Virus record (IMG/VR): IMGVR_UViG_3300037245_000806
Location: 79,034 to 143,033 of that record
Length of the DNA stretch: 64,000 nucleotides
DNA from: a virus
Reading direction: 5' to 3' (one strand)
Shown here: positions 1-64,000 of the stretch, piece after piece
How positions within the stretch are numbered: position 1 is the first letter of the stretch
Layout: each line of letters begins with the position of its first letter
Notes under the pieces: model-generated
Database searches by the model: none
Told to the model about the DNA's origin: nothing
What the model saw: the letters and a program-made list of their open reading frames with translations, nothing else
Position numbers and translations under genes: made by a program

Positions 1-414
1 TTCGGCGAGGTCATCAAGAGTCTTACAGATACGCTCGTCTGTATCCTTGAATGATGTGTGTTCCGCGCGCATGTCGCGGAGTATAAGGCTCGTATCACGC
101 GCGTCCTTCTCGCGTTGCTTGGCACCATCTTGGAGGGTCTGCTGAATGGTACTTACATGCTCTAGGCGCTTGGCAGTTTCCAGATTCATCGTAGTTTGCA
201 CGCCCCGGTCTGCATGGATGGCGTCGAACTTCTTGTCTGATTCCTCGACGTGCTTCTGGACAATGGTGAGGGTCTTCTCGATCTGCGTGCTCTGCTTTCC
301 GATCACGCGATACTGGACTATCTCGGCCACGAAATAGGTGGTTACGAGAAACGCGACGAAAGCCAACGCCCTGAGCACATTCGTGACCGTCAGGAACTTG
401 CCTTCTTTAGGCAT
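1..414 (-). CDS. Partial CDS (runs off the window): single-TM protein with coiled-coil, holin/lysis-type candidate
   Basis: Read by hand, not in the ORF track. ATG at 414 follows GAAGGA; MPKEGKFLTVTNVLRALAFVAFLVTTYFVAEIVQY is followed by a heptad-rich region; the frame is open to position 1. Confidence 0.6.
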   Translation of the reverse strand, partial: MPKEGKFLTVTNVLRALAFVAFLVTTYFVAEIVQYRVIGKQSTQIEKTLTIVQKHVEESDKKFDAIHADRGVQTTMNLETAKRLEHVSTIQQTLQDGAKQREKDARDTSLILRDMRAEHTSFKDTDERICKTLDDLAE

Positions 415-586
415 CGTTTTTGCGTCCTTCCATTCGAGGTCCAGCGTAGTTACCCAACGGCCAGTACCACGGTGCCCCACTCGGCTTGAAACAGGACGCG
501 CACGCTATTATCCCGGCACAATACGCTCCGGGTGTTGCAACAAGCATTCCTATCACCAATCCGAGGAGCCACCACATTTCGCCCCC

Positions 587-991
587 TTACGAACCGACTT
601 CATCTCGATATTGAGGCCACATGAAGTGACCCACAGGGAACCCGAGCGCGAACACGACATGCGGATGATTGCACAAGTAGTCGATTGGCGCAAGTGAAGG
701 ACACGTCAATGCGAGACCGGTGAGGAGAATGCCGAGGAGAGCGACGACGATCAACCGTTGCTTCAATGTGGAGTTGTCGCGGGGTCCATCCTTGTGCCAG
801 AAGATGTGCCCGGCGAGGACGCCGAACACATACGGGAAGCCCAACAGGCGAGACGTGATCCGCAGGACTGCGCTGATCGTAGTGTCCTCCAACCCATCGT
901 GTAATAGTACCACATCCCACACGATCAAGCCAGCAGCGAGCGCTAGAATTCCGTACAGCGTCTTTCGCCCGTCAGATGTCAGCAGACCCAT
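587..991 (-). CDS. Small multi-pass membrane protein (holin-like candidate)
   Basis: 134 aa with 3-4 hydrophobic segments and an internal repeat (FGVLAGHIFW / FALGFPVGHFMW); lies downstream of the tail genes. Confidence 0.55.
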   Translation of the reverse strand: MGLLTSDGRKTLYGILALAAGLIVWDVVLLHDGLEDTTISAVLRITSRLLGFPYVFGVLAGHIFWHKDGPRDNSTLKQRLIVVALLGILLTGLALTCPSLAPIDYLCNHPHVVFALGFPVGHFMWPQYRDEVGS

Positions 992-996
992 GTTAC

Positions 997-1593
997 CTAC
1001 CGCTCATCTTCGACGGCGACGACCTCTGCGACTGTCTCGCAGGCAGCCACCAGCATCTTGAGCGCGCGTCCGCTGTCGGTGTGCGTCTTGACCGTGCCGA
1101 GCGCGGTCAGATAGAACGTGTTGTACGCGGCTTCGTCCGCAAGCGCATGCTCAATGTCAGCGTCACTCGTGGATACCTTGTGCGGGAACGTGATCTGACC
1201 CATGTCGATGGCAGCCTTCACCCCGACGATGTTCATCTGCGCTTGGTCAGACAAGCTGAACTGATGCCCGTCATAGGTGAAGCCCTCGCCGATCTTCACA
1301 CGCGTAGTCACGTCGATCTCCGCACCCTTGGCGACCTTGACAACATCCAGCGGGCGCTCGTCGAGCGTCTTGGGGCGCACCGCCGTCTTGGCGTCGAGGT
1401 CGTAGGTCCAGTCATTCAACCGGACGGTGTGCGTGAGCGGGTTGAGTGCTGGCGTCGAGACAGTCGTCTCCGCGAGGAACACGATGTTCTCCGCGAGTCC
1501 CGGTATCTCCCCGGTGCCCTCTTCCGTCGTGGGCCACGGCCTGCCATGCGCGACGGCCTCGCCCGCGTCGGTGTCATAGATCGTATACAGCAT
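997..1593 (-). CDS. DUF4376-like tail fibre assembly/chaperone protein
   Basis: C-terminal GFTYDGHQFSLSDQAQMNI...GRALKMLVAACETVAEVVAV pattern typical of DUF4376; follows the fibre genes; RBS AGGAGGA. Confidence 0.7.
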   Translation of the reverse strand: MLYTIYDTDAGEAVAHGRPWPTTEEGTGEIPGLAENIVFLAETTVSTPALNPLTHTVRLNDWTYDLDAKTAVRPKTLDERPLDVVKVAKGAEIDVTTRVKIGEGFTYDGHQFSLSDQAQMNIVGVKAAIDMGQITFPHKVSTSDADIEHALADEAAYNTFYLTALGTVKTHTDSGRALKMLVAACETVAEVVAVEDER

Positions 1594-1602
1594 ATCGTCC
1601 TC

Positions 1603-3702
1603 CTAGATCGTTGGTGCTGCATCCTTGTACGGATGTCCACCGGGGAGCTTGCTTTCCTGCCCCCACTTCCAAGCGAAGTAGCCTTCCATCCGCTGCCGAT
1701 CAGCTTCGGTGAGTTCACCATCGACAATGACGATCTCACCGATCATACCATCCGCCGCGTGCGCGTACTGGTTGTCCGCGATGGCATTCATACCGAGCGT
1801 CCTCGGATAGCGGTATAGTCCCGCGTTGTCGGTCAGTACACCATCGACACTGAACTGCTTCTGCGACGTGCGGATGTGCGAGAGGAAGCCGAGGATGTAG
1901 TCGGTGGCGATGACCGCAGTCTGAGCCGCCTTCGTGTCGGTCGGACTCCACGGCGAGGCGCTTCCCCAGTTCCGAATCAAGCCGGTCGTGAGGACCGTGT
2001 TCTGCGTGTTGCTGCCTCCGATGCAGGTGAAGTCAGCGACCAGCGCGTCGATGTTGATGACGCACCACATCTCCTTGCCGATCATGTCGATGGCTGAACC
2101 GAAGTCGAGGTGCTGACTCGACGCGCCCACGTAGTCGAAGACGTTCTCGCCGCCGATGGTGCGCGTCCCGGTCGTCGGCCTGTTCCCGCCCGACTGCGTG
2201 GCGTCGTTTTCCCTGCCGCTCTTGTCGTCAATCTGATCGACCGCGCCAGCCGTGTCGGAGATCGTCGCGGAGTCGGCGGTATCCCACCACGCTTCGAGGG
2301 GTTCCCCGGCGTCCTTCGGCGTCCACGCCCGCGTCGCACGAGTCGGAGCGTGGCCCTTGTACGGGTGCCCGATGGGGAGTAGTGCTTGGATGCCCCACTT
2401 CCACGCGAGGTATCCCTCGATCTTCTGAATGTTGGCAAGCGTCAGGTCCGTGATGACAATGAACTCAGCCATCGCGCCGTCAGGAATAGCCGTGCCCGCG
2501 CGGTCAGCGAACATCCTGAGAGTCTGCGAGGCCGAGAGCTTGGTCGAGTACGTCTGCGGCGTCCCGTTCACTTCCCCATCGACCCGCGCACTGATCTCTG
2601 TGTCGCCGGTGAAATCGAAGATGGACGCGAACATGTGCGCGCCCGTGTAAGGGCCACCCGTTAGCGCGACGTTGGTGCCTCCCGTGGCGTCAATCTCACC
2701 GTCGAACTGACTCGCGTTCGCAGCGTCTAGCTGGTAGTCCTCCGCAGCGTCCGCGCTCCACAGTGAATCGTTCGCGTCGTCCACCGAGTCGATCAACACG
2801 ACGCCGATGACCGCGTGGTCTCCCGAGGCGTCGATGGGGAAGGCGGTCTTCGCCATGAAGTCGCCGCCGTCGCAGTCGAGGACGTTCAAACCGTTCTGTG
2901 TGCGTGCGCCCGAGGTCGGCTGCGCTGCCACAGTCGCTTGAACCAGATCGCGCTGCTGGTTCGCCTTGTCCTGCCACAAGCTCACGTCTGCGGCTTCAAC
3001 CGTCAGGAGTGGCGATATTCCGTAGATCGGAAGATCGTAGGTGTCAGTATTGACGCCACGATCAATCCAGAACTGTTGCTCGGCCCGTGCAAGACCCAAG
3101 TTGGTGTTGCCACCGTTGCCAAGAGGATTTTCGGCAGTGCCGTCCCAACGAGTACCCGTCCAGACAGCACACCACGATGTCCAAATAGGAGTGTCATTCG
3201 GACGCAGGTTTCCGTCTTCGTCCAAGTCTATATTGACTCTGGCCCAACTACTGCTAGGCCACATATCTGAGAGCTTGAGGAAAGCCACCTGTGCGCCGTC
3301 CATCAGGATAACCGCACTGTCCGTGTCGGAGCCGGGATCGGTGTTAGTATTATCTTTCGCGTCTACAGTGGCCGTGGACACAACAGCCGTCCATCCCGTA
3401 CCGAGTCCAGCCGCAGTCGCTAGGTTCTGAATGAACGTGTTGTAGTCCGCTATCGTTGCAGACGACCCATCCCGCACGCCACTCGACACGAACATCAGTC
3501 GGTACTTGTCCCCGACCTGCCACGGCTTCCCTGTGTTGGGATTGATCGGGAGCGCGTCAACGTCGAGGACGCCAAGCTCGCCAGCCGCACCGAGGATCGT
3601 CGCCTCGTCGGCGGCGTCATACCACGCGTCGAGGTCGATCTCAGACGGGAGCCACGGCGTAGACGGGATACCAAATGTCCTGAATGGGTTGATGATCTCC
3701 AT
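1603..3702 (-). CDS. Tail/receptor-binding protein: two LamG-like repeats, the first interrupted by a C-type-lectin-like domain
   Basis: Repeats W(Y/W)DxADxATI...(I/M)EGY(L/F)AWKWG...LPxGHPYK occur twice; the insert is YRLMFVSSGVRD...VWTGT...IYGISPLLTV. Confidence 0.75.
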   Translation of the reverse strand: MEIINPFRTFGIPSTPWLPSEIDLDAWYDAADEATILGAAGELGVLDVDALPINPNTGKPWQVGDKYRLMFVSSGVRDGSSATIADYNTFIQNLATAAGLGTGWTAVVSTATVDAKDNTNTDPGSDTDSAVILMDGAQVAFLKLSDMWPSSSWARVNIDLDEDGNLRPNDTPIWTSWCAVWTGTRWDGTAENPLGNGGNTNLGLARAEQQFWIDRGVNTDTYDLPIYGISPLLTVEAADVSLWQDKANQQRDLVQATVAAQPTSGARTQNGLNVLDCDGGDFMAKTAFPIDASGDHAVIGVVLIDSVDDANDSLWSADAAEDYQLDAANASQFDGEIDATGGTNVALTGGPYTGAHMFASIFDFTGDTEISARVDGEVNGTPQTYSTKLSASQTLRMFADRAGTAIPDGAMAEFIVITDLTLANIQKIEGYLAWKWGIQALLPIGHPYKGHAPTRATRAWTPKDAGEPLEAWWDTADSATISDTAGAVDQIDDKSGRENDATQSGGNRPTTGTRTIGGENVFDYVGASSQHLDFGSAIDMIGKEMWCVINIDALVADFTCIGGSNTQNTVLTTGLIRNWGSASPWSPTDTKAAQTAVIATDYILGFLSHIRTSQKQFSVDGVLTDNAGLYRYPRTLGMNAIADNQYAHAADGMIGEIVIVDGELTEADRQRMEGYFAWKWGQESKLPGGHPYKDAAPTI

Positions 3703-4502
3703 TATGGCTGCGCTCCGATCAGCGCAATCTTCAATCCCAAGCCCGCGACGGAGGCACCTACGGCGTCGATGTCCACTGTGATCTCCACGTCGCCCCCGAG
3801 ATTCGGGTCGTCGATGACAGGAGGCGTCACTGCGGTCACGGAGGTCTTCTCCCCGGCGTCAATCGTGATCTCCGTAGTGAGAATGGAGACGCCACCCACA
3901 TTGATGTCCACCGTGATAGCAGAGCCGGTGGGCGCGGTCTTCACGTTCGCACGCACCCCCGAGAGTACGAACGCGTAAGGCATTCGGAACGTGAGCTTGT
4001 CCGTTCCCGTAGTCAGCGGAGTAAACTCGTTGCTCACCGCAGCGACGATGGCCTCGACGGGGTTGCCAGCGTGACCAATCAACTCGATCTTCAAGCCCGC
4101 CCCGGCGATGGTCGAGCCTATAGCGTCGATGTCCACGGTGATCTCTGCATCGTCCACGAGGTTCACGTCGTCGAGCACAGGAGGATTCACTGAGTCGAGC
4201 GAGGTCTTGGTCCCCGCGTCAATGCTGATCTTCGTCGAGAGGATGCTTACGGGACCGCCGCCTGTGTCCTGATTGATGTCCACCACGAGGGCCGACCCCG
4301 TGGGAGCCGTCTTCGAGTTCGCGCGGACGCCGGTCAGTGTGAATCCATAGGGGACGCGGAACGTGAGCTTGGCGCTCCCTGTAGTCAGGATCGAATCTTC
4401 GTCGCCCACCGCAGCCATGATCGACTGCCTGACGTTGCCGCCGGGCACACCGGGATCGCCCTTCGGCCCTTGGAGTAGCTCAATCGCTGATTCATCAGCC
4501 AT
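3702..4502 (-). CDS. Virion structural protein with two tandem ~110-aa beta-rich repeats
   Basis: KLTFR(V/M)PY.F.L.GVRAN.KTAPTGSA..VDIN...EITVDIDA.G...AG.GLKI.LIG occurs twice; short collagen-like GPKGDPGVPG near the N-terminus. Confidence 0.75.
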   Translation of the reverse strand: MADESAIELLQGPKGDPGVPGGNVRQSIMAAVGDEDSILTTGSAKLTFRVPYGFTLTGVRANSKTAPTGSALVVDINQDTGGGPVSILSTKISIDAGTKTSLDSVNPPVLDDVNLVDDAEITVDIDAIGSTIAGAGLKIELIGHAGNPVEAIVAAVSNEFTPLTTGTDKLTFRMPYAFVLSGVRANVKTAPTGSAITVDINVGGVSILTTEITIDAGEKTSVTAVTPPVIDDPNLGGDVEITVDIDAVGASVAGLGLKIALIGAQP

Positions 4503-4510
4503 GACTCACC

Positions 4511-4771
4511 CTATCCTGCTTGCGCCAGCTTCGCCTTTATGCCAAGGCACTTGATGCTGCCTTCTTTGAACTTGCGACACGTCGCCGGACGATCTTCGTA
4601 GATGGTACATAACATTGTGTCAAGGTCCAGCGCCACGCACGTCTCGTCAGCCCGCTGTTGCATGTACCTTACGCCGCCAAGGGTGAACGTCATCTCCTCG
4701 GGGACGTTGTTGAAGCGACCCACATCCGTGAGCATCTTGTGACAACACGCCCCGCAGCCCATGCAGCCCAT
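4511..4771 (-). CDS. YkgJ-family (CxxCxxCC) cysteine-cluster protein
   Basis: CMGCGACC...CVALD..TMLCTIYEDRPATCRKF signature. Confidence 0.85.
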   Translation of the reverse strand: MGCMGCGACCHKMLTDVGRFNNVPEEMTFTLGGVRYMQQRADETCVALDLDTMLCTIYEDRPATCRKFKEGSIKCLGIKAKLAQAG

Positions 4772-4778
4772 GATTCAC

Positions 4779-7700
4779 CTACTCATTGAGAGTACCCACC
4801 TGCCACTCCCGAATACCATAGAAGAAGTTCTCCAACACGACGTCGGCTACAAGATCGTCACTCCCATGATTGGCGGGGCGCTGTAGTCTACACCAGATGA
4901 TATCGCCCGTCTTCCGGTCAGAGATGTCTATTCGCTTAGCGAGTACGTATCGTTGCGACCTGCCCGCAGGCCAAAGGTTAGTGAACGTGATGAGATTCAC
5001 CTGCGTGGGCTCCTCAAGCGCAGAGCCATTGAACGTCGCACCCGGACCTGTCTTCGCTGCGTAGAGGTTCATCACAGCGACCTTGTCGCCCCCGGCAATT
5101 GGAGCATCAGCGGACAACTCGAAGACCACCTGTATACCGGACGACGTGTCCATGTCTGCCGTGATGAGAATGCGGAAGTACATGTCATCGTCTTTTGTGT
5201 CCTCGAACTTGTTCTCCTTGAGCCCGAACGCAGGGATGTTGGCCGATATGTCAATGGACTGATCGCCAGCGCCACCCTTGAACACACCCGACTCGGAAAG
5301 CTGAGGGCGGGCCGTGCGCGCGTCACCATGATGTGAGACCGTCCCGTTGGGGCGTATCTCGAAGTAACTTCCCTTCATGCGGGGCGACCTGAGTATCGGC
5401 GACGTAGTGATCGCAGTCACGATGCGACAGCGCATCCAGTAACCGGTGTCGCCATCCACAGCAACCGTCGCCCAACCCGCCGCACTCGGGCTGGCCTCAG
5501 TGACCCCATCGTGGATGCGCTGGTCCCAACGGATCGTATAGCCCTTGTCGCTCGCGCCGCCGAAGCTCACGTCGGCAGTCGAGTTGGAGAAGCCCGACCG
5601 CGTGTTCAGTGAATTGATCGCCAGCCAACTCGCCGAACCGCCGTCGTAGTATTCCCACACGATAGAGCCCGCCCCGAGATTGATCGGGGTGATGCCCATG
5701 ATGTACCCAATGGCGTGAAAGATGAATGGGCTCAGGTCACCGAAATAGATCGCCGCGTCGGCGTTCACATTCGGGAAGCTGATATCATTACCATCGGCCA
5801 CGTCGGCATAGGTGGCGCTGCCATCGAACGTCTTGACCTTCGTCCCGAAGAAGTACGGGCCACCCTGCCCTGCGCGGAGGAAGTTGCCACCCGTTTGTCC
5901 GTGAGAGCCGACCGCCATGTCTTCGAGGAAGCGGTACACGTTCACATCGGTATCGAATCCACCAATGTTGACCGTAGCACCCGCAGCGATGCTCACACGG
6001 TCCCGCGAGAAGGAGACGGTCTGCGCCTCGATGACACCCGACGCCGTCTCGACAAGTATGTCAAAGATGGTTGACTCGATCTGAATACCCTGCGCGGAAA
6101 TCTGACCTCCGCTGCCGCCTGTACGGAAACCGTAGTCCCCTCCGCTTAGTCGTCCACCGATTACAGCGATAACACCGCTGTCGGCGTATGCGCTATTGAT
6201 GACCTGATTGCTTGTTGACGCGAAGCCGACTGCCGCCACCACAGCACCCGGCGCAGAGGCATGAAGGACTGTATCAACAGGCGCATTCCTGATAATCATC
6301 GACGTGTACGACAAGACCGTTCCGCCAGCAACCGACGACCTGAAGTACGTCCCAAGCGATGTTATCGGCGCAGCCGCGCAGTCATAGCAGAGGACGAGAG
6401 CGCCTGCTGCGGCACACTCGATGCCGACCAGCCCATCCTCAACACGAATGTCGCGGAGAACCCATGTACCATTACTGACGGACATCTTGGCGAGCGCAGC
6501 AGTCGTAGTGCCCCTCAGCGTGAAGCCCTCAAGCTCGCTGTTGTCTGCGCCAGCGAACAGGTCGGAACTCGACGTGTCAGCCTCGATGACTGTACTCGAC
6601 GCGCCATTGCATGACACAATGTCAACATACGGGATGTTCACGAGCGGGTTGTCTTCAATGAAGACGCCGGGGCCGACCTTGATGATGTATCGGTTGGTCA
6701 CGTCTGCATCCGTGATCGTGGACAACGCGTGCTTGAGCGTCAGGAACGGGGAGGTCATGTGCCCCAACCCGGTGAGGTCACTCCCGTTCTTCGCAACCCA
6801 CAAGAGATTCTTGATTACGGTCTGAGGCTGCGCGGAGAGCTTGAGACCGATCAGGTCGAGTATCTCGCCCTTGTCTGTTGTCGAGGTGCGGAGGACGGGG
6901 AGGACGATCTGACCCACCGTTGTCGGCTTGGTCGTAGTGGGGACACCTGCCGACGTCGGGCTGAGGAAGTATGTCGTGTTGACAGTCAGCGCGCCACCAT
7001 TCTGCCACCCCGTGATAACCACGTCACCGATCTTCTGCACGGTGAAGTTGTCCACGCCAGCAACAGCGATAACGACCCAACACGCCTCCGCGTTAAGCGA
7101 CGAGTCAGCCTTCGCGCGGACCCAACCTGCGTTGGTCGGGCGAACCACGGTGACTGCCGTAGTCGGTGCAGTGAAACCATGCGCCACCTGATTGACGCTC
7201 AACGAACCGCCACCGAGGTCGAGGTCGTCAATCGTGTCAAGCGCCTTCTGCACATCGGTATCTGAGGCGGACAGGTTCTTGGTGAAGGCAGCCACGACTG
7301 TGGAGATAGCGCTCGCCGGGTGCGAGTCGGGTGCGGAGCGACCCGTCGTGCCAGCGTGTACTATCGAGCCCGCATCGACAGCCGGGCCAGTGCTGACGTT
7401 ACGGTAGTCTACCGCTGAGATGAAGTCAGGCGTCCCGCCCACGTTCCGATACGTGACGCGGTACAGCAACTTCCACTCGGCCACGCCCATCAAGATAGCC
7501 GGGAAGCTCTCATTCTCTGCCCCGGACACAGTGGTGTATTGCGCCTGCCCGACGAGCGTCTGAATCGGTGAGCCCAAGACGCCTGCGCCATAGATGTAGT
7601 AGTTGATGTACCGATTGTTCGCCGCAGCGGTCAGCGTTCCCGCATCGTCAAACATGAGCGTGTCATCGACGCCCGCGTTGACAACACGATACGGTGTGGC

Positions 7701-8276
7701 GACGGCGTTCTCTACGCGCATCGACGTGAGGCCAGCATTCCGATACCAGATGTTACCGCTCGCCTGCGCGATGATGTTGTGCAGCAACTCCTCGTCGAAG
7801 ACCACGCCCTGTTCGATGCTGAATGCCGCATCGAGGAACGCGCCCGCGAGGCCAGAGCCATAGCGCGTCCCGATAGAGAAATGGTCCAAGCGGTGCTGCA
7901 CCCGGTTGCTGCTGTAGTCATGGCGCTCTTCGGTGATCTTGTAAATCGCGCCGTCTCGGAACACCGTCGCCACAGGCACAGTGGAGGCGAGCAAGTCCCA
8001 CGGAGTCGTACTCTGCTGAAGCACGCCTGCGGGATCGAAATACACGAAGGTCAGGTCTTGGTCAGCCGCGATGGTGACGATATCCGTAGTCGTCTTTATT
8101 ACGAGCACTCCCTCGACCCAATAAGTATAGGACGCCGCCGAAGGCGCAATCTCGAAGTCCCCACCGTTCATCACCATGGTGGAGTCGGTGAGGTTCGGGA
8201 AGCCATGGAAAATCTTCTTGCCAGCGAGCGCGGGCAGAAGACCGGCAACCTGTTTCTGTTCAACCGGACTTGACAT
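4779..8276 (-). CDS. Large tail fibre/tailspike-like structural protein (central beta-helix-like region)
   Basis: 1165 aa, Gly/Ala/Thr/Val-rich; WVAKNGSDLTGLG..SPFLTLKHAL...YIIKVGPGVF is typical of the start of pectin-lyase-like beta-helices; NLSASDTDVQKALDTID is a fibre-type motif. Confidence 0.7.
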   Translation of the reverse strand: MSSPVEQKQVAGLLPALAGKKIFHGFPNLTDSTMVMNGGDFEIAPSAASYTYWVEGVLVIKTTTDIVTIAADQDLTFVYFDPAGVLQQSTTPWDLLASTVPVATVFRDGAIYKITEERHDYSSNRVQHRLDHFSIGTRYGSGLAGAFLDAAFSIEQGVVFDEELLHNIIAQASGNIWYRNAGLTSMRVENAVATPYRVVNAGVDDTLMFDDAGTLTAAANNRYINYYIYGAGVLGSPIQTLVGQAQYTTVSGAENESFPAILMGVAEWKLLYRVTYRNVGGTPDFISAVDYRNVSTGPAVDAGSIVHAGTTGRSAPDSHPASAISTVVAAFTKNLSASDTDVQKALDTIDDLDLGGGSLSVNQVAHGFTAPTTAVTVVRPTNAGWVRAKADSSLNAEACWVVIAVAGVDNFTVQKIGDVVITGWQNGGALTVNTTYFLSPTSAGVPTTTKPTTVGQIVLPVLRTSTTDKGEILDLIGLKLSAQPQTVIKNLLWVAKNGSDLTGLGHMTSPFLTLKHALSTITDADVTNRYIIKVGPGVFIEDNPLVNIPYVDIVSCNGASSTVIEADTSSSDLFAGADNSELEGFTLRGTTTAALAKMSVSNGTWVLRDIRVEDGLVGIECAAAGALVLCYDCAAAPITSLGTYFRSSVAGGTVLSYTSMIIRNAPVDTVLHASAPGAVVAAVGFASTSNQVINSAYADSGVIAVIGGRLSGGDYGFRTGGSGGQISAQGIQIESTIFDILVETASGVIEAQTVSFSRDRVSIAAGATVNIGGFDTDVNVYRFLEDMAVGSHGQTGGNFLRAGQGGPYFFGTKVKTFDGSATYADVADGNDISFPNVNADAAIYFGDLSPFIFHAIGYIMGITPINLGAGSIVWEYYDGGSASWLAINSLNTRSGFSNSTADVSFGGASDKGYTIRWDQRIHDGVTEASPSAAGWATVAVDGDTGYWMRCRIVTAITTSPILRSPRMKGSYFEIRPNGTVSHHGDARTARPQLSESGVFKGGAGDQSIDISANIPAFGLKENKFEDTKDDDMYFRILITADMDTSSGIQVVFELSADAPIAGGDKVAVMNLYAAKTGPGATFNGSALEEPTQVNLITFTNLWPAGRSQRYVLAKRIDISDRKTGDIIWCRLQRPANHGSDDLVADVVLENFFYGIREWQVGTLNE

Positions 8277-8288
8277 CAGCGCCCCCTA

Positions 8289-9650
8289 CTAGGCAGCGGT
8301 ATCGTAGACAAGCGCAATCGAGTCAGTCGCGGCATCAAGCTGATAGCCCGCACTTGAACCGCGCCAGTGCAGCGTGTCGGCAGCGTCGATGGCGCTCAGG
8401 GCACGGGCTGTTATCCCGGCGTCATCTGAGAAGAAACAGTCCTTCGTCTTGTCGCCGCCAAGCTCCACGCGAACGCCGTTGACATACACGTTGACCGCTC
8501 TGTCCCCGGCGGGCCTCTTCGTGATGGCAACGCCGGTCGCGTCATCGTCAGTCGTCGTAGTGCTCACCGGAAGGTCTTTGTCAGCGGCGGTCGGGGTCGC
8601 GGCCTTGAGTTGACTGCCGCTCTCCTTCACGGTGTCATCGTCAATCTTGACCGCGACACCGTTCACGTTCACGTCGATAACCTTGGCGAGGTTCGCACCG
8701 CCCGTAGCGTCAGGAACCACTGCGAGAGGTGTACCGCCACCGCCCGAGATGCCGTTGCCCGCGACCGAAGTGTTCAGATGCGACTCGGTGATACCGGCTG
8801 CCTTGACCCGCACTTCACCGACTTGCCCTGCCACGTCCGAAACCTCAATGGTAGCGTTGTCAGGGTTGACAGCGATGTCGTCGGCGTTGGCAAGGATGCC
8901 GCCGCCTTCATTGCCGCCACCGTCACCGAGCTTCTCACCGACGCTAATCGTGTTGCCACTCTTGGTGAGGCCTGCGCCCGCGTCGATCTGTCCAGCGCCG
9001 GAGGTCTGCGTGAACGTGAGCGCGGTCGTGTCAACGGTGATTGTGTCTGGTGTGATGAGCGTCCACTGCGAGTCCTGATTCACCGTTCCCGCAGCAACCC
9101 ACGCGTAGTCGCCGTGCTCGACTTCACCTGTGGGTGAACCGTCGAAGTCCTCGGCACGTGTGAATTCCGCCTGCACGCCGGTCGCGCCTTCGGTCGTACA
9201 CTTGTAAATACCGTGATCGACGTGCGCGCCTTCTGCCCCCTGCGCACCATTCTCGTTCTTCACGATCAAGCGGTCATCGAGGAGCACCTTCACGCTATCC
9301 ACGAAGAAGTCGCCGGTCGCGTCAATGGTGAGCGTGCGGCCCACGCCAGCCGGGCCACCCATCGTGTACGCGGGTAGTGCAGCAGCGGTCGCAAGGTTAC
9401 AGGTCTGCTTGGGGTGAAGCCCATTGGCAATATCGTCAACGTACTTCTTGTTGACCGCAGACGAGTCACCCGCTGGGGTGTCGGCTACTTGGATGTCACC
9501 TCCCGAGAAGTCGTAGGTCTGCGTCTTATCGACCTTCGAGGGGATCACTGCATTGTTGGCGAGTTGTGTGGTATCGACCGCGCCGTCTTCGAGCTTCCCG
9601 CCGGGGATGCTCTGGTCCTGCATCTGCTTTCCGTGAATCGGCTTACTCAT
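8289..9650 (-). CDS. Fibre-like structural protein
   Basis: AVNKKYVDDIANGL, RLIVKNE...GIY, FTQTSGAGQIDAGAGLTKSGNTI motifs common in large-phage fibre proteins; C-terminal module shared with 9661..11232. Confidence 0.75.
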   Translation of the reverse strand: MSKPIHGKQMQDQSIPGGKLEDGAVDTTQLANNAVIPSKVDKTQTYDFSGGDIQVADTPAGDSSAVNKKYVDDIANGLHPKQTCNLATAAALPAYTMGGPAGVGRTLTIDATGDFFVDSVKVLLDDRLIVKNENGAQGAEGAHVDHGIYKCTTEGATGVQAEFTRAEDFDGSPTGEVEHGDYAWVAAGTVNQDSQWTLITPDTITVDTTALTFTQTSGAGQIDAGAGLTKSGNTISVGEKLGDGGGNEGGGILANADDIAVNPDNATIEVSDVAGQVGEVRVKAAGITESHLNTSVAGNGISGGGGTPLAVVPDATGGANLAKVIDVNVNGVAVKIDDDTVKESGSQLKAATPTAADKDLPVSTTTTDDDATGVAITKRPAGDRAVNVYVNGVRVELGGDKTKDCFFSDDAGITARALSAIDAADTLHWRGSSAGYQLDAATDSIALVYDTAA

Positions 9651-9660
9651 CGAACACCCC

Positions 9661-11232
9661 CTAGACCTCGTAAATAAGGTCGATCACATCCGTGGGATCA
9701 AGCTGGAAGCCCGCCGCCCCGCCGCCCCAATAGAGCTTACTGGCACCACCCGCGATGGAACCTATTGTAGTCACCGTGCCGCCGCCGTCATCTGAAAAAA
9801 AGCAGAATGATGTGAGTTTCTCAGCAGTGTCTCGTGCGGGCTTGTACTCCACCCCGTTCACACGCACGATCACGTCATGCTCGGGCGTCCGCGTGATGGC
9901 TGCTGTTGCAGCAAGCTGGTACACACCCGTCGTCGTGAGCGCAGGGATGTCGTAGTCACCGTTGAGCGCGGGGGCCGGTACCGAGTTCCACCGCTGTCCG
10001 TCATGGCGGCGTATGTCACCAACATTGGCAGTCGGTGCCTCCTTGAAGGTCACCGCATTCGTTCCGGCAATGACAAGCTCGACAGGGACAGGGCCGGGAT
10101 AGATCGCTGAGTAGCAGTCCTTCCAGAAAGAGAAGGAACTCAGCGTACCGTCCACGATGATGTCCGCTGTTCCCCTGCGCCAGAATCCCACGCCACTCAA
10201 TACCAGCAGGTTGTTCACAGTTCCGACGAGCACTTCGATCTCGCCGTTTATCACGCCCTTCCCAAGCCCCGGCGTACCCCTGCCTGCGTACATGAAGAAT
10301 GCATTGCCAGACAAGCGGAACACTGTCCCTTGGAACGAACCTGCATACGCCGTGCAGTCGATGCCTGCGAAGCGGCCACCCGTAGTAATGTCCATCACAA
10401 TGTAACCGACCTCGCTGGTGAGCGTACATCTCTCAGGTGCTATCGTGACACCACCCGAAGCCAGCGGTGCATATGTGATCGTGTCCGAGTCCGGCGAGCC
10501 CTTCACGTTGCAATCGAAGAGATAGATGCGCTTGCTGTAGTCGCCCCCTGCAACGTGGATCGCTGGACCCGTTGTTGGCAGAACAGCAATCCCGCGCAGC
10601 GTGATGTCGTTGGCTATCCCCGACAGGTTGACCGTATACGTCAGCGTTCCGAGGATGCTAACTCGCTGCCCGGTCGGGTAAACATCCACCACGCCCGTGA
10701 ACACGTCCACAGCTTCGAGGTTGATCCACGGGCTCGGAATCGAAACGCTCTCAGCGTAATCCCCGTTCAGGATGCCGACGCGCGCTTGGATGTCCCTTGT
10801 CCAGCCCGCATCCGTGGCGGCTTGATCCACGGCGGATTGAATCGTCTGGAAGGGTGCCTTACCTACCGGCCCCACGAGGTAGTCGTAATCGAATAGCGGC
10901 GTGCGGTTGCGCCACACCGCTGCGCCGATTGAGTTGTCGAGGCACTGGAACACATTCTCAGTGGTAGTGTTCAGCCAGCCACCGCCCGCATTGAAGCCCG
11001 CGTTGGCATCATCGTTGACAGTCGGGTCGATGGCAGACACGTACACACCCGCGCCGCCTGACTCGGTCCATACTGCCGCGCCAATCGCAGCGTTCGTACA
11101 CATGAAGGCTTCGTCAGTTGCCGTGTTGATCCAGAACGTGAAATACCCGAAGCCCAAGCTGCTGTCATCCGTGGGCAGCGGGTCGCGGGTATCAGTCCAC
11201 AGCTTGATGCGTTGAACCGGACGCTCGATCAT
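9661..11232 (-). CDS. Fibre/spike-like structural protein
   Basis: Two N-terminal DPxxxDD...W.NT.T...F.C....GAAVW repeats, then FQTIQSAVDQA beta-helix start, then a C-terminal CFFSDDGG...AGFQLD module. Confidence 0.7.
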   Translation of the reverse strand: MIERPVQRIKLWTDTRDPLPTDDSSLGFGYFTFWINTATDEAFMCTNAAIGAAVWTESGGAGVYVSAIDPTVNDDANAGFNAGGGWLNTTTENVFQCLDNSIGAAVWRNRTPLFDYDYLVGPVGKAPFQTIQSAVDQAATDAGWTRDIQARVGILNGDYAESVSIPSPWINLEAVDVFTGVVDVYPTGQRVSILGTLTYTVNLSGIANDITLRGIAVLPTTGPAIHVAGGDYSKRIYLFDCNVKGSPDSDTITYAPLASGGVTIAPERCTLTSEVGYIVMDITTGGRFAGIDCTAYAGSFQGTVFRLSGNAFFMYAGRGTPGLGKGVINGEIEVLVGTVNNLLVLSGVGFWRRGTADIIVDGTLSSFSFWKDCYSAIYPGPVPVELVIAGTNAVTFKEAPTANVGDIRRHDGQRWNSVPAPALNGDYDIPALTTTGVYQLAATAAITRTPEHDVIVRVNGVEYKPARDTAEKLTSFCFFSDDGGGTVTTIGSIAGGASKLYWGGGAAGFQLDPTDVIDLIYEV

Positions 11233-11263
11233 AGGTCAGTCCCCACGTAGTCGTGACACAGTG

Positions 11264-14194
11264 TTACGCTCTGGCCGGTCCGATCTTCGACATGCCATCG
11301 TACCAGATGAGTCCCTTCTTGCCGAGCGCTTTTGCGGCACTCATGAGTTTCTTGAAGTGAATACCGGTGAACTCAGGGCGCTTGGCGATTGCGGATAGCT
11401 TGTAGTCGCCCCCCTCGGCAGTCTTCTCCATGAACGCGAGCAACGCCGCCTGCGCCTTGCCCTTCGCGGCTGCCTCCTGAATGCCCTCCGCGACCTTCTC
11501 GGCACTCACAGAGTCCGTGCCATACATGGAGTCGTCAGCGGGCGTGAGGTACCGCTGAACCTGTCGCTTCGTGAAGCGGTCCGTGTTGCCGGTCAGCGTG
11601 GTGAGCGCCACGATGTCTGGCAGGATGTACTGGACGAACACGCGGCCTGCACCGATCCGCACGCCAGTGCCGCCCTTCATCTCCTTGTTCAGGATCGCAT
11701 TGCCCTTGTAGTTGTCGTTGTCATCGATCACGAGCCCGAGCTTCGTGACAAGCTTGTCATTGGACCCGGCGACACCCTCGGCAATGCCCTTCTTCCAGAG
11801 GTCGCAGATATCATCCTGCTCGATCTTCCCGCGCACCAGCTGGCAGGCATCGGGGAGGACCACAGACGAGCAAGTTCCGCAGCGCTTGTCGCCGTCCTTG
11901 TCAGTCTGCGAATGGCGGTAGTTCACTTCCTCCTTGGGCTTCCGGTCCACCGCTTTGTTGCGGGTGGGGGCGGCTGCCTCATCGACGGGCTCCAAGACTT
12001 TCTCACCCACGTCCTTCGAGGTCATTGAAACGCGCCAACCCTTGCCATTCTTCTTTCGCCACTTACGCATCAACCTCGCAGAGCCGCGCTTGACCACAAT
12101 ACCCGCAGGGTCCACAAGCACATAGCCCACCATGGCTTCCTGTAGTTTGATGATATTGGCAATGCCTTTCCCCGCCGGAAGCGAGCGCTGTGACGCCGGG
12201 GTGACACCAAGCTCCTTCTTCAGCGCAGCCCGGAACGATGGACTCTTCATGGCGTCAGCAAAGGACACGCTGGCGAAGCCACCACTGAGCCTGACCTTCC
12301 CGCCGTACTTCTTGGCGAGCGCGCGAAGTGACTTCGTGAACGCACTGTCGGTCGCCTCATCGAGCTTGACGCGTGTGGTATTGAAGCCCGCGCCCTTGAC
12401 TGCTCGAATGATGCGACTCACTGAGGCCACTGCTTCTGCTGCCGTCGCAGGCTTACGCCGTAGTGTTGCCATGAGTTTCTTCGCCCCCGTACCAATTGCC
12501 TTGAGCACCTTCACGAGCGTTGCGTCCGGTCGCTTGTCATCCACCGCGCGAATCGCATACGCCTTGATCTTATGCTTCCCCTTCGGACCGAAGTCAACAA
12601 GATACTCAGGATCAACGGTAGTGTCCTTCGCGACCAGTGACACAATGTTGCCCCGGAGGCTCGCAACCTTGACCTTCTGGCCGGGCTTGAAGAAGCTCTC
12701 CTCGTCGATGGATTCGCGCAGTGCTCTATGGGGCTCATCCGCGAGGCGATACTTCTGACCCTTGAGCGTGAACCAATGCTTCTTGCCGTGCGACACCATC
12801 ACGCCCTTGAGTTGCTCATCCGACACAGCTTCAGCAACCCCCAGCTGAACGTAAACGCGGTAGACGTGCGAGCGGAAGCTGCTGTCCTCCTCGATGTCGT
12901 CCAACGCGAGGTAAATGCGCTTGGCTGCCTGCGTGTTCAGGGCGATACGGTAGTTGGCTCCCGCCTTCTTCGCCTCGCCTATCGCTTTGACGCCAGCCCG
13001 ATCCAAGGCATCCTGCGGGTCGTCCACTTCGACGATCTTGTAACGCAACTCCTCGAACAGCTTCTTCGATACGACAATGTGCCGGGGCAGCTTGTACACT
13101 TCATCGATGGACTCGCGCGCGGACTTGAGTTCCTTGTACTCACTCCACCAACCGTCCAACGTCATGGCGTCCACTTGCGAGGTCATGACGCTCGCCGTGT
13201 ACCATCCCGACGCACCCCCGCCAATGAAGTAGTAGTAACCCTTACCCTTTACCAGCTTCTCCTTGACGCCCTTCGCCTTGAGCATCTTGTTGACCGTGCC
13301 GAGGGTCACCTTGCCCTCATCGATGGATTCATTCTTCCTCTTGAGCCGCACCTCGTCAGCCTTCACGGTGATCTCATTCGGGGTCTGCGTCTTCGTGCCG
13401 GGTGCGACACGTGCGTAGTCCTTTGGATCGATCAGGACCACGAGTGTCGCTGGACCCTTCGGATAGAAGACATTGACATCGCGCTTGATGATCTTGCCGG
13501 GGACCGGAGGCTTGACTGCGATGGGCTTGTACCCGCGCTTCCATCCGAACCTGCGGACGACCACGATCTCATCGCCCACCTTGTACGTTGGGCCTTTGTA
13601 AATGCTCGGTATGAAGATGCGCTTCTCATCGATGGCAGCCGCCTCGAACACTTTCTTCGGACCGCAGTAGTCACATACACCACATTGCGCGGTGCCACGC
13701 CACTGAGTATCCGGGTCGTCCTTGGGGCCGAACCTGATGTGCTCCGTCGAACCGCACTCGGGGCAGAGCACCTCACTGATATCTTCAGTGGCAAGCAAGG
13801 TACCGCTAAGCGGAACCGTGAAGAATCCCTGCTTGCCAGAGCCGCTCGTCCCCGAAGGCCCGTGGCCGCTGTAGTGCATATGCACCTGAGCACCAGAGCG
13901 AGCGTACTTCGGGAAATACTTGGCGATGATCTTCTGCGTCTTCTCAGGGCTGTGATACAGGCGCGCGACCGTGAAGTCCTTCGCGTCCTGTGACTTCCCC
14001 TTGGTGGCGTCATCGAACTTCAGGTACCGGGCCTTCATGAACGTGTCGGAGTATGCGATGCGCCGTAGTTTGCTGGCCATCTCAGTGGTGACGAGCACCT
14101 CGTACACGCGCAGCTGCTTGCCGACCACCTCGATGGCAAGGTCGCCCCGATAGACTTGGCCCGCACGCTTCTCAGCTTCTAGGATGGCTGGCAT
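11264..14194 (-). CDS. Modular polyprotein B (~976 aa), putative internal head protein precursor
   Basis: Start reassigned to ATG 14194 (MPAILEA, RBS GAAGGGG). Lys-rich modules are separated by ESIDEG, ESIDEV, ESIDEE, AAIDEK, KLDEA, EPVDEA, IQEA etc. Includes Zn-ribbon, SH3-like, HiPIP-like and wHTH modules. Confidence 0.75.
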   Translation of the reverse strand: MPAILEAEKRAGQVYRGDLAIEVVGKQLRVYEVLVTTEMASKLRRIAYSDTFMKARYLKFDDATKGKSQDAKDFTVARLYHSPEKTQKIIAKYFPKYARSGAQVHMHYSGHGPSGTSGSGKQGFFTVPLSGTLLATEDISEVLCPECGSTEHIRFGPKDDPDTQWRGTAQCGVCDYCGPKKVFEAAAIDEKRIFIPSIYKGPTYKVGDEIVVVRRFGWKRGYKPIAVKPPVPGKIIKRDVNVFYPKGPATLVVLIDPKDYARVAPGTKTQTPNEITVKADEVRLKRKNESIDEGKVTLGTVNKMLKAKGVKEKLVKGKGYYYFIGGGASGWYTASVMTSQVDAMTLDGWWSEYKELKSARESIDEVYKLPRHIVVSKKLFEELRYKIVEVDDPQDALDRAGVKAIGEAKKAGANYRIALNTQAAKRIYLALDDIEEDSSFRSHVYRVYVQLGVAEAVSDEQLKGVMVSHGKKHWFTLKGQKYRLADEPHRALRESIDEESFFKPGQKVKVASLRGNIVSLVAKDTTVDPEYLVDFGPKGKHKIKAYAIRAVDDKRPDATLVKVLKAIGTGAKKLMATLRRKPATAAEAVASVSRIIRAVKGAGFNTTRVKLDEATDSAFTKSLRALAKKYGGKVRLSGGFASVSFADAMKSPSFRAALKKELGVTPASQRSLPAGKGIANIIKLQEAMVGYVLVDPAGIVVKRGSARLMRKWRKKNGKGWRVSMTSKDVGEKVLEPVDEAAAPTRNKAVDRKPKEEVNYRHSQTDKDGDKRCGTCSSVVLPDACQLVRGKIEQDDICDLWKKGIAEGVAGSNDKLVTKLGLVIDDNDNYKGNAILNKEMKGGTGVRIGAGRVFVQYILPDIVALTTLTGNTDRFTKRQVQRYLTPADDSMYGTDSVSAEKVAEGIQEAAAKGKAQAALLAFMEKTAEGGDYKLSAIAKRPEFTGIHFKKLMSAAKALGKKGLIWYDGMSKIGPARA

Positions 14195-14204
14195 GACTGC
14201 CCCT

Positions 14205-14345
14205 TCAGATGAGGTCTTCGATGGAATCGAGCACGCGCTCTGTATCCGGCGACAGCATGATCTCCATGACGACCAATGGTAGTGCAATGACGAGCACAAC
14301 GAAAGCGCGAAGACTGAAGTTCAGCCGTGGCAGATCAGGATACAT
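14205..14345 (-). CDS. 46-aa single-TM protein
   Basis: Read by hand: MYPDLPRLNFSLRAFVVLVIALPLVVMEIMLSPDTERVLDSIEDLI; the ATG overlaps the TAA of the upstream gene and the ORF fills the gap. Confidence 0.5.
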   Translation of the reverse strand: MYPDLPRLNFSLRAFVVLVIALPLVVMEIMLSPDTERVLDSIEDLI

Positions 14346-14653
14346 TAGAGCGCCCCCTTTGGCGTCGGTCCACACCACTTGATCTCACCCTTGGTCAGGA
14401 AGAAATGGCTCTTGCATTCGCAGGTTCGCTGTAGTGATGGTGTCAATGTCACGCGCTTGTCCTCGGCGACGGTCAAGTCCCAGCGTGGACCCTTGCCGGG
14501 CAGCACTGGAATGTTCACAGCGCGCCCGCACCCGCAGGGGCACACAAACGCAACACACCAAATGCAATCGTCCTCGCCACAGACATAGACGACGCCCGGC
14601 TTCATGTCTTGGAGATCAGGCCGATAGTGTGTACGCTCAGCGAGCCAGATCAT
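14345..14653 (-). CDS. DUF6527-family protein
   Basis: FVCPCGCG...RWDL...VTLTPSL...CKSHFFLTKGEIKWC signature. Confidence 0.8.
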   Translation of the reverse strand: MIWLAERTHYRPDLQDMKPGVVYVCGEDDCIWCVAFVCPCGCGRAVNIPVLPGKGPRWDLTVAEDKRVTLTPSLQRTCECKSHFFLTKGEIKWCGPTPKGAL

Positions 14654-14952
14654 GCGCCCTCCCGTGGAAGCTCACCGTGCTGGACCTTCTTCTCGAACAG
14701 CGCCGGGTTGCGGAAGAAGAGGCGCTTGGCCTCCTCGATCTTGTTGGGGTCCGTAGTGTTCCAGAGGAGGTGGGCCTTCGCTTGGTACACCTCGACCTCG
14801 ACGTGTCGCCGACCCTTACCATCTTCGTCGGCGTCCCACTCGGTGATGTACAGGAAGTAATGGCCATCCTGCCACTCCTGCACACTGCCCTTGCGCCTCG
14901 GGGTGAACGGCATGGACTCGGGGATCGTAGTCTCCACGTTGGCCTCCTGCAT
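14650..14952 (-). CDS. Hypothetical protein
   Basis: 100-aa ORF with ATGA coupling to the downstream gene; codon usage like its neighbours. Confidence 0.6.
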   Translation of the reverse strand: MQEANVETTIPESMPFTPRRKGSVQEWQDGHYFLYITEWDADEDGKGRRHVEVEVYQAKAHLLWNTTDPNKIEEAKRLFFRNPALFEKKVQHGELPREGA

Positions 14953-15051
14953 GCAGCGGCTTCAGGCACCCCCTATGGTCCCAGCGTACCGCGATTCTGA
15001 AGGCGCAGAAGCCGGGGAGGGAAGGAGGTGCCGGGAGCGGCTGAAAGCTCC

Positions 15052-15522
15052 CTAACCCACTCGGGCAGCAGGGGTCACCCTTCGTGCTCTCGCGGCCATG
15101 GTATTATCGTTGTCGTCGCTGCGGGCTCCGTATCTAGAGCGCGTCAGGACAAGGCCCGTGTCCACAGGAAGGTCGCCGATGATCGTGCTCTCCGCTTGGT
15201 AGTCTTTAGGCGGATGTTTCAGCACTGTCCGTGACTCGTTGTCAGCATGGATGTCGGTGCCGTGTTGAGACTCACTGTTGGGCTCGGCATCTGGCGCACT
15301 GACCTGCGGAAGTTTCAGCGAGTAAACCCCGGTCGCTTGGACCTCGGCGTCGTAGTGCGCGGGTACCATGTTGTCCGTCACGTCCATCGTGCAGCCCGCG
15401 TGGAACGGGGCGTCGGCAAGAAGCACCGTGCCCTGCTCAACCACAGGAGCTGTGTTCGACGTGCCCGCAACGAACAGTGCGAGCATTACTGCGATGAGAA
15501 TCCCTGCCATGCACATGCGCAT
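15052..15522 (-). CDS. Hypothetical secreted/membrane-anchored protein
   Basis: N-terminal signal-peptide-like MRMCMAGILIAVMLALFVAG; strong RBS AGGAGGAG. Confidence 0.6.
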   Translation of the reverse strand: MRMCMAGILIAVMLALFVAGTSNTAPVVEQGTVLLADAPFHAGCTMDVTDNMVPAHYDAEVQATGVYSLKLPQVSAPDAEPNSESQHGTDIHADNESRTVLKHPPKDYQAESTIIGDLPVDTGLVLTRSRYGARSDDNDNTMAARARRVTPAARVG

Positions 15523-15551
15523 TCGACTCCTCCTTTCAAGAGGTAAACCAC

Positions 15552-18500
15552 TTACTCGTCAAGTGCCGGGTCGGCTGCCTCGATCTCCTCTTCCGTCGCA
15601 GGTCTGACCTCTCCCGTTGGTGACACAACGTCACTGCCGCACTCGACGCACTTCGCGACGGTAGTCAGATTGAGGAATGCAATCGATGCACTTGAGCAAT
15701 GCTCGCACCGAACCTCAGCCATGATGGGGCCGACGTCCGCGCACTCCTCTTTGCCTAGCCCGAGCATGTTCTTGAACACTGCGGTGACAAGCTTGTAGTA
15801 ACGCGAGCCATCACCACCCTCATCCTTGGACTTCTTGATATCCGGGTACTGCTTGTTGACCGCAGCCTGCGCCTTGCCCCACAGCTTGATCGCTTCATTC
15901 GCTGTCTTGCCCGCCTTGCGTGCGAGCGCCTTCATGTGCGTGGGCTCTTTCACCTTGCCCGCGCCGGGATAGGTCGTGGAAAGCTGGGCTTCGGTCACGC
16001 CCTCGACGGCTTCACCCAACGCCTTGAGCACCTTCGTGAGATGCCACAGGCCGATCTTGATATTGGACGCGGAGACGAACGTGTCACGTAGTGTTTTCCC
16101 GTCACCCTTGGCCGCAGCATCGAACTTATTCACGAGCGCGACAGGGAGCGACCTCGTGAACGTGAACACGAGACGACCCTTACTGTCCACGACCCACTTG
16201 TCCCACGCGACGTTGTTCTTCTTGAGCCACCCGATCATCTTGTTGATGACCTTCTTGGCAGCCGGGTGCTTGTCCAAGTCGTCCTGCGTGTAGCCCTTGT
16301 CAGCTTCGTCCACATCTTCCTTGACCGTGAAGCCCTTGCCCTTCTTGAGGCCGTGCTTGGCGAGCGCTGGCAGCAGGTACTTCATGTGCTTCTGCTGGAC
16401 GATCACGTAGTGGGTTCCGTCCGTGTCCTTCCGCATCCCGCTCGCTGTCTGCGAACTGATGACCGCAGCGATGTCGTCGGCCTTCTGCTTCGAGAGCTTG
16501 CCGAACTCCAAGGTCACCGCAGCCTCATCGAGGTCTTCCGTCTTGATATCCTTCGCACGATCCGCCAGCCCCTTGGCACCCTTGAGCGTAGGGTGAGAGC
16601 CGATGTCCTTGATGACCTTCTTGCCCTTCAGGATGACAACCCCGAACTGGTCCTGATGCGGCACCGGCTTGGGGTATCGCAGGAACACAACGCCGCCGCC
16701 TGTCTTCGCCCGGTACACGATCTTCTTGCCGGGGGCGTAGTCCTCTTCGAGGTCTTCGGACTCGGCAACCTTCTTGATCACCGTGGCAGCCTTACGTGCG
16801 TTGTCGAACTTCTGGCCCTTCGCTTCGAGTTCGCCCTGCTTGCCACCCACCCACGCCTTGCCCGTCCACACCTCGCGCGGATTGGCAATCGACCCCGACT
16901 TCCGGCGCACGAGAATAACTTCAGCGTACCCGGTCGCGGAAAGCTTGAGCGTCATGTACTCGTAGTCGCCCTTGGTGAACGAGACTTCGTCGAGGCCCGC
17001 CGCCTCAAGCTCGTCGCCCCCATCGAAGTCCTCGTCGGTCTTCTTCTTGCTGATCTTATCAATGGTGACGATCTTGCCGCCGGGGAACTCAGTGAGCATT
17101 ATCCGCGCGAGCTTCATGCTCTTCATGTAGAGGGGTTTGCCCGAACCCTTTTGAACGACGGCGTGCGTGTACCCGCGTGCCTGCAAGATGGCGGCGAGGC
17201 GCTTCTCTTGCACGTCCACAACTTCGTCGAGGTCCACGTCTTCCTTGACCACCTTGACGTCTGCCTTCAGGAACTTGCGCCCGTCTGCCACGACGACAAT
17301 GTACTTGCCCTCGTCACGTAGTTTCGTCGGGTCCGCAACGCCCTCGCCCTTCTTCCAGACGCCGCCCTTCGATCCGTCCTTGTTGACCGGGACGGTGCCC
17401 CTCGGGTTAGAGATCGAGAAGGTGCCCTTGAAGGTCTTCGCCTCATCGAGGTCTTCCTTGAGCGCCGGGTCATTCAGGTTCACGACAATCGTGTTGCCAC
17501 GGAACTGAATCGACTTCTTGTTGGTCTCCGGGTACTCGATGCTGAACGTGCGCATGAAACTGTCCCGGCGGTCCTCGCTTGGTAGTGTGATGACTGCGGT
17601 CTTACCGGAGACCTTCAGCTTGCCCTTGTCGTCCTTCGCCATGATCTTCAGGGAGGCGAGCGCAGCCTCATCGACAGACTCGTGGGCTTTCTTCTTGCGC
17701 CACTTCCAGCCCTTGTTCGCCACCTCGTTGGACTTGTTGAGCTTGGCAGCCTCCTTGGGAGTCATGGACTTGAAGACCTTCTTGACGCCGGTCTTCCTGA
17801 CCGGGTTGTTCTGCGAGTCAACGAGTACGTAGTCTGCTTCGTCGATGCCTTCCCTCGGACCCGTCTTCTTGGCCTTCGCAATCGGGACAAGGACTTCCTC
17901 GTCGCCCTTCTTGGGGCGGGGGTTCGTCACCCTGACCTTGAGCGTGTTGTTGACATCGCTTATCACCGCACCCTGCATCAGCTTTCCATTGGGCGCAGTC
18001 CACGTGATGCGCTGGCCCTTCTTGAACACCTCGTCAAGGCCCTCGGTGGGATTCTTGTTGTAGTCGGCCCCGAAGACATACCCGTACTTCTTGAGCGCCT
18101 TGAGCATCTCCTTGTCCTTGAGGGCTTTCTTGTCACCGCGTCCAGCGGGCGTCATGGACAATACCGACAGGCCCATCAACCGCGCGGTCACGACGGCAAC
18201 CTGCTCGTCGCCCTTAAACACGGGGCGCACGATCACCGAAAACCGATTCGGATACTTCCCTGCCTTATCCGTGTGGAAGCCGCCGAGCCCGTAGACGTCC
18301 CCGAGCGTCATCACGATGTGTCGGCCAACCTTGCGCGTAAGCTTCCCGTCACTGCCGGGGGTTGGCCCCTTCTCATCGAGGTCGTCATCGGACTCGTTCT
18401 TCTTCTTGTCGGCCACCCCGCGAGCGTAGCCTTTCTTGTATGCCTTGATCCGGGCGCGTGACCAATTCTTCTTGTCGAACTCCTTCTTCTCCTGCTCGCC

Positions 18501-21500
18501 CTTCGTCGCCGCGATGTGCCCGTGCATGAATGAAGCATGAGCCGCATCACCACGGGTGCCACTGCGACCGTACTCCTCGATGGCCGCTGCTTCCGCGAGG
18601 TCTTCGTAGTCATCCCCATCAATGGACTCTGCAACATAGGTCGCATTGAGGGCCTGAGCCACAACGTCTTTACCGGACCCCTTCTTGGTGAGCTTCACGT
18701 GACGATACATCTGAAGGAGCAGTAGTCCCGCTGAGACCTCAGGCTCCGAGAGCCCCGTGGCCTTCACGATGGCCTTGCCAGTGATAGGCTTCTTCGCCTT
18801 CTTCACCGCAGCGAGCATCGCCTTCTCACGCTTGTCCAGCGGCGCGCGCTCATCGAGGTCGTCCTCGGAGACAGTCTTCTTCTTGCACTTCACGCAGTAC
18901 CCTGTCGCGGCGAGCACCTTGCTGCCGCAGCCCGGACACTTGACGGTCCCCGTAGTGGCCTTCTCATCGAGCATGGCTTCGGAGTGCAGGAGCAAGTCCT
19001 CCGCATCCTCATCCGCGATGTGCCCCATGTCCTCGCCGTCAATCACGAGCGAGTAGGTATCGTCGTCCTCCGTAACGATCTCGATCTCGCACTCCTTGAC
19101 CTTGCGGTCAAGCTGGATCATGTGACCAAGCTTGGCCTCGTCATCGCGGAGCGGCCTGACCCACGTGCCCTTGCCCTTCACCTTCCACCCGGCGGCGGTC
19201 ATACCGAGCGCGCGTGAAACAGCGCGGAGAATCGTCTTGATCTGGTTGTCGCCCTCAGCTGCCGGGGCACCCAACGTGACCTGCGCAGTCTTGCCAACAA
19301 CCTTGCGCGTTGCGATGGGGTTGTCGGCACCGCGACGAACTGCAACAAGGGCGTCACCCTTGATGCCGATGGTCCTCGTAGTACGCCCCTTGCCATCGCC
19401 GCCGCGCACGAAGTCCGAGATAACTATCTTGGCCTTCATCGGGATGCTATAGCCCTTCACCTCATCGACTGACTCGATGATCGAGAGCCCCTCTGCCTTG
19501 GCTGCCTTGCGGATTGCGTTGACCCATGTCTGACTCACGTTGCCCTGCGGATCACCGAGCACAATCCGGTTGCCCTTGCGCGTAGCGAGCGGGTCTTTGC
19601 GACCGCGCGAAGGTCCGGTGAGGATGTCGCCCTCGATGTCAAGGTTCTTCGCCTTGACGCCCGAGCCATCCTTGCCCTGCACGAAGGCCTTGATCATCTT
19701 GCGGTCGCCCGCCTTCAGCTTGTAGCCCATGGACTCCCGTAGTCGTGACACAGTGTTATCATCTTCGCCGAGGGCGAGGAGACGCATGCGACAGGCGCTT
19801 TCGACCGCTACGTCCCGAGTCGCTATAAACTCGTGGCTTCTCCCACTTTTGATGCCTTCAAACAGGCTCGTAACACAACGTTCGCCCTCCACAACAGTAC
19901 CATGCTCCTCAACGTACTCCTGAAAGAAGGCTTCAACCATGACGTCAAACTCGTTGGGAAGGTCCGCATAGAATTCAACCATCTTCTCAAGAAGGCTATG
20001 GACTTCCTGTAGTGTGATCGGAACCCTGTACGCCTGACCGCCAACCTGTACCAACGTCTTCCCATCATCCGTACCATCCCTGCGTGCGGTCCATGAAAGG
20101 AACTTGGACTGAAAGCCCTCCTCCCCCTCCATGTACAGCGGGCCTTGCTGTAGTTCAGGCTCGAAGCCCACGCACAGTACCTCACCGGGGTGGATCATCT
20201 TGTTCTCGCCTGAGCCCACCACGGGAGCGCCTATAAGATTGTGCGAACCCTCGGGGTCATCCTTACCCTTGTCTGACTCACTGACATCCTTGCTGAGGCT
20301 CTTGAGCATACGCAGGTCTGTTGCCACCGAAGCGTTCTTCTTCTTCTTGCCTGACTTGATATCCTTCCGCAGCTGCCTGAGGGCTTTCTTCATCCCGTCC
20401 GCTGTGGCCCGCACTCCATAGCCCTTGGCGTACTGCTTCAGTTCCCTGCTGTGACCGTAGGCTTCGTCGATACCTTCGTTGGGGGCCTTCGCGCTGAACT
20501 TCTTGACTTCCTTCTTGAGCACGTGTGTCTGGACTCCCGGTTCGAGTTCCACCTTGTACCCGGTCGCGGTCTTCTTGATAACCGTGACGGTCTTGCCCTT
20601 GGCGTACTTCTTGCCCTTGAGCTTCAGGTCCGTAGTGAGCATGTACGCCTCGTCGATAGACTCGAAGGGCTTCGTGAGTTTCGTCATGCGCGCATACGGG
20701 AGCTTGTCCCAATGCGCGTGGGCAGCCTTGACCACTTCAGCCTTCTCCTTCGGATCGCCGTAGTCACCGAAGGACATCGCAGCTTTCTTCCACCCTCTCG
20801 GGCTCAGCTTCTTCAGGCGCTTCTGAATCTTCTTGACCGTCTTCACCTCGTTGTCGGCGAAGCTCAGGATCATGAAGGCGACAAGGTCTTTGATGGTACC
20901 CTTGTCTGCTTCGTCGAGGTCTTCCACTTTGGGGAACCACAGCCCGCCGTTGCCATACCACCGCACGCCATTGGCATCCTCAACACAGAGGATACTGTTC
21001 TCGGCATCCTCATTGAGCGTGGAGTCGTGCAGGTCGGGGTACAGGAACTGGAACGCATTGTCAGTGACCCCACCCTCTTCGCAGATGGCTACGTAGTCTG
21101 CCTTGGTCTCGGGGCGCAGGCCCTCGGTCTTCATCGCGGGGTCTTCCTCTTTGGACTTCGCGGTTGCCTTGGCGAAGCCCGCACGCTTCGGGAAGCATTC
21201 GATGATCGTGAAGTCGCTGACCTGACCGGACTCGAAGTCGGTATCGCCAGCGGTGACGAGAGTGTCCAGCTTGCAGAAACCCCTCACACCTTCGTTGAGC
21301 TTCTGAAGAGGCTCGGCAGCAATCTTGCCTTGGAAGATCGCGAGGAACGTAGTGTCCGTTCCTTCGAGTTGTGTCTCAAGGAACTGCGTGATGAGGTCGC
21401 CGCACTTCTCCATGAGGTACGCCTCGAAGAGGATCGCGGCCATGCCCGTGTCGGTGTTGCTGAAGGCCGGGCTCTTGTCGGTGAAGTTCTTGGCGAACTC

Positions 21501-21797
21501 GCGGGCGCTCTGCTTCTCGTCCTGAAACCCGGAGGCGACTTCGAGGATGAGGTCAATGTACTCGTCGCGGTGTGAGATGCTGCCGGTGATGGTAGCGGGG
21601 AGGTCGAGGCTCGACCGGAGCTTGGCAACCTTCTTATAGAATCCGCTGGCCTTCTTCTGGCGAACCGATGCCTTCTGCTTGGCACTCAGGCGCTTGGGCT
21701 TCCTGAACTTCATGAGCCTGCGGCGCTTCTTGGCCTTGATGCCCTGTAGTCTGCGCTGGGAGGAAGACTGCCGACGAACGGTTGCCTCAAATACCAT
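15552..21797 (-). CDS. Modular polyprotein A (2081 aa), putative prohead-core/internal protein precursor
   Basis: About 18 acidic linkers (EDLDEA x3, EGIDEA x2, ESIDEA, ESVDEA, ESVDEV, EGLDEV, EDVDEA, DDLDER, DDLDEK...) separate basic 35-110 aa modules; RBS GAGGGG; sigma70-like promoter upstream. Confidence 0.8.
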   Translation of the reverse strand: MVFEATVRRQSSSQRRLQGIKAKKRRRLMKFRKPKRLSAKQKASVRQKKASGFYKKVAKLRSSLDLPATITGSISHRDEYIDLILEVASGFQDEKQSAREFAKNFTDKSPAFSNTDTGMAAILFEAYLMEKCGDLITQFLETQLEGTDTTFLAIFQGKIAAEPLQKLNEGVRGFCKLDTLVTAGDTDFESGQVSDFTIIECFPKRAGFAKATAKSKEEDPAMKTEGLRPETKADYVAICEEGGVTDNAFQFLYPDLHDSTLNEDAENSILCVEDANGVRWYGNGGLWFPKVEDLDEADKGTIKDLVAFMILSFADNEVKTVKKIQKRLKKLSPRGWKKAAMSFGDYGDPKEKAEVVKAAHAHWDKLPYARMTKLTKPFESIDEAYMLTTDLKLKGKKYAKGKTVTVIKKTATGYKVELEPGVQTHVLKKEVKKFSAKAPNEGIDEAYGHSRELKQYAKGYGVRATADGMKKALRQLRKDIKSGKKKKNASVATDLRMLKSLSKDVSESDKGKDDPEGSHNLIGAPVVGSGENKMIHPGEVLCVGFEPELQQGPLYMEGEEGFQSKFLSWTARRDGTDDGKTLVQVGGQAYRVPITLQEVHSLLEKMVEFYADLPNEFDVMVEAFFQEYVEEHGTVVEGERCVTSLFEGIKSGRSHEFIATRDVAVESACRMRLLALGEDDNTVSRLRESMGYKLKAGDRKMIKAFVQGKDGSGVKAKNLDIEGDILTGPSRGRKDPLATRKGNRIVLGDPQGNVSQTWVNAIRKAAKAEGLSIIESVDEVKGYSIPMKAKIVISDFVRGGDGKGRTTRTIGIKGDALVAVRRGADNPIATRKVVGKTAQVTLGAPAAEGDNQIKTILRAVSRALGMTAAGWKVKGKGTWVRPLRDDEAKLGHMIQLDRKVKECEIEIVTEDDDTYSLVIDGEDMGHIADEDAEDLLLHSEAMLDEKATTGTVKCPGCGSKVLAATGYCVKCKKKTVSEDDLDERAPLDKREKAMLAAVKKAKKPITGKAIVKATGLSEPEVSAGLLLLQMYRHVKLTKKGSGKDVVAQALNATYVAESIDGDDYEDLAEAAAIEEYGRSGTRGDAAHASFMHGHIAATKGEQEKKEFDKKNWSRARIKAYKKGYARGVADKKKNESDDDLDEKGPTPGSDGKLTRKVGRHIVMTLGDVYGLGGFHTDKAGKYPNRFSVIVRPVFKGDEQVAVVTARLMGLSVLSMTPAGRGDKKALKDKEMLKALKKYGYVFGADYNKNPTEGLDEVFKKGQRITWTAPNGKLMQGAVISDVNNTLKVRVTNPRPKKGDEEVLVPIAKAKKTGPREGIDEADYVLVDSQNNPVRKTGVKKVFKSMTPKEAAKLNKSNEVANKGWKWRKKKAHESVDEAALASLKIMAKDDKGKLKVSGKTAVITLPSEDRRDSFMRTFSIEYPETNKKSIQFRGNTIVVNLNDPALKEDLDEAKTFKGTFSISNPRGTVPVNKDGSKGGVWKKGEGVADPTKLRDEGKYIVVVADGRKFLKADVKVVKEDVDLDEVVDVQEKRLAAILQARGYTHAVVQKGSGKPLYMKSMKLARIMLTEFPGGKIVTIDKISKKKTDEDFDGGDELEAAGLDEVSFTKGDYEYMTLKLSATGYAEVILVRRKSGSIANPREVWTGKAWVGGKQGELEAKGQKFDNARKAATVIKKVAESEDLEEDYAPGKKIVYRAKTGGGVVFLRYPKPVPHQDQFGVVILKGKKVIKDIGSHPTLKGAKGLADRAKDIKTEDLDEAAVTLEFGKLSKQKADDIAAVISSQTASGMRKDTDGTHYVIVQQKHMKYLLPALAKHGLKKGKGFTVKEDVDEADKGYTQDDLDKHPAAKKVINKMIGWLKKNNVAWDKWVVDSKGRLVFTFTRSLPVALVNKFDAAAKGDGKTLRDTFVSASNIKIGLWHLTKVLKALGEAVEGVTEAQLSTTYPGAGKVKEPTHMKALARKAGKTANEAIKLWGKAQAAVNKQYPDIKKSKDEGGDGSRYYKLVTAVFKNMLGLGKEECADVGPIMAEVRCEHCSSASIAFLNLTTVAKCVECGSDVVSPTGEVRPATEEEIEAADPALDE

Positions 21798-21840
21798 CGT
21801 TTACCCCTCTCGAAGCCTGTAGTGTCTTCACGAGGGATCA

Positions 21841-21869
21841 AGGATAGGTGAGCCTTAACACAGTGTCAA
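21841..21869 (-). promoter_or_regulatory. Sigma70-like promoter of polyprotein A, overlapped by the 13-bp palindrome
   Basis: Minus strand TTGACA-17 bp-TATCCT; palindrome at 21856-21868. Confidence 0.65.
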
Positions 21870-22378
21870 GCGACATGTTGCCACGATTTGCGCGTGACAA
21901 CGGCACTGATTGCACCGAGACTTACAAGGTATTCCGCAGCAAGATCAGCGTATGTTACGCCACCAACGGCATAGAGCGCCCTGATTTCTTTGACGTCACA
22001 CGCGGTCAACTTGGAGCCATAATTCTTTTCACCCACGTTGTTTTGCAAGACAATGGCGCTATGCCTTTGGTTGTCTTCGGGTGTCGCGTACTCAAGGTTC
22101 ACCAAGCGACAGTCAGCCTTAATGCCGTTTATGTGGTTCACGTGGTAGCCCCAAGGGCATGGGCCGATGAACGCGGCGGCTACCTGTTGATGCACCTGAA
22201 CTGTTTCAGCCATCCCGTCCACACTGAAGTCCAGATGCAAATAACCAGTGCTCAGATTAACATGCGTCTTTAGAATACCGCCGTTGGTCCTCTTGCGCGC
22301 GATACTGAAAATCCGACCTAAATCTGAAATACGGTAGTAGCCCACGTACCCTACAACGTCCTCCCAGAGTTCGACCAA
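21866..22378 (-). mobile_element. NUMOD4-HNH homing endonuclease
   Basis: ELWEDVVGYVGYYRISDLGRI (NUMOD4), VHQQVAAAFIG...VNHINGIKADCRLVNLEY (HNH) and a C-terminal HTH; visibly lower GC than the flanks. Confidence 0.9.
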
Positions 22379-22396
22379 GTGACGCCTCCCTTGTTG

Positions 22397-22822
22397 CTAT
22401 CCCCGAGCTTGAACGATGCCGCCCGGTCCACCCCGCAGCTTACCACCCTCGCCGAGCATGCTGCCGGGGGCGGTCTGAATCTTGTCCTCCCTCAGCTGGT
22501 CCACCACGGCCTGCTTCAAGCCGTCACGGAGTTCCTTGGATGCCTTGGCCATCGCGGCGTCGTACTCCTTCTCGATCTCCGCGTAAGCTTCCTCCACGGT
22601 AGTGGCGGTCGGCAACGGTATGTCGAACTTCTTCGTCGCCTTGCCGCCCTCGAACTCGGCCTTGACCATCGCGCGGACGCTGAAGCGCACCCAACCCTCA
22701 GGAGCCTTACCGGAGATGATGATGCTCTCGTCGAGGACGCGCTTGTTGTTGTCGCGGTACGACACCTTGCGCTCGATGAACGTGACATCCTTGTGCTCGT
22801 ACTTCGGTGCTTTCGCAGACAT
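22397..22822 (-). CDS. Hypothetical protein
   Basis: 141-aa ORF with RBS AAAGGAAG. Confidence 0.65.
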   Translation of the reverse strand: MSAKAPKYEHKDVTFIERKVSYRDNNKRVLDESIIISGKAPEGWVRFSVRAMVKAEFEGGKATKKFDIPLPTATTVEEAYAEIEKEYDAAMAKASKELRDGLKQAVVDQLREDKIQTAPGSMLGEGGKLRGGPGGIVQARG

Positions 22823-22971
22823 GGTACTTCCTTTCAGTAGGTGGGTGGGGGGCTGTCGCTATTGGCCAGCCCATGCTTGGTCGTCAGAGTTGTTTTGCTT
22901 CGCCCGTAAAAACCCTGAAGCAGCTTTCGCCGCACCGCCACGCGACCCAGCACCCAAAACGGCCCACCCGC

Positions 22972-23757
22972 TCATTTCCTCTTTCGTAGTGTCCCAGACT
23001 TCCCGCGCTTCGACAAGGGGGCTTTACGCCGCTGCTCCTTCGACCCCAACAGCTTCTTCGATACCGCTGGCACATGCACCGGCTTGGCCTCGACAGGTAC
23101 CGGGTCACACACCATAGGGCCACATACCGGCGCGAGAAGCTCAGGCGTTATCAGCGACGTGAGGCTCGCCAGATTCTTGTCAATGTTCTCGGGGCTCAGG
23201 AACTCCTGCATGCGCCCACGTAGTTGACCGAGCCTCCGCGCGAACTCCTCAAGGCATTCCGTGTTGGCATCCGATGCGAGTACGAGCGCCCGCGTCGTAC
23301 CCCGCGCACCCATCTCTTTCAGGTTGGGCCAGCCCTTGCGAATGTCTTGGCCCCGCCCACGGCTAGACTCCATGCGGTGTACAGTCTCACCCTCTGGCGT
23401 CTCCCCGACCTGAATGTAAGTCCAATCCAACTCGACGCCAGCACTGTTGCCCTTCCACGTCCTGAAGCTCTCCTCCACCTCGACGATCCAATACTCTTCC
23501 CACTTGATCGCGTAGTGGTCTGCCAGCGCATCCATGACTGCCCCGCGCAGCGCCTCGATATCCGTGGACCACAGATTGATCTTCAACTCGGGGATGTCAA
23601 CGCCGAAGGTCGCGCTGAGGGTCTGCTGCGGTCCAGCATATCGCTTCGACTCGCGACCGGCAGGAGGCTCTGCCGTCTTGTGCAAGCGCACTGGCACCTT
23701 GAACGTTTCACCGTGGCGCTTGAACGTGAACGCGTCAACGATCTTACCTACTGGCAT
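22972..23757 (-). CDS. Hypothetical protein
   Basis: Likely start MPVGK at 23757 (GGAG upstream); basic C-terminal tail. Confidence 0.65.
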   Translation of the reverse strand: MPVGKIVDAFTFKRHGETFKVPVRLHKTAEPPAGRESKRYAGPQQTLSATFGVDIPELKINLWSTDIEALRGAVMDALADHYAIKWEEYWIVEVEESFRTWKGNSAGVELDWTYIQVGETPEGETVHRMESSRGRGQDIRKGWPNLKEMGARGTTRALVLASDANTECLEEFARRLGQLRGRMQEFLSPENIDKNLASLTSLITPELLAPVCGPMVCDPVPVEAKPVHVPAVSKKLLGSKEQRRKAPLSKRGKSGTLRKRK

Positions 23758-23977
23758 TCGGGTTCTCCATGACGTGTGCAACAGCGGCCTGCACTGAAGC
23801 AAATGTTCTAGGGCTGTAGTCGCCCATGCGGGCGATGACCCGAACGCGTTGCCCGGCCTGCTGAACCTGCCCGAGCAACTGCCTACCCTTGAACACCATG
23901 CGCAGTGTTGACGGTGGCGAAGGGTCGTGAAGCTCGATACCCTCAGGCACTTCGTAGTCGTCGAACAACGTCATCAT
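23744..23977 (-). CDS. Hypothetical protein
   Basis: 77-aa ORF coupled (ATGA) to the upstream gene. Confidence 0.5.
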   Translation of the reverse strand: MMTLFDDYEVPEGIELHDPSPPSTLRMVFKGRQLLGQVQQAGQRVRVIARMGDYSPRTFASVQAAVAHVMENPNASR

Positions 23978-24459
23978 GCGTGCATCCTACTTCGCAGGCT
24001 GCTGCTGCTGCGAGTCTTGCCGTTGGCGGGCTTCTTGTCCGGTGCCGGGGCATCGTGCATCAGCGCTGCAATGCTCGTGCGTACCGGGGCGTCCTCCTCG
24101 TGGAGCAACTCATCGATCTCCACGCTGGCATGCACGAGCGCCTCAGGCATGCACTCGTCCACCTGCACAGAAGGCTCAGCCGCCTTCGCCTCATTGGCCT
24201 CCTTGATCGCTGCCATCACGGCCTCCCGCTGCTCGTCGGCGTCAGCAACGTCTTCGTCGGTCGGCATGAATAGCTGCCCGTCAATCCACACGCACCCCTC
24301 GGGGCTTTCCTCCCACAGGTCGAGGAGCCATCGCGTGGCGTACCAGCGATTCTTCGTCTCGCCCATGCTGAGGGTACCATGCTCTATGGCGTCCTCAGGT
24401 TTACCGGTGCGCGAGAAGCTCAGGCGCGGCTGATTGTCGAAGTCGTGTTCGTAGTACAA
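23974..24459 (-). CDS. Hypothetical protein
   Basis: 161-aa ORF tightly packed after tmk. Confidence 0.6.
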   Translation of the reverse strand: MYYEHDFDNQPRLSFSRTGKPEDAIEHGTLSMGETKNRWYATRWLLDLWEESPEGCVWIDGQLFMPTDEDVADADEQREAVMAAIKEANEAKAAEPSVQVDECMPEALVHASVEIDELLHEEDAPVRTSIAALMHDAPAPDKKPANGKTRSSSSLRSRMHA

Positions 24460-24461
24460 TG

Positions 24462-25091
24462 CTAGATTCCCCTCGCTATCCGTGCATCGACCGCTGCGAC
24501 TATGTGCTCTGCAAGCGTCTCGGCACAGAAAACTTCAGCGTCCAACGCGGTGAGGTACGTGGGCACGAGTTCCGTGTACGCTTCGCGGAGCTTCTGCTGG
24601 AAGGGCAGACCCTGCATCTCGAAACGATCCTTGAACCCCTCCCCGGACATGTTTGCCGAGCGGCGCATCGCCACCTTGGGTGACACGTCGAGGAGGAAGC
24701 TGAGTTCCTTCTCGGTACGAAAATCAGACACGCGCGCGTTCGTCGTGACAATGAGGTCGGAGGGCACACCCTCTATGGATTGGTAGGCATAGGTGCTCAT
24801 CCACCAGCGGTCAAGTATCACGATCCTCCCCGCCTTGAGCGAGTCGAGAAGATGCTCATGGATAAGCTGGACCCGAGCGGCGGTGAACATAAGCATCTGC
24901 GTCATGGGGCAGAGGTGTACCTCGGGGCGCTTGAGCATGCTCCGTAGTTCCTCCCCGATGGCCGTCGAACCGGGGTCGCGGTATGCGTCAACCGCATAGC
25001 CCTTGTCAGCGAGCATCTCGGTCAGGAGCACCATCACTGACGACTTGCCCGAACCGTTGAGACCCTCAAGCACAATCACTGGCATCGACAT
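24462..25091 (-). CDS. tmk: Thymidylate kinase
   Basis: IVLEGLNGSGKSS P-loop, RDPG, VILDRWWMSTYAYQ, LLDV and DRFE motifs; start reassigned to MSMPVIV. Confidence 0.92.
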   Translation of the reverse strand: MSMPVIVLEGLNGSGKSSVMVLLTEMLADKGYAVDAYRDPGSTAIGEELRSMLKRPEVHLCPMTQMLMFTAARVQLIHEHLLDSLKAGRIVILDRWWMSTYAYQSIEGVPSDLIVTTNARVSDFRTEKELSFLLDVSPKVAMRRSANMSGEGFKDRFEMQGLPFQQKLREAYTELVPTYLTALDAEVFCAETLAEHIVAAVDARIARGI

Positions 25092-25803
25092 CACAACTTC
25101 CTTCCGGTGGTAGTTCAGGCATGCTCTTCCACATGCGGCGACGGTCAACAATCGCAATAGCCATCGTAACGAGCCCGGTCAGCAAACCTAGCCCCGCGAC
25201 CACAACCACTGAACACGCCAAGAGCCGCGTGCTTAGGAAGCGTGGTATCTGCAAGGCAAGGCCACTGGCTATGATGAGTGCGAGGGGGCGGTTGGTCCTG
25301 CTGCGTATCGCTTCAAGGAGTTCCATGCGCTTGTGGCAAATCGCGATTACATCCTCGTGCGCCGAGTCCTGCTTCTTTCGTAACACAGTGTCAACCTCCC
25401 GCCGATGATTACGGCGTGCCCGATGCACAGCAAGGCGACCGCGTAGTGCCTTCAACTCCTTCTCATGTGCCTCGGGAGACTTGGCCCGGCGAGCATCGTC
25501 AGCTGCGTCCAACTCACCCGACACAAAAGATATGTGGCAACTCAGACCGAAGTAATGCTCACGCTCAACAAGAGACGCCGGGATAGCGCCAGCAAACAAC
25601 GCGTCCTCAACACCGTCAGCGTCAAGCAGCATGTACCGTGCGCGACCATTTACGGTCATGGTTGTCGGGTCAAAGTCCATGATACGCGCGATACGCTTCA
25701 TGTACTCCGCGTCACCAAACAGGAAGTTATTGTGTAAGTACGGGCCATCAGACCGCCCCAGATACTTCCGTTGCTTGGCCACCGTAGTCACCCTCTCAGC
25801 CAA
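25066..25803 (-). CDS. Hypothetical protein with two C-terminal TM segments
   Basis: 245-aa ORF with a hydrophobic C-terminal pair; start uncertain. Confidence 0.5.
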   Translation of the reverse strand: MAERVTTVAKQRKYLGRSDGPYLHNNFLFGDAEYMKRIARIMDFDPTTMTVNGRARYMLLDADGVEDALFAGAIPASLVEREHYFGLSCHISFVSGELDAADDARRAKSPEAHEKELKALRGRLAVHRARRNHRREVDTVLRKKQDSAHEDVIAICHKRMELLEAIRSRTNRPLALIIASGLALQIPRFLSTRLLACSVVVVAGLGLLTGLVTMAIAIVDRRRMWKSMPELPPEGSCDVDASDCA

Positions 25804-25815
25804 CCCGAATGAAGA

Positions 25816-25936
25816 TGCCGGGCAGAGGGATTGAACCCCCCACGTACCGCCTTAGCTTTGCTCAACAATACGCCCTGCCCTTAAAGCCCTTGAGCTTCTT
25901 GCGCGCCGTCCACTGTCGGGCTCCGACAAACCCGGC
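25816..25936 (-). ncRNA. tRNA-like RNA (121 nt) with canonical acceptor stem and T-arm but an enlarged, non-canonical interior
   Basis: 5' GCCGGGT pairs with 3' GCCCGGC + discriminator A; T-arm GGGGG-TTCAATC-CCTCT; interior hairpins TGTCGG/CCGACA and GCTCAA/TTGAGC; no clear 7-nt anticodon loop. Confidence 0.6.
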
Positions 25937-26085
25937 CCCACTTACAGCTGGTACAACAAACGGAATAGGGTGAGAGCGACGGTGCTCCACAGGAGGGCTA
26001 GTCGATGCAAGCGTCACTCTCGACTCCCATTCGTGGGCCGCGATGTCCCACGGACTACGCCCCCACCCCTGCCGTGAGTCCCGAC

Positions 26086-26970
26086 CTAGCAGCGGAAGTC
26101 CGACCGCACGAGTTGCTCCTGCCTCGCCTCGCGCTTCAACGCGTAGGCACCTTCAGACTTCTGCACCTTGGCGTTGCACTCGTCGATCTTCTCGGCGAGG
26201 TCACTGAAGACTGAAGGCCACCGCTCAGCGAAGACGCGGAGCACGTTCTGCGCGATGCCCCTGATCTCCCACTGCGCGCGCGGGTTCAGGCCCCGGTGCT
26301 CGAAGATGTGCCGCCACGTGTGGAAATTGAAGGTAGCGGCGACCTCTGTCTTCGTCTCGTTGGGGAGCTTGAAGCGGGCGTCCTCTGCCTTGAAGCCCGC
26401 CTTGTCGCGCCACCACAGGTACTTCAGGTACGCATCGCGACAGTCGGAGAGCCACTGGAACTTGAGAAGCTCCTGCGTGGGTGTGGTGTTGAGCGCGTAT
26501 ATCGACTCACCACTCTCATGGGACCACCTCGGTGAGCCCTCACAAGCGCCGTGCTCGATGGCACCGAACTCCCACCGTCCGGTCGCGAGCGGCATCGGCT
26601 GCGCGGGCACCACGGCAAAGCCCTTCTTGCCGTAGTCACAGTACCTCTGGGACTCCTGCGAGTACGCAGCAATCCGGTGCCTGACGAGTTGATGCGACAT
26701 CGCACGCGAACCCGTCCAGACGACCGACGCCGTGGCATGCTCGATCATGGAGGTATGCCCCATGTCACGGCAGAAGCGCGCGACGAAGTCGGGTGCCGAG
26801 CCGGGTGCAATCTTGTGCTCCGACTTATAGCAGCGCCGCCCGGCGTTCTCGATAAGCTCGACCAGCCCGCTCGTCCAGCCATCCGGCGTGAGCACCTCAA
26901 ACGTCGGCGCGTGTACCGTCAGCACATCACCCTTCTTGGGCTCCATCACTGCGTCTTGTTTCTCGTCCAC
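26086..26970 (-). CDS. thyX: Flavin-dependent thymidylate synthase
   Basis: GHTSMIEH, SRAMSHQLVRHRIAAYSQESQRY, EDARFKLP and AQWEIR motifs. Confidence 0.95.
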   Translation of the reverse strand: MDEKQDAVMEPKKGDVLTVHAPTFEVLTPDGWTSGLVELIENAGRRCYKSEHKIAPGSAPDFVARFCRDMGHTSMIEHATASVVWTGSRAMSHQLVRHRIAAYSQESQRYCDYGKKGFAVVPAQPMPLATGRWEFGAIEHGACEGSPRWSHESGESIYALNTTPTQELLKFQWLSDCRDAYLKYLWWRDKAGFKAEDARFKLPNETKTEVAATFNFHTWRHIFEHRGLNPRAQWEIRGIAQNVLRVFAERWPSVFSDLAEKIDECNAKVQKSEGAYALKREARQEQLVRSDFRC

Positions 26971-26992
26971 GGCTATCTCCTCCCGTGTAGTC

Positions 26993-27190
26993 CTATGACC
27001 TCTTTAGGTCGATACCCACTGCGCCATCCAGCACGTCACTTACGTCACCACCCTCCGCACCAACGGAAAGCTTCCCATCCTTTATCGCGGCGGCGAGCAC
27101 GACAGAGCCCTTGGGGTGGCACGCAAACACGGTGTGTATACCCTCGAAGATCAGCTTCTTGCCGTTCTCGTCGATCACTGTTACGACCAT
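26993..27190 (-). CDS. Small hypothetical protein
   Basis: MVVTVIDENG..., RBS GGGGAGG; 65 aa. Confidence 0.55.
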   Translation of the reverse strand: MVVTVIDENGKKLIFEGIHTVFACHPKGSVVLAAAIKDGKLSVGAEGGDVSDVLDGAVGIDLKRS

Positions 27191-27209
27191 CACGGCCTCC
27201 CCCGTAGTC

Positions 27210-27824
27210 TTATATCGCCCCCGTCTTTCGCTCGACCTTGATGCGCGACTCAGCATCCGCGAGCAACTCCTTGAAGTCAGCCCCATGCACCTGAAAATTC
27301 ACATGCTTCATGGGCTTCTGGTATGGATCACGGATGCTGAACGAGGCGCTGATAGGCCCCGTGACCTCAAGGCTCCACATATCCGCGCGCTTGCCGTCGT
27401 AGATACGTTTGGCCTGTGACGTGATGTGAAGGTTCTCAACGTGGTGCTCACCGAGCACGTACAACTGCCCGACGAACGTTGCCTCAGACATCACACCAAA
27501 CACCGTGCGCATGTCCTTGCCATCGCCGGGTGCCCGCGCGGGGAGGAACGCCAACTCCCCCTGAGCAAGCCGACGCGTAATAACAGCGAGTGCCTTGCCG
27601 TAGTTGTATGGCTTCTTGTCAATGAGGATGAGCGGCACGTTGTCATCTATCATGGTGTGCGCAGCCATGACATCAACGGTACCGTCCTCACGCCATGTCT
27701 CGCACTGCGTGAGCGCCTGCTGAAGATCGCGGTTAAGGTACGGAACCTTGAGGAAGACGGCGAGCTTGGTCTTGAAGCCCTCGCACAGTTTGCAGCCCAG
27801 CTTGGAATACACGATGATCTCCAC
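27210..27824 (-). CDS. Glutaredoxin/NrdH-like N-terminal domain fused to an unknown domain
   Basis: IIVYSKLGCKLC (CxxC) and VPLILID (cis-Pro motif); ~110-aa extra C-terminal domain. Confidence 0.65.
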   Translation of the reverse strand: MEIIVYSKLGCKLCEGFKTKLAVFLKVPYLNRDLQQALTQCETWREDGTVDVMAAHTMIDDNVPLILIDKKPYNYGKALAVITRRLAQGELAFLPARAPGDGKDMRTVFGVMSEATFVGQLYVLGEHHVENLHITSQAKRIYDGKRADMWSLEVTGPISASFSIRDPYQKPMKHVNFQVHGADFKELLADAESRIKVERKTGAI

Positions 27825-27825
27825 G

Positions 27826-28146
27826 TCACTCGCCTTTCAGTTCTTCCGCAGTGCCCTCAGTAGTGTGCTTACATTTGGCCTCACTGACCGCTTCCTCAGC
27901 CGACTTCACCGCCGACGTGGGGTCGAACACGGCGACCAGCCGCCGGTAAGGGTTGTGCTTGTGGAAGAAGATACGCAGGAACCAGCACACAGGATTGAGC
28001 CAGCACTTCCAGAAGAGCCAGCATAGAATCTGCCCGCGCAACGGATACGTCCACGGCGCGAGCGCCATGTCTGGCACGCCCTTATGTGGATCAGCCGGAT
28101 CGTTCCGGTAAGCCCACACACCCTTTGACTCGTTCTGCTCAGGCAT
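27826..28146 (-). CDS. Hypothetical protein (Trp/Cys-rich hydrophobic patch)
   Basis: 106-aa ORF packed in the operon. Confidence 0.55.
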   Translation of the reverse strand: MPEQNESKGVWAYRNDPADPHKGVPDMALAPWTYPLRGQILCWLFWKCWLNPVCWFLRIFFHKHNPYRRLVAVFDPTSAVKSAEEAVSEAKCKHTTEGTAEELKGE

Positions 28147-28507
28147 CAGGGTCTCTCACGCTTTCAATGTCATCGCCGTAGAGGTACACCTTCGCGCGCT
28201 CCAAGAGATCGCGGAAGTCGTTAATCCAGTCATTGCCGCACTGCTGGCAGAAGACGCTCGTAGTCGCGTGACGTCCCGCCCCTTTGGTAACTCGGAGGCG
28301 TTTACCGGTGGGGCGCTCCCCACACATCTCGCACAACTTCTTGTGCGCGGAGCGCACGTCCTGAATGTCAGCACGCATGGTGCCGAACCAAAGGCCCTTG
28401 TTCTGAATGCGCCGCTTCTTCTTGGGCTCTTCTTCTCGTGACACAGTGTTACGAACCTCTCGTCTAGGCACACTGGCAGGGGACCGGCTTTTAGACCGGC
28501 CCCCCAA
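28139..28507 (-). CDS. Hypothetical Zn-finger protein
   Basis: CEMC...CQQC pairs. Confidence 0.6.
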   Translation of the reverse strand: MGGRSKSRSPASVPRREVRNTVSREEEPKKKRRIQNKGLWFGTMRADIQDVRSAHKKLCEMCGERPTGKRLRVTKGAGRHATTSVFCQQCGNDWINDFRDLLERAKVYLYGDDIESVRDPDA

Positions 28508-28525
28508 CCTAAGCGCCCCCCAGCG

Positions 28526-29074
28526 CTAGAATCCAGCGTGTCTGTAACTCTTCTGAAGGAAACGGCGCATCGCGAAGCGGTACGCTTTCTTGCGCTGCGC
28601 GAAGTCCGGGTTGTCGATCTTGTCATCGCCGGTACCGTACTTGCGCTCGCGGTACGTCGCGTAAGCCTCCGGGTCAAGCACGCGGAGGAAGGTCACGGCG
28701 CGCTGTCGCCACATTTCGCCAGCAACCTGAAGCTTCGTCGGTGACTCGGGCGTGGTCGCGGTGTAGCTGAGGTCGAGGAACCGCGTGACGGCGTACAGGT
28801 ACGCCAGCTTCCTCTGCTTGAGGTCAGGCTTCTCGACCGCGTCGTCGCCTTCACCGTACTTGCGCCTGCGGTACTCGGCGTAGCCTTCTTCGTCCTCTTC
28901 CTTGAGCACGGTCACCGCGAACTGACGCCAGTGCGTTGACTCCAAGTCAAGCTGCGTGATCGATGTCGGAACACCGTCCACGTCGATCTTCTTGATCTCT
29001 TTGGTCAACGCTGCCTTCATCATCTCGAACTTCTCCGAATTGTCCTGCGGCTGCCCTTGTTTGCCGTCACTCAT
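28526..29074 (-). CDS. Hypothetical protein with an internal tandem duplication
   Basis: WRQ.AVT.L...D.E.YA.YR.RKYG.GDD....PD..QRK.AY..A..RFL occurs twice; RBS AAGGAGG. Confidence 0.7.
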   Translation of the reverse strand: MSDGKQGQPQDNSEKFEMMKAALTKEIKKIDVDGVPTSITQLDLESTHWRQFAVTVLKEEDEEGYAEYRRRKYGEGDDAVEKPDLKQRKLAYLYAVTRFLDLSYTATTPESPTKLQVAGEMWRQRAVTFLRVLDPEAYATYRERKYGTGDDKIDNPDFAQRKKAYRFAMRRFLQKSYRHAGF

Positions 29075-29255
29075 TTGCGGCCTCCTTTTCTGCGCGCTTT
29101 TGCGCGCTCTTACGACCACACTCTATGAGGTGCCCGAGCATACACCCCGGACGGGGGTGCAGGCACTCGGGGCCATCGCCAAGGTCTGCAACACCATACA
29201 CGTTGCCACAACGCCTGCACTTTCTGCGCTTGGCCGGATCGATCAAAGTCCCCAT
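29067..29255 (-). CDS. Small Cys-containing hypothetical protein
   Basis: MGTLIDPAKRRKCRRCG...C...C; RBS GGGAG; first gene after a promoter. Confidence 0.55.
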   Translation of the reverse strand: MGTLIDPAKRRKCRRCGNVYGVADLGDGPECLHPRPGCMLGHLIECGRKSAQKRAEKEAANE

Positions 29256-29329
29256 TGCCGATCTCCCTTTTCTGAGCGCTGTTGCGCTCCGGGTCCGACA
29301 GGCGGAATCCCCGCCCTTCACTGCAAAGA

Positions 29330-29358
29330 AGATTAGCGCATAGCACGGAAGATGTCAA
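29330..29358 (-). promoter_or_regulatory. Sigma70-like promoter with an inverted repeat flanking the -35
   Basis: TTGACA-17-TAATCT; TAGCACGGAA/TTCCGTGCTA inverted repeat (29341-29384) brackets the -35. Confidence 0.7.
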
Positions 29359-29388
29359 GAGTTTTTCCGTGCTATACGCAAAAATTCC

Positions 29389-29688
29389 TCACTTATTTTC
29401 CTGCGGGTCTGTGGCCTCTGTGAGCGCATCCGCGCCGCCCTCAGGTGTCTTGGCCCGAATGACCGGGGCACCCGTAGTCTTGTCAATGCCCCCCACTGTC
29501 TGTGTGTCCTCCACAATCGGAGCCTTCACAGGATTCGGCTTCAACGGTTCGTCGCCATCTGCCACGATGATCTCCTTCCATGCGTCCATGAGCGGAGTGA
29601 AGCACTCGCTGCACTCCGCGTACCCACCAGCACGAAACCGACCTTCACCGACACCAATGTCACGACCACACTTCTCGCACGTGTCCAC
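29389..29688 (-). CDS. Hypothetical Zn-finger protein
   Basis: GTG start; CEKC...CSEC. The upstream part of the track ORF overlaps the next gene and was discarded. Confidence 0.55.
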   Translation of the reverse strand: MDTCEKCGRDIGVGEGRFRAGGYAECSECFTPLMDAWKEIIVADGDEPLKPNPVKAPIVEDTQTVGGIDKTTGAPVIRAKTPEGGADALTEATDPQENK

Positions 29689-29689
29689 G

Positions 29690-30382
29690 TTACCCGTCCA
29701 TTGCCTCCTGTGCGTCGAATATCGGCGCACCACTGATCTTGGCTTCGGACCACGGCATATGCCGGAACTCCGGGTGCGCCACAACATCGCAGACCTCTGC
29801 CGCAATGGCGTCCGCGTAGGCACGTTCCGGCTCCGCATAACAACTAGGCGACCATACGACAACGACCTCATTGCCGTTGTCCTGATCGAGGACAACGAGC
29901 ACGTCTGCACTTGGCCCCGGCTCCTCTCTAAGCGGCGGGCTCTCCGACGTGTCCTCAGGCACCTCAGCGGTTGAACTCGTTGAGTATATACCGGGGCCGT
30001 ACTTGTCGCCTTGGAATCCATACGCAGCGCTCCACACCTTCATGAGAAGATCATGATAGCGGCGCTGCTCCGGGGTGGTCGTCCCCCACGCGCTGTCAAC
30101 CGCGCCCTTGAAGTTGTCGTAATCCTGCTCTTCTATAAGGGCGGTCATCACCTCTTGCCACACGGCCTTGGGCGCGATGATACGGAACCTGTAGTCGTTC
30201 CGCGTGCTCTCCTTGATGTCGTACTCCTTGAGCGCCGGGAAGCGGGCTTGAAGCTGCTCGATGTGCTCCAAGTCGCGCGCACGAATCATCATCGTACTCG
30301 GGTCAGGGGGATTGGCATGGCTGCCGTCGCCCTTGCGCGCACATACGACGCTGTAAAAACCATAGACAGTGAATACCCACAT
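29690..30382 (-). CDS. Conserved-looking phage hypothetical protein
   Basis: MWVFTVYGFYSVV...IRAR...DYRFR...DYDNFK pattern; RBS AAGGAGG. Confidence 0.7.
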   Translation of the reverse strand: MWVFTVYGFYSVVCARKGDGSHANPPDPSTMMIRARDLEHIEQLQARFPALKEYDIKESTRNDYRFRIIAPKAVWQEVMTALIEEQDYDNFKGAVDSAWGTTTPEQRRYHDLLMKVWSAAYGFQGDKYGPGIYSTSSTAEVPEDTSESPPLREEPGPSADVLVVLDQDNGNEVVVVWSPSCYAEPERAYADAIAAEVCDVVAHPEFRHMPWSEAKISGAPIFDAQEAMDG

Positions 30383-30408
30383 TTCGCCACCTCCTTCTAT
30401 GCCGGGGC

Positions 30409-30437
30409 ATATTAAGGGGGAAGCACGTGAATGTCAA
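30409..30437 (-). promoter_or_regulatory. Sigma70-like promoter
   Basis: TTGACA-17-TAATAT with an upstream A-tract. Confidence 0.75.
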
Positions 30438-30466
30438 GTTGTTTTTTCGCATGGCGCGAGAAATAT

Positions 30467-31333
30467 CTAGGCGTGACCTTGCTTCTTGATCGTGCGAAGT
30501 TTGCGCACGTAATGTTGACGTTGTGTCAAGGCCCCGAACGACATTGACTCCGCTTGCTCAGGGGACACGCGCCGGATGAACAAATGGTCCCGGCAGTTGG
30601 TCAGGCAGATTGTCGCACCGCTCCGTGGCGTAGTAGGCAAGGTCAACTTGGTGTATGGGCTGTGCTCGAACATGTACCGACACGATGGACAGGTCACCTT
30701 GTCGTCTGGACCCTTCCACCATATGGCGACGTTAGCCGGAAGGGCAATCACGCGCGCGCTCTCGTAGAAACTATTCAGCGCACTGAGGTACATACCGACG
30801 CGGCGATTGAGAGGCATGACATACGTCTCGTTGACAACAGCGTTGATGAACCCATTGAGGAAACGCATCTCATGCTGCACGGCACTCTTCAGCCACTTGT
30901 CGTCCCCGACGTCGAGCTTCACCATCACCTTGTTCTTGCCCGAGCCCTCACCCTTCGCACCACCCGCGCGAAGGCCTGCGAGGAAGACGTCCCGCCACGC
31001 CATACGCATGGTCTTCGTAACGTCTTTCCTGAACTCTTTCTCGTCAAGCTCACTTTTCTGGTATTTGCCAATAGCACGTTGTAGTGCAGCGCGTGTTCGC
31101 TTCGTGGCGACCTTGAACTTCCGAGCCCCGACTGTCTGCCCCTTCTTGCGCTCGTTGGCAAACGCCTTGGGGTCGGCGTCCTGCATACCCAATTGGTCAC
31201 GCTTGAGGGCGAGGTCGGCGAGGGCTGCGGTACCTATGGCCTTGCCCTCGAAGACAAGACCCTGCTCTTCCATCTGTTCAGCTATGAGGAAGCTGGGCTC
31301 GTAGACGAAGAGGTCGTCGAACTCGGGCTTCAT
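30467..31333 (-). CDS. MuF/gp7-like minor head (morphogenesis) protein
   Basis: DDKVTCPSC...P..G.TICLTNCR Cys pattern; located just downstream of the portal. Confidence 0.6.
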   Translation of the reverse strand: MKPEFDDLFVYEPSFLIAEQMEEQGLVFEGKAIGTAALADLALKRDQLGMQDADPKAFANERKKGQTVGARKFKVATKRTRAALQRAIGKYQKSELDEKEFRKDVTKTMRMAWRDVFLAGLRAGGAKGEGSGKNKVMVKLDVGDDKWLKSAVQHEMRFLNGFINAVVNETYVMPLNRRVGMYLSALNSFYESARVIALPANVAIWWKGPDDKVTCPSCRYMFEHSPYTKLTLPTTPRSGATICLTNCRDHLFIRRVSPEQAESMSFGALTQRQHYVRKLRTIKKQGHA

Positions 31334-31806
31334 GCTGACAGTATCCCCGTGGGTCGAGACTTAATGCCGAACTTCCGCGCCTGCGCGTCAATGTGCTGCC
31401 GGAATGAGTGCATCGCACTCGACGTCCGACTCGTATGGCTCTTGGCCTTGGAGCTACCATGGTTGGTGCGCCGGTACGTGTCGATCTCTTTATTGCGGTG
31501 CCTGCGATAAGGGCACGCGGCCCTGAGTTGATTCCTGAACGCGCGCGACCCGTTGAAGGACGGAAGGCAGTGCTTCTCCAAGCCCTTCTTACGTGGCGTG
31601 TAGCCATACGGGGCGAAGATTCCGAAGCCGGGGATGCGCACGATCTCGCCCCGCGTAACCTCGTCGGCGGTGTATTCGAGGAAATAGGCGACAAGGTTCG
31701 CAGCGAAATGGTCGCTCACGCCCATCTTCTGCGCACACTTCGTGATGGTGCGCTGTAGTGGCTCGCCCTGCTTCGTCGTCGGCATGAACGGTATGCGTAC
31801 AATCAC
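31330..31806 (-). CDS. HU/IHF-like DNA-binding protein
   Basis: FLEYTADEVTRGEIVRIPGFGIF...PSFNGSRAFR. Confidence 0.75.
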   Translation of the reverse strand: MIVRIPFMPTTKQGEPLQRTITKCAQKMGVSDHFAANLVAYFLEYTADEVTRGEIVRIPGFGIFAPYGYTPRKKGLEKHCLPSFNGSRAFRNQLRAACPYRRHRNKEIDTYRRTNHGSSKAKSHTSRTSSAMHSFRQHIDAQARKFGIKSRPTGILSA

Positions 31807-33752
31807 TTGGCTTCGTCCTTCCCCGTGTCTTCGTCCTTCTCAGCGTCTTCGTCCTCGTTGATCGGAGGCGCAACCTTGAGCGCCGCCATGTCCTCCTTGA
31901 GCAACTTCGCTTCCTTGTCGTCCTCGTAATCGTCTTCCAACAACTTCCCGGCGACAACAGGAGGCAGAATGCTCGGGTCGGTCTGCTGGAACGCACGACG
32001 CACCAACATGCTAACCTGCGCGTCCTTAGCGTCTGCCTCGTCAGCTGCCTCGTTGACTTCGTCTTCGTAGTAGTACGCTAGGTCGCCAACAACCTTCCGA
32101 AGCTCAGGGCTGCGGTGCATCATCTTGGCGATCTCAAGCTGCTCATTCGGGCTGACCGAAGTGAACCCGGTTGGCGTCATGTCCTCCATGATTGCGTTAC
32201 GCGCGTCTGGGTTCATGGCCAACAGCGTACCCCTGACGCGGGGTGACAGGTTCTCCATACCTCCGAAGCCTTCACCACCACCACCAGCAGCAGCAGCGGC
32301 AGGCTCGACCGGCGTCTTGGAAATAAGCTTCAGCACAAGGTCTTCAGGAAGCTTCGCGTAGTTCAGGAGAATGTAAATCGCCCACACCTTCGGGTCCAAC
32401 TGCATGTCGGCGGCGAGTCTGCTCATCGACTCCACGATCTGGTACCGCAGCTGGACGAGTTCAAGCCGCTCCCACTCGTCCAAGTACGATATCGGCGACA
32501 TCTGTACAAGGAATTCCTTGTCAGGCTGATGGAAGTCATAGGTGTCATCGTTGGGCTCAGTCGGGAGCAACGTGTAGTGTATTTCTAGCGTCTGCCTGAT
32601 CCCATATATCGTTGACCGCTGAAGACGCTTCGCACTGCGCGCGAACCGCACGTCCTGCTGGACAAGCGTTGCCTTCGCGTTGATCTCGCCCTCGAAGCCG
32701 AAGTACGCCTTGGGCACCTTGGCGGTACCGAAGAACTTGTCGCGGAAGTGTTCGAGGTCGTACAACTCGCCCATATTACCCGCGCCGGAAAGCGTCTCGA
32801 TACGCGTGTTGTTATTCGGGCGCATCGCCACGAAGACATCTTCCAGCGGCGTCAGAGGATTATACTGCTTCTTGTAGTTGGGGCTCGACGGATCAATGAA
32901 CTCAAGCTTCCTGAACCGCTTCCGCCAACTGTTGAGGTACGAAACAGCGTCGTGCTCCTCCATATTCCCGACGTCAACCATCACAAGATTGCGGTCCGGT
33001 GCGCGCCGCATCCGGTACATGAGCACACTGTCCTCGGCGAGGGTGAGTTGCCGCCACGGTCGGAATAGAGCGTCCAGTATCGCGGTGCCGTATCCGGCCT
33101 CCTCGTACTTGCCTAGCAACCGGAAGTGTACGTAGTCCCACGGCCACGAAACCTTCCGCTTCTTCTGCCGATACTTCTGGCCGTCTTCCCTGAAGCCGAT
33201 CAAGCGGCCATACTTATCTTCAAGTCGATGCACCTTGCTAGACGATGCCACCTTCCAGCCGAGCACACCCTTGCCTGTCTGATAGATCAACCGCTGGAAT
33301 GCGTCACCGAGCTTGCCTGTCCGACGCGTTATGAACTGGACCCGGTCTTCCATCTGCGTGTTACGCAGGCACTCGTTACCGGCAGTGATCATGGCCTTCG
33401 ACTTGGATTCGATCCACACGGAAACACCACGGTCGTAATCACGCTGGGTGGCTTCTTCCGCGTACACGTCGAGGATAGCTGAGACGAGACCGAACGTATC
33501 CATCTCTGAAAAGATGCGATACCGCTCCTTGCGATCACGCGCGATGCTGAGGTAGTTGGTATACCATTCCTGCGACTGCTCCGCGAGGGCGGCAGCTTCG
33601 TCACCATCGCCGGTAACAGTCACCGGGTGCGAGTGGCGTCCAAACAATCCAGTGAGTCGCCAAAACCACCCAACTTGGTGGGGGTCGGCCAAGCGCTGCT
33701 CACCGGAGTAACTCGGCACAGGCTTCTTTACTTGATCCTGAAGACCGGGCAC
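31803..33752 (-). CDS. Portal protein, T4 gp20-like
   Basis: EDSVLMYRMRRAPDRNLVMVDVGNM, EDVFV...TRIETLSGAGNMGELYDLEHF and QQDVRFARS motifs. Confidence 0.9.
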   Translation of the reverse strand: MPGLQDQVKKPVPSYSGEQRLADPHQVGWFWRLTGLFGRHSHPVTVTGDGDEAAALAEQSQEWYTNYLSIARDRKERYRIFSEMDTFGLVSAILDVYAEEATQRDYDRGVSVWIESKSKAMITAGNECLRNTQMEDRVQFITRRTGKLGDAFQRLIYQTGKGVLGWKVASSSKVHRLEDKYGRLIGFREDGQKYRQKKRKVSWPWDYVHFRLLGKYEEAGYGTAILDALFRPWRQLTLAEDSVLMYRMRRAPDRNLVMVDVGNMEEHDAVSYLNSWRKRFRKLEFIDPSSPNYKKQYNPLTPLEDVFVAMRPNNNTRIETLSGAGNMGELYDLEHFRDKFFGTAKVPKAYFGFEGEINAKATLVQQDVRFARSAKRLQRSTIYGIRQTLEIHYTLLPTEPNDDTYDFHQPDKEFLVQMSPISYLDEWERLELVQLRYQIVESMSRLAADMQLDPKVWAIYILLNYAKLPEDLVLKLISKTPVEPAAAAAGGGGEGFGGMENLSPRVRGTLLAMNPDARNAIMEDMTPTGFTSVSPNEQLEIAKMMHRSPELRKVVGDLAYYYEDEVNEAADEADAKDAQVSMLVRRAFQQTDPSILPPVVAGKLLEDDYEDDKEAKLLKEDMAALKVAPPINEDEDAEKDEDTGKDEAK

Positions 33753-33785
33753 TGGCTTGTCCTTCCTCGTAGTTCACAATCGCGG

Positions 33786-33814
33786 AGTATAAGGCACGAC
33801 ATGAACTCAGTCCA
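33786..33814 (-). promoter_or_regulatory. Putative promoter of the portal gene
   Basis: TGGACT-17-TATACT in the TerL-portal gap. Confidence 0.45.
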
Positions 33815-33821
33815 GCAAAAT

Positions 33822-35909
33822 TCAGTCGTCCATGGTCAAATTCGCCACGTCAACTCTAACGCCGCCGATCTCCCGCACAGCACGCTTGGCCTGCGCATGC
33901 AAGTCAACGCCGCTGTCCGGGTCAACGATCTGCCGTATGATCTTGTCGTCAATGTCCTCAATGTCCACCAGCGTGGCCCCGGCGATAGCGCGGTCGTCGG
34001 TCATGCACGCGTACACAACGCCAGCCACAGCATCACTGACATCCTTGGTACCTTTGCCACCATGCGTTGCTCGCGTCGGGTGATCGACCTTCTGCTTCTT
34101 GGCGTTCCGCTCTAGGTCAAGCAACTCACGGATATAGGGCTCGTAGCTGTACATGGCAATACGACGATCAAAGTGTGCGGCGCGAAGACTGAGGTACGGT
34201 TCGTCTGACTTGTCAACAGACTGAAGCTTCGCGTCGTAACCAGCCTTCCGCAGAAGCTGCTTGCAGTCGGCACTCTGAAAACCGTCGAAGGTTATCATGG
34301 TCAGCGGGTACAGTTTGGCGATGTAGTACACAAACGACCTGATCTTCTCCAAGTCGATTTCGGAGCCGGGTGGAGGATTGATCCTGAGCATGAAGTCGAT
34401 GATGATAAACGGGTATTCGGATACAGACCGCGTACCGTCAGGCTTCATCTTCTCCTTGCGAATGAGCCCACTCACGTGCCCCATCGCAATACCGGCGCAG
34501 TCGCCTGAGAGCGAGAGGTCAATGTGCATGAACCTCGCGGCCATGGGGTTCAAGCGCGGGGTCCAATTTGACTCGCTGATACGACACGCGATGTTCACGA
34601 CGAAAAACTCGTCAAGCATGATATCGTCTTGGTAGTCGATCATGGCCTCATGCTTGGTGAACGGATGTATGAGCGAATCGCGAACAGCATCGAATATAGA
34701 CTGCCTGTCGCGCACCAGCGGCGAGATGTTGAACGTTGCCACACCGGCTATGTCCCGCAGGTTCTGGTCAACGTCTTCGTCAAACACGGAACGGAAGTCA
34801 CCGGGGATGCCGCCAATTATCTTCGCGCCAGCCCGTGGCTCCTCGTCGTCATCAAGAATACGACTCTGAGAAACACGGTCCCCAACCTGAACACGGAAAG
34901 GCGGAAGCTTGAACTTCGACTTCGCCTTGACCTCCCACAGAGCGTAGTCTGATACAAACGTATGCGGCGAGTCCTGCACCTTCTTGAGCCGCGTCTCAAG
35001 GAAACTCGTCTGCGCGTTCCTCGACGACATCAACAGCATGATGCCGGGTATAGCCCCGCCGGGACGCAGGAAGCGTGACGTGATTCTTGAGTGTGTCGCG
35101 TTGTACAGTTCGTATGCCTGCCCGGCGATGATACCACGCTCGTTATCGCGCTTCTCACGCATGAAGTTGACTTCGTCCATGCTGAACGCGAACAGGTCAA
35201 GGCCAAGCGCGTGGAGTTCCTGCGACCCCGGTATGACTTGGAGATTCTGCCCGCCGGGCTTGAAGTCGATCTTGGAATCAATCTTCATGGAACGGGGGAA
35301 CTCTTTGCGAAAGTACGGACTCGTGTCGATCCAGCCGCGCAGCTTGAAGTACCCCGTGTCCGCGACCTGTCGCTTCGTGATTGAGTAGATACCGAAGATC
35401 AGAAGCGAGCCGGGCAAGAGCCCGTAGTAGCGCGCTGGGTCGCGAAGACAAGACATACGCTGAAGCAGGTACCCCAGCGCGGTCATGGCGAGCGTGGTTT
35501 TCCCAATCCCGATAGCCCCGGTGATTATCCACTCAAATATCTTGCTGCCGGGCTTGAACACCTCGTTCAGGTCTTCAACCCACCTCGGGTGCAAGTCCTT
35601 GCATATGAGCCCGAAGTAATGGTCGTCATTGATGAACGTATGGATATCCACGGGCTTCCTGCGGTAGTCAACCTCCCACAGAGTATCGTGTACGATGTTA
35701 TTGCTCTTGTCCTCGATGATAGCTTCGGAGAGCCACGCCAAGACGATCTTACGCTCATGCGTGCTCAAGCCGTCGAAGGTTTCGCGGTCGGTGTGAATAG
35801 CCTCTTCGGCTATACGTGTGAAGAGCCGCTCGGACTCGTCACCTAGACACGACTTGGGGAGCTTGAGTAGTGTCCCCGGCTTGCGTGCTTTAGGTCGCTT
35901 CTTCGCCAT
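33822..35909 (-). CDS. terL: Terminase large subunit
   Basis: Walker A GAIGIGKT, Walker B FSMDEVNF, nuclease motifs HIDLS, TFDGFQS and KVDHP...KDVSDA; adjacent to the portal. Confidence 0.9.
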   Translation of the reverse strand: MAKKRPKARKPGTLLKLPKSCLGDESERLFTRIAEEAIHTDRETFDGLSTHERKIVLAWLSEAIIEDKSNNIVHDTLWEVDYRRKPVDIHTFINDDHYFGLICKDLHPRWVEDLNEVFKPGSKIFEWIITGAIGIGKTTLAMTALGYLLQRMSCLRDPARYYGLLPGSLLIFGIYSITKRQVADTGYFKLRGWIDTSPYFRKEFPRSMKIDSKIDFKPGGQNLQVIPGSQELHALGLDLFAFSMDEVNFMREKRDNERGIIAGQAYELYNATHSRITSRFLRPGGAIPGIMLLMSSRNAQTSFLETRLKKVQDSPHTFVSDYALWEVKAKSKFKLPPFRVQVGDRVSQSRILDDDEEPRAGAKIIGGIPGDFRSVFDEDVDQNLRDIAGVATFNISPLVRDRQSIFDAVRDSLIHPFTKHEAMIDYQDDIMLDEFFVVNIACRISESNWTPRLNPMAARFMHIDLSLSGDCAGIAMGHVSGLIRKEKMKPDGTRSVSEYPFIIIDFMLRINPPPGSEIDLEKIRSFVYYIAKLYPLTMITFDGFQSADCKQLLRKAGYDAKLQSVDKSDEPYLSLRAAHFDRRIAMYSYEPYIRELLDLERNAKKQKVDHPTRATHGGKGTKDVSDAVAGVVYACMTDDRAIAGATLVDIEDIDDKIIRQIVDPDSGVDLHAQAKRAVREIGGVRVDVANLTMDD

Positions 35910-35910
35910 A

Positions 35911-36606
35911 TCACGTTGCCGCCTTGGCCTTCTTCTTCACGCGCTTCTTCTTCTTCACGTGCGTCTTCTTCTTCTTCTTCTTCTTCGCACCGGACGGGAG
36001 GGCCTTGGCTGCCCGCTCCTTCATTGCCGGGAGCTTCTTCGACAGGATATCAATGGCGGTTCGACACCGCTCGCGCGACAGAGCCTTCTCCTCTTCAGTC
36101 TCGTGCGTGGGGTCATCTTCAATCTGAATCTTGACCTCCTCGGCTGAAGCGAAGGTCAAGTTCACGTTGACAGCCGCGCGATCTGAAATCTGAACCCCGC
36201 CCTTGCCCTCGGCAGTCACGCCTATGCGATCCAGTATTTCCTTCGCGGCAGATACCTGTGTCGTAGTAGGGCCGGTCTCCATGAGAACCGGCTTCCCAGA
36301 AACATCGTTGAGGATATGGCCATTCTTGTCGCGGGCATAGATAGGACCGGCCAACGCAGCTGCCAAGACAGACGTAGCGCCGGTACCGAAGCGACCGAGC
36401 TGGCGCTTCAGCCCGTACTTCATGCGGGCGGCTAGACCTTCAGCATCCCTGAACGACTTGACAAGCTCTTCTGCTTCAAGCTTCACATCCGGGCGAGCAA
36501 AGAACTTCTCAATCTGGTCGCCATTCCAACCCTCCTCGAAAAGCGCAGAAGGGCCACGCATGAACGCCGTCTCGATAGATGTACGCTCAGTGGCATTCAA
36601 AGGCAC
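35911..36606 (-). CDS. Hypothetical protein, terminase small subunit candidate
   Basis: Immediately upstream of terL; VSAAKEILDRIG motif; poly-Lys C-terminal tail. Confidence 0.45.
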   Translation of the reverse strand: MPLNATERTSIETAFMRGPSALFEEGWNGDQIEKFFARPDVKLEAEELVKSFRDAEGLAARMKYGLKRQLGRFGTGATSVLAAALAGPIYARDKNGHILNDVSGKPVLMETGPTTTQVSAAKEILDRIGVTAEGKGGVQISDRAAVNVNLTFASAEEVKIQIEDDPTHETEEEKALSRERCRTAIDILSKKLPAMKERAAKALPSGAKKKKKKKTHVKKKKRVKKKAKAAT

Positions 36607-36627
36607 GGGCTACCCCTTGACACAGTG

Positions 36628-37050
36628 TTACGCGCTCTTACTGCGAAGGGCGCTCTTGAGGCTGGGGGAAAGCACGAACCGCACGTGCTTCCGCCGTGGT
36701 GTATCCTGCATCTCGCCGGTCTCCGGGTGACGGTACCGCGTTGGCTTCTTCATGAACGGCTCCAACGTTCCGATATTCGTCAGCGCAACCGGCTTGCCCT
36801 TACGTAGTGTGCCCCGTATCTTGTCCAGAATCAAGGCCCACAAAGACTGCGCCTCGTCACCGTCGAGCTTGAGCTTCTTGCTGAGGTATATCTCCATCCC
36901 GCGCCGGGTCAGCTTACCGCGTTTACTAAAGCCCTCACCCTTCGCTTTGGCACTGCCAGCAGATTTTCCACCGCGCTTACCACCACGCGCTCCCCGCTTG
37001 GTCGCTCCACTCGCAACAGCGGTCCGTGTTCTGGTTTTAGTGTCAGACAT
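36628..37050 (-). CDS. HU-family DNA-binding protein with a basic N-terminal extension
   Basis: GKPVALTNIGTL...RYRHPETGE...RKHVRF; strong RBS AAGGAG. Confidence 0.8.
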   Translation of the reverse strand: MSDTKTRTRTAVASGATKRGARGGKRGGKSAGSAKAKGEGFSKRGKLTRRGMEIYLSKKLKLDGDEAQSLWALILDKIRGTLRKGKPVALTNIGTLEPFMKKPTRYRHPETGEMQDTPRRKHVRFVLSPSLKSALRSKSA

Positions 37051-37454
37051 TGTGCGGTCTCCTTATCCACGACCACGTAGACCCGGCGGTGCGGTCTCGT
37101 GAAAAACATCAGCGGCGTGGCGGCCACTTTTGCAGCTTGCTTCTTGCACTGGTCCCACCAGCCCCACGGGGGCCACTTCGGGTTCATCAGGATGCCATCG
37201 AGTTCCCAACCCTTTTGACTCTTACACTCGACACAGAAGGGACAGACAATCCCCATCGCAGCCGTGTGTAGTATATCACCCTGCCCGTTCCAGTGACCCA
37301 CCAGAGGCATGCGGTCAGTCGAAGCCCGCCGGAACGGCAAGTCAAACACCGTGAACTGCTTCGTGTCAACGTACTCGTCAGACACGAGCCACACCGACAA
37401 GAGTCGGCAGACCTTGTTCTCGAAGAGGTTACCCTTTATTCGACCGTCTACCAT
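36909..37454 (-). CDS. Holliday junction resolvase-like PD-(D/E)XK nuclease
   Basis: KGNLFE...GDIL...CVECK...WWDQC...PLMFF. Confidence 0.8.
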   Translation of the reverse strand: MVDGRIKGNLFENKVCRLLSVWLVSDEYVDTKQFTVFDLPFRRASTDRMPLVGHWNGQGDILHTAAMGIVCPFCVECKSQKGWELDGILMNPKWPPWGWWDQCKKQAAKVAATPLMFFTRPHRRVYVVVDKETAQCLTLKPEHGPLLRVERPSGERVVVSAVENLLAVPKRRVRALVNAVS

Positions 37455-37472
37455 GTGTAGTTCCTTACACAC

Positions 37473-37502
37473 ACCATACCGCACCCTGTGGTGGTCCGTC
37501 AA
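37473..37502 (-). promoter_or_regulatory. Sigma70-like promoter
   Basis: TTGACG-18-TATGGT with an upstream A-tract. Confidence 0.55.
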
Positions 37503-37554
37503 GTGATTTTTTGTTGTATGACGCGGAAAATTAGGGGGGCTAATCTGTGTAGGA

Positions 37555-39564
37555 TCAGCGTTTAGAGGCCTTCTGCGGCTTCTTCTTTCTCTTCACCTTC
37601 TTGGTCACCTTCTTGACCACCTTCTTCTTCGCCTTCTTCGTCACGCCTTTGCGCTTCACGCCAAGATTCTTCGTGACGCCCTTCGCCGCACCCTCAATAA
37701 TGGCACGACCCTCCTTGTGGCACACGAGCACAACCCGGTCAGCTACGGGCTTAATCCTTTTGTCGTGCGTAATGAGCGACACGGGACATACGGCGGCGAT
37801 ACCCTGCAAAAGCTCGCAGATGGTATCGGCCCCCGCCGGGTCAAGGCCGTCAAATATCTCGTCCATGAACAACTGCGAGAAGGCGCGCACTTGTCGTGTA
37901 GACACAAGCTCCCTGAAAGCAAGGAGGAGCGACAGGTCCATGCGCTTCTTCTGACCACGTGAAGCACCGGCATAGCTCTCGGTACACTGCGGGATGGAAC
38001 CCTCGACGGTGAGATTCTCCCGCACCACGTCCTTCGTCTTGAGCGCCTTCGTGGCATTCAGCTTAACGACCGCCCCGATCCCAAGAAGCTCCTGCGCATA
38101 CGTAGTCGCCAGCCTGTTGATCTCCGGTATCTCTGCCTCGATCAAGAACGACTTGAGCCCTCGATTGCCAAAACCCTCAACCCAGAACTCTAGATCGTCT
38201 GAACGCTTCTTGACCTCTGCGTACTCTTCGTCAACCGCCTGCAAGGACTCCTCTGCCGACTCCACCGCAGTCGTTAGCTCGGTCACCTGCGTATCGACCC
38301 GCTGCTGTGCCTCCTCCATCTCAGACGCGCGAGCCTCCGCGACCTTCGCGTCATTGTTGGCAGCGTTAAGCTCCTCCTTCACGCCCTCAATCTTAGCGTA
38401 AAGCTCAGCGATTTCCGGGGGCTTCTCGGGGGCCTCGGGCTCGACGAGCTTGCCCTCTTCCTTGTCTATGCCTGCGAGCTTGGTCACACAACACTTAACT
38501 GACTTCTCTGCGACCTCGATCTCCTCGACGTAGCGCTTGCCGCATTCGTCCGCGCGCTTCTTCGCCAGCTTCTGCTCACACTCCGGGCAATTCTTCCCGG
38601 CGAGCTTGTCAAACTTCGCCTTCTTCTTGAGCGCAGCAGACTGCTTGGTCTTCAGCCCCGCGCGCTCCTGCTTGACGCGCATGCGCTTCTGCGACAACGC
38701 CAGCAACGCATCGTCGTACTCCTCGTGCGCTTCGTCGTACTGTACGACTGCCTCGTCATGTGCGGCCACGTTCAGGTCGTGGACATCCGTCAACGTGTCC
38801 CTTTGCTTGACGTGCTTCGTCGCCGTCTTCCGAAGACGCTTCGCCTCCAACCTGAGTCGCTTTGCCTTGAACTCAACATCGTCTTCCTTCTCAGCGGTGA
38901 GGAAGGAGTTCAAAAGCTGTCGCCGCTCCCCGATGGTGCCCTGAAGCCTTGTACGTTGTAGTGTCAAGCGCTCAACATCTTCGGACACTTCAGTCAGCAT
39001 CTTCCGGGCAAGCTTCTCTGCGCTCGAATACAGTTCCAGCCCGAGGATGCGCTCAAGCACCTTCTTCCGGTCGCTGTCGGTTGCTGCGAAGAAGCTCTTG
39101 ATATCCTCGTGAACGCCGAAAGCCACTGAGTTGCAGAAGGACGTGAAGTCCATCCCGACGAGCTTCGCTATCGCCAGCGTCGTGGCACCGTTCGTGCCCC
39201 GCGTCTTGTTCTTGCCGTTGACGTAGAGGAGTACCTTGTCACCGTTCATGGGGTGCTTCCGGTACCTGACGATCTTGATAGCCGCTGGGCCACCGACAAG
39301 GTTGACTTCGACCGAGCAACCGGCCTTCGACGCGAGGTGTATCACCTCGTTACCCTTGTACTTCTCGCGTATACACCGACCGAAGAGCGCCCATGCAGGG
39401 CCGTCGAACAGGAAGGACTTGCCCGCGCCATTCGAGTTGCAACCACGCTTGCCTTCGATGGAGCCCTCAATGACAGTGAGGCCCGGCGTATCGAAGTCAT
39501 GCGTCACATTCTCGAAGGGGCCAAAGTTCTTGTAGTTGACAACGCCTATACGGTATCCGGTCAT
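37555..39564 (-). CDS. SbcC/Rad50/gp46-like recombination ATPase
   Basis: NGAGKS Walker A, coiled coil with CPEC zinc hook, SRGQKKR signature, LFMDEIFDGLD, LITH. Confidence 0.92.
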   Translation of the reverse strand: MTGYRIGVVNYKNFGPFENVTHDFDTPGLTVIEGSIEGKRGCNSNGAGKSFLFDGPAWALFGRCIREKYKGNEVIHLASKAGCSVEVNLVGGPAAIKIVRYRKHPMNGDKVLLYVNGKNKTRGTNGATTLAIAKLVGMDFTSFCNSVAFGVHEDIKSFFAATDSDRKKVLERILGLELYSSAEKLARKMLTEVSEDVERLTLQRTRLQGTIGERRQLLNSFLTAEKEDDVEFKAKRLRLEAKRLRKTATKHVKQRDTLTDVHDLNVAAHDEAVVQYDEAHEEYDDALLALSQKRMRVKQERAGLKTKQSAALKKKAKFDKLAGKNCPECEQKLAKKRADECGKRYVEEIEVAEKSVKCCVTKLAGIDKEEGKLVEPEAPEKPPEIAELYAKIEGVKEELNAANNDAKVAEARASEMEEAQQRVDTQVTELTTAVESAEESLQAVDEEYAEVKKRSDDLEFWVEGFGNRGLKSFLIEAEIPEINRLATTYAQELLGIGAVVKLNATKALKTKDVVRENLTVEGSIPQCTESYAGASRGQKKRMDLSLLLAFRELVSTRQVRAFSQLFMDEIFDGLDPAGADTICELLQGIAAVCPVSLITHDKRIKPVADRVVLVCHKEGRAIIEGAAKGVTKNLGVKRKGVTKKAKKKVVKKVTKKVKRKKKPQKASKR

Positions 39565-39701
39565 CGCTTACTCCCAAAGTTGATCCTGAGCCCAAGCCAA
39601 AAGAACGGTTGCAGGTACAGGTGCTTGTGCCGCCGGTCGTAGTAATACCCGAACCAGCCATCGTACCACGCCACGTACAGCTTGAAGCGCCAGAGCTTCA
39701 T
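39561..39701 (-). CDS. 46-aa aromatic-rich hypothetical protein
   Basis: Read by hand: MKLWRFKLYVAWYDGWFGYYYDRRHKHLYLQPFFWLGLRINFGSKR; ATGA coupling at both ends. Confidence 0.65.
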   Translation of the reverse strand: MKLWRFKLYVAWYDGWFGYYYDRRHKHLYLQPFFWLGLRINFGSKR

Positions 39702-40303
39702 CGTTCACTCCGAAGCTTCTTGAAGAAGCCCACCAGCGTGGTGAACATCTCCTGCTCTGGCGGGAGCCTGTTGGGTGCATACCACCCCCACCCGTCGCAC
39801 AGGTCGGGCTCCTCATTCACCGGATTCTGATGCGCCGTGCAGCCCATGAAAATCACCGGCTGGCAGATACCAGCATCCGGGCGAACATCATCCTGCACGT
39901 CAATCACGTGAAGATTGTACAGACGATAAATGCCCGTCTCTTCCCTCACCTCGCGGCGCGCGCATACCCCGATGGACTCACCACGTCGCATGTGCCCGCC
40001 GGGTAGTCCGAAGAGCCCTGACCCTTCAGCATCCTTGCCACGTCGCCCAAGGAGCACCTTGCCCGTGGCCTTGTACTGAATCGCCACAGCCACAATGACA
40101 TCCGGGCGCTCGACTGCGTTGTCGCGCTCGACAAGCGCACGGTCCACCATACGAGTCAGCGCGCCAACAGCGTCCTGCTCCTCCGGGTGACGCTCCAAGA
40201 AGCCCTCAGTCAAGTCGAGTAGTAGCTTGGCCTCCTCGTACTCAGGAGTACCTTCAAGCCGTTCGACTTCTCCCTTGAACCACTCGGACATCTTGCGTTC
40301 CAT
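39698..40303 (-). CDS. Nudix hydrolase with a helical N-terminal extension
   Basis: LPGGHMRRGESIGVCARREVREETG Nudix box; NEEPDLCDGWGW. Confidence 0.85.
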   Translation of the reverse strand: MERKMSEWFKGEVERLEGTPEYEEAKLLLDLTEGFLERHPEEQDAVGALTRMVDRALVERDNAVERPDVIVAVAIQYKATGKVLLGRRGKDAEGSGLFGLPGGHMRRGESIGVCARREVREETGIYRLYNLHVIDVQDDVRPDAGICQPVIFMGCTAHQNPVNEEPDLCDGWGWYAPNRLPPEQEMFTTLVGFFKKLRSER

Positions 40304-40311
40304 CGCGCCCC

Positions 40312-40842
40312 CTAGAAGATATTCGATATGAACCAATCGCGGTCCGCACGCCGCCCAAGGCAGGCCACGGCATTCTGCGCCGTCATCCGTGCCATCTTCT
40401 CGACGAAGGGGCGGTACTGCATACGACCACAGGTGAGCGTGACACTGACCTTGGCAATCCTGCCGTTGGGGTCATCGTGGATGAGGCGCTCCAAGGCGTA
40501 CTCGCGCGCTTGCAGCTTGTCGTACATCTCGTCACGCGAACATATCGAGGCAGCGAACGTGTACACGCCGTCCACCTCACGCATGACAACGCAGACGCCC
40601 CCGTGGCCGTCACGCATCGGGTTGTATATCGACCTGTAGTGGAAGTACCTGACACCCTCGACCGAGTTGACGCTGGCCTTCTTCTTGTCGCGCTCAGCCT
40701 TCCTGCGTGCGTGCTTCGCGTTGAGCACCTTGCGCTTCTCGGCGGTGCGCGCCAGACTTGCGCCCTTCTCAGCAAGCCACTGCGAAAGGGCCACCTCAGC
40801 CGACAGACTGCGCCAAGCCTTACTCTGGTCTTCGGACGTCAT
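40312..40842 (-). CDS. Hypothetical protein
   Basis: GGVCVV...SICSRDEMYDK..ARE.AL.R pattern; coupled ORF. Confidence 0.65.
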   Translation of the reverse strand: MTSEDQSKAWRSLSAEVALSQWLAEKGASLARTAEKRKVLNAKHARRKAERDKKKASVNSVEGVRYFHYRSIYNPMRDGHGGVCVVMREVDGVYTFAASICSRDEMYDKLQAREYALERLIHDDPNGRIAKVSVTLTCGRMQYRPFVEKMARMTAQNAVACLGRRADRDWFISNIF

Positions 40843-41324
40843 GCCTTTTTCCCTTCTGCTTTGTCACTCAGCCATCGAGCGATAGCCTCGGTCTGTGTCA
40901 TCACTATCTCCCCGGCAACATAGCCCCATATGGGAAGCTCCCCACCGGAGACCATCGAAGGCCACCAGTTGTCCATCCAATCTTCGAGGAGCTTCCGGTG
41001 ACACACCCCGTAGTGCTGCGCGACCGGGCGCAGCAGAAACGCAATCCACTTCTGCCACGTGTCCAGCTGATACCGGTGAATCATCCCGGCAGGCGGCATG
41101 TGCATGAGCATCTCTTCGAGCCCGACGAGCGCGAAGAGTTCGTTATCCTCCTTGTCAAGAGGATCGTCACCCGGATTCGGGGGCTTCAGCGGAAAGAGGC
41201 AGTTGTCAATCAGCAGCCCCTCGTGCTCCGCGCCCTCGGTGATCCCCTTGACCACGCGGAATTCCTTGTGCGTGTCGAGACCTGCTTTCATGATCTCGTG
41301 GGCGATCTTCTCTGGACCCGTCAT
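40839..41324 (-). CDS. Hypothetical protein
   Basis: 161 aa; ATGA coupling at both ends. Confidence 0.65.
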   Translation of the reverse strand: MTGPEKIAHEIMKAGLDTHKEFRVVKGITEGAEHEGLLIDNCLFPLKPPNPGDDPLDKEDNELFALVGLEEMLMHMPPAGMIHRYQLDTWQKWIAFLLRPVAQHYGVCHRKLLEDWMDNWWPSMVSGGELPIWGYVAGEIVMTQTEAIARWLSDKAEGKKA

Positions 41325-41713
41325 CCTTGGGCCTCATCCTTCACCTTGAGGAAGTAGCGCCGCTTGAACTCCTCCACGGTGAAATGGAAGACGTCCGAAC
41401 GCTTCTTGCCGGGCCACTGGCAGAGCACCTGCGTCTGGGGCTCGTACTGCGATGCCAGCCTCTCTGCACTCCTCTCCGTGGTGACGAGCCCTGCGGGCGT
41501 TATCACAATGAACGCATTGTGTAGCCGCTTTTCGCACGTCAGGGTATCGGTCAGCCTGAAGAAGTCTTCCAAGTCATGCCGAACGCCCGAGAATATCAGC
41601 GTCGTGGACGAGAGAGGCACAGGCGTAACCGGCTTGGCCTTCTTCGGCGCAACCTTCTTCTTCTTGGCAACCTTCTTCTTCGGCCCCTTGGCCTTCTTCT
41701 TCTTCGCACTCAT
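41321..41713 (-). CDS. Hypothetical protein with a Lys-rich N-terminal tail
   Basis: MSAKKKKAKGPKKKVAKKKK...QWPGKKRSDVF. Confidence 0.65.
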   Translation of the reverse strand: MSAKKKKAKGPKKKVAKKKKVAPKKAKPVTPVPLSSTTLIFSGVRHDLEDFFRLTDTLTCEKRLHNAFIVITPAGLVTTERSAERLASQYEPQTQVLCQWPGKKRSDVFHFTVEEFKRRYFLKVKDEAQG

Positions 41714-42705
41714 CCCTTTGCCCCTTTCAAGATTTCGAGCCCCAATTCAAGAAGCTCAGCCTCGTCACGTCCCTGAAACTCCATGTAGCGTCCAAGGACT
41801 TCCTCGTTCGTGTCCTTCGTGTGAACTGCAATCCGTGGTGCCTGCTCGTCGGTCTCGACGAGCGTGCCCTCGACCCAGCCGGTCTTACCCTGTGCGGCCT
41901 CAATAGCTGCAAGAGCGGCCTTGGGGTCAGAGGTCTTAACCCGCACGAAGTCACGCTTCCCCACCTGCGACACGTCGTCGTCAACCAAGATATGAAACTC
42001 GGGACTCACGTTGTTGTAATGGCACTTCCACTTGCCCGTCTTCGAGTCCACCACATAGAAGCCGCGCTTCTGCCCGGCGTCCCTGAAGTCGATCTGAAGC
42101 GGCGAGCCCACGTAGCGTACATTCGGAGTAATCACCTTGGGCTCGTGGACGTCACCAAGGAAGACGTGCCTGAACCGCTTCGGGCACAGGTACGAGAGCG
42201 GCACACCCTTGCCTTTGTAGCCTGCCTCCTCAAGGAGCACGTGGCTCAGGAGGTATTCGGACCCGTGCTTCTTTGACATTGTGTCAACGGCCTTGCGGTA
42301 CGCGTCGATGTCCTCAGTCCATGGGACCAGCAGGAACTCATCGAAGGTATCCGGCGTCTCGATCACGTGCGTATAGCCCCGGAAGACCTGAAGGCTATTT
42401 CGTTCCGGTGACCGCAGCAGCGCGTCGTGGTTCCCAACGAGCACCACGACATTCTCCAACACCGTCGCGGCCTCATAGAACTCCCGGCATACAATGTCGA
42501 GCACGCCGAGCGGAATCTCCGTGCGCGAGTTGAATATGTCGCCTATGACGAATATACCTTCGCAGCCTTCCGCAACGCTCGTCTTGACGATCCAGCGCCA
42601 GCACTCAATAAGGTCGATCAGGCGCGTAGTCAGCCCGCTGGGGTGCAACGTCGAGAGGCGTGAGTATTCATCAAATTGCAGGTCTGCCGTGATAGCCCAC
42701 TTCAT
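41710..42705 (-). CDS. SbcD/Mre11/gp47-like metallophosphoesterase nuclease
   Basis: TADLQ, IGDIF, VGNHD, LSH, LGDVH and YVGSPLQIDFRD motifs. Confidence 0.9.
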   Translation of the reverse strand: MKWAITADLQFDEYSRLSTLHPSGLTTRLIDLIECWRWIVKTSVAEGCEGIFVIGDIFNSRTEIPLGVLDIVCREFYEAATVLENVVVLVGNHDALLRSPERNSLQVFRGYTHVIETPDTFDEFLLVPWTEDIDAYRKAVDTMSKKHGSEYLLSHVLLEEAGYKGKGVPLSYLCPKRFRHVFLGDVHEPKVITPNVRYVGSPLQIDFRDAGQKRGFYVVDSKTGKWKCHYNNVSPEFHILVDDDVSQVGKRDFVRVKTSDPKAALAAIEAAQGKTGWVEGTLVETDEQAPRIAVHTKDTNEEVLGRYMEFQGRDEAELLELGLEILKGAKG

Positions 42706-43370
42706 GCCAACATCCCTTCAATGCGCGGGAGGAACGCAGCCACTGTCGGAATCAGCTGCTTCAAGTCACGCAGCGCCTTCGCGTCAAACCAGTACCATTC
42801 ATCCGTCTTGTCCTTCTCCTTCGAGAAAGGCACCACACCGTCAGGCACGTAACAGCGGACCAGCGCGGCAATGTAGTGATGGTCTTCACCATCGACCACG
42901 TGCTCATTCCAGCCGATCAACTCCGTGCCCGTCGCGACCAGACCGGTCTCCTCCTCAAGCTCCCGGCACGCGGTCTTCTCAGCGCTCTCACGCCACTCCA
43001 CGTGCCCGCCCGGAGGAGCCCACCAGCCTTTCAAGCCACCGGCCAGCCGCTTCCCCAACAGGATACGCCCGCCCGAGATCACCAAGCAACCAGCGCCCAC
43101 CTTCGGCTGTTTCAGACCATCGCGGTCGTCGCCGCGCCAGTGGTTGCGAAGCCCGTTGATACACGCGCCTGTATGCCACGCGCACAGAAGCATGATCCCC
43201 CACTGCTTGTTCAAGTAGGTAGTGATCCACCAGAAAGGTTGGTTCAACAGACTCGCCAAGAAACCCCACCGCTTCACCTTCCGGCGCTTCATACTGACCA
43301 AGAGTGCGCCAGTAGTGCCAAGGATCACGATGCCAATCTGGCATATGAGTTCAAGCGTCTTCACAGTCAC
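42702..43370 (-). CDS. Three-TM (PnuC-like half) domain fused to a Nudix hydrolase
   Basis: RWGFLASLLNQPFW....KQWG hydrophobic N-domain; PPGGHVEWRESAEKTACRELEEETG Nudix box; GTG start after GGAGG. Confidence 0.75.
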   Translation of the reverse strand: MTVKTLELICQIGIVILGTTGALLVSMKRRKVKRWGFLASLLNQPFWWITTYLNKQWGIMLLCAWHTGACINGLRNHWRGDDRDGLKQPKVGAGCLVISGGRILLGKRLAGGLKGWWAPPGGHVEWRESAEKTACRELEEETGLVATGTELIGWNEHVVDGEDHHYIAALVRCYVPDGVVPFSKEKDKTDEWYWFDAKALRDLKQLIPTVAAFLPRIEGMLA

Positions 43371-43371
43371 A

Positions 43372-44640
43372 TCAAACCTCCACGCTCTTGCAATACGCCA
43401 CGATGGCTGGGTCAACACTGACGTGCCGCGCCTGCATGGGCTCTGTGAGTCTGAGCCCTGCGAGCGAACGCACACGCGAAAGCGCCACGTATGCCTGCCC
43501 CGGCGCGAAGCACTCGGACACGTCGCATTCGAGTAGATCGAGCGTCATGCCCTGAGACTTGTGAATCGTCAGAGCCCACGCGAGCTTGACGGGGAATTGC
43601 TTGAGACTGGCCAGCTGCTTATCGTTGGCGTCCTTCAAATCCCACGTCATTGGAACAACCCCGACGACATTTCCATCAGGCTTCCGCACCCATATCGTGT
43701 CGTCGTCCATCCGTTCTACGACGCCACGCTCCCCGTTCACAAATTCACGCTCGTAGTCATTCCACAGGAAGATCACCGGGGCACCGACCTTCAATTCGAG
43801 GAACGTCTCGGCGAGGCAGTCACGCACCAAACGCTCCGCGTACTGGTCCTCACCCCAAAGCTCAGCCTCATACTCCTTGGCCTCACCCTCGAACGCCTTG
43901 AGGTGCTGATAATTCACCATGGACGCGGCGTCATTGCGTGCGTATAAGCACGTAGGCTCATCACCATCACCCAACTCGGCACCAACACGGGAATTGAAAT
44001 ACGCTAGGACTGAGGCGTCAGTGTTGCCATACCGAACACGACTAAGCGCGGCGACAAACTCAGCGTCGTCCTGTCGGAAGACTTTGGACAGCACGTGGAC
44101 TTCAGGCTCGACCAACAGCCATGAGGATGCCTGAAACGCATACGGGTACTCGACCTCGTCGGCACGCTTGGAGACCGGAGGGAGTTGCAAGAAGTCACCC
44201 GTGAAGATTACCTGAATCCCCCCAAAAGGCTTCTTGGAGACCCGTATTCGCTTGAGCCAGAAGTTTATCATGTCGATGTAGTCACCAGAAAGCATGGAGA
44301 CCTCGTCGATGATGAGCACCTGACAGGCCTTCACGCGCTCACACATCTCGCCGAAGTTCTTCACCCGGCGGCTGTTCAGGAGCACACTAGCTTCCGCCTT
44401 GTTCTTCTTGATCTGTGTCCCGAGCCACGAGTGAATCGTGCAGCCACTCACGCGGATAGCTGCAATGCCCGTGGACGCGGTGACGGCAACCCGCTTGGTC
44501 CCGCCAAGCTGCTCGATGATCTCCTCGACCAGCACTGACTTCCCCGTCCCGCCGGGTCCAGTGATGAAGATATTCCTACCCGCAAGCGCTGCGGCGAGCG
44601 CGGCCTCTTGGCCGTCGCTGAGTACAATTTTAGACCCCAT
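43372..44640 (-). CDS. Pif1/RecD-like SF1B helicase
   Basis: ITGPGGTGKS, ASTGIAA, IIDEVSM, GDFLQLPPV, AWALTIHKSQGMTL and GQAYVALSR motifs. Confidence 0.93.
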   Translation of the reverse strand: MGSKIVLSDGQEAALAAALAGRNIFITGPGGTGKSVLVEEIIEQLGGTKRVAVTASTGIAAIRVSGCTIHSWLGTQIKKNKAEASVLLNSRRVKNFGEMCERVKACQVLIIDEVSMLSGDYIDMINFWLKRIRVSKKPFGGIQVIFTGDFLQLPPVSKRADEVEYPYAFQASSWLLVEPEVHVLSKVFRQDDAEFVAALSRVRYGNTDASVLAYFNSRVGAELGDGDEPTCLYARNDAASMVNYQHLKAFEGEAKEYEAELWGEDQYAERLVRDCLAETFLELKVGAPVIFLWNDYEREFVNGERGVVERMDDDTIWVRKPDGNVVGVVPMTWDLKDANDKQLASLKQFPVKLAWALTIHKSQGMTLDLLECDVSECFAPGQAYVALSRVRSLAGLRLTEPMQARHVSVDPAIVAYCKSVEV

Positions 44641-45037
44641 CTGGTAACTCCTCCACAACGTGTACAGGGATATTAAGCGGTCCAGTGAACTGCGGCGCTT
44701 TCAGGTACGCATGCCCGGTCTCGTAGTTATAGTGGAAGCCGCCGCCAAGCTGACGCACTGTCGCGCCAAACACTTGCAGCAAATCCCATACGTCCAAAGT
44801 GCTGAGTTCGCCCTCCTTCGGGAGTCGCGTCGATGCGCCCCGAAGCGCTTTCTCCGCGAAGGCGCTCGCCCAACACGCCCGGCAGCAATCACCAGACTCG
44901 ACGTCCTCAGGCTTGCACGGGCCTCTTGGTGCGAGGAGATTACTGCACTCCCACTTCACCATCTCCGTGAGGTCTGCGCGCCTGACGGCGAGGAGCCTAC
45001 GTGGGTTCTTTTGTTCGTTCTTCATATACCAATCCAA
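44630..45037 (-). CDS. Cys-rich hypothetical protein (paralog 1)
   Basis: WEC......GPC.P..V..GDCC.AC...AFAE motif shared with the neighbouring gene. Confidence 0.65.
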   Translation of the reverse strand: MDWYMKNEQKNPRRLLAVRRADLTEMVKWECSNLLAPRGPCKPEDVESGDCCRACWASAFAEKALRGASTRLPKEGELSTLDVWDLLQVFGATVRQLGGGFHYNYETGHAYLKAPQFTGPLNIPVHVVEELPDGV

Positions 45038-45365
45038 TGGGCATCACCACGTAGCGCCGCATCGCACCTATCCCGGCCTTCTCGACCGCATCATCTTCCG
45101 CCTGTGTCCGTGTCGAATGTACGCCTTTGAATTCGAGCGAATTCGCAACAAGCTCGAAAACAGCATGCCTCCGCAACACGAGCACGTGGGGAGGCCTGTC
45201 AGCTTCTAGCAGCATCCGCTCTGCGAACGCACGCCCCTTGCACGCACAGCAGCAATCGCCAGCGCTTACAGCGTCCGGGGTACACGGCCCCTGCTTCGCA
45301 GGATGCTCGCACTTCCACCGCGACATCCGCACGAGGTCGTCACGCTCGATCTCAACCTTGGGCAT
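44997..45365 (-). CDS. Cys-rich hypothetical protein (paralog 2)
   Basis: WKC.....GPCTP..V..GDCCCAC...AFAE; RBS AAGGAGGAG. Confidence 0.65.
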   Translation of the reverse strand: MPKVEIERDDLVRMSRWKCEHPAKQGPCTPDAVSAGDCCCACKGRAFAERMLLEADRPPHVLVLRRHAVFELVANSLEFKGVHSTRTQAEDDAVEKAGIGAMRRYVVMPIGLVYEERTKEPT

Positions 45366-45528
45366 TCTTCTCCTCCTTGAGTATAGACCCGAGCGTCGGG
45401 AGCGAGAGCGCAATAGGCCACGTCGCCCACCACGGGTGGTCGCACAGTATGAGGGCCAGAGCGGTTGCAGAAAGACCGAGGAGGCAGATGGTCAGTGCCG
45501 CGTAGCGTGCGCCGAGTCGTCGTAACAC
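45352..45528 (-). CDS. 58-aa membrane protein
   Basis: Read by hand: the GTG inside the palindrome starts MLRRLGARYAALTICLLGLSATALALILCDHPWWATWPIALSLPTLGSILKEEKNAQG, which fills the gap. Confidence 0.45.
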   Translation of the reverse strand: MLRRLGARYAALTICLLGLSATALALILCDHPWWATWPIALSLPTLGSILKEEKNAQG

Positions 45529-45532
45529 AGTG

Positions 45533-46471
45533 TTACCGATCTAGGAGAATCCTGTACCTGTGATTGCCAATGACCGCTTCGCTGTCACCGACCCACGTGG
45601 CCGGAATCATGACAGTCTTGCCCTTCATCGCCTTGTACCGCCCGTCGCGATATGTTCGAGAATGCCGCCTGCGTTCGTGCGGGCGCTTGGGGCCATGAGC
45701 TTCGAGCGGCGGTAGGTTCAACCGCTTCCTGATCTCACTCGGCCTGAGGAGTGTATACGTCGGGCGGTCATGCCGCCTGCGGATACGCTCCTTGTGCTTC
45801 CCCTTGCGCGCCTGTCGCTTCCTGTGCCGTTCCGCTGCCTTGAGCGGACTGTCCTCGACAATGAAACGATTCGGGGAGTTGAAGTAGAAGACCTCCTGAA
45901 GCCCCACGTTCACGTTCCGCAGGATGGGGGGCGTCATCAGCTTGAGGCTCTCTTGATCCTTAGGGCGGCTTGCTATGTCAACGCCAATGATGCCGTCTGC
46001 CTTTGTGGCCAACGCTGACCACAACACCATGCCCATGAAGTCAATCGGGCCTTCAGGATTCAGCTTCACCGGGCCGAAGCGACCTTCGCTGATAAGCACG
46101 GAACCCTCGGGGTAGCCTTCGATCACTTTCTTGATCGCGGCTGCCTCCTCCGGGTCGTCACCTTCCACAAAGGCGTCCACATGCCACGCGTCTATGGGTT
46201 CAATCTCAAGGAACCCGCGCTCGCCGCTGAGCCCCTCTTGATCCTTCTCGGTATCCCACAGGACAGTACACGTCGCCTTGTCCTCGACGGCCATGGTCGG
46301 AAAGGGCAGGAAGAAATGCTCGTGGAGCATGGCAACAGTCTCCACGTCGCTATGCTTCGGTAGCACGTCCTGCGCCCTCGCGTCGAACAGGAAGACGCGC
46401 GCTTGCTCCATGCGCTTAATGACCGCCGGTATGTGTCGTTCAATGATGCCCGCAGCTTGATCAAAGATCAT
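45533..46471 (-). CDS. Phage hypothetical protein with a C-terminal PHxRRxH...W.G motif
   Basis: RPHERRRHSRTYR...IPATWVG; has its own promoter upstream. Confidence 0.7.
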   Translation of the reverse strand: MIFDQAAGIIERHIPAVIKRMEQARVFLFDARAQDVLPKHSDVETVAMLHEHFFLPFPTMAVEDKATCTVLWDTEKDQEGLSGERGFLEIEPIDAWHVDAFVEGDDPEEAAAIKKVIEGYPEGSVLISEGRFGPVKLNPEGPIDFMGMVLWSALATKADGIIGVDIASRPKDQESLKLMTPPILRNVNVGLQEVFYFNSPNRFIVEDSPLKAAERHRKRQARKGKHKERIRRRHDRPTYTLLRPSEIRKRLNLPPLEAHGPKRPHERRRHSRTYRDGRYKAMKGKTVMIPATWVGDSEAVIGNHRYRILLDR

Positions 46472-46493
46472 TTTTTACCGCCTCACACGATAG

Positions 46494-46522
46494 AATGTAC
46501 AGGGACACACGCGCCACGTCAA
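46494..46522 (-). promoter_or_regulatory. Sigma70-like promoter
   Basis: TTGACG-17-TACATT with an upstream A-tract. Confidence 0.65.
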
Positions 46523-47511
46523 GATGTTTTTCGCGTCACGCTAAACTTTTTTGCTGACCGCCGGAACGGTTGGTCGTACCGGTCGGGCGCACCGATGATC
46601 GATTGAAGGTCCAGCTTCTTACACAGACGTAGGAAGCCGAGCTTCTGCACATCCGGCACCCAATTGACCAGTTGCTTCGTCAGGCCCTCCGTGCCACCGA
46701 ACGACCGGCGCAAGTCGATTGCCTTCACGACACGCTTGAGGTAATCGATATTCTCGTACAGTGACTTCTCGAATTTCCTCGGCTTCGGTCGCTGTGCTGC
46801 GCGATTGCGAAGCACGCAGAGTTGGGCCGTAGTTGACATCCGCTCGAAGCCCTTGACATGCTCCGTGGCCTCTAGGATGAGTTCCTTAGCGCGCTTGTCG
46901 CCACACCCGGAGCAACCAGCAATTGAGTCTGACGGGTCACCCACGAGAGTCTTGTACAGCAGATAGGTCGAAGACTCGACACCGGTAATCTCGGCGAAAT
47001 TGTCCGCGTCGATCCATCGCTTCTTGTTGAGGTCATAGACGCGAGCACCCCACTCCACCATCTGCCAGAGGTCTTTGTCCCCGGACATCACAACCGGCGT
47101 GCCGAAATGCTTCAGGCATATCGACGCCACCGCGCCGACAACATCATCGGCTTCCCGCTCTGTGTAACTGATGCAGAGCACCCCGAGCTTCTCCATCATT
47201 TTGCGCGCCAACCCAATCTGAGTGAACGCGCTTGCCTTCTCCTCCTCAGTCAGGAGCTTCTTTCGCTCCTCACGCTTGCACTTGTAGTCGGGCAGAAGCT
47301 CTAGCCGACGCTTGGGGATACCCGCGTCGAAGCACGCGACAATGGGGCCTGAGTACCTCCCCTCCGGTGACTCCAAGAAAGCGCGAAGCGTGTTGAGCGC
47401 ACCGTAGACGCCCCCGGTGAATTGCCCGCCCGCCTTGAGGTCGTCCAGAGCGGTCGCCATTATGCAGCGCTTAATCAGGCTGTTCGCGTCGATCACCAGA
47501 GGCATGGGCAT
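46519..47511 (-). CDS. 5'-3' exonuclease / flap endonuclease (T4 RNase H / PolI N-domain-like)
   Basis: VIDANS, ACFD, PDYK, EADDVV, SGDKDLWQ and GDPSDSIAG motifs. Confidence 0.92.
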   Translation of the reverse strand: MPMPLVIDANSLIKRCIMATALDDLKAGGQFTGGVYGALNTLRAFLESPEGRYSGPIVACFDAGIPKRRLELLPDYKCKREERKKLLTEEEKASAFTQIGLARKMMEKLGVLCISYTEREADDVVGAVASICLKHFGTPVVMSGDKDLWQMVEWGARVYDLNKKRWIDADNFAEITGVESSTYLLYKTLVGDPSDSIAGCSGCGDKRAKELILEATEHVKGFERMSTTAQLCVLRNRAAQRPKPRKFEKSLYENIDYLKRVVKAIDLRRSFGGTEGLTKQLVNWVPDVQKLGFLRLCKKLDLQSIIGAPDRYDQPFRRSAKKFSVTRKTS

Positions 47512-47542
47512 TGGGATGCTCCTATACAGCGGGGCAGACAGT

Positions 47543-47575
47543 AAGAAGGGGGGCAACCTCTCGGCTGCCCCCCTC
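47543..47575 (-). terminator. Intrinsic terminator after parB
   Basis: GGGGGGCAGCC-GAGA-GGTTGCCCCCC followed by TTCTT. Confidence 0.7.
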
Positions 47576-47597
47576 CGTGATACCGCAGAAGGCGAGC

Positions 47598-48740
47598 CTA
47601 CTCCTCAGTCTCGTCCTCGGTCTCAGGCTTGTGCTTGCTGGCGGCATCGGCGACGTGCTCTTTGAACGCCTTGAGCGCGGCCTTGCCAGCCTTGGTCTTG
47701 TCGTCCAACTCGGGCGGGAACGGCGAGTCAATTGCGCCCCGATCCCACAGGAGGGTCGCCGCGACGGCACAACTCACGTGATACTCGGTCGTGCCGATCT
47801 CGTCGCCCTTCGCCTTGTGTACGATATCGCTGACCAGCCGTAGCATCGTCTCCTTCTCACGGCTGCCCTTCCGCACCTTGAGGGCGGCATCGCGAGCCGC
47901 ACCCTTGAGGTGCTGCGCGGACTTGCCCGGCGTGGGGGCGTTGTCCGCTTTCGCGGTCTTCTTGGCGAGCTTCTTGATGGCTGCCGCAGACATGCCGGGC
48001 TCAAGCGCGTCCTTGAACTCCTGCTTGCCACGCGTCTTGCCGTCAACCTTCGTCAGTTCGAGACCGGCGATGAGCGACATCGCGCCCGACTCGACGTGCT
48101 CCTGCACATCCTTCGGTGCGCCCATCAGCGTCATACACCTGCGAATCTTGCTGACGTGTAGCCCCGTCTCCTGCGCGATGCGGGGGAAGCCCCACTCGTG
48201 CTTCGTGGCGAGTTCGTTGACGACGCGCCCGATTTCTATCGGGTTCAGGTTCGTCCTGCCCTCTTCCGAGTTCTCAGCGACAGCAACCGCGCGGGCGCTC
48301 GCATCTTCGGATTCGAGGTCCATACGTATCGTGACCGCAAGCTCAGTCAGGCCGAGCAGGTCACTGGCGCGCAGACGACGCTCACCGGCGACGAGCAGGA
48401 AGGAGCCGGGCTTGTCGAGCGCGGGCCGCACGACGAGAGGGCTGAGCAGGCCGTTCTTCTTGATGGACTTGGCGAGCGGTTCGAGGTCGGTGACCACGGT
48501 GCGGGGGTTGAACCCCTGCACGATCTTGATGACCTTGCGGGGCAACATCGTGACGATGGACCCCTTGCCCTTCAAGGCCTTCTTCACGTCGCCAACGGAC
48601 AGCGTCACGCCGTGTAGCTCGACCGGTACAACCGGCGCGGACTTCCCCGTCTTCGCAGCGTTACTCGGCTTGGCGACCGTCTTCTTCGCCACCTTCTTCT
48701 TCGCCACCTTCTTCTTCCCCGTCTTCTTCTCCACAGCCAT
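47598..48740 (-). CDS. parB: ParB/Spo0J-family protein
   Basis: FNPR, LAKSIKKNGLLSPLVVR, AGERRLRA (CTP-binding box), AEN..R.NLNPIE and HTH IAQETGLHVSKIRR. Confidence 0.88.
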   Translation of the reverse strand: MAVEKKTGKKKVAKKKVAKKTVAKPSNAAKTGKSAPVVPVELHGVTLSVGDVKKALKGKGSIVTMLPRKVIKIVQGFNPRTVVTDLEPLAKSIKKNGLLSPLVVRPALDKPGSFLLVAGERRLRASDLLGLTELAVTIRMDLESEDASARAVAVAENSEEGRTNLNPIEIGRVVNELATKHEWGFPRIAQETGLHVSKIRRCMTLMGAPKDVQEHVESGAMSLIAGLELTKVDGKTRGKQEFKDALEPGMSAAAIKKLAKKTAKADNAPTPGKSAQHLKGAARDAALKVRKGSREKETMLRLVSDIVHKAKGDEIGTTEYHVSCAVAATLLWDRGAIDSPFPPELDDKTKAGKAALKAFKEHVADAASKHKPETEDETEE

Positions 48741-48803
48741 TTTGCGTCCTCCCTTTCAGCGGTCTGAGGGCGACCCCTGTCACCCCCTGTTCTTCATTGC
48801 GGA

Positions 48804-48832
48804 AGTATGCCATAATCTTAACACAGTGTCAA
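48804..48832 (-). promoter_or_regulatory. Sigma70-like parB promoter overlapped by the 13-bp palindrome
   Basis: TTGACA-17-CATACT; palindrome at 48819-48831. Confidence 0.75.
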
Positions 48833-48894
48833 GAAACTTTTGCCGTATCAGACGAAAAAGTTTATGGCGCTATACAGCCCCTGCGGGCTTATAC

Positions 48895-50160
48895 TCATTC
48901 GTCTTCGTCTTCGTCCTCGTCGTCGTCGTCACTAAATTTCATATGCTCTTTCTGAATCGCCGCAGTGAACGCAGCCTTCGCGCCCTTGCGAAACTCCCGG
49001 TCCTTGAGCGCTTCGAGGAAACCATCGCGCTTCTTGAACGTAGTGTCTGACCACTTCCCCTTATACCCGCTCTTCCCAGCCGACCTGATCTGCGGAGGCT
49101 TGCAGTCTTTAAGGAAGTGGTACATCGTCAAGTCGGGACTCGGACCGTATTCAAAGTCGAGCACCCAACTTGTCTTCCTGTGCGGCGGGAAGAGGCGATT
49201 CTTCACCGTCGTCACGAAGACCTGATACCCTGACACAAGGTCACCCATCTTGATATTCTTGGTGTACTTGATGCCCACCCGAATCGAGGACGCGTACTTC
49301 ACAGCCTTGCCACCCGGCGTCGTGGTCTGCGGTCCAAGCCCGAACTTGCCAATCTGGTCACGTAGCTGATTAACAAACATCATGCAGGCGCGAACCTTGG
49401 CGGATGCTTTGTACATCCGGCGACAGCCCTTCGACATGGCGCGTGCGATGAGCGCAACGTGGGCCTTGTCGAAGGACTTCTCCTCAAGCTCGGCCTTCGG
49501 CACGCTGCCCGCAACGGAGTCCCACACAATCAGGAACGGTGCCACCGGGGGATTCGCTTCAAGCTCCTCCATCATTTCCCACACCAACTCCCACGCCTGC
49601 TCGATATGATCGGGCTGATAGTAGATGAGGCGCTTCGGGTCAATCTTGTATCCGACCATCTTGTCAAGGTCCAACGCGCCCTCGAAGTCCAGCAGCATAG
49701 CCGTGCCGCCTATGGCCTGTACGTTCTTGATTGCCATGTGCGTCAGGGCGCTCTTCCCCTTGCCTTCGGGGCCGAAGACTTCGACAGCACGCCGCACCGG
49801 CCAACCGCCGCCAAGGATGAAGTCGAGGTTCTCAAAGCCCGTGGGGATATACTCCGTGACCTCAGCGAGCACCACGCCGTCGTCGCCGAGAAGGCCAAGC
49901 TCCTTCGGATTTCCCTTGGTCTTCTTGACGCGCTTACGTAGTTGCTTCACCATCGCAGCCGCGAACTCCCGACTAGCCTCGACGGTCGTCTTCTTCGTGA
50001 CCCCGACGTTCTTACCCTTGAGGGGTTTTTTTATGGACCCCGCCTTTGGGCTTGGACTTTTTGCTGATTCCACCTTTGCTACCTTTGCTGCCTTTGCCAT
50101 CCTTGCCTTTAGCGAGCCCTTGCCCGCCGCTGACTTGGAAACTGCTTTGGGCGGTGACAT
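48895..50160 (-). CDS. uvsX: UvsX/RecA-like recombinase
   Basis: EVFGPEGKGKS, IVWDSVA, FVNQLR, TTPGGKAVKYASSIR and KNRLFPP motifs; RBS AAGGAGG. Confidence 0.9.
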   Translation of the reverse strand: MSPPKAVSKSAAGKGSLKARMAKAAKVAKVESAKSPSPKAGSIKKPLKGKNVGVTKKTTVEASREFAAAMVKQLRKRVKKTKGNPKELGLLGDDGVVLAEVTEYIPTGFENLDFILGGGWPVRRAVEVFGPEGKGKSALTHMAIKNVQAIGGTAMLLDFEGALDLDKMVGYKIDPKRLIYYQPDHIEQAWELVWEMMEELEANPPVAPFLIVWDSVAGSVPKAELEEKSFDKAHVALIARAMSKGCRRMYKASAKVRACMMFVNQLRDQIGKFGLGPQTTTPGGKAVKYASSIRVGIKYTKNIKMGDLVSGYQVFVTTVKNRLFPPHRKTSWVLDFEYGPSPDLTMYHFLKDCKPPQIRSAGKSGYKGKWSDTTFKKRDGFLEALKDREFRKGAKAAFTAAIQKEHMKFSDDDDEDEDEDE

Positions 50161-50431
50161 CACCGGCCTCCTTCTCACACAAAGCCACCAACGCCTCTAG
50201 ATCGTCACTGTCCCCAAGGGCGTTGTACACGCTGTTGACACTCTCAATCTCAACGCGAAGCGATGCAAAGAGGCGCTTACGTAGCTCCTCATTGATCTCC
50301 TTCAGATCACCCGTAACATCGTCGGTGAGCTTCCGGCTAACGCTCGCGTGGGGCTTGAAGAAAATGAAGCTCTCACCCACCTTGATGGTTGGGGAGCAAC
50401 CGACTGTGACCGTATCGCCTTCCTTGAGCAC
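50012..50431 (-). CDS. Hypothetical protein (3' end overlaps uvsX)
   Basis: GTG start VLKEGDTVTVG...; ~149-nt overlap with uvsX. Confidence 0.55.
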   Translation of the reverse strand: MLKEGDTVTVGCSPTIKVGESFIFFKPHASVSRKLTDDVTGDLKEINEELRKRLFASLRVEIESVNSVYNALGDSDDLEALVALCEKEAGDVTAQSSFQVSGGQGLAKGKDGKGSKGSKGGISKKSKPKGGVHKKTPQG

Positions 50432-50514
50432 CGTACACCCCCACGTTGACGGAGGAATGGAGGGAAGACTCCCGGCCACAACGCCTTGGGAGCCCTCCCC
50501 CCGCGTAGTAACGT

Positions 50515-51774
<1,260 letters not shown>

Positions 51775-51825
51775 GATACAGTCCCTTCGTATGCCCTCTG
51801 TGGCCACTGTGTGCTTCTGTGGGCT

Positions 51826-52326
51826 TCAGCCCTTATGCACTTCAGCCATGCGGGCGACCAAACGATCCAACGCGAAACACCGATGATCGAGGGCCTTTCT
51901 CATAACCCTCAGTATTCCATATTGCCTCCTATCCTCGTCTAACTTCGCCCTCGCACTACACACTTCGTTATGCGTATCTTTCACGGCCTTGACTGCTGAC
52001 TCTGTAATGCCGCCCGGAGTTTGCTCGTGAAGCTGGTCGCGCACCGGCTGGTCGTAACCACCCTCAACGAAAGCCAAATGCCTTTCAGACGTGCGAACAC
52101 GCCCAAGCTGCATCTCCTCCTGATACGCCCAAAAGGCATAACGTGCCGAAGCCTTCGCGGCCTCCTGAAGAAGCTTAACCGGATCGTCAGGTATGCGAAG
52201 CTCCCGCGAAGGCTTGAGCGTCACGACCTGCCCGTTCTCCAACTTGATCGAGATGCTCGGAATATCCCTGAGGCACATCTCGCCGGTCAGAATAACCCCG
52301 GTCTTCTTTGTCACACCATCCATCAA
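51826..52326 (-). CDS. UvsY-like recombination mediator
   Basis: Helical; ARYAFWA...ITESAVKA...ALDHRCFAL pattern; adjacent to the SSB and uvsX. Confidence 0.6.
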   Translation of the reverse strand: MMDGVTKKTGVILTGEMCLRDIPSISIKLENGQVVTLKPSRELRIPDDPVKLLQEAAKASARYAFWAYQEEMQLGRVRTSERHLAFVEGGYDQPVRDQLHEQTPGGITESAVKAVKDTHNEVCSARAKLDEDRRQYGILRVMRKALDHRCFALDRLVARMAEVHKG

Positions 52327-52346
52327 AACTCCCGTGCGCGACGTAT

Positions 52347-52375
52347 GTAGTACCGCGAGTGACGCCCACCGTCAA
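52347..52375 (-). promoter_or_regulatory. Putative sigma70-like promoter
   Basis: TTGACG-17-TACTAC with an upstream A-tract. Confidence 0.5.
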
Positions 52376-52854
52376 GTAGTTTTTCCCCGCCACACGATAT
52401 TCTTGCGTATGCCTTTGCGACGTTTGGCCAGCTTCGCGCTCTCGTCTTTGTGACACCAGACGCAGAGAGTCGCATACCCCTCCACGCCGCATGCACCACC
52501 ACCCTCTGACACCGACTTGACATGGTGTGCCTGCCACAGGCTCTTGAGTCCCTCATTGATCGTGAGCCCCAAGCGCCTGATCTCGGCATACAGCGCAGCA
52601 CCTCTAAAGGCACGCAACTCACGCTTGGCCTTGTTCGTGTCCTTGCCGCAGCGCGAGCAAACGCCCTTGTCCCGAAGCCACACAGCCCGGCGCACCCTAT
52701 GCCCACAGCGCACTTCGACCTCGCGTCGGCAGGCCGTCGAGCACCACGAGGTTCGCCTTCCGACGAGAGGCTCCTCGCACCATCGACAAAGCCATTGACC
52801 ATCATCGCTCTTCCTCTTCGGGTAGTCTTTCCACGACGCATACCGACTGGCCAC
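52372..52854 (-). CDS. HNH endonuclease with Zn fingers
   Basis: CRWC..CSTAC, RDKGVCSRCG and WQAHHVKSVSEGGG...TLCVWCHK motifs. Confidence 0.85.
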   Translation of the reverse strand: MASRYASWKDYPKRKSDDGQWLCRWCEEPLVGRRTSWCSTACRREVEVRCGHRVRRAVWLRDKGVCSRCGKDTNKAKRELRAFRGAALYAEIRRLGLTINEGLKSLWQAHHVKSVSEGGGACGVEGYATLCVWCHKDESAKLAKRRKGIRKNIVWRGKTT

Positions 52855-55800
52855 TAGGCTACCTTCTTAGCCTTGAATTCCATCTGGTCCCACAGTTCGT
52901 CAACGTTCACGGGGTCGCGAGCGATCTCCGTGTTCTTCTTCTTGTACATGGCCTCGTCACTCTTACCGCCAGCCATGACAGCGTCAGGGTCGAACCCAAC
53001 GAGTGAGCCCCACGAGTGACCGACCTCGAAGTCAGCCACGATAGGCACTGTCAGCCATGACCAATCAAGGCCCGGCAGGACTTCCTCAGAAAGCTCAGGC
53101 AGATTCTGCATAACGTCCTTCGCGATCTTCGCAATCTCTAGGACTTCGTCCACGTGGCAGTCGAAGACAATCGAGTCGTGGACGGTAAGCACAATCTTCG
53201 ACTTGAAGCCCTCACTCTGCATAATCCGATGAATGAGCACGAGCGACATCAGCGTCATATCCGAGGCACCGCTTTGAATCGGGAAGTTGATCGACTGACG
53301 TAGCGCCCTCGATGCAAGCTCCTTGTGGCTGCTGAAGACCTCAGGCAACCGGCGCTTGCGCCCCGTGAAGGAAGTCAAGATACCGGTAATCGCGGCTTCT
53401 GCCTGATAGTCCTCGATACCCTGCTTCAAGCCGGGGCGCACACTGAAATAGTTGTCAATGAGTTCAGAGGTCTCATCGACAGTCATATGCACGCCGTCCT
53501 TCTTGAGCGTGCCGACGAGACCCGGAGGGCCAATGCCGTAGATAATGCCGAAGTTGACGCGCTTGGCCTTCGTGCGCATCTCCTTACGCTTCTTCTCAGG
53601 CAACGCCATGAACGCTTCGAGCGTCATGCCTGCAATGTCAGCCGCAGTCTGCGCGTGCAGGTCCACCCCGTTGCGGTACGCCTCAAGCATCTTCGGCGAA
53701 TGGAACCACGAAGCTGCAATACGAAGCTCAATCTGTGAGTAGTCAGCGTTGAGAATCACACCTTCATCACCGAAGCGCGAGACATACACAGGCTTCGCAG
53801 CCCTCGGGATGTTCTGGTTGTTGGGGTCCGCAGACGAGAGCCGCCCCGTCACAGTGCCGTGGGGCAGGAATGAACAATGCACCCGGCCCCACTTGTCCAA
53901 GCGATCCAACAGCGGCTTCACGAAGGTGCCGTAAAGAGTCTCGTACTTGCGGTACTTCAGAATGAGCGGTGAGAGGTTGTTGCCCTGACGCTCGTATTCG
54001 TGAAGCACGTCAGCCTTGGTCGTGAAGTATTCCCACTCCTTCTTCTCCACGGCCTGCTGTACCACCTCAGTAAAGCCAATAGCGGGTTGCTTCTGCCTCT
54101 TGCGTGCGGCATTGAGCTTCGCGTATCTGCTGCCGAGCCGTGAAAGTCCAGAGTCGGTAAGCTCGACCGGCTGAAGCTTGTAGTAGTCAAACAGCACCTT
54201 CCGCAGCTGTGTTGCCGAGCCGGGATTGAACTGGAAGATATCGCCCTTCTTCTTCCCGGTCTTCCCAGCCTTGATCTGACTCGCCACGAAAGCACGCACG
54301 CGCGGAAGCTTGGCTATCTGCTTCTTGTATTTGGCCATCTTGGCGCGGTACTCTGTGTCAAGCTTCTTCACCACGTCGGAGTCAACCTGCACCCCGGTGT
54401 ATTCGAGGTCGGACAGGACAACCGAAAGCTGCGGGAGGAATATCTCAGAAAGCCTCCGCAACGCTGCGTCTTCCTGATACTCGGCCTCGGCAATCAAGCC
54501 GTCATCCACGCGGTACGTCACGTCCGTGTCCATGCCCGCGTATGGGAAGAGGATTTTGCCGGGGATGTTCGCGTAACTGCCACCCTTCTTCGGGTCGCAT
54601 TCCTTGTGTGACTTGATGTACAATTCGAGCGGTCGCTCGTAGCCGCCCATGCCGGTATACAAGAACGCGAGCTTCTTCAAGCCGTGCGTCCCCCGGCGCT
54701 CGTCGAGGACAAGGTGCGTCAACATTGTGTCACGCAGGATGCCCCGTGGCGCTCGGCCAAGATTCTTGCGAATATGCTTCCGGTCGAACTTCTCATTCTG
54801 CGCAACCTTCGGAATGGACTCGTCAACGAAGAAGTCACGCAAGAGCTTCTTGAGCTTGGGGCGTTCACACTCCTTCGGGCCACCCATGCACCACGGGGAG
54901 TCAGCATGGTCGTAGGGAATCGTGTACCCAACGCCCGGCTTATCCGAGAAGCTCAAGCAAAGGAGCTTGGGGAACTCCTCGTCGAATGGTGATAGCGAGC
55001 CGGTCTCAGTGTCGAACGTGACCTTCTCAGCCTTCCTGAATTGTATCAGGAGCTTCCGCACGTCCTCAAGGTCAGTGAGTGTCTTGTAGTTGCCCGACCC
55101 AACGAGAGGCTCATAGCTGCCATTCAAATACGTGTTGAGAAGTACGAAGGTCTCCGCGAACTTCTCGGCGTGGTAATCAAAGCGCATGATGTACGCAGGA
55201 TGGAAGCACGCCAAGACGTCCTTGTTCTTCCACTCCGGGTGCGTTGACTTCATGAAGTGACCGGCGAACATCGTAATCCCGGCCTGTCCGCACAGGAATT
55301 CCATGCTGTAGTTGTCGAGAACAACAATGACCTCTGGTTGCCGTGCTTTGATCTCACGCATGAGTTCATACGAGCAACACTTGACCTCAGTCTTGCGCGG
55401 GTCTCGGTTTCTAGGTGGGCGGCACCTCACTACGTTGGTGTAAGCCACTTCCTCGGGGCTTACGTCGAGCCCCTCCGTTGCGGCCATCCTAATGATGTCA
55501 CCAGATTTCCCGACGAATGGCAGCCCCTTCGTATCCTCCTTGGCTCCGGGGGTCGAGCCGATAAAGAGCACACGCACCTTCTTCCATGGCTTGTCAACTA
55601 TGCCACGGGTCTTGATCGTGTACGGGTCTTTCTCCTTGGTGACGATCTTATCGGCGTCCCGACAATACGCGTCCTTGAAGGTGTCGAAGTCTTTATGAAA
55701 AGGCGCGAGCGGACACCATAGGCATCCGCTCTTGGCCTCTTCAGGGTCGGGTGCAATCAATGGGCGTGCCAACGTAGTATCGACGGTCTTCGCTGCGGCA

Positions 55801-55985
55801 ACACACTTCTTCTTCTTCCTCGCGGCACCAGCTATCTTCGCCCTCTTGGTCTTGCGTACCACGCCGACCGACTTCTTCTTGCGCACAACGCCAGACGACT
55901 TCTTCTTGCGCACAACGCCAGACGACTTCTTCTTGACTTTACCCGCTGACTTACGCAGCGCAGCAACTCTGGCGCTAAGGCTCAT
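52854..55985 (-). CDS. Family A DNA polymerase with an N-terminal family-4 UDG-like domain and 3'-5' exonuclease
   Basis: UDG: LFIGSTPG, PFVGKSG, TNVVRCRPP, FHPAY. Exonuclease: FDTET, NEKFD, YAGMD. Polymerase: TGRLSS, ADYSQIELR, AKRVNFGIIYG, TVHDSI. Confidence 0.93.
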   Translation of the reverse strand: MSLSARVAALRKSAGKVKKKSSGVVRKKKSSGVVRKKKSVGVVRKTKRAKIAGAARKKKKCVAAAKTVDTTLARPLIAPDPEEAKSGCLWCPLAPFHKDFDTFKDAYCRDADKIVTKEKDPYTIKTRGIVDKPWKKVRVLFIGSTPGAKEDTKGLPFVGKSGDIIRMAATEGLDVSPEEVAYTNVVRCRPPRNRDPRKTEVKCCSYELMREIKARQPEVIVVLDNYSMEFLCGQAGITMFAGHFMKSTHPEWKNKDVLACFHPAYIMRFDYHAEKFAETFVLLNTYLNGSYEPLVGSGNYKTLTDLEDVRKLLIQFRKAEKVTFDTETGSLSPFDEEFPKLLCLSFSDKPGVGYTIPYDHADSPWCMGGPKECERPKLKKLLRDFFVDESIPKVAQNEKFDRKHIRKNLGRAPRGILRDTMLTHLVLDERRGTHGLKKLAFLYTGMGGYERPLELYIKSHKECDPKKGGSYANIPGKILFPYAGMDTDVTYRVDDGLIAEAEYQEDAALRRLSEIFLPQLSVVLSDLEYTGVQVDSDVVKKLDTEYRAKMAKYKKQIAKLPRVRAFVASQIKAGKTGKKKGDIFQFNPGSATQLRKVLFDYYKLQPVELTDSGLSRLGSRYAKLNAARKRQKQPAIGFTEVVQQAVEKKEWEYFTTKADVLHEYERQGNNLSPLILKYRKYETLYGTFVKPLLDRLDKWGRVHCSFLPHGTVTGRLSSADPNNQNIPRAAKPVYVSRFGDEGVILNADYSQIELRIAASWFHSPKMLEAYRNGVDLHAQTAADIAGMTLEAFMALPEKKRKEMRTKAKRVNFGIIYGIGPPGLVGTLKKDGVHMTVDETSELIDNYFSVRPGLKQGIEDYQAEAAITGILTSFTGRKRRLPEVFSSHKELASRALRQSINFPIQSGASDMTLMSLVLIHRIMQSEGFKSKIVLTVHDSIVFDCHVDEVLEIAKIAKDVMQNLPELSEEVLPGLDWSWLTVPIVADFEVGHSWGSLVGFDPDAVMAGGKSDEAMYKKKNTEIARDPVNVDELWDQMEFKAKKVA
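55866..55935 (-). repeat. 27-bp tandem repeat encoding KKKSSGVVR in the polymerase N-terminus
   Basis: gacttcttcttgcgcacaacgccagac repeated about 2.5 times. Confidence 0.85.
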
Positions 55986-55990
55986 GAAGC

Positions 55991-56167
55991 CTACCCCTCC
56001 ACAAGGTTGGCGGTGCCTGAAGACTCGCGACGTTCGCTACTACGCGGTACCGGGAGCAAGAAGACCGGGTGTATCGACGCGGCTTCAGCGTGACACTCCA
56101 TGCGATTAGGACATGTAGTACACTTGGCGGCGATCAGCGGCTTCCCGAAACAGGCTCGTCGTGACAC
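55991..56167 (-). CDS. Small Cys-motif protein
   Basis: GTG start inside the palindrome; ACFGK....CTTCPNRMEC. Confidence 0.55.
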   Translation of the reverse strand: MSRRACFGKPLIAAKCTTCPNRMECHAEAASIHPVFLLPVPRSSERRESSGTANLVEG

Positions 56168-56171
56168 AGTG

Positions 56172-56627
56172 TTACTCGCTTTTCCGTGTGGTCGCTTCTG
56201 CAAGGGCCACCTTGAGCGCACCCTCCGAGACCTCGCACGCTTTGAGCTTACCCTTGAGTTCCGAGACGTCCTTCGTGACGCGTTCGAGTGCCGTCTCGGC
56301 CTCACGCGCACGCTTGACCTGACCGTCAAGCTCGGACTTCCGCGACTCCGCAAGCTTCTTGGCCTCGCGAACCTGACCACGGAGAAGCTCGGCCTGCGAC
56401 TTCATGGCCCGCGTGCGTGTGACCACTTCAGCTTCAACGGCGTCATTGAGCCCACGCGTAAAGCCGTTGAAGAGGCTGGTCAACGCCTTCCCCATACCCG
56501 TGCGCCGCGCGCCATGCTCCACCTGACCGTCTGCGGTCGTAGTCAGCGCAGCGGCCTTCGCCGCACGCTTCTCCTTCTTCCGCTTCGCCTTCGCCTCCTG
56601 TGCTTCATTGCCATGTACGCCGCCCAT
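56172..56627 (-). CDS. Coiled-coil hypothetical protein
   Basis: Heptad-rich; RBS AAGGAGG. Confidence 0.65.
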   Translation of the reverse strand: MGGVHGNEAQEAKAKRKKEKRAAKAAALTTTADGQVEHGARRTGMGKALTSLFNGFTRGLNDAVEAEVVTRTRAMKSQAELLRGQVREAKKLAESRKSELDGQVKRAREAETALERVTKDVSELKGKLKACEVSEGALKVALAEATTRKSE

Positions 56628-56641
56628 CCCGACCTCCTTAC

Positions 56642-57721
56642 TTAGTTTGTGAGTATTGCCCCGAACTTCACCAACGTCCTATACCCGAGAGCCTCAATGT
56701 CTGTCTGCCGACCGATGGACTTGGCGCTCTTCGCTTGCGCCGTGATACCATTCACGAAGCCCCACAACGTGACCGCTTCAGCGTCCCGGCCCTCATCCTG
56801 AGCCTCATTCATCGCACCCTGCGTGGCCTTGTTGTCGAGCGCGGGACTGCCGCCGACCTTAGGGTTCGTCATCCAATTACGAATTGAGCGTATGCCCTCA
56901 GGACTCAGGAGCTTGCCCGCCGCAGCAGCCATGTAAGGTACAACACTTTCCACGCGCTGCACGGCCTCGACGATTGCCTTCTGCACATTGAACTGTACGT
57001 CCCCGACGTGCCGAATGCGTGTGCTGTGCTTGTTGTCACGGGCGACCATGCCGTTGGAGCATTTGAGCCTAAACACGTAGTCGGCGACTTTCGCGGAGCA
57101 ATCGCCATGGATGGAATTCTCAAGCGTCATACCCATCCTGACGACGTCGCCGGGGAGCGGTTCAGCTTTCCTCTGCTCTGACACGCACGTCACGCGCATC
57201 GTTGGGCCACACAACCAGCCCTCGCTCATCCCGAGATCGTCGGCGGATGAAATGGCCCACCCCAAGACCTCATCATTTGACACAGGCGCATAGCTCTCAG
57301 CGCCCACAATGCCGTCCACACGCTTGGACTCCGCGTCGAGCACGAGTAGCTTTTCAGGGCCTGAGTGAAAGGCCGCGCCAATCATTTCCTTGACCACGTC
57401 CAACGCGAGAACCTCATCGATCCGGGCGAGGCGCTTGAGGAACGAAACAGGCATCTTCGTCCAGTGACAGAGGTCACCGAAGGCCGCTTGCGAGAGCCGC
57501 CAATCAGTACCCAGCACGCGACCGTCGATGTCAAGCTCATCGAGATTGTCACCGGTCATGAGCGCGGTATTCTCAGCTTGATCCACGAGGGCCTTGTGAA
57601 ATGAATCGGGATTCGTGAAGCGAATCATGTTAGGCTTCGGCAGCCTGAAACCCGTTGCGACTGCTGCGACTGACCCGGCACCACGCATAGCTGCAACGGC
57701 ATCTTTCAACGCAACCATCAC
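56642..57721 (-). CDS. DUF932-like protein
   Basis: Y.PVSN.EV, LENSIHG...FRLKCSNGMV, RHVG and TLWGFVNGIT patterns. Confidence 0.65.
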   Translation of the reverse strand: MMVALKDAVAAMRGAGSVAAVATGFRLPKPNMIRFTNPDSFHKALVDQAENTALMTGDNLDELDIDGRVLGTDWRLSQAAFGDLCHWTKMPVSFLKRLARIDEVLALDVVKEMIGAAFHSGPEKLLVLDAESKRVDGIVGAESYAPVSNDEVLGWAISSADDLGMSEGWLCGPTMRVTCVSEQRKAEPLPGDVVRMGMTLENSIHGDCSAKVADYVFRLKCSNGMVARDNKHSTRIRHVGDVQFNVQKAIVEAVQRVESVVPYMAAAAGKLLSPEGIRSIRNWMTNPKVGGSPALDNKATQGAMNEAQDEGRDAEAVTLWGFVNGITAQAKSAKSIGRQTDIEALGYRTLVKFGAILTN

Positions 57722-57748
57722 TGTCTCCTTTCGGCGGGGTACGACAGG

Positions 57749-58849
57749 TTAATTCCTGCTTCCCCGTTGATTCCGAGAGCGAGTATGCCGCATTCGGCCC
57801 TTCTTGTCAATGCCTTTTGTACGTCTTTTTTTCGGGTCACGCGACAAACGCATGCACAACCGCGCTTGCATACTCAACTCCGTAGTGCGTTCCGCCATCA
57901 AAGCAGGCAACTCTGCACGCCGGTCATAGGGATCACCGTGGTCCAGCAGGAGCATGGTGACCTTCGGAACTCGGCTTTGAAGGGCGCGGAAAATTCGCTC
58001 TGCCTGACGACCCACGTCAGCATCGAGTGACACAACGAGTTCCTTCGTGCCCTTCTCCACGAGGAGTTCAATCAGCTTGATCTGCTCCTCACTGATCGTC
58101 TTCCCCATGAGCCCCACGGCAGCTTCGTGCGCCATCATGTCAAAGCCGCCTTCGACGAGCGCGACAACCGGAGCCCCGACCGCACTGTCGAAATTCAACA
58201 GGCACGTTTTCTTAGCGTGGTACCCGTCACGATTCTTCGGATTCTTGGATTTGGTCTGAAACTCGCCCACATCCCCGGCGAGGCGCGACGTGAAGTAAAC
58301 TAGCTTACCGCCTTGGTACACAGGAAAGATGATGTACCCAGCGTAGTCACCCGTGGCGCAATACCCTAGCTTGAAAACCTCGATCTGCCTTGCTGAGACC
58401 CCACGGTCATTGAGGTAGTTAATGCCACCCCGCAAATGAATCGGGCGCTCTTCCAAACGCGCTGATAGACCGATACACTCGGCTGGTAATTGCACGGGCA
58501 AAGGTTCTGCCTCTGCATCATCGACAGAGTAGAAAAGTTCGATCAAAGCGGTGAGCACATTCGTCGTGGGGGGCGTTCGCGCGCCTGATACAATCTTGAG
58601 TTCCTCGAAGCGCAGGACACCGCTATTCATCGCCCTGAACATGGTCTCAAGCGACTTGGCCCCGAAGCCACAGCGGTAACAAACCACCTTGCCCTTCACC
58701 TCGTTGACCCACAGCTTCCGCTGATTCGACTCGTCCCCGAGCCGGTCAATGCAGAAGGGGCAGAAGTATTGGTACTCAGGCCCGTCACCGAAGTGAGACC
58801 CGAGCCGCCGGTCGAGGTAGTCGATCAAACCCACGAATGCTTTAGGCAC
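57749..58849 (-). CDS. DNA primase (DnaG/gp61-like)
   Basis: CPFC...CYRC zinc finger, YLNDRG, IIFP and TOPRIM motifs LVEGGFD, SLDAD, GDP. Confidence 0.88.
   Translation of the reverse strand: MPKAFVGLIDYLDRRLGSHFGDGPEYQYFCPFCIDRLGDESNQRKLWVNEVKGKVVCYRCGFGAKSLETMFRAMNSGVLRFEELKIVSGARTPPTTNVLTALIELFYSVDDAEAEPLPVQLPAECIGLSARLEERPIHLRGGINYLNDRGVSARQIEVFKLGYCATGDYAGYIIFPVYQGGKLVYFTSRLAGDVGEFQTKSKNPKNRDGYHAKKTCLLNFDSAVGAPVVALVEGGFDMMAHEAAVGLMGKTISEEQIKLIELLVEKGTKELVVSLDADVGRQAERIFRALQSRVPKVTMLLLDHGDPYDRRAELPALMAERTTELSMQARLCMRLSRDPKKRRTKGIDKKGRMRHTRSRNQRGSRN
57782..57810 (-). promoter_or_regulatory. Sigma70-like promoter inside the primase 3' end
   Basis: TTGACA-17-CATACT. Confidence 0.6.
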
Positions 58850-59369
58850 GCGGCACCTCTATGAACGTCTGGTAAAGTGCGAGGTTCTCCCGAATACGCT
58901 TCAACGCATCGTTCAGCGCCTGCGGGCGAACGTCCAGCCCCATGGTCGAAGGCTGAAGGAAAATCTGAACATCGGTTTCACCGCTTTTGTACTTCGAGTG
59001 TACAGTCGGCGAAAAACCACTCACGAGCGCGAAGTCAACCGCAGCCCTGAGCACTGCTTCAACCTGCTCAGCCGCAGCGCTCATAACGGCCTTCTGCCGC
59101 TTGTACACACTGTCGATACACTTCTGATTATCATCCGGGCCAAACTCGCGACAGGTATTCGGACGATGCGCGTAGACAATGCAGAGCATCGTCTTGCGGT
59201 CGAGGGCCATGCAGGAGCCGCCCTCCCGTTGCTTCATGACCCGCTCGCCTTTGTGATCCTCGACGAGGTGCTCGTAGCTCGTACCTTCGCCCTGCTCCAA
59301 CGTCACCAGAAGCCCGTGACAACAGGCCCCACAACCCTCGCAGCTTTCGGGCGGTCGTACCAACGGCAT
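58842..59369 (-). CDS. YkgJ-family cysteine-cluster protein with a C-terminal extension
   Basis: CEGCGACC...CMALDRKTMLCIVYAHRPNTCREF. Confidence 0.8.
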   Translation of the reverse strand: MPLVRPPESCEGCGACCHGLLVTLEQGEGTSYEHLVEDHKGERVMKQREGGSCMALDRKTMLCIVYAHRPNTCREFGPDDNQKCIDSVYKRQKAVMSAAAEQVEAVLRAAVDFALVSGFSPTVHSKYKSGETDVQIFLQPSTMGLDVRPQALNDALKRIRENLALYQTFIEVPRA

Positions 59370-59370
59370 A

Positions 59371-60900
59371 TCAGCCTCCTCCGAAATTCTTCTTTGGTGT
59401 ATCCTTCTTCTTCTTGACGCCCTTGTTCTTCGCCAGATGTGCGGAGACCTTGCCAGACACACCGTTCTTCGCAGCGTTCTTCTTACCCTTGAAGCTCTCA
59501 ACGGCCTTGTGTAGCGTGACCGTCCGCTTCAGGATTGCTTCTGTGTCCTCCTCGCTGTCGAGCGGTGTGAGCACGGGCATGTGCCCCGAGTCGATCAAAC
59601 CCGTCGTCTTGAGCAAACACTTCTTACGATTGATGTCACAAAGGACCATGCGCCCGTCTTCCGCAGAGCGCAGACCCATGAGCGCCAGCCGACACTTACC
59701 CTCAAGCTTCTCGTCAGCTGTCTGACAGAATGCGATAGCCGCGTCCACGATAGCCGCCTTCTCGAAAGCTTCGGCGAAGTCGCCGAGGTCGAGCACGGGC
59801 TTGTCTAGCGTACCGCGCGGAGCCTGTGACGCAGTCCACACAGCCACGTTGAACTCGCCTGCAATCTGCCGCAGGTCTTCGTATATCCCGGCCTGCTCGT
59901 GACGCATCTCACCGAGGCGACGTTCAGGCTTCATGATGTCAGCGTAGTCCACAATCACGAGGTCGGGAATGAAGCCTTCACTGACGAGGAGATACAGGTG
60001 ATTGCGAATCATGCCCGGCGTGGCAGTACGCGTCGGATACCCCTTGACAAACAAGCCGCCTTTGATGAGGCGACCAATTCGTCGCTGAAGTGTTCCGACG
60101 TACTTCTCAGGGTCGCTCTTCTTGTAACTCACGGCGTCACCGGCCACCCGGTCGTCGTACCTTTTGGACACCTTGTCGTCAACCATCTCGCAGGTGTAAT
60201 GCACCACGTTCAGGCCCATGACCGACGACATACACCCGAAGCCGAGGTTGATGAGCGTCGTGGTCTTTCCACGCTTGGGGGGTGCCAGTACAACAGCAAG
60301 CTCGCCACGGCTGAGCCCACCGTCCATGGAGAAGTCAAGATGCGCAAGACCAGTTGGGATGATAGACGCTTCATACAAACCCTCTGCGGGTGTTATGTAG
60401 CGCCGCGCCCTGTTGGCAAGATCGTCCTTGAAATTCGTACCTAGATTCAGGATGTCTTCGCCGACGAGATTCGCGTCGTGAATGATAGGCATAATTTGCC
60501 TATTGCCTTTGTCGATCTCTTCCCCGGCCTCAAGGACCGCGTTCACCATCGCCTGTTGCTTACCAAACTCCACAGCTTTAGCGACCACGGTATTCGCGTC
60601 AGAAATGTCACGCTTGAACAACTTCTTGAGCAAGCTGCCAATCTGCTCGGATACGTCGTCGTCGGTGAGTTCCTTGCAGAGTTCAAAGAGCGTCACCCGC
60701 GTGGCAAGCGCCTTGAACTCGTCGGAATGACTGAGGACCGCGCCAGCAACGACCTGATGCAAGTTCGAGACAAAGTATGACGAGTCAAGCGCCGTCCGGT
60801 AGCGTAACGCAAAACCGCTGACTCGCGCCATCACGGAAAGAATGTGCTCTTGGAATTCTTCACCGAACTGCTCAGAGTATGTTCCGGGTTCACCCTCCAT
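59371..60900 (-). CDS. Replicative helicase (DnaB/gp41-like)
   Basis: PTGLAHLD..MDGG, APPKRGKT, HYTCEM, VIVDYADIM and VWTASQ motifs. Confidence 0.9.
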   Translation of the reverse strand: MEGEPGTYSEQFGEEFQEHILSVMARVSGFALRYRTALDSSYFVSNLHQVVAGAVLSHSDEFKALATRVTLFELCKELTDDDVSEQIGSLLKKLFKRDISDANTVVAKAVEFGKQQAMVNAVLEAGEEIDKGNRQIMPIIHDANLVGEDILNLGTNFKDDLANRARRYITPAEGLYEASIIPTGLAHLDFSMDGGLSRGELAVVLAPPKRGKTTTLINLGFGCMSSVMGLNVVHYTCEMVDDKVSKRYDDRVAGDAVSYKKSDPEKYVGTLQRRIGRLIKGGLFVKGYPTRTATPGMIRNHLYLLVSEGFIPDLVIVDYADIMKPERRLGEMRHEQAGIYEDLRQIAGEFNVAVWTASQAPRGTLDKPVLDLGDFAEAFEKAAIVDAAIAFCQTADEKLEGKCRLALMGLRSAEDGRMVLCDINRKKCLLKTTGLIDSGHMPVLTPLDSEEDTEAILKRTVTLHKAVESFKGKKNAAKNGVSGKVSAHLAKNKGVKKKKDTPKKNFGGG

Positions 60901-61882
60901 AGGAGCCTCCCCACAGGTGCCCTGACACCGCCCCAATGTCCTCTGACGGTTTCACGGAAGCTCTAGCCGGTGCGAGTCGCTCAAGCAGCTGCGCAAACGC
61001 TGGCCACGGAAAACGCATGCCGCCAACGTACCCGACGCGGTCAGCCAACCCATGGCGAACGCGTTCAGCGACACTGAAGGCTGCACGCACCTGCACAACT
61101 GCCTTGAGCACCTCAAGCCGTTCTTCGCCGAACGCTGTCCTGAGTACCACGTACCGCTTGAAGATATGCCGCGTCTTCGCTGTTGGTTTGGACTTGACAA
61201 AGAGCGCCAGCCAATTCAAGCCGGGCTCAGCTGCCTCGATTGCCTGAGCTTCAGAAACAGTCTCGCCGACAAGGCGCGAGCTAACGTAGTATTCTCCGAT
61301 CCGCTCTTCACCGCCAGCAATCCCGGCCAGCAGAATACCCTCGTCGGTGCAACCGTCGAAGCTGTCAACTTCGGCACGCTTGAAGTGACCGTGCGCCATG
61401 CGAAGATAAATGTTGTACCGCTTGCGTGCCTTAGGACCGCACAGCATGCTCGGCATGAACCGCAGCTTCTTCGTATTCTGCGTCGGGTCAGCAAGCCATT
61501 TCCGCAGGCCATGCATCTGCGCAGTGATCCACGTGGTCACGTCGATGCCTTCTGCGTTACACAGCTGGCGCGCTATCCCGAAAGACTTGACCCCGCGATC
61601 TGTCTCAACCCCGCGCGGCTTGAACCCGAAGTGCTGCCGGTAGTACCTTCGGTATGTGTCGTCAATATCCTCATCAGCTGGGGGTCGCAAATCATCTTCA
61701 GCCTTGGTGAGCACCTCACTTACTGAACGCCACTTACCTAGTGTACCGGACAAACTAGCGCACTGCGTACTCGGAGCGCTGCACGCGTCACAGTCCCTGC
61801 CCGGCCCACGGAAGTCCATACCAAAACAGTCTGGGCATATGTCTTGCGTTTCGGCCAACACAACCTCCTCGTTAGCTGCCAT
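60890..61882 (-). CDS. Hypothetical protein with an N-terminal Cys cluster, in the helicase operon
   Basis: CPDCFG...CDAC....C; 330 aa. Confidence 0.6.
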   Translation of the reverse strand: MAANEEVVLAETQDICPDCFGMDFRGPGRDCDACSAPSTQCASLSGTLGKWRSVSEVLTKAEDDLRPPADEDIDDTYRRYYRQHFGFKPRGVETDRGVKSFGIARQLCNAEGIDVTTWITAQMHGLRKWLADPTQNTKKLRFMPSMLCGPKARKRYNIYLRMAHGHFKRAEVDSFDGCTDEGILLAGIAGGEERIGEYYVSSRLVGETVSEAQAIEAAEPGLNWLALFVKSKPTAKTRHIFKRYVVLRTAFGEERLEVLKAVVQVRAAFSVAERVRHGLADRVGYVGGMRFPWPAFAQLLERLAPARASVKPSEDIGAVSGHLWGGSYGG

Positions 61883-61912
61883 TGGTTATTCATGAGTGCT
61901 GTAGGTTCTATC

Positions 61913-63511
61913 TCAGCCCTCAGGGAGCGTCAAGTCCCAATCCTTAAACGGGAGGAGTTCCCCATCCGCCTCCTCGCCACTCTTTGGCCACTCTTCCAAC
62001 ACGCGCACATCGTAACCTTCAGAAGCATAAGCGCCCGCACGATCCGTGGCGTGATCGACCAACTTGCCATGACACGTCGGAGCGAAGTCAGCGACCCACA
62101 CTTCATTGACGCCCTTCTTCGCACGCATCCCCCGGCCAATCCTCTGAATCGCATTCGTGTGCGCCTTCACACCCTCCGCGAGCACCATGGCGTCTATGCC
62201 GGGCACGTCCTCGCCTTCGTCGAATATCGTCGTAGCGAGGACAACCTTGATCTTGCCCTTGTTCAGCAGCTTCTTCGCACGCTCGCGCTCGTCGGTATCC
62301 GTGTCGCCCCACACGGCTAGGTACTCCACGCCAGCATCGTCCAGCAGCATGTTCAACAGGCCCCAATGCGCCTTACTCCGACACAGCATAAGGGTCCGCT
62401 TCCCATTATCCACGAACCACGCAACGGCACGCATGACAGACTCGTTGTGATACTCGTTCTCGACCACACCGAGTCGGTATGCGTCGGGGTATGCCAGCGG
62501 TCGCTGCACGGCCTGATACCGGCCCTCAATCGTTCGCCACTCAGTCTTCGTCGGAAGCGCCGGGCCAGAGGCATTCTCAGAAGCAATGATGCAAATCTTG
62601 GGTGCAGCCGAAATGCCGAGCGTGATGAGTTTCGTCGGCGCAACGGAATATGCGATGTCACCCGTGGCCCCGATCATCCGAAGGTCCGCAAGCTCCTTGT
62701 GCTGAATCGGTGTTCCCGAAAGACCGTAGCGTCGAAGCGCCCCACTCTGCATCGAGATCGTGTACCACGATTCACTCGACGCGTGGTGGCTCTCGTCGAG
62801 AATGAGCACCTCGTAATCGCGTATCATCTTCCGCAACACCGGGTCAGGCGGAATCATCACTGTGCGCTTCGTCTTCCGACTGCGTCGTTGCGACGGCATG
62901 AACTTGATCAACGTCTGCGCGGTGCCGACCGTAACGGTGCCGACCTCCCGCTTGCCGTCACCGCACTGGCCCACCTCAATATCGCCATCGTACAGACGGT
63001 TGAACCTTTCCACCGTCTGCCGGGCGAGCCCCTTACGTGGGAGCACAATCAGTGTTCGCCAGCCCCGCTCCTCCCACAGGAACCGAGCCATCAGAGCCAT
63101 CAACTCTGTCTTGCCGCTGCCTGTCGGGAGCTTCACGGTACCTCGCGGTAGCGCGAGGAGCGCCAAGGCCGCTTCGACTTGATGGTCCCACAAGTCTTGA
63201 TCCTGATTCGGCCCAACGCCCCCGAGGAACTCAGCGTCAATCCTGCTCAGGTCCAGCGCCTTCGTTTCAGCCATGTCAACAACCGACACGTCAACATCCT
63301 GATCGTTGAGACATTCGACCACACGATCTGTGAGACCCGCCGGGAAGCGTCTGCCGTCATTCAGGCGCACAAGCCCATCCCACCGTTTCTCCTTGAAGGC
63401 CCTACTGAAGAACCGTTTCGGGTCTTCAACTGCGAGCACGGCATCGAGCATGGCCATAGGCACACCCAAGAGTTCCGCCCATGCCTTCTTGATATGAATT
63501 GCCGCTCTCAC
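61913..63511 (-). CDS. UvsW-like SF2 helicase
   Basis: WDG..RL N-domain, LPTGSGKT, ILDESHH, GLSGTP, FDEGEDVP and QRIGRGMR motifs. Confidence 0.9.
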   Translation of the reverse strand: MRAAIHIKKAWAELLGVPMAMLDAVLAVEDPKRFFSRAFKEKRWDGLVRLNDGRRFPAGLTDRVVECLNDQDVDVSVVDMAETKALDLSRIDAEFLGGVGPNQDQDLWDHQVEAALALLALPRGTVKLPTGSGKTELMALMARFLWEERGWRTLIVLPRKGLARQTVERFNRLYDGDIEVGQCGDGKREVGTVTVGTAQTLIKFMPSQRRSRKTKRTVMIPPDPVLRKMIRDYEVLILDESHHASSESWYTISMQSGALRRYGLSGTPIQHKELADLRMIGATGDIAYSVAPTKLITLGISAAPKICIIASENASGPALPTKTEWRTIEGRYQAVQRPLAYPDAYRLGVVENEYHNESVMRAVAWFVDNGKRTLMLCRSKAHWGLLNMLLDDAGVEYLAVWGDTDTDERERAKKLLNKGKIKVVLATTIFDEGEDVPGIDAMVLAEGVKAHTNAIQRIGRGMRAKKGVNEVWVADFAPTCHGKLVDHATDRAGAYASEGYDVRVLEEWPKSGEEADGELLPFKDWDLTLPEG

Positions 63512-63975
63512 ACGCCCCCCAAATCTGAAGCGCCTTTTCCGATGCTGAACTGCCAGCTAAGCGCGCCCGCAGCCGAGCACTCGGTATTGACCCTCCCGTG
63601 GATTCGCCCATCTTTCAACACAAGGCGAATCTCCACATCCTTGCTAAACTCCTCCTTGCGCGCCTCGATCACCTCCGTGAGACCCACGCGAAACTCCTGC
63701 AAGTCCACGTCGGCTAAATGGTCCTTCTTCATCGCACGCTTAGCGTAGTCAACGATCAAATCCCCGATGGGCTGATTGAGCGCGCACGTGGCAGCCGGGA
63801 TGGTCAGACCCATCTTATACCAACCATGCACCGGGTCAGAAATGGCTTTCAACATATCAACCAAAGGGTGCTCGCCCTCCTTCGGTATCTTCCCGAACTT
63901 GGCTTCATCAACGGGATGCATTAACTTCCTCCTGCTCGATAAGAAGTCCTGTGCGTTTCGCGAAGTCCCAGACAA
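63508..63975 (-). CDS. Hypothetical protein
   Basis: 155-aa ORF with GTGA coupling to uvsW; start uncertain. Confidence 0.55.
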   Translation of the reverse strand: MSGTSRNAQDFLSSRRKLMHPVDEAKFGKIPKEGEHPLVDMLKAISDPVHGWYKMGLTIPAATCALNQPIGDLIVDYAKRAMKKDHLADVDLQEFRVGLTEVIEARKEEFSKDVEIRLVLKDGRIHGRVNTECSAAGALSWQFSIGKGASDLGGV

Positions 63976-64000
63976 TCCCCAGCATGTCAGCCGCGTCCTT

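What the first reader, a model, noticed from the sequence alone, without database searches (positions are those of the whole stretch)
11254..56174. Nine co-oriented copies of a 13-bp palindrome at gene junctions, promoters and inside genes: stoperator/operator or parS network
Seen in sequence: T[AG]ACAC-A-GTGT[CT]A at 11254, 19746, 21856, 25381, 28439, 36618, 45523, 48819 and 56162, where far less than one copy is expected by chance in 64 kb. All nine have the central A on the + strand. Four contain the TAA stop of the upstream gene (11264, 36628, 45533, 56172), and two of those also supply the GTG start of the next small ORF. Two overlap the TTGACA -35 of promoters (polyprotein A, parB). Three lie within coding sequence. 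Established knowledge: mycobacteriophage L5 stoperators are oriented 13-bp sites at gene junctions, and ParB proteins bind palindromic parS and can autorepress. Inference: the encoded ParB, whose own promoter carries a site, or an unseen repressor binds a genome-wide array, linking segregation and transcription control.
Basis: partly seen in the sequence, partly recalled or inferred. Interest (0 to 1): 0.8.

Follow-up and report, generated by a model that had tools for sequence, protein, structure and literature searches.

The report
Evenly spaced ParB-type sites across phage
A 143-kb uncultured phage carries about 29 copies of a 13-bp DNA palindrome spread at strikingly regular intervals over its whole genome, most likely as loading and operator sites for its own partner-less ParB clamp protein; related phages show the same layout with different palindromes.

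Summary
All nine copies are at the stated coordinates, with none expected by chance. The whole 143-kb phage record has 21 exact copies and 29 with a relaxed centre. This scan already reported the same array from an overlapping window of this genome (e1-5785348), and I tested it independently.

New findings:
- Sites are far more evenly spaced than chance (CV of gaps 0.5 against 0.95, P≤1e-4). The same holds in three relatives.
- Deep intragenic sites are about 3 times denser in genes of at least 1000 aa.
- Fifteen of 17 related phage records examined carry their own 13-17-bp palindrome. One is built from the two canonical parS heptamers in swapped order.
- A site lies within 90 bp of the parB gene in 9 of 13 genomes (3.1 expected), the highest of 18 conserved genes.
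- About eight sites in this phage overlap sigma-70-like promoters, including parB's own. This is not so in relatives.
- ParA, integrase, sigma-70 domains and T7-type RNA polymerase were not detected, though the RNA polymerase search had no working control.

Best reading (about 0.55): a parS/OB-like loading-site array for an orphan ParB clamp, with KorB-like repression at a subset of sites. The stoperator and segregation readings are not supported. The strong strand bias of the central base remains unexplained.

The parts
11254..11266 (-). Site (sense TAACACTGTGTCA). Its TAA is the stop of the 1011-aa gene 11264-14299. The next ATG (gene 9661-11232) lies 21 nt downstream.
19746..19758 (-). Intragenic site in the 2081-aa ORF 15552-21797, about 2 kb from its start. 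It is followed 15 nt later by GGGAG plus an in-frame ATG.
21856..21868 (-). Site (sense tTGACACTGTGTTA). It embeds the TGA stop of the HNH endonuclease gene 21866-22378. It supplies the -35 of the promoter-like site 21869-21841 (TTGACA-17-TATCCT) upstream of the 2081-aa ORF.
25381..25393 (-). Site (sense tTGACACTGTGTTA) inside ORF 25066-25803, which has atypical composition (GC3 0.61). No acceptable -10 follows it.
28439..28451 (-). Site (sense gTAACACTGTGTCAcga) between the 197-aa gene 28526-29119 and the body of the 122-aa ORF 28139-28507. Probably intergenic.
36618..36630 (-). Site whose TAA is the stop of the 140-aa gene 36628-37050 (phrog_379 'DNA binding protein'). The GTG of the next gene (35911-36606) lies 11 nt downstream.
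45523..45535 (-). Site whose TAA is the stop of the 312-aa AcrVA2-like gene 45533-46471.
48819..48831 (-). Site (sense tTGACACTGTGTTA) covering the -35 and upstream spacer of the parB promoter 48832-48804 (TTGACA-17-CATACT, TG-extended), 78 nt before the parB ATG.
56162..56174 (-). Site whose TAA is the stop of the 151-aa gene 56172-56627, upstream of the UDG-PolA gene.
4610..4622 (-). Variant site (sense TGACA-CAA-TGTTA).
6612..6624 (-). Variant site (sense TGACA-TTG-TGTCA), deep inside the 1165-aa gene 4779-8276.
42274..42286 (-). Variant site (sense TGACA-CAA-TGTCA) inside the SbcD-like gene 41710-42705. It is conserved at the orthologous codons in relative G001 despite different encoded residues.
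47598..48740 (-). parB, 380 aa. Features: Lys-rich disordered N-tail, ParB_N with GERRLRA, HTH_ParB, helical C-terminal domain. No ParA in the genome. Proposed binder of the sites.

Best explanation
The palindromes are the specific DNA sites (parS / OB / NBS-like) of the phage's own orphan ParB.

Proposed mechanism, all inferred:
1. ParB is made from a sigma-70-type promoter that itself carries a site.
2. ParB binds as a dimer, one HTH per TRACAC half-site.
3. Like other ParB-family CTP switches, it closes into a clamp and slides or spreads away from the site.
4. Sites are kept no more than about 8.7 kb apart over the whole 143 kb, so the entire genome can be loaded.
5. At the roughly eight sites that double as the -35 of sense-directed sigma-70-like promoters, including parB's own, site-bound ParB would occlude RNA polymerase. 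That would give autoregulation and shut-off of a gene subset, as KorB does on plasmid RK2.

Shown here: the sites, their regular spacing, their placement, their turnover in relatives, their linkage to parB, and the ParB identity of the protein.

Inferred: binding itself, CTP-dependent sliding, repression, and the purpose of genome-wide loading (condensation, self-marking or global transcription control).
For: 1. The sites are real and genome-wide.

2. They look like targets of a symmetric dimer on double-stranded DNA.
- Degeneracy is symmetric in both halves and in the flanks: C-K-T-R-A-C-A-C | W.
- Positions 2 and 12 do not covary. The commonest form, TAACAC..GTGTCA, would be an A·C mismatch in a hairpin.

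3. Spacing is regular.
- The CV of gaps is 0.51, 0.49, 0.40 and 0.32 in G000, G001, G009 and G004.
- Both the random-position null and the gene-junction null give about 0.95, apart from 0.78-0.85 for the short G004.
- P≤1e-4 in G000, G001 and G009, and 0.003-0.005 in G004. G013 gives P=6e-4.
- Deep intragenic sites are 3 times denser in genes of at least 1000 aa (P=5e-4).
- This fits coverage by a spreading protein. It does not fit gene-by-gene regulation.

4. Sites are linked to parB. A site lies within 90 bp of a parB end in 9 of 13 genomes, against 3.1 expected (P=2e-4). This is the highest of 18 conserved genes, the site can be on either side, and the linkage persists across motif changes.

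5. The relative G014 uses GTGAAACG-S-CGTTTCAC, which is the two canonical parS heptamers.

6. The ParB recognition helix varies in parallel with the motif. It reads G-x-H/N in phages with GAC arms and S/T/Y in phages with AAC arms.

7. The protein is a ParB.
- Pfam ParB_N scores 46 bits and HTH_ParB 33 bits.
- The best PDB sequence match is Caulobacter ParB.
- The AlphaFold2 model (pLDDT 84.5) matches ParB, Noc and KorB clamps, with KorB-KorA-DNA 8qa9_B at TM 0.76.

8. Eight of 23 sense-oriented -35-like halves have a -10 at 16-18 nt, against a 3% background. Only 1 of 22 do on the antisense strand.

9. The site at orthologous SbcD codons is kept between G000 and G001 despite amino-acid change.
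Against: - There is no binding data.
- The ParB tree of the relatives is unresolved. The helix/motif parallel therefore reflects few independent events and could be shared ancestry.
- G002 has TGACA arms but N..M instead of H..K in the helix.
- Four of the 13 genomes have no site within 90 bp of parB (G002, G003, G007, G008).
- A symmetric dimer cannot explain why the central base is T on the sense strand in 24 of 27 sites. G014 (17:3), G011, G005 and G006 are similarly one-sided.
- Promoter overlap is not seen in G001, G009 or G013, so the repressor role may be specific to this phage.
- Box I reads NPR where H. pylori Spo0J has QPR. CTP hydrolysis may therefore differ from canonical ParB.
- Other DNA-binding proteins of the phage were not surveyed exhaustively.
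Confidence: 0.55

Rival explanations
1. The sites are operators of a different, unidentified phage-encoded dimeric DNA-binding protein. It would act as a global repressor or temporal switch, and ParB would be unrelated or merely one of its targets.
For: The palindromic architecture and the promoter overlap at about eight sites fit any dimeric repressor. The helix/motif covariation for ParB is weak. Other DNA-binding candidates exist: phrog_379 at window 36628-37050 and an NrdR homologue noted at genome 56-544.
Against: Neither candidate has a homologue in G001, which carries 39 sites, although G001 is only 68% complete. The parB linkage across 13 genomes with changing motifs and the parS-heptamer motif of G014 point to ParB. 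Regular spacing and sites placed inside long genes are not expected of a classical operator set.
Confidence: 0.2
2. The element is strand-specific, either as single-stranded nucleic acid or through a directional machine. Possibilities are a promoter for an unrecognised phage RNA polymerase or sigma factor, a strand-specific nick or modification site at the central T (as with the T5-type nicks), or an mRNA signal just upstream of ribosome-binding sites.
For: The central T is on the sense strand in 20 of 21 exact sites. G014, G011, G005 and G006 are similarly one-sided. Twelve of 20 sense sites start with the upstream stop codon. At the ten junction sites with an assignable downstream gene, that gene's start lies 11-22 nt beyond the motif.
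Against: G001 (23:15), G009 (10:7) and G013 use both orientations within co-directional gene blocks. No conserved sequence flanks the palindrome. No T7-type RNA polymerase or sigma-70 domains were found (the first had no valid control). Hairpin pairing is not maintained. Junction placement is expected for any element that avoids coding sequence in a genome that is 92% coding.
Confidence: 0.12
3. These are L5-type stoperators: sites for an immunity repressor that blocks transcription elongation throughout a prophage.
For: The sites are 13 bp, numerous, at gene junctions, and co-oriented with transcription in this genome.
Against: The sites are palindromic, not asymmetric. The orientation rule fails in relatives. 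No integrase and no ParA were found. The gene content is that of a large lytic-type phage with a T4-like portal and its own replisome.
Confidence: 0.03
4. The sites are recombination or boundary sequences, such as module-shuffling sites like the PeSL cassettes of T4-type phages, or sites for a site-specific recombinase.
For: The sites lie at gene junctions. In G001 many follow terminator-like hairpins and T-runs. A genome-specific central triplet within conserved arms resembles crossover cores.
Against: No recombinase was found. Regular spacing and conserved intragenic sites are not explained. Five-base arms with a 3-bp core are too short for known recombinases.
Confidence: 0.05

Closest known systems
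KorB and its 12 OB operators (13-bp palindrome TTTAGCSGCTAAA) on IncP plasmid RK2 (PMC11790492)
   Same: Both involve a ParB-family protein with a 13-bp odd-centred palindrome, in many dispersed copies. Some copies overlap promoter -35 regions and others lie far from any promoter. KorB is a CTP-dependent sliding clamp loaded at OB. The model of this ParB superposes on the KorB-KorA-DNA complex 8qa9_B (TM 0.76).
   Different: Here the replicon is a lytic-type 143-kb phage. It has 29 sites, regularly spaced over the whole genome and also inside long genes. No ParA/IncC was found, and a KorA-like partner was not looked for. By sequence the protein is nearer to chromosomal ParB (E 1.7e-16) than to KorB (E 2e-5).
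Noc and its dispersed NBS sites on the Bacillus subtilis chromosome
   Same: Noc is an orphan ParB paralogue without ParA. It has tens of palindromic sites scattered over a genome and spreads from them. Noc structures are among the best fold matches.
   Different: Noc has an N-terminal membrane-targeting helix and acts in division-site selection. This protein has a Lys-rich, disordered N-tail and sits in a phage replication module.
Chromosomal ParB-parS (TGTTTCAC|GTGAAACA)
   Same: It is the best sequence match (Caulobacter ParB 6T1F). A site is adjacent to the parB gene. The dyad core CAC|GTG is shared. The relative G014 uses the same two heptamers.
   Different: The site has an odd 13-bp architecture with an extra central base pair. 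Sites are not clustered near an origin. There is no ParA, so no partition motor.
Mycobacteriophage L5 stoperators, and the dispersed 17-bp palindromes of Cluster O mycobacteriophages (PMC4351075)
   Same: These are many copies of a short conserved sequence at gene junctions throughout a phage genome. The Cluster O repeats also have dyad symmetry, and their binder is unknown.
   Different: L5 sites are asymmetric, strictly oriented, and bound by the immunity repressor of a temperate phage. In neither case is ParB implicated. I found no mention of regular spacing for them, though I read only the abstract of PMC4351075.

Membership tests
ParB/Spo0J-KorB-Noc family (protein, window 47598-48740) | ParB N-terminal (CTPase-fold) domain with the GxxRxxA box | tested here: met
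   PF02195 scores 46 bits against a cut-off of 26.3. AGERRLRA is conserved in the 37-sequence alignment.
ParB/Spo0J-KorB-Noc family (protein, window 47598-48740) | ParB-type helix-turn-helix DNA-binding domain | tested here: met
   PF17762 scores 33.2 bits against a cut-off of 22.6. The region aligns to the parS-binding domain of Caulobacter ParB 6T1F.
ParB/Spo0J-KorB-Noc family (protein, window 47598-48740) | Overall fold of NTD plus DBD like solved ParB clamps | tested here: met
   The AlphaFold2 model has pLDDT 84.5. Foldseek finds ParB, Noc and KorB at E 1e-10 to 1e-8.
ParB/Spo0J-KorB-Noc family (protein, window 47598-48740) | C-terminal dimerisation domain that closes the clamp | tested here: inconclusive
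   A confident helical domain is predicted at residues 293-368. No hit to the canonical ParB C-terminal Pfam family appeared, and the solved matches are C-terminally truncated.
ParB/Spo0J-KorB-Noc family (protein, window 47598-48740) | CTP binding and hydrolysis | not testable with these tools
   Boxes II and III are present. Box I reads NPR where H. pylori Spo0J has QPR.
ParABS partition system | Cognate ParA ATPase encoded with ParB | tested here: not met
   PF13614 finds nothing in the 98%-complete genome, while the control rang in 14 of 14 genomes. It should not be filed as a partition system.
parS / OB / NBS-type ParB sites (DNA) | Short palindrome present next to the parB gene | tested here: met
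   A site lies within 90 bp of a parB end in 9 of 13 genomes, against 3.1 expected (P=2e-4). This is the top of 18 conserved genes.
parS / OB / NBS-type ParB sites (DNA) | Site sequence covaries with the ParB recognition helix | tested here: inconclusive
   The pattern is H/N for GAC arms and S/T/Y for AAC arms. The tree is unresolved and G002 is an exception.
parS / OB / NBS-type ParB sites (DNA) | Direct, specific binding by ParB | not testable with these tools
   Needs EMSA or ChIP.
KorB-type global repression | Sites overlap promoters of regulated genes, including autoregulation | tested here: met
   Eight of 23 sense halves have a -10 at 16-18 nt against a 3% background. The parB promoter is among them. 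This is not met in relatives G001, G009 and G013.
L5-type stoperators | Asymmetric site, with orientation tied to the direction of transcription | tested here: not met
   The site is a palindrome whose only asymmetry is the centre. Orientation is mixed in G001, G009 and G013.
Phage-specific promoters (T7-, N4- or T4-late-like) | A cognate phage RNA polymerase or sigma factor, and all sites in the sense orientation upstream of genes | tested here: not met
   No PF00940 hit, though the control was silent. No sigma-70 r2 or r4 hits, with valid controls. Sites occur inside genes and on both strands in relatives.

The most novel reading that the evidence does not exclude
A whole clade of 140-156-kb phages with T4-like portals uses an orphan ParB clamp, loaded from lineage-specific palindromes kept at regular intervals, to coat or organise the entire viral genome during lytic growth. 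This could mark phage DNA as self, condense it into a compartment, or provide a mobile clamp that controls transcription genome-wide. The asymmetric central base would give each loading site a polarity relative to transcription or replication.
Probability: 0.3. Interest if true: 0.85.

Novelty: new variant of a known kind. Interest (0 to 1): 0.7.

Why it matters
Orphan ParB proteins are common in phages and other mobile elements, and their roles are largely unknown (PMC12704722; 10.1101/2024.12.31.630880 notes ParB without ParA in virulent phage genomes).

This system offers a predicted protein, a predicted site and a clear genome-level signature: regular spacing, sites placed inside very long genes, and site turnover between relatives. 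That makes the question 'what does a ParA-less phage ParB do?' directly testable by EMSA, ChIP-seq and single-molecule sliding assays.

If ParB coats a lytic phage genome from evenly spaced loading sites, that would be a new use of the CTP-clamp mechanism, beyond segregation (ParABS), nucleoid occlusion (Noc) and plasmid silencing (KorB).

The set of related phages with different palindromes and different recognition helices is also a natural specificity series for the ParB DNA-binding domain.

Tried and rejected
**Readings tested and rejected**
- RNA or DNA hairpin. Positions 2 and 12 do not covary and A·C is the commonest combination. G014's dominant form keeps a fixed mismatch.
- T7/SP6-like promoter (the motif resembles SP6 TGACACTATAG). 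No PF00940 hit, though the control was uninformative. Orientation is mixed in relatives.
- Phage sigma factor. None detected by Pfam r2 or r4.
- NrdR homologue as the binder (lead from note e1-5785349; NrdR boxes have ACAC..GTGT ends). No homologue in G001, which has 39 sites. The geometry also differs.
- ParB-dependent thymine dioxygenase acting on the central T (PMC13229309). Those ParBs lack an HTH, and no Tet_JBP hit was found here, though the control was silent.
- Copy-paste spread as the cause of the orientation bias. There is no flank similarity beyond ±3 bp.

**Searches that led nowhere**
- megablast of 12 kb of the window (40000-52000) against the phage collection found no match.
- ParB as a single query in IMG/VR gave one distant hit.
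- An exact 15-mer scan of IMG/VR gave only single chance hits.
The 144-kb contig with the 66%-identical ParB (P0002) and other long Logan/ENA contigs could not be fetched.

**Weak or inconclusive results**
- The ParB tree of 12 relatives is unresolved.
- No motif was found in G010, G017 or G018.
- Fisher combination of per-genome percentiles for parB adjacency, under the gene-based null, is only P=0.08. The count-based test gives 2e-4.

Full report
**1. The observation**

The pattern TRACACAGTGTYA occurs nine times in the window, all on the + strand and at the stated coordinates. None is expected in dinucleotide-preserving shuffles. Three one-mismatch copies lie at 4610, 6612 and 42274.

The window is bases 79034-143033 of a 143,033-bp IMG/VR phage record that is 98% complete. 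That record holds 21 exact copies, 20 in one orientation. It holds 29 copies of the relaxed form TRACA-NNN-TGTYA, against 0.18 expected. The central triplets on the sense strand are CTG 20, TTG 3, CAA 2, and TTA, CAG, CGA and CAC once each.

Nearly all genes are on the minus strand. On the gene-sense strand the motif therefore reads T-R-A-C-A-C-T-G-T-G-T-Y-A.

**2. Anatomy**

Information content extends symmetrically to about 17 bp: C-K-TRACAC-W-GTGTYA-M-G. Nothing is conserved further out.

The two degenerate positions vary independently in the two halves. The commonest form, TAACAC..GTGTCA, would be an A·C mismatch in a hairpin. This is the signature of two half-sites read on duplex DNA by a dimer. 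It is not the signature of a folded strand.

In 12 of the 20 sense sites the first triplet (TAA or TGA) is the in-frame stop of the upstream gene. Where a downstream gene start could be assigned next to the site, it follows 11-22 nt later behind its own RBS. Both ends of the palindrome read TRA, and the genome is about 92% coding. This placement is therefore what any element that avoids coding sequence would show.

Two sub-forms exist.
- tTGACAC-T-GTGTTA: the left half plus the preceding T forms TTGACA.
- gTAACAC-T-GTGTCA-cga.

The two best sigma-70-like promoter matches in the scanned regions are exactly the ones overlapped by sites. These are 21869-21841 upstream of the 2081-aa ORF and 48832-48804 upstream of parB. 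Genome-wide, 8 of 23 sense-oriented -35-like halves have an acceptable -10 at 16-18 nt, against a 3% background. On the antisense side only 1 of 22 do.

**3. The phage**

Recognisable genes:
- T4-like portal, large terminase and tail genes.
- A UDG-PolA fusion, DnaB-like helicase, primase, SSB, RecA, FEN, PIF1 helicase and SbcCD.
- A 380-aa ParB.

Families not detected:

| Family | Result | Control |
|---|---|---|
| ParA (PF13614) | none | valid |
| Tyrosine integrase (PF00589) | none | valid |
| Sigma-70 regions 2 and 4 | none | valid |
| T7-type RNA polymerase (PF00940) | none | silent |
| Tet/JBP dioxygenase (PF12851) | none | silent |

ParB itself has these features:
- ParB_N with the AGERRLRA box, and HTH_ParB.
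- Its best match among solved structures is Caulobacter ParB 6T1F.
- The AlphaFold2 model (pLDDT 84.5) shows a disordered Lys-rich tail, the N-terminal and HTH domains, and a separate helical C-terminal domain.
- Its best fold matches are ParB, Noc and KorB clamps.

**4. Relatives**

I used ParB and portal alignments to find related IMG/VR records and fetched them whole (sequences). Fifteen of the 17 relatives examined carry their own dispersed palindrome. None was found in G010, G017 or G018, although G017 has a single TGACA-NNN-TGTCA match.

| Record | Motif | Copies / length |
|---|---|---|
| G001 | tTGACAY-W-RTGTTAa | 39 / 95 kb |
| G013 | TTGACR-YWR-YGTCAA | 25 / 124 kb |
| G006 | TGACAC-S-GTGTCA | 4 / 24 kb |
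| G009 | aGTGACA-CGC-TGTCACt | 17 identical / 156 kb |
| G002 | atcGTGACA-NNN-TGTCACgat | 6-7 / 36 kb |
| G008 | GTGAC-N5-GTCAC | 3 / 24 kb |
| G016 | TGACA-NNN-TGTCA | 8 / 17 kb |
| G015 | TTGAC-N5-GTCAA | 3 / 23 kb |
| G003 | GGACA-NNN-TGTCC | 5-6 / 20 kb |
| G012 | TGGAC-N5-GTCCA | 5 / 74 kb |
| G011 | TGGCAG-C-CTGCCA | 5 / 48 kb |
| G007 | CAACAA-W-TTGTTG | 2 / 22 kb |
| G004 | attAAACG-W-CGTTTaat | 9 / 31 kb |
| G005 | gcAAACA-S-TGTTTgc | 6-8 / 28 kb |
| G014 | GTGAAMCG-S-CGKTTCAC | 22 / 150 kb |

The G014 motif consists of the two heptamers of canonical parS (TGTTTCAC|GTGAAACA) in swapped order. That identity rests on established knowledge of the parS consensus.

**5. Spacing**

Sites are much more evenly spaced than chance.

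| Record | CV of gaps | P (null CV about 0.95 except where noted) |
|---|---|---|
| G000 | 0.51 (largest gap 8.7 kb against 19.5 kb expected) | ≤1e-4 |
| G001 | 0.49 | ≤1e-4 |
| G009 | 0.40 | ≤1e-4 |
| G004 | 0.32 | 0.003-0.005 (null CV 0.78-0.85) |
| G013 | 0.67 | 6e-4 (junction null CV 1.12) |

Except for G013, tested only against the junction null, these hold against both random positions and random choices among gene junctions.

Sites deep inside genes are three times denser in genes of at least 1000 aa than in shorter genes. The pooled rates are 0.157 against 0.054 per kb (P=5e-4). Where junctions are too far apart, sites are accommodated in coding sequence.

One intragenic site is kept at orthologous codons of the SbcD-like gene in G000 and G001. 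The encoded residues differ and the segment is variable in the family.

Regular whole-genome coverage is what a protein that spreads or slides from loading sites would need. Gene-by-gene operators or promoters would not require it.

**6. Link to ParB**

A site lies within 90 bp of one end of parB in 9 of 13 genomes, against 3.1 expected from each genome's own genes (Poisson-binomial P=2e-4).

Among 18 conserved genes, parB scores highest. Its two neighbours, RecA and FEN, score only through the same sites. The site is upstream in five genomes and downstream in five, and G005 has both. Cis-linkage of a DNA-binding protein gene with its site, maintained while the site sequence changes, is typical of parB-parS.

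The recognition helix was aligned to Caulobacter ParB. It reads G-x-H/N in phages whose arms contain GAC, and S, T or Y in phages whose arms contain AAC. This support is only weak, because the ParB tree is unresolved and G002 deviates.

The parB promoter (TTGACA-N17-xAxxxT) is recognisable in six genomes. It carries the palindrome over its -35 in G000, G001 and G006.

**7. What does not fit**

The centre is T on the sense strand in 24 of 27 W-centred sites in G000. One-sidedness also appears in these relatives:
- G014, 17:3, with the three reversed sites consecutive.
- G011, 5:0 on the record's strand.
- G005, 6:0.
- G006, 4:0.

It does not appear in G001 (23:15), G009 (10:7) or G013.

A symmetric dimer cannot sense this. 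Base composition predicts the opposite bias, since the sense strand is purine-rich. The flanks show no copy-paste relationship. I leave this unexplained. Candidates are a polar interaction with RNA polymerase, the replisome or the packaging motor, or a strand-specific nick or modification.

Promoter overlap is a feature of G000 and of the G006 parB promoter. It is not a feature of G001, G009 or G013. Repression is therefore probably a secondary use of the sites.

**8. Comparison with known systems**

The closest analogues are listed here. Their site sequences and copy numbers are stated from established knowledge unless a call or paper is cited.
- KorB/OB on RK2: a 13-bp palindrome in dispersed copies, some over promoters, with a CTP sliding clamp (PMC11790492).
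- Noc/NBS: an orphan ParB paralogue with tens of scattered sites.
- Chromosomal ParB-parS.

The system is not a ParABS partition system, because no ParA is present. It does not meet the defining features of stoperators.

My literature searches found orphan phage ParBs noted but not explained (PMC12704722; 10.1101/2024.12.31.630880). They found a ParB-dependent thymine dioxygenase whose ParB lacks an HTH (PMC13229309). They found no description of a genome-wide, regularly spaced ParB site array in a lytic-type phage. This is absence in a limited library, not proof.

**9. Relation to earlier notes of this scan**

A follow-up on an overlapping window of the same genome (e1-5785348) reached a ParB/KorB-like reading and claimed co-change in relatives. 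I reproduced the array and the ParB reading from independent analyses. I find the co-change suggestive but not established.

This report adds:
- the regular spacing;
- the enrichment of sites in long genes;
- the parB-adjacency statistic with controls;
- the parS-heptamer motif of G014;
- the orthologous intragenic site;
- the clade-wide pattern of the orientation bias.

**10. Verdict**

The best explanation is a parS/OB-like loading-site array for an orphan phage ParB, with KorB-like repression at a subset of sites (confidence about 0.55). It is a new variant of a known kind. Interest is 0.7.

Noticed in passing
Relative G014 = IMGVR_UViG_3300010355_001758 (loci L259-L266), e.g. 94795-94811: Its 22-copy motif GTGAAMCG-S-CGKTTCAC is built from the two heptamers of canonical parS in swapped order. 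The perfectly symmetric copy sits 16 bp after the parB stop.
   Followed up: partly
Relative G007 = IMGVR_UViG_3300008516_000402, about 9002-11149: Two tandem parB paralogues with different recognition helices (TYAERIRR and VEPMRVRR). This is a possible natural specificity duplication.
   Followed up: no
window 19746-19790 (-): The intragenic site in the 2081-aa ORF is followed 15 nt later by GGGAG and an in-frame ATG. This could be an internal start giving a nested C-terminal product.
   Followed up: no
window 45533-46471 (-): A conserved 312-aa protein two genes downstream of parB. It has no Pfam or PHROG hit but is AcrVA2-like (PF26125) by language-model features (score 0.98) and by structure.
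   Followed up: partly
window 52854-55985 (-): The DNA polymerase A carries an N-terminal uracil-DNA-glycosylase-superfamily domain in the same 1043-aa protein.
   Followed up: no
window 21866-22378 (-) and 25066-25803 (-): An HNH endonuclease gene and a 245-aa ORF have GC3 of about 0.6, against 0.75-0.83 in neighbouring genes. This suggests recent acquisition. Both touch a palindrome site.
   Followed up: no
window 47598-48740 (-), ParB residues 76-80: Box I reads GFNPR where H. pylori Spo0J has YQPR. From memory, not checked here, the glutamine is needed for CTP hydrolysis in Myxococcus ParB, so this clamp may hydrolyse CTP slowly.
   Followed up: no
Relative G013 = IMGVR_UViG_3300035158_000293, 68944-69390: Seven repeats about 60 bp apart with CGCACA..TGTGCG cores. 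This is an iteron-like array that could be a replication origin.
   Followed up: no
NrdR boxes share ACAC..GTGT ends with this motif. I found no homologue in G001 and did not examine it further.
   Followed up: partly

What the first reader, a model, noticed from the sequence alone, without database searches (positions are those of the whole stretch)
11264..21797. Two giant beads-on-a-string polyproteins with recurring protease-type linkers: candidate capsid-packaged effector array
Seen in sequence: the 2081-aa ORF (15552..21797) and the ~976-aa ORF (11264..14194) consist mostly of 35-110 aa Lys/Arg-rich, Glu-poor modules of largely unrelated sequence. Each is bounded by a short acidic motif of consensus E-[SDG]-[ILV]-D-E-[AVK]: about 18 in A (EDLDEA x3, EGIDEA x2, ESIDEA, ESVDEA, ESVDEV, EGLDEV, EDVDEA, DDLDER, DDLDEK...) and about 10 in B (ESIDEG, ESIDEV, ESIDEE, AAIDEK, KLDEA, EPVDEA, IQEA...). 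Both begin with a short leader ending in hydrophobic-x-E (MVFE|A, MPAILE|A). Established knowledge: the T4 prohead protease gp21 cuts after [LI]-x-E, processes core and internal proteins (IPI-III, Alt), and IPI* is an injected anti-restriction factor. This genome has a gp20-like portal. Inference: these ORFs are head-core polyproteins cut during maturation into ~25-30 small basic proteins that are packaged with the DNA and possibly ejected. They would form a compact, expandable cassette of DNA-binding, anti-defence or host-takeover effectors in one ORF, a design I do not know to be described at this scale.
Basis: partly seen in the sequence, partly recalled or inferred. Interest (0 to 1): 0.93.

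Follow-up and report, generated by a model that had tools for sequence, protein, structure and literature searches.

The report
Phage cargo polyproteins with cut-site linkers
An uncultured T4-like phage encodes two giant proteins (2081 and 976 residues) built from about 25 small, mostly basic, unrelated domains joined by a six-residue acidic joint; the same motif sits where the phage's own head-maturation protease should cut the capsid protein and itself, so each gene probably loads many small proteins into the capsid at once, though cutting, packaging and injection have not been measured.

Summary
ORF A (15552-21797, minus strand, 2081 aa) and ORF B (11264-14194, minus strand, 976 aa) carry 16 and 6 copies of [ILV]-D-E, against 2.2 and 0.7 expected. 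The family consensus is E-S/D-L/I/V-D-E-A.

The joint is kept at protein level, with varying synonymous codons. It is almost confined to these two ORFs in the 143-kb genome.

Outside them, the motif marks three expected substrates of the genome's gp21-type prohead protease:
- the capsid-protein propeptide junction;
- the protease N-terminus, aligned to T4's L-I-E site;
- the protease/scaffold junction.

Relatives of 1112-3246 aa keep the joints and the terminal domains. They gain, lose and reorder modules, and clean indels end within 6 residues of a joint. Some modules match full-length stand-alone small phage proteins. In an AlphaFold model the joints fall between confident domains.

One relative carries an S-adenosylmethionine lyase and an AAA+ module.

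Best reading (about 0.6): these are head-core cargo polyproteins cut by the prohead protease into about 25 small basic proteins. Packaging, ejection and effector roles are inferred only.

I found no paper describing this design. The scan has noted similar polyproteins in other uncultured T4-like phages. I class it as a new variant of a known kind.

The parts
15552..21797 (-). ORF A, 2081-aa polyprotein (about 17 predicted segments)
   Evidence: Open frame and translation. There are 16 [ILV]-D-E joints against 2.2 expected. Homologues of 1112-3246 aa exist.
11264..14194 (-). ORF B, 976-aa polyprotein (about 8 predicted segments)
   Evidence: Translation. The ATG at 14194 has a ribosome-binding site, and B-like proteins in L014 and L015 start at the same residues. 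There are 6 joints against 0.7 expected.
21786..21797 (-). Leader of A (M-V-F-E, then Ala)
   Evidence: All A-like relatives begin with a 4-8 residue leader ending in x-x-E before the conserved T-V-R-R-Q. Cleavage there is inferred.
14177..14194 (-). Leader of B (M-P-A-I-L-E, then Ala)
   Evidence: Conserved as M/V-P-A-I-A-E in the B-like proteins of L014 and L015. Cleavage there is inferred.
20910..21797 (-). Conserved N-terminal domain of A (residues 1-296), a candidate core-anchoring or targeting domain
   Evidence: Aligns across 7 relatives at 34-63% identity. The AlphaFold model has pLDDT 63 and finds no fold match. The targeting role is inferred.
19698..20165 (-). Conserved middle module of A (about residues 545-700)
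   Evidence: Shared with P0003-P0008, P0012 and P0017.
15555..15989 (-). Conserved C-terminal module of A (residues 1937-2081): helical unit plus zinc ribbon, ending on A-L-D-E and the stop codon
   Evidence: Many stand-alone proteins of 77-160 aa align from about their residue 6 to this module. The zinc ribbon is a weak Pfam S27e-like hit.
17838..18029 (-). Module A 1257-1320, a small SH3-like beta-barrel
   Evidence: AlphaFold pLDDT is about 90. It matches Tudor and KOW barrels (probability 1.0, TM 0.6-0.8 by target), though E-values are above 0.01. The same module occurs at other positions in P0003, P0007 and P0013.
18849..18962 (-). Module A 946-983, a 38-aa zinc ribbon
   Evidence: Matches many small zinc-ribbon proteins.
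13100..13315 (-). Module B 294-365, equal to a full-length stand-alone phage protein family
   Evidence: phrog_9154, E 1e-14. Profile positions 2-66 of 70 match B 296-359, a segment bounded by two E-S-I-D-E joints.
13625..14194 (-). Conserved N-terminal domain of B (residues 1-190)
   Evidence: Conserved in the B-like proteins of L014 and L015.
11267..11473 (-). Conserved C-terminal module of B (residues 908-976)
   Evidence: Also ends P0007, L014b and L015b, and lies inside P0008.
20907..20924 (-). Joint A296 (E-D-L-D-E-A). The other A joints, by position of the P1 Glu: 383 (20646-20663), 445 (20460-20477), 779 (19458-19475), 945 (18960-18977), 983 (18846-18863), 1142 (18369-18386), 1256 (18027-18044), 1320 (17835-17852), 1377 (17664-17681), 1452 (17439-17456), 1525 (17220-17237), 1604 (16983-17000), 1758 (16521-16538), 1831 (16302-16319), 2081 (15555-15569). 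Weaker site: 1936 (15987-16004).
   Evidence: Coordinates. Synonymous codons vary between joints, so the conservation is in the peptide and not a DNA repeat.
13622..13639 (-). Joint B190 (A-A-I-D-E-K). The other B joints: 293 (13313-13330), 365 (13097-13114), 498 (12698-12715), 613 (12353-12370), 739 (11975-11992). Weaker sites: 686 (12134-12151), 907 (11471-11488).
21841..21869 (-). Sigma-70-like promoter upstream of A (TTGACA, 17 nt, TATCCT), overlapped by the genome's 13-bp palindrome at 21856-21868
   Evidence: It is the only promoter-like site on the minus strand in 11000-22500. Co-transcription of A, three small ORFs and B from this promoter is inferred.

Best explanation
A and B are head-core cargo polyproteins. 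Each is translated as one chain.

Proposed sequence of events:
1. The chain is taken into the assembling prohead through its conserved terminal domains. These are the N-terminal 296 aa of A and the N-terminal 190 aa of B, perhaps with the short leaders acting like the T4 capsid-targeting sequence.
2. The phage's gp21-type prohead protease then cuts it after the Glu of E-[SDG]-[ILV]-D-E, before A, V or G.
3. This releases about 17 (A) and about 8 (B) small folded proteins, mostly 4-17 kDa with pI 9-10.5. Each keeps a short acidic tail.
4. The pieces stay with the packaged DNA in equimolar amounts.

The pieces plausibly neutralise DNA charge, and at least some enter the host with the DNA as takeover or anti-defence factors.

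The joints also let modules be inserted, deleted or moved without harming their neighbours, so the gene behaves as an exchangeable cassette.

Shown here: the motif and its statistics, the family, the modularity, and the presence and site context of the protease. Inferred: cleavage, packaging, ejection and module functions.
For: Motif statistics and location:
- The motif is strongly enriched and almost confined to A and B within the genome.
- It is kept at protein level, with varying synonymous codons.

The protease:
- The genome encodes a Peptidase_S77 (gp21) protease: E 2.4e-19, above the Pfam cut-off.
- It aligns to T4 gp21 structure 5JBL with the G-H-L-E-H-P His and S-S-R-G Ser motifs kept.
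- T4's N-terminal L-I-E site (PMC9026906, read) aligns to L-I-E|S-I-D-E|S in this protease.

The same motif at expected protease substrates:
- Protease/scaffold junction: E-G-L-D-E|S. In four of five relatives this position is L-[DST]-E; in the fifth (L011) it reads L-D-S and lacks the Glu.
- Capsid protein: F-V-I-D-E|V at residue 81, just before the conserved core. In relatives the site reads I-D-E, I-N-E or L-D-E.

Partial covariation:
- In relative G001 the junction is L-T-E, and its polyprotein joints are mostly [IL]-T-E-A/G.

Modules as independent units:
- B 296-359 covers nearly the whole 70-aa phrog_9154 profile.
- The C-terminal module of A matches stand-alone proteins of 77-160 aa.
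- In the AlphaFold model, confident blocks at model residues 1-55, 122-190 and 350-425 start and stop at joints 64, 121, 196 and 348.

Module exchange at the joints:
- Clean indels of 61-315 aa between close relatives have both edges within 6 residues of a joint.
- Shared modules sit at different positions in different relatives.

Other points:
- The modules are basic, like the T4 internal proteins. The acidic scaffold is a separate region, the C-terminal half of the protease ORF.
- Relatives carry an S-AdoMet lyase module (43 bits against a cut-off of 28), Cdc48-like AAA+ modules, and a Zeta-toxin domain in a neighbouring polyprotein.
- The locus lies between the portal/terminase block and tail-fibre-like genes, and this synteny is conserved.
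Against: - There is no proteomic or biochemical evidence of cleavage, of presence in virions, or of ejection. The phage is uncultured, and its nearest isolates share only about 28% capsid-protein identity.
- No module of A or B matches a known effector or DNA-binding family.
- The generic T4 rule [LI]-x-E occurs 33 times in A (17 expected), so the number of products is uncertain.
- The N-terminal leader pattern is not specific.
- Covariation rests on one relative. Capsid and protease genes of the other polyprotein-bearing contigs could not be reached.
- The AlphaFold model is confident for only 3 of 6 modules.
- The T4 late promoter motif is absent, so expression timing is unknown.
Confidence: 0.6

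Rival explanations
1. The chains are not cut. The acidic joints are conserved hinges or docking peptides in giant multidomain proteins that act whole, for example as an internal body, a DNA-organising chain or an ejected megaprotein such as the N4 virion RNA polymerase.
For: No cleavage data exist. Some giant phage proteins are packaged unprocessed (N4 virion RNA polymerase, as discussed in PMC5512222). The joints lie in low-confidence regions that look flexible.
Against: A simple hinge does not need a six-residue consensus held across relatives whose modules differ completely. Nor would it be expected to match the capsid-protein, protease and scaffold junction sites. A ends exactly on the P1 Glu. 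Modules also exist as stand-alone proteins.
Confidence: 0.13
2. The chains are cut by the head protease but serve only as assembly parts (core or scaffold filler, or size determination). The fragments are expelled or play no role in the next host, so they are not effectors.
For: [quoted passage not shown] The terminal and middle domains of A are conserved like structural parts.
Against: The modules are folded, basic units of 4-17 kDa, unlike the acidic scaffold encoded next to the protease. Their rapid turnover and shuffling is unusual for structural parts. Relatives insert enzymes into the same frame: SAM lyase and AAA+.
Confidence: 0.14
3. These are cytoplasmic polyproteins cut by some protease outside the capsid and never packaged. 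The design would serve to make many small proteins in equal amounts.
For: The only promoter-like site is of sigma-70 type, and the timing of expression is unknown.
Against: Head genes in this genome sit behind similar sigma-70-like sequences. The only protease identified is the prohead protease, and its own junctions carry the motif. However, only the prohead-protease family (PF03420) was searched across the whole genome, and most ORFs were never scanned for other proteases. T4-type prohead proteases are active inside the prohead (PMC9026906).
Confidence: 0.07

Closest known systems
T4 internal proteins IPI, IPII, IPIII and Alt (capsid-targeting sequence removed by gp21)
   Same: The phage is T4-like and has a gp21-type protease. 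The predicted products are small and basic. Each chain has a short N-terminal leader ending in hydrophobic-x-Glu. The predicted cut is after Glu. The content varies strongly between relatives (PMC3012670; PMC9026906).
   Different: In T4 each internal protein is a separate gene with its own targeting leader and one N-terminal cut; Alt also has a C-terminal cut. Here about 17 and about 8 units share one chain, one leader and a six-residue repeated joint. There is no sequence similarity to the T4 internal proteins.
Polyvalent proteins of phages and conjugative elements (Iyer, Burroughs, Anand, de Souza, Aravind 2017; PMC5512222)
   Same: Many unrelated domains are joined in one polypeptide delivered with the invading DNA. 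The domains are proposed to be released by proteolysis, and the authors draw the same analogy to viral polyproteins.
   Different: Polyvalent proteins are defined by an embedded zincin-like metallopeptidase or another autopeptidase and by a known set of enzymatic domains. A and B have no embedded peptidase and none of those domains. They are instead punctuated by a repeated site for a protease acting in trans. The same genome also holds a 2589-aa NUDIX-bearing giant ORF without such joints.
Inner-body and ejection proteins of phiKZ, 201phi2-1 and SPN3US
   Same: Many head-internal proteins are processed after Glu by a gp21-related protease, often at several sites per protein. Paralogue numbers differ widely between phages (PMC5694885; PMC9026906).
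   Different: Those are separate genes with long propeptides and an S/A-x-E motif. No long chain of unrelated modules joined by identical linkers is described there. A and B have no PF12699 match.
Core polyproteins of large eukaryotic DNA viruses (African swine fever virus pp220 and pp62; adenovirus core protein precursors)
   Same: From general knowledge: one precursor is cut by the virus's own protease at a repeated short consensus to give several virion-core proteins in fixed ratios.
   Different: The lineage, the protease class and the proteins are all unrelated, and those precursors yield only a few products. This is an analogy of mechanism only.

Membership tests
T4-type capsid-targeted internal proteins | Encoded by a phage with a gp21 (Peptidase_S77) prohead protease | tested here: met
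   PF03420 hit at 65.9 bits, above the cut-off, in the same genome. It aligns to 5JBL with the His and Ser motifs kept.
T4-type capsid-targeted internal proteins | Short N-terminal targeting leader ending in hydrophobic-x-Glu | tested here: inconclusive
   The leaders are present and conserved in relatives. However, the pattern fits 13 of 150 ORFs, and the targeting function was not tested.
T4-type capsid-targeted internal proteins | Cleaved by the prohead protease; present in the virion; ejected with the DNA | not testable with these tools
   This needs proteomics or biochemistry. Only site matches to the capsid-protein and protease junctions are available.
T4-type capsid-targeted internal proteins | Sequence homology to IPI, IPII, IPIII or Alt | tested here: not met
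   No such Pfam or PHROG hit. No tblastn match in 50,697 phage records.
Polyvalent proteins (Iyer et al. 2017) | Many unrelated domains in one polypeptide of a mobile element | tested here: met
   About 17 and about 8 mutually unrelated segments.
Polyvalent proteins (Iyer et al. 2017) | Embedded zincin-like metallopeptidase or other autopeptidase, and the characteristic enzymatic domains | tested here: not met
   Pfam finds only a zinc ribbon in A and nothing in B. Relatives carry SAM lyase and AAA+ but no peptidase.
phiKZ-type inner-body proteins | PF12699 domain with a long propeptide | tested here: not met
   No PF12699 hit.
The A-like polyprotein family defined here | Conserved N-terminal domain, middle module and C-terminal module, with variable modules between repeated Glu-ending joints | tested here: met
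   BLAST and phmmer against P0003-P0009, P0012, P0013 and P0017. Joint consensus taken over 111 sites.

The most novel reading that the evidence does not exclude
Deep-branching T4-like phages use linker-punctuated polyproteins as a general way to load dozens of small proteins into the capsid from one gene and to exchange them. The head protease's recognition peptide would then have two roles: it is the release signal, and it is a neutral junction at which anti-defence and takeover modules (for example the SAM lyase in a relative) are swapped between phages.
Probability: 0.4. Interest if true: 0.9.

Novelty: new variant of a known kind. Interest (0 to 1): 0.78.

Why it matters
If the chains are cut and packaged, one 6.2-kb gene would supply about 17 different head-internal proteins in fixed ratios. 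The head protease would then serve to release cargo as well as to mature the capsid.

This would extend the T4 picture of internal proteins and capsid-targeting sequences to a cassette design. It would also help explain how uncultured T4-like phages carry and exchange large sets of small proteins of unknown function.

It gives a sequence rule (a repeated joint equal to the phage's own capsid-maturation site) for finding capsid cargo and candidate anti-defence proteins in metagenomes.

It also suggests a natural format for packing many foreign proteins into T4-type capsids.

Tried and rejected
Searches that found nothing:
- Megablast and tblastn of A and B against 50,697 phage records gave no match.
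- Pfam and PHROGs on A gave only a weak zinc-ribbon hit. The PDB sequence search gave the same.
- B has no homologue of similar length in the 5.8-billion-protein set.
- The N-terminal domain of A folded only moderately (pLDDT 63) and found no convincing match in the PDB or BFVD. The ESM Atlas feature search scored 0.80 or less, which is uninformative.
- Four literature searches found no description of linker-punctuated phage capsid polyproteins. The library is incomplete.

Ideas tested and dropped:
- The T4 late promoter TATAAATA is absent from the whole genome, so timing cannot be read from promoters.
- The N-terminal leader pattern is too common to serve as a genome-wide marker of head cargo.
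- A DNA-level repeat at the joints is rejected, because the codons vary.
- Small ORFs in the window and in the relatives' loci were compared with the modules. The hits were a relative's polyprotein broken into three ORFs and one 378-aa multi-module protein. No single-module gene was found inside these loci.

Not possible or not used:
- Capsid and protease genes of the metagenome contigs that carry P0003, P0004, P0006 and P0009 could not be reached. Covariation of joint and capsid site therefore rests on G001 alone.
- A protease-substrate complex prediction was not run, because the tool's own guidance says such jobs are rarely informative.
Full report
**What is there**

The window is bases 79034-143033 of a 143,033-bp virus record that is 98% complete. 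Nearly all genes are on the minus strand.

The window encodes a T4-type portal, a large terminase, and several T4-type replication and recombination proteins: SbcC-like, Dda-like, UvsX-like, gp32-like, a family-B polymerase and a DnaB-like helicase. The nearest isolates share only about 24-30% identity in portal and capsid protein. The phage is therefore an uncultured, deep-branching member of the T4 superfamily.

ORF A is 15552-21797, minus strand, 2081 aa. ORF B is 11264-14194, minus strand, 976 aa. The ATG at 14194 is the likely start of B. It has a ribosome-binding site, and the B-like proteins of two relatives begin at the same residues.

**The repeated joint**

- [ILV]-D-E occurs 16 times in A against 2.2 +/- 1.4 in shuffles, and 6 times in B against 0.7. 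No shuffle out of 1000 reached either count.
- The longer form [ED]-x-[ILV]-D-E occurs 12 and 4 times, against 0.30 and 0.08 expected.
- Over 111 sites in the family the consensus is E (76) - S/D (80) - L/I/V - D - E - A (52).
- In about 45,500 aa of candidate ORFs in the genome, 21 of 47 copies of the shorter pattern lie in A and B.
- Synonymous codons at the joints vary freely, so the peptide is what is conserved and there is no DNA repeat.
- A ends exactly on A-L-D-E followed by the stop codon.

The segments between joints are 38-334 aa, and most have pI 9-10.5. K+R is 17.8% against 12.2% in the other ORFs, but Glu is not depleted. Apart from one paralogous pair in A, the segments are unrelated to each other.

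**The protease and its other sites**

The genome has one match to Pfam Peptidase_S77, the T4 gp21 family (E 2.4e-19, above the cut-off). It lies in a 539-aa ORF at genome 41759-43378, directly upstream of the capsid protein gene.

This ORF aligns to the T4 gp21 structure 5JBL, and the His (G-H-L-E-H-P) and Ser (S-S-R-G) motifs are kept. Its C-terminal half is acidic and helical and looks like a scaffold.

The joint motif appears at three places where a T4-type protease is expected to cut.
1. **Protease N-terminus.** T4's Q-L-L-I-E|T aligns to Q-L-L-I-E|S-I-D-E|S. The T4 L-I-E-9 site is noted as fitting the gp21 cleavage logo in PMC9026906.
2. **Protease/scaffold boundary.** The site is E-G-L-D-E|S. 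Four of five relatives have L-D-E, L-S-E or L-T-E here; the fifth (L011) reads L-D-S and lacks the Glu.
3. **Capsid protein.** The site is F-V-I-D-E|V at residue 81, just before the conserved core. Relatives have I-D-E, I-N-E or L-D-E there.

In the complete relative G001 the scaffold junction is L-T-E, and most joints of its 1112-aa polyprotein are [IL]-T-E-A/G. This is a single case of covariation.

**The family**

Sequence searches found A-like proteins of 1112-3246 aa in other metagenomic phage contigs:
- P0003-P0009 and the G001 protein;
- P0012, P0013 and P0017, which share A's conserved modules;
- further large proteins (P0015, P0019, P0021-P0023) that match only single modules.

All sequences that are complete at the N-terminus share the N-terminal domain of about 290 aa. 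Most share a middle module and a C-terminal module; the rest differs. P0007 has 28 joints in 3246 aa.

Synteny is conserved: thymidylate genes, small ORFs, an A-like gene, small ORFs, a second B-like polyprotein of 755-2490 aa, then tail-fibre-like genes.

**Modules are units**

- Between close relatives, clean indels of 61-315 aa have both edges within 6 residues of a joint. Examples are L014b against L015b, P0003 against P0004, and A against P0003.
- Shared modules sit at different positions in different proteins.
- B 296-359, bounded by two E-S-I-D-E joints, covers positions 2-66 of the 70-position profile phrog_9154 (E 1e-14). Modules of P0007 likewise cover phrog_9437 end to end.
- The C-terminal helical unit of A matches many stand-alone proteins of 77-160 aa from about their residue 6.
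- The 38-aa module A 946-983 is a zinc ribbon found in many small proteins.
- An AlphaFold model of A 1257-1758, built on a shallow alignment, has confident blocks at model residues 1-55, 122-190 and 350-425. These begin and end at the joints at model residues 64, 121, 196 and 348. The other three modules were not resolved.
- The first block is an SH3-like barrel resembling Tudor and KOW domains, though the E-values are weak.

**Hints of function**

No module of A or B matches a known effector.

In relatives the same frame holds other domains:
- an S-adenosylmethionine lyase domain (PF23780, 43 bits against a cut-off of 28), as the last module of P0008, after an L-Q-E-A junction;
- Cdc48-like AAA+ modules in P0008 and L002b;
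- a Zeta-toxin domain in the polyprotein next to P0008.

SAM lyase is the activity of the classical T3 anti-restriction protein (general knowledge).

**Interpretation**

The simplest account is that A and B are head-core cargo polyproteins cut by the prohead protease into about 25 small basic proteins. These would be analogous to the T4 internal proteins, which are basic, are packaged in about 1000 copies, are partly ejected, and include the anti-restriction factor IPI* (PMC3012670; PMC9026906).

The evidence is all genomic. Cleavage, packaging and ejection are inferred. The generic [LI]-x-E rule occurs 33 times in A (17 expected), so the exact set of products is uncertain.

There are three rivals:
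- an uncut chain with conserved hinges;
- an assembly-only role, with the fragments discarded;
- cytoplasmic processing.

They are weakened by the length and conservation of the joint, by its match to the capsid and protease junctions, by the basic and folded nature of the modules, and by the enzymes inserted in relatives. None is excluded.

**Comparison with what is known**

The closest concept in the literature is the polyvalent protein of Iyer et al. 2017 (PMC5512222). That class depends on an embedded metallopeptidase and a defined set of domains, and both are absent here.

The phiKZ and SPN3US inner-body proteins are cut at several Glu sites, but they are separate genes.

Four literature searches found no description of phage polyproteins punctuated by repeated prohead-protease sites.

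The scan's own notes report similar bead-string polyproteins, with other joint motifs, in other uncultured T4-like phages. Those notes are unchecked leads and were not used as evidence.

**Transcription**

The only sigma-70-like site on the minus strand between 11000 and 22500 lies upstream of A (21869-21841). It is overlapped by the genome's 13-bp palindrome. A, three small ORFs and B may therefore form one transcription unit; this is inferred.

Noticed in passing
window 21856-21868, 11254-11266, 19746-19758, and others: The 13-bp palindrome TRACACWRTGTYA matches 21 times counting both strands (13 distinct sites), against 0 expected. One copy overlaps the -35 of the promoter-like site upstream of A. 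One overlaps the stop codon of B. One lies inside A.
   Followed up: partly
genome 41759-43378, outside the window (L004:5760-7379, minus strand): The prohead protease is fused to an acidic, coiled-coil, scaffold-like C-terminal half in one 539-aa ORF. The arrangement is conserved in five relatives.
   Followed up: partly
genome 45554-53323, outside the window (L004:9555-17324, minus strand): A third giant ORF of 2589 aa lies next to the head genes. It has a NUDIX domain (E 1.8e-10) and almost none of the joints. It may be a classical polyvalent-type head protein.
   Followed up: partly
window 21866-22378 (minus strand): An HNH homing-type endonuclease gene (phrog_59, E 1e-37) lies directly upstream of polyprotein A.
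   Followed up: no
window 14345-14653 (minus strand): A DUF6527 protein (E 2.4e-22) is one of three small ORFs between A and B.
   Followed up: no
L016:10001-15544: In the relative that carries P0005, the A-like gene is split into three overlapping ORFs. Its C-terminal modules continue in other frames. This is either a frameshift or an assembly error.
   Followed up: partly
L015:1-1277: The portal gene of the relative that carries P0004 has an intein (Pfam Intein_splicing together with Portal_T4, from precomputed hits).
   Followed up: no
L013:7695-8912 (minus strand): In relative G001, a 405-aa ORF that by eye resembles an IS200/IS605-type TnpB lies a few kb from the polyprotein. It was not checked against Pfam.
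   Followed up: no
window 19458-20000 (A residues about 691-867): This is the only clear internal duplication in A. Two adjacent units of about 85 aa share 30% identity and straddle the E-S-V-D-E joint at residue 779.
   Followed up: no
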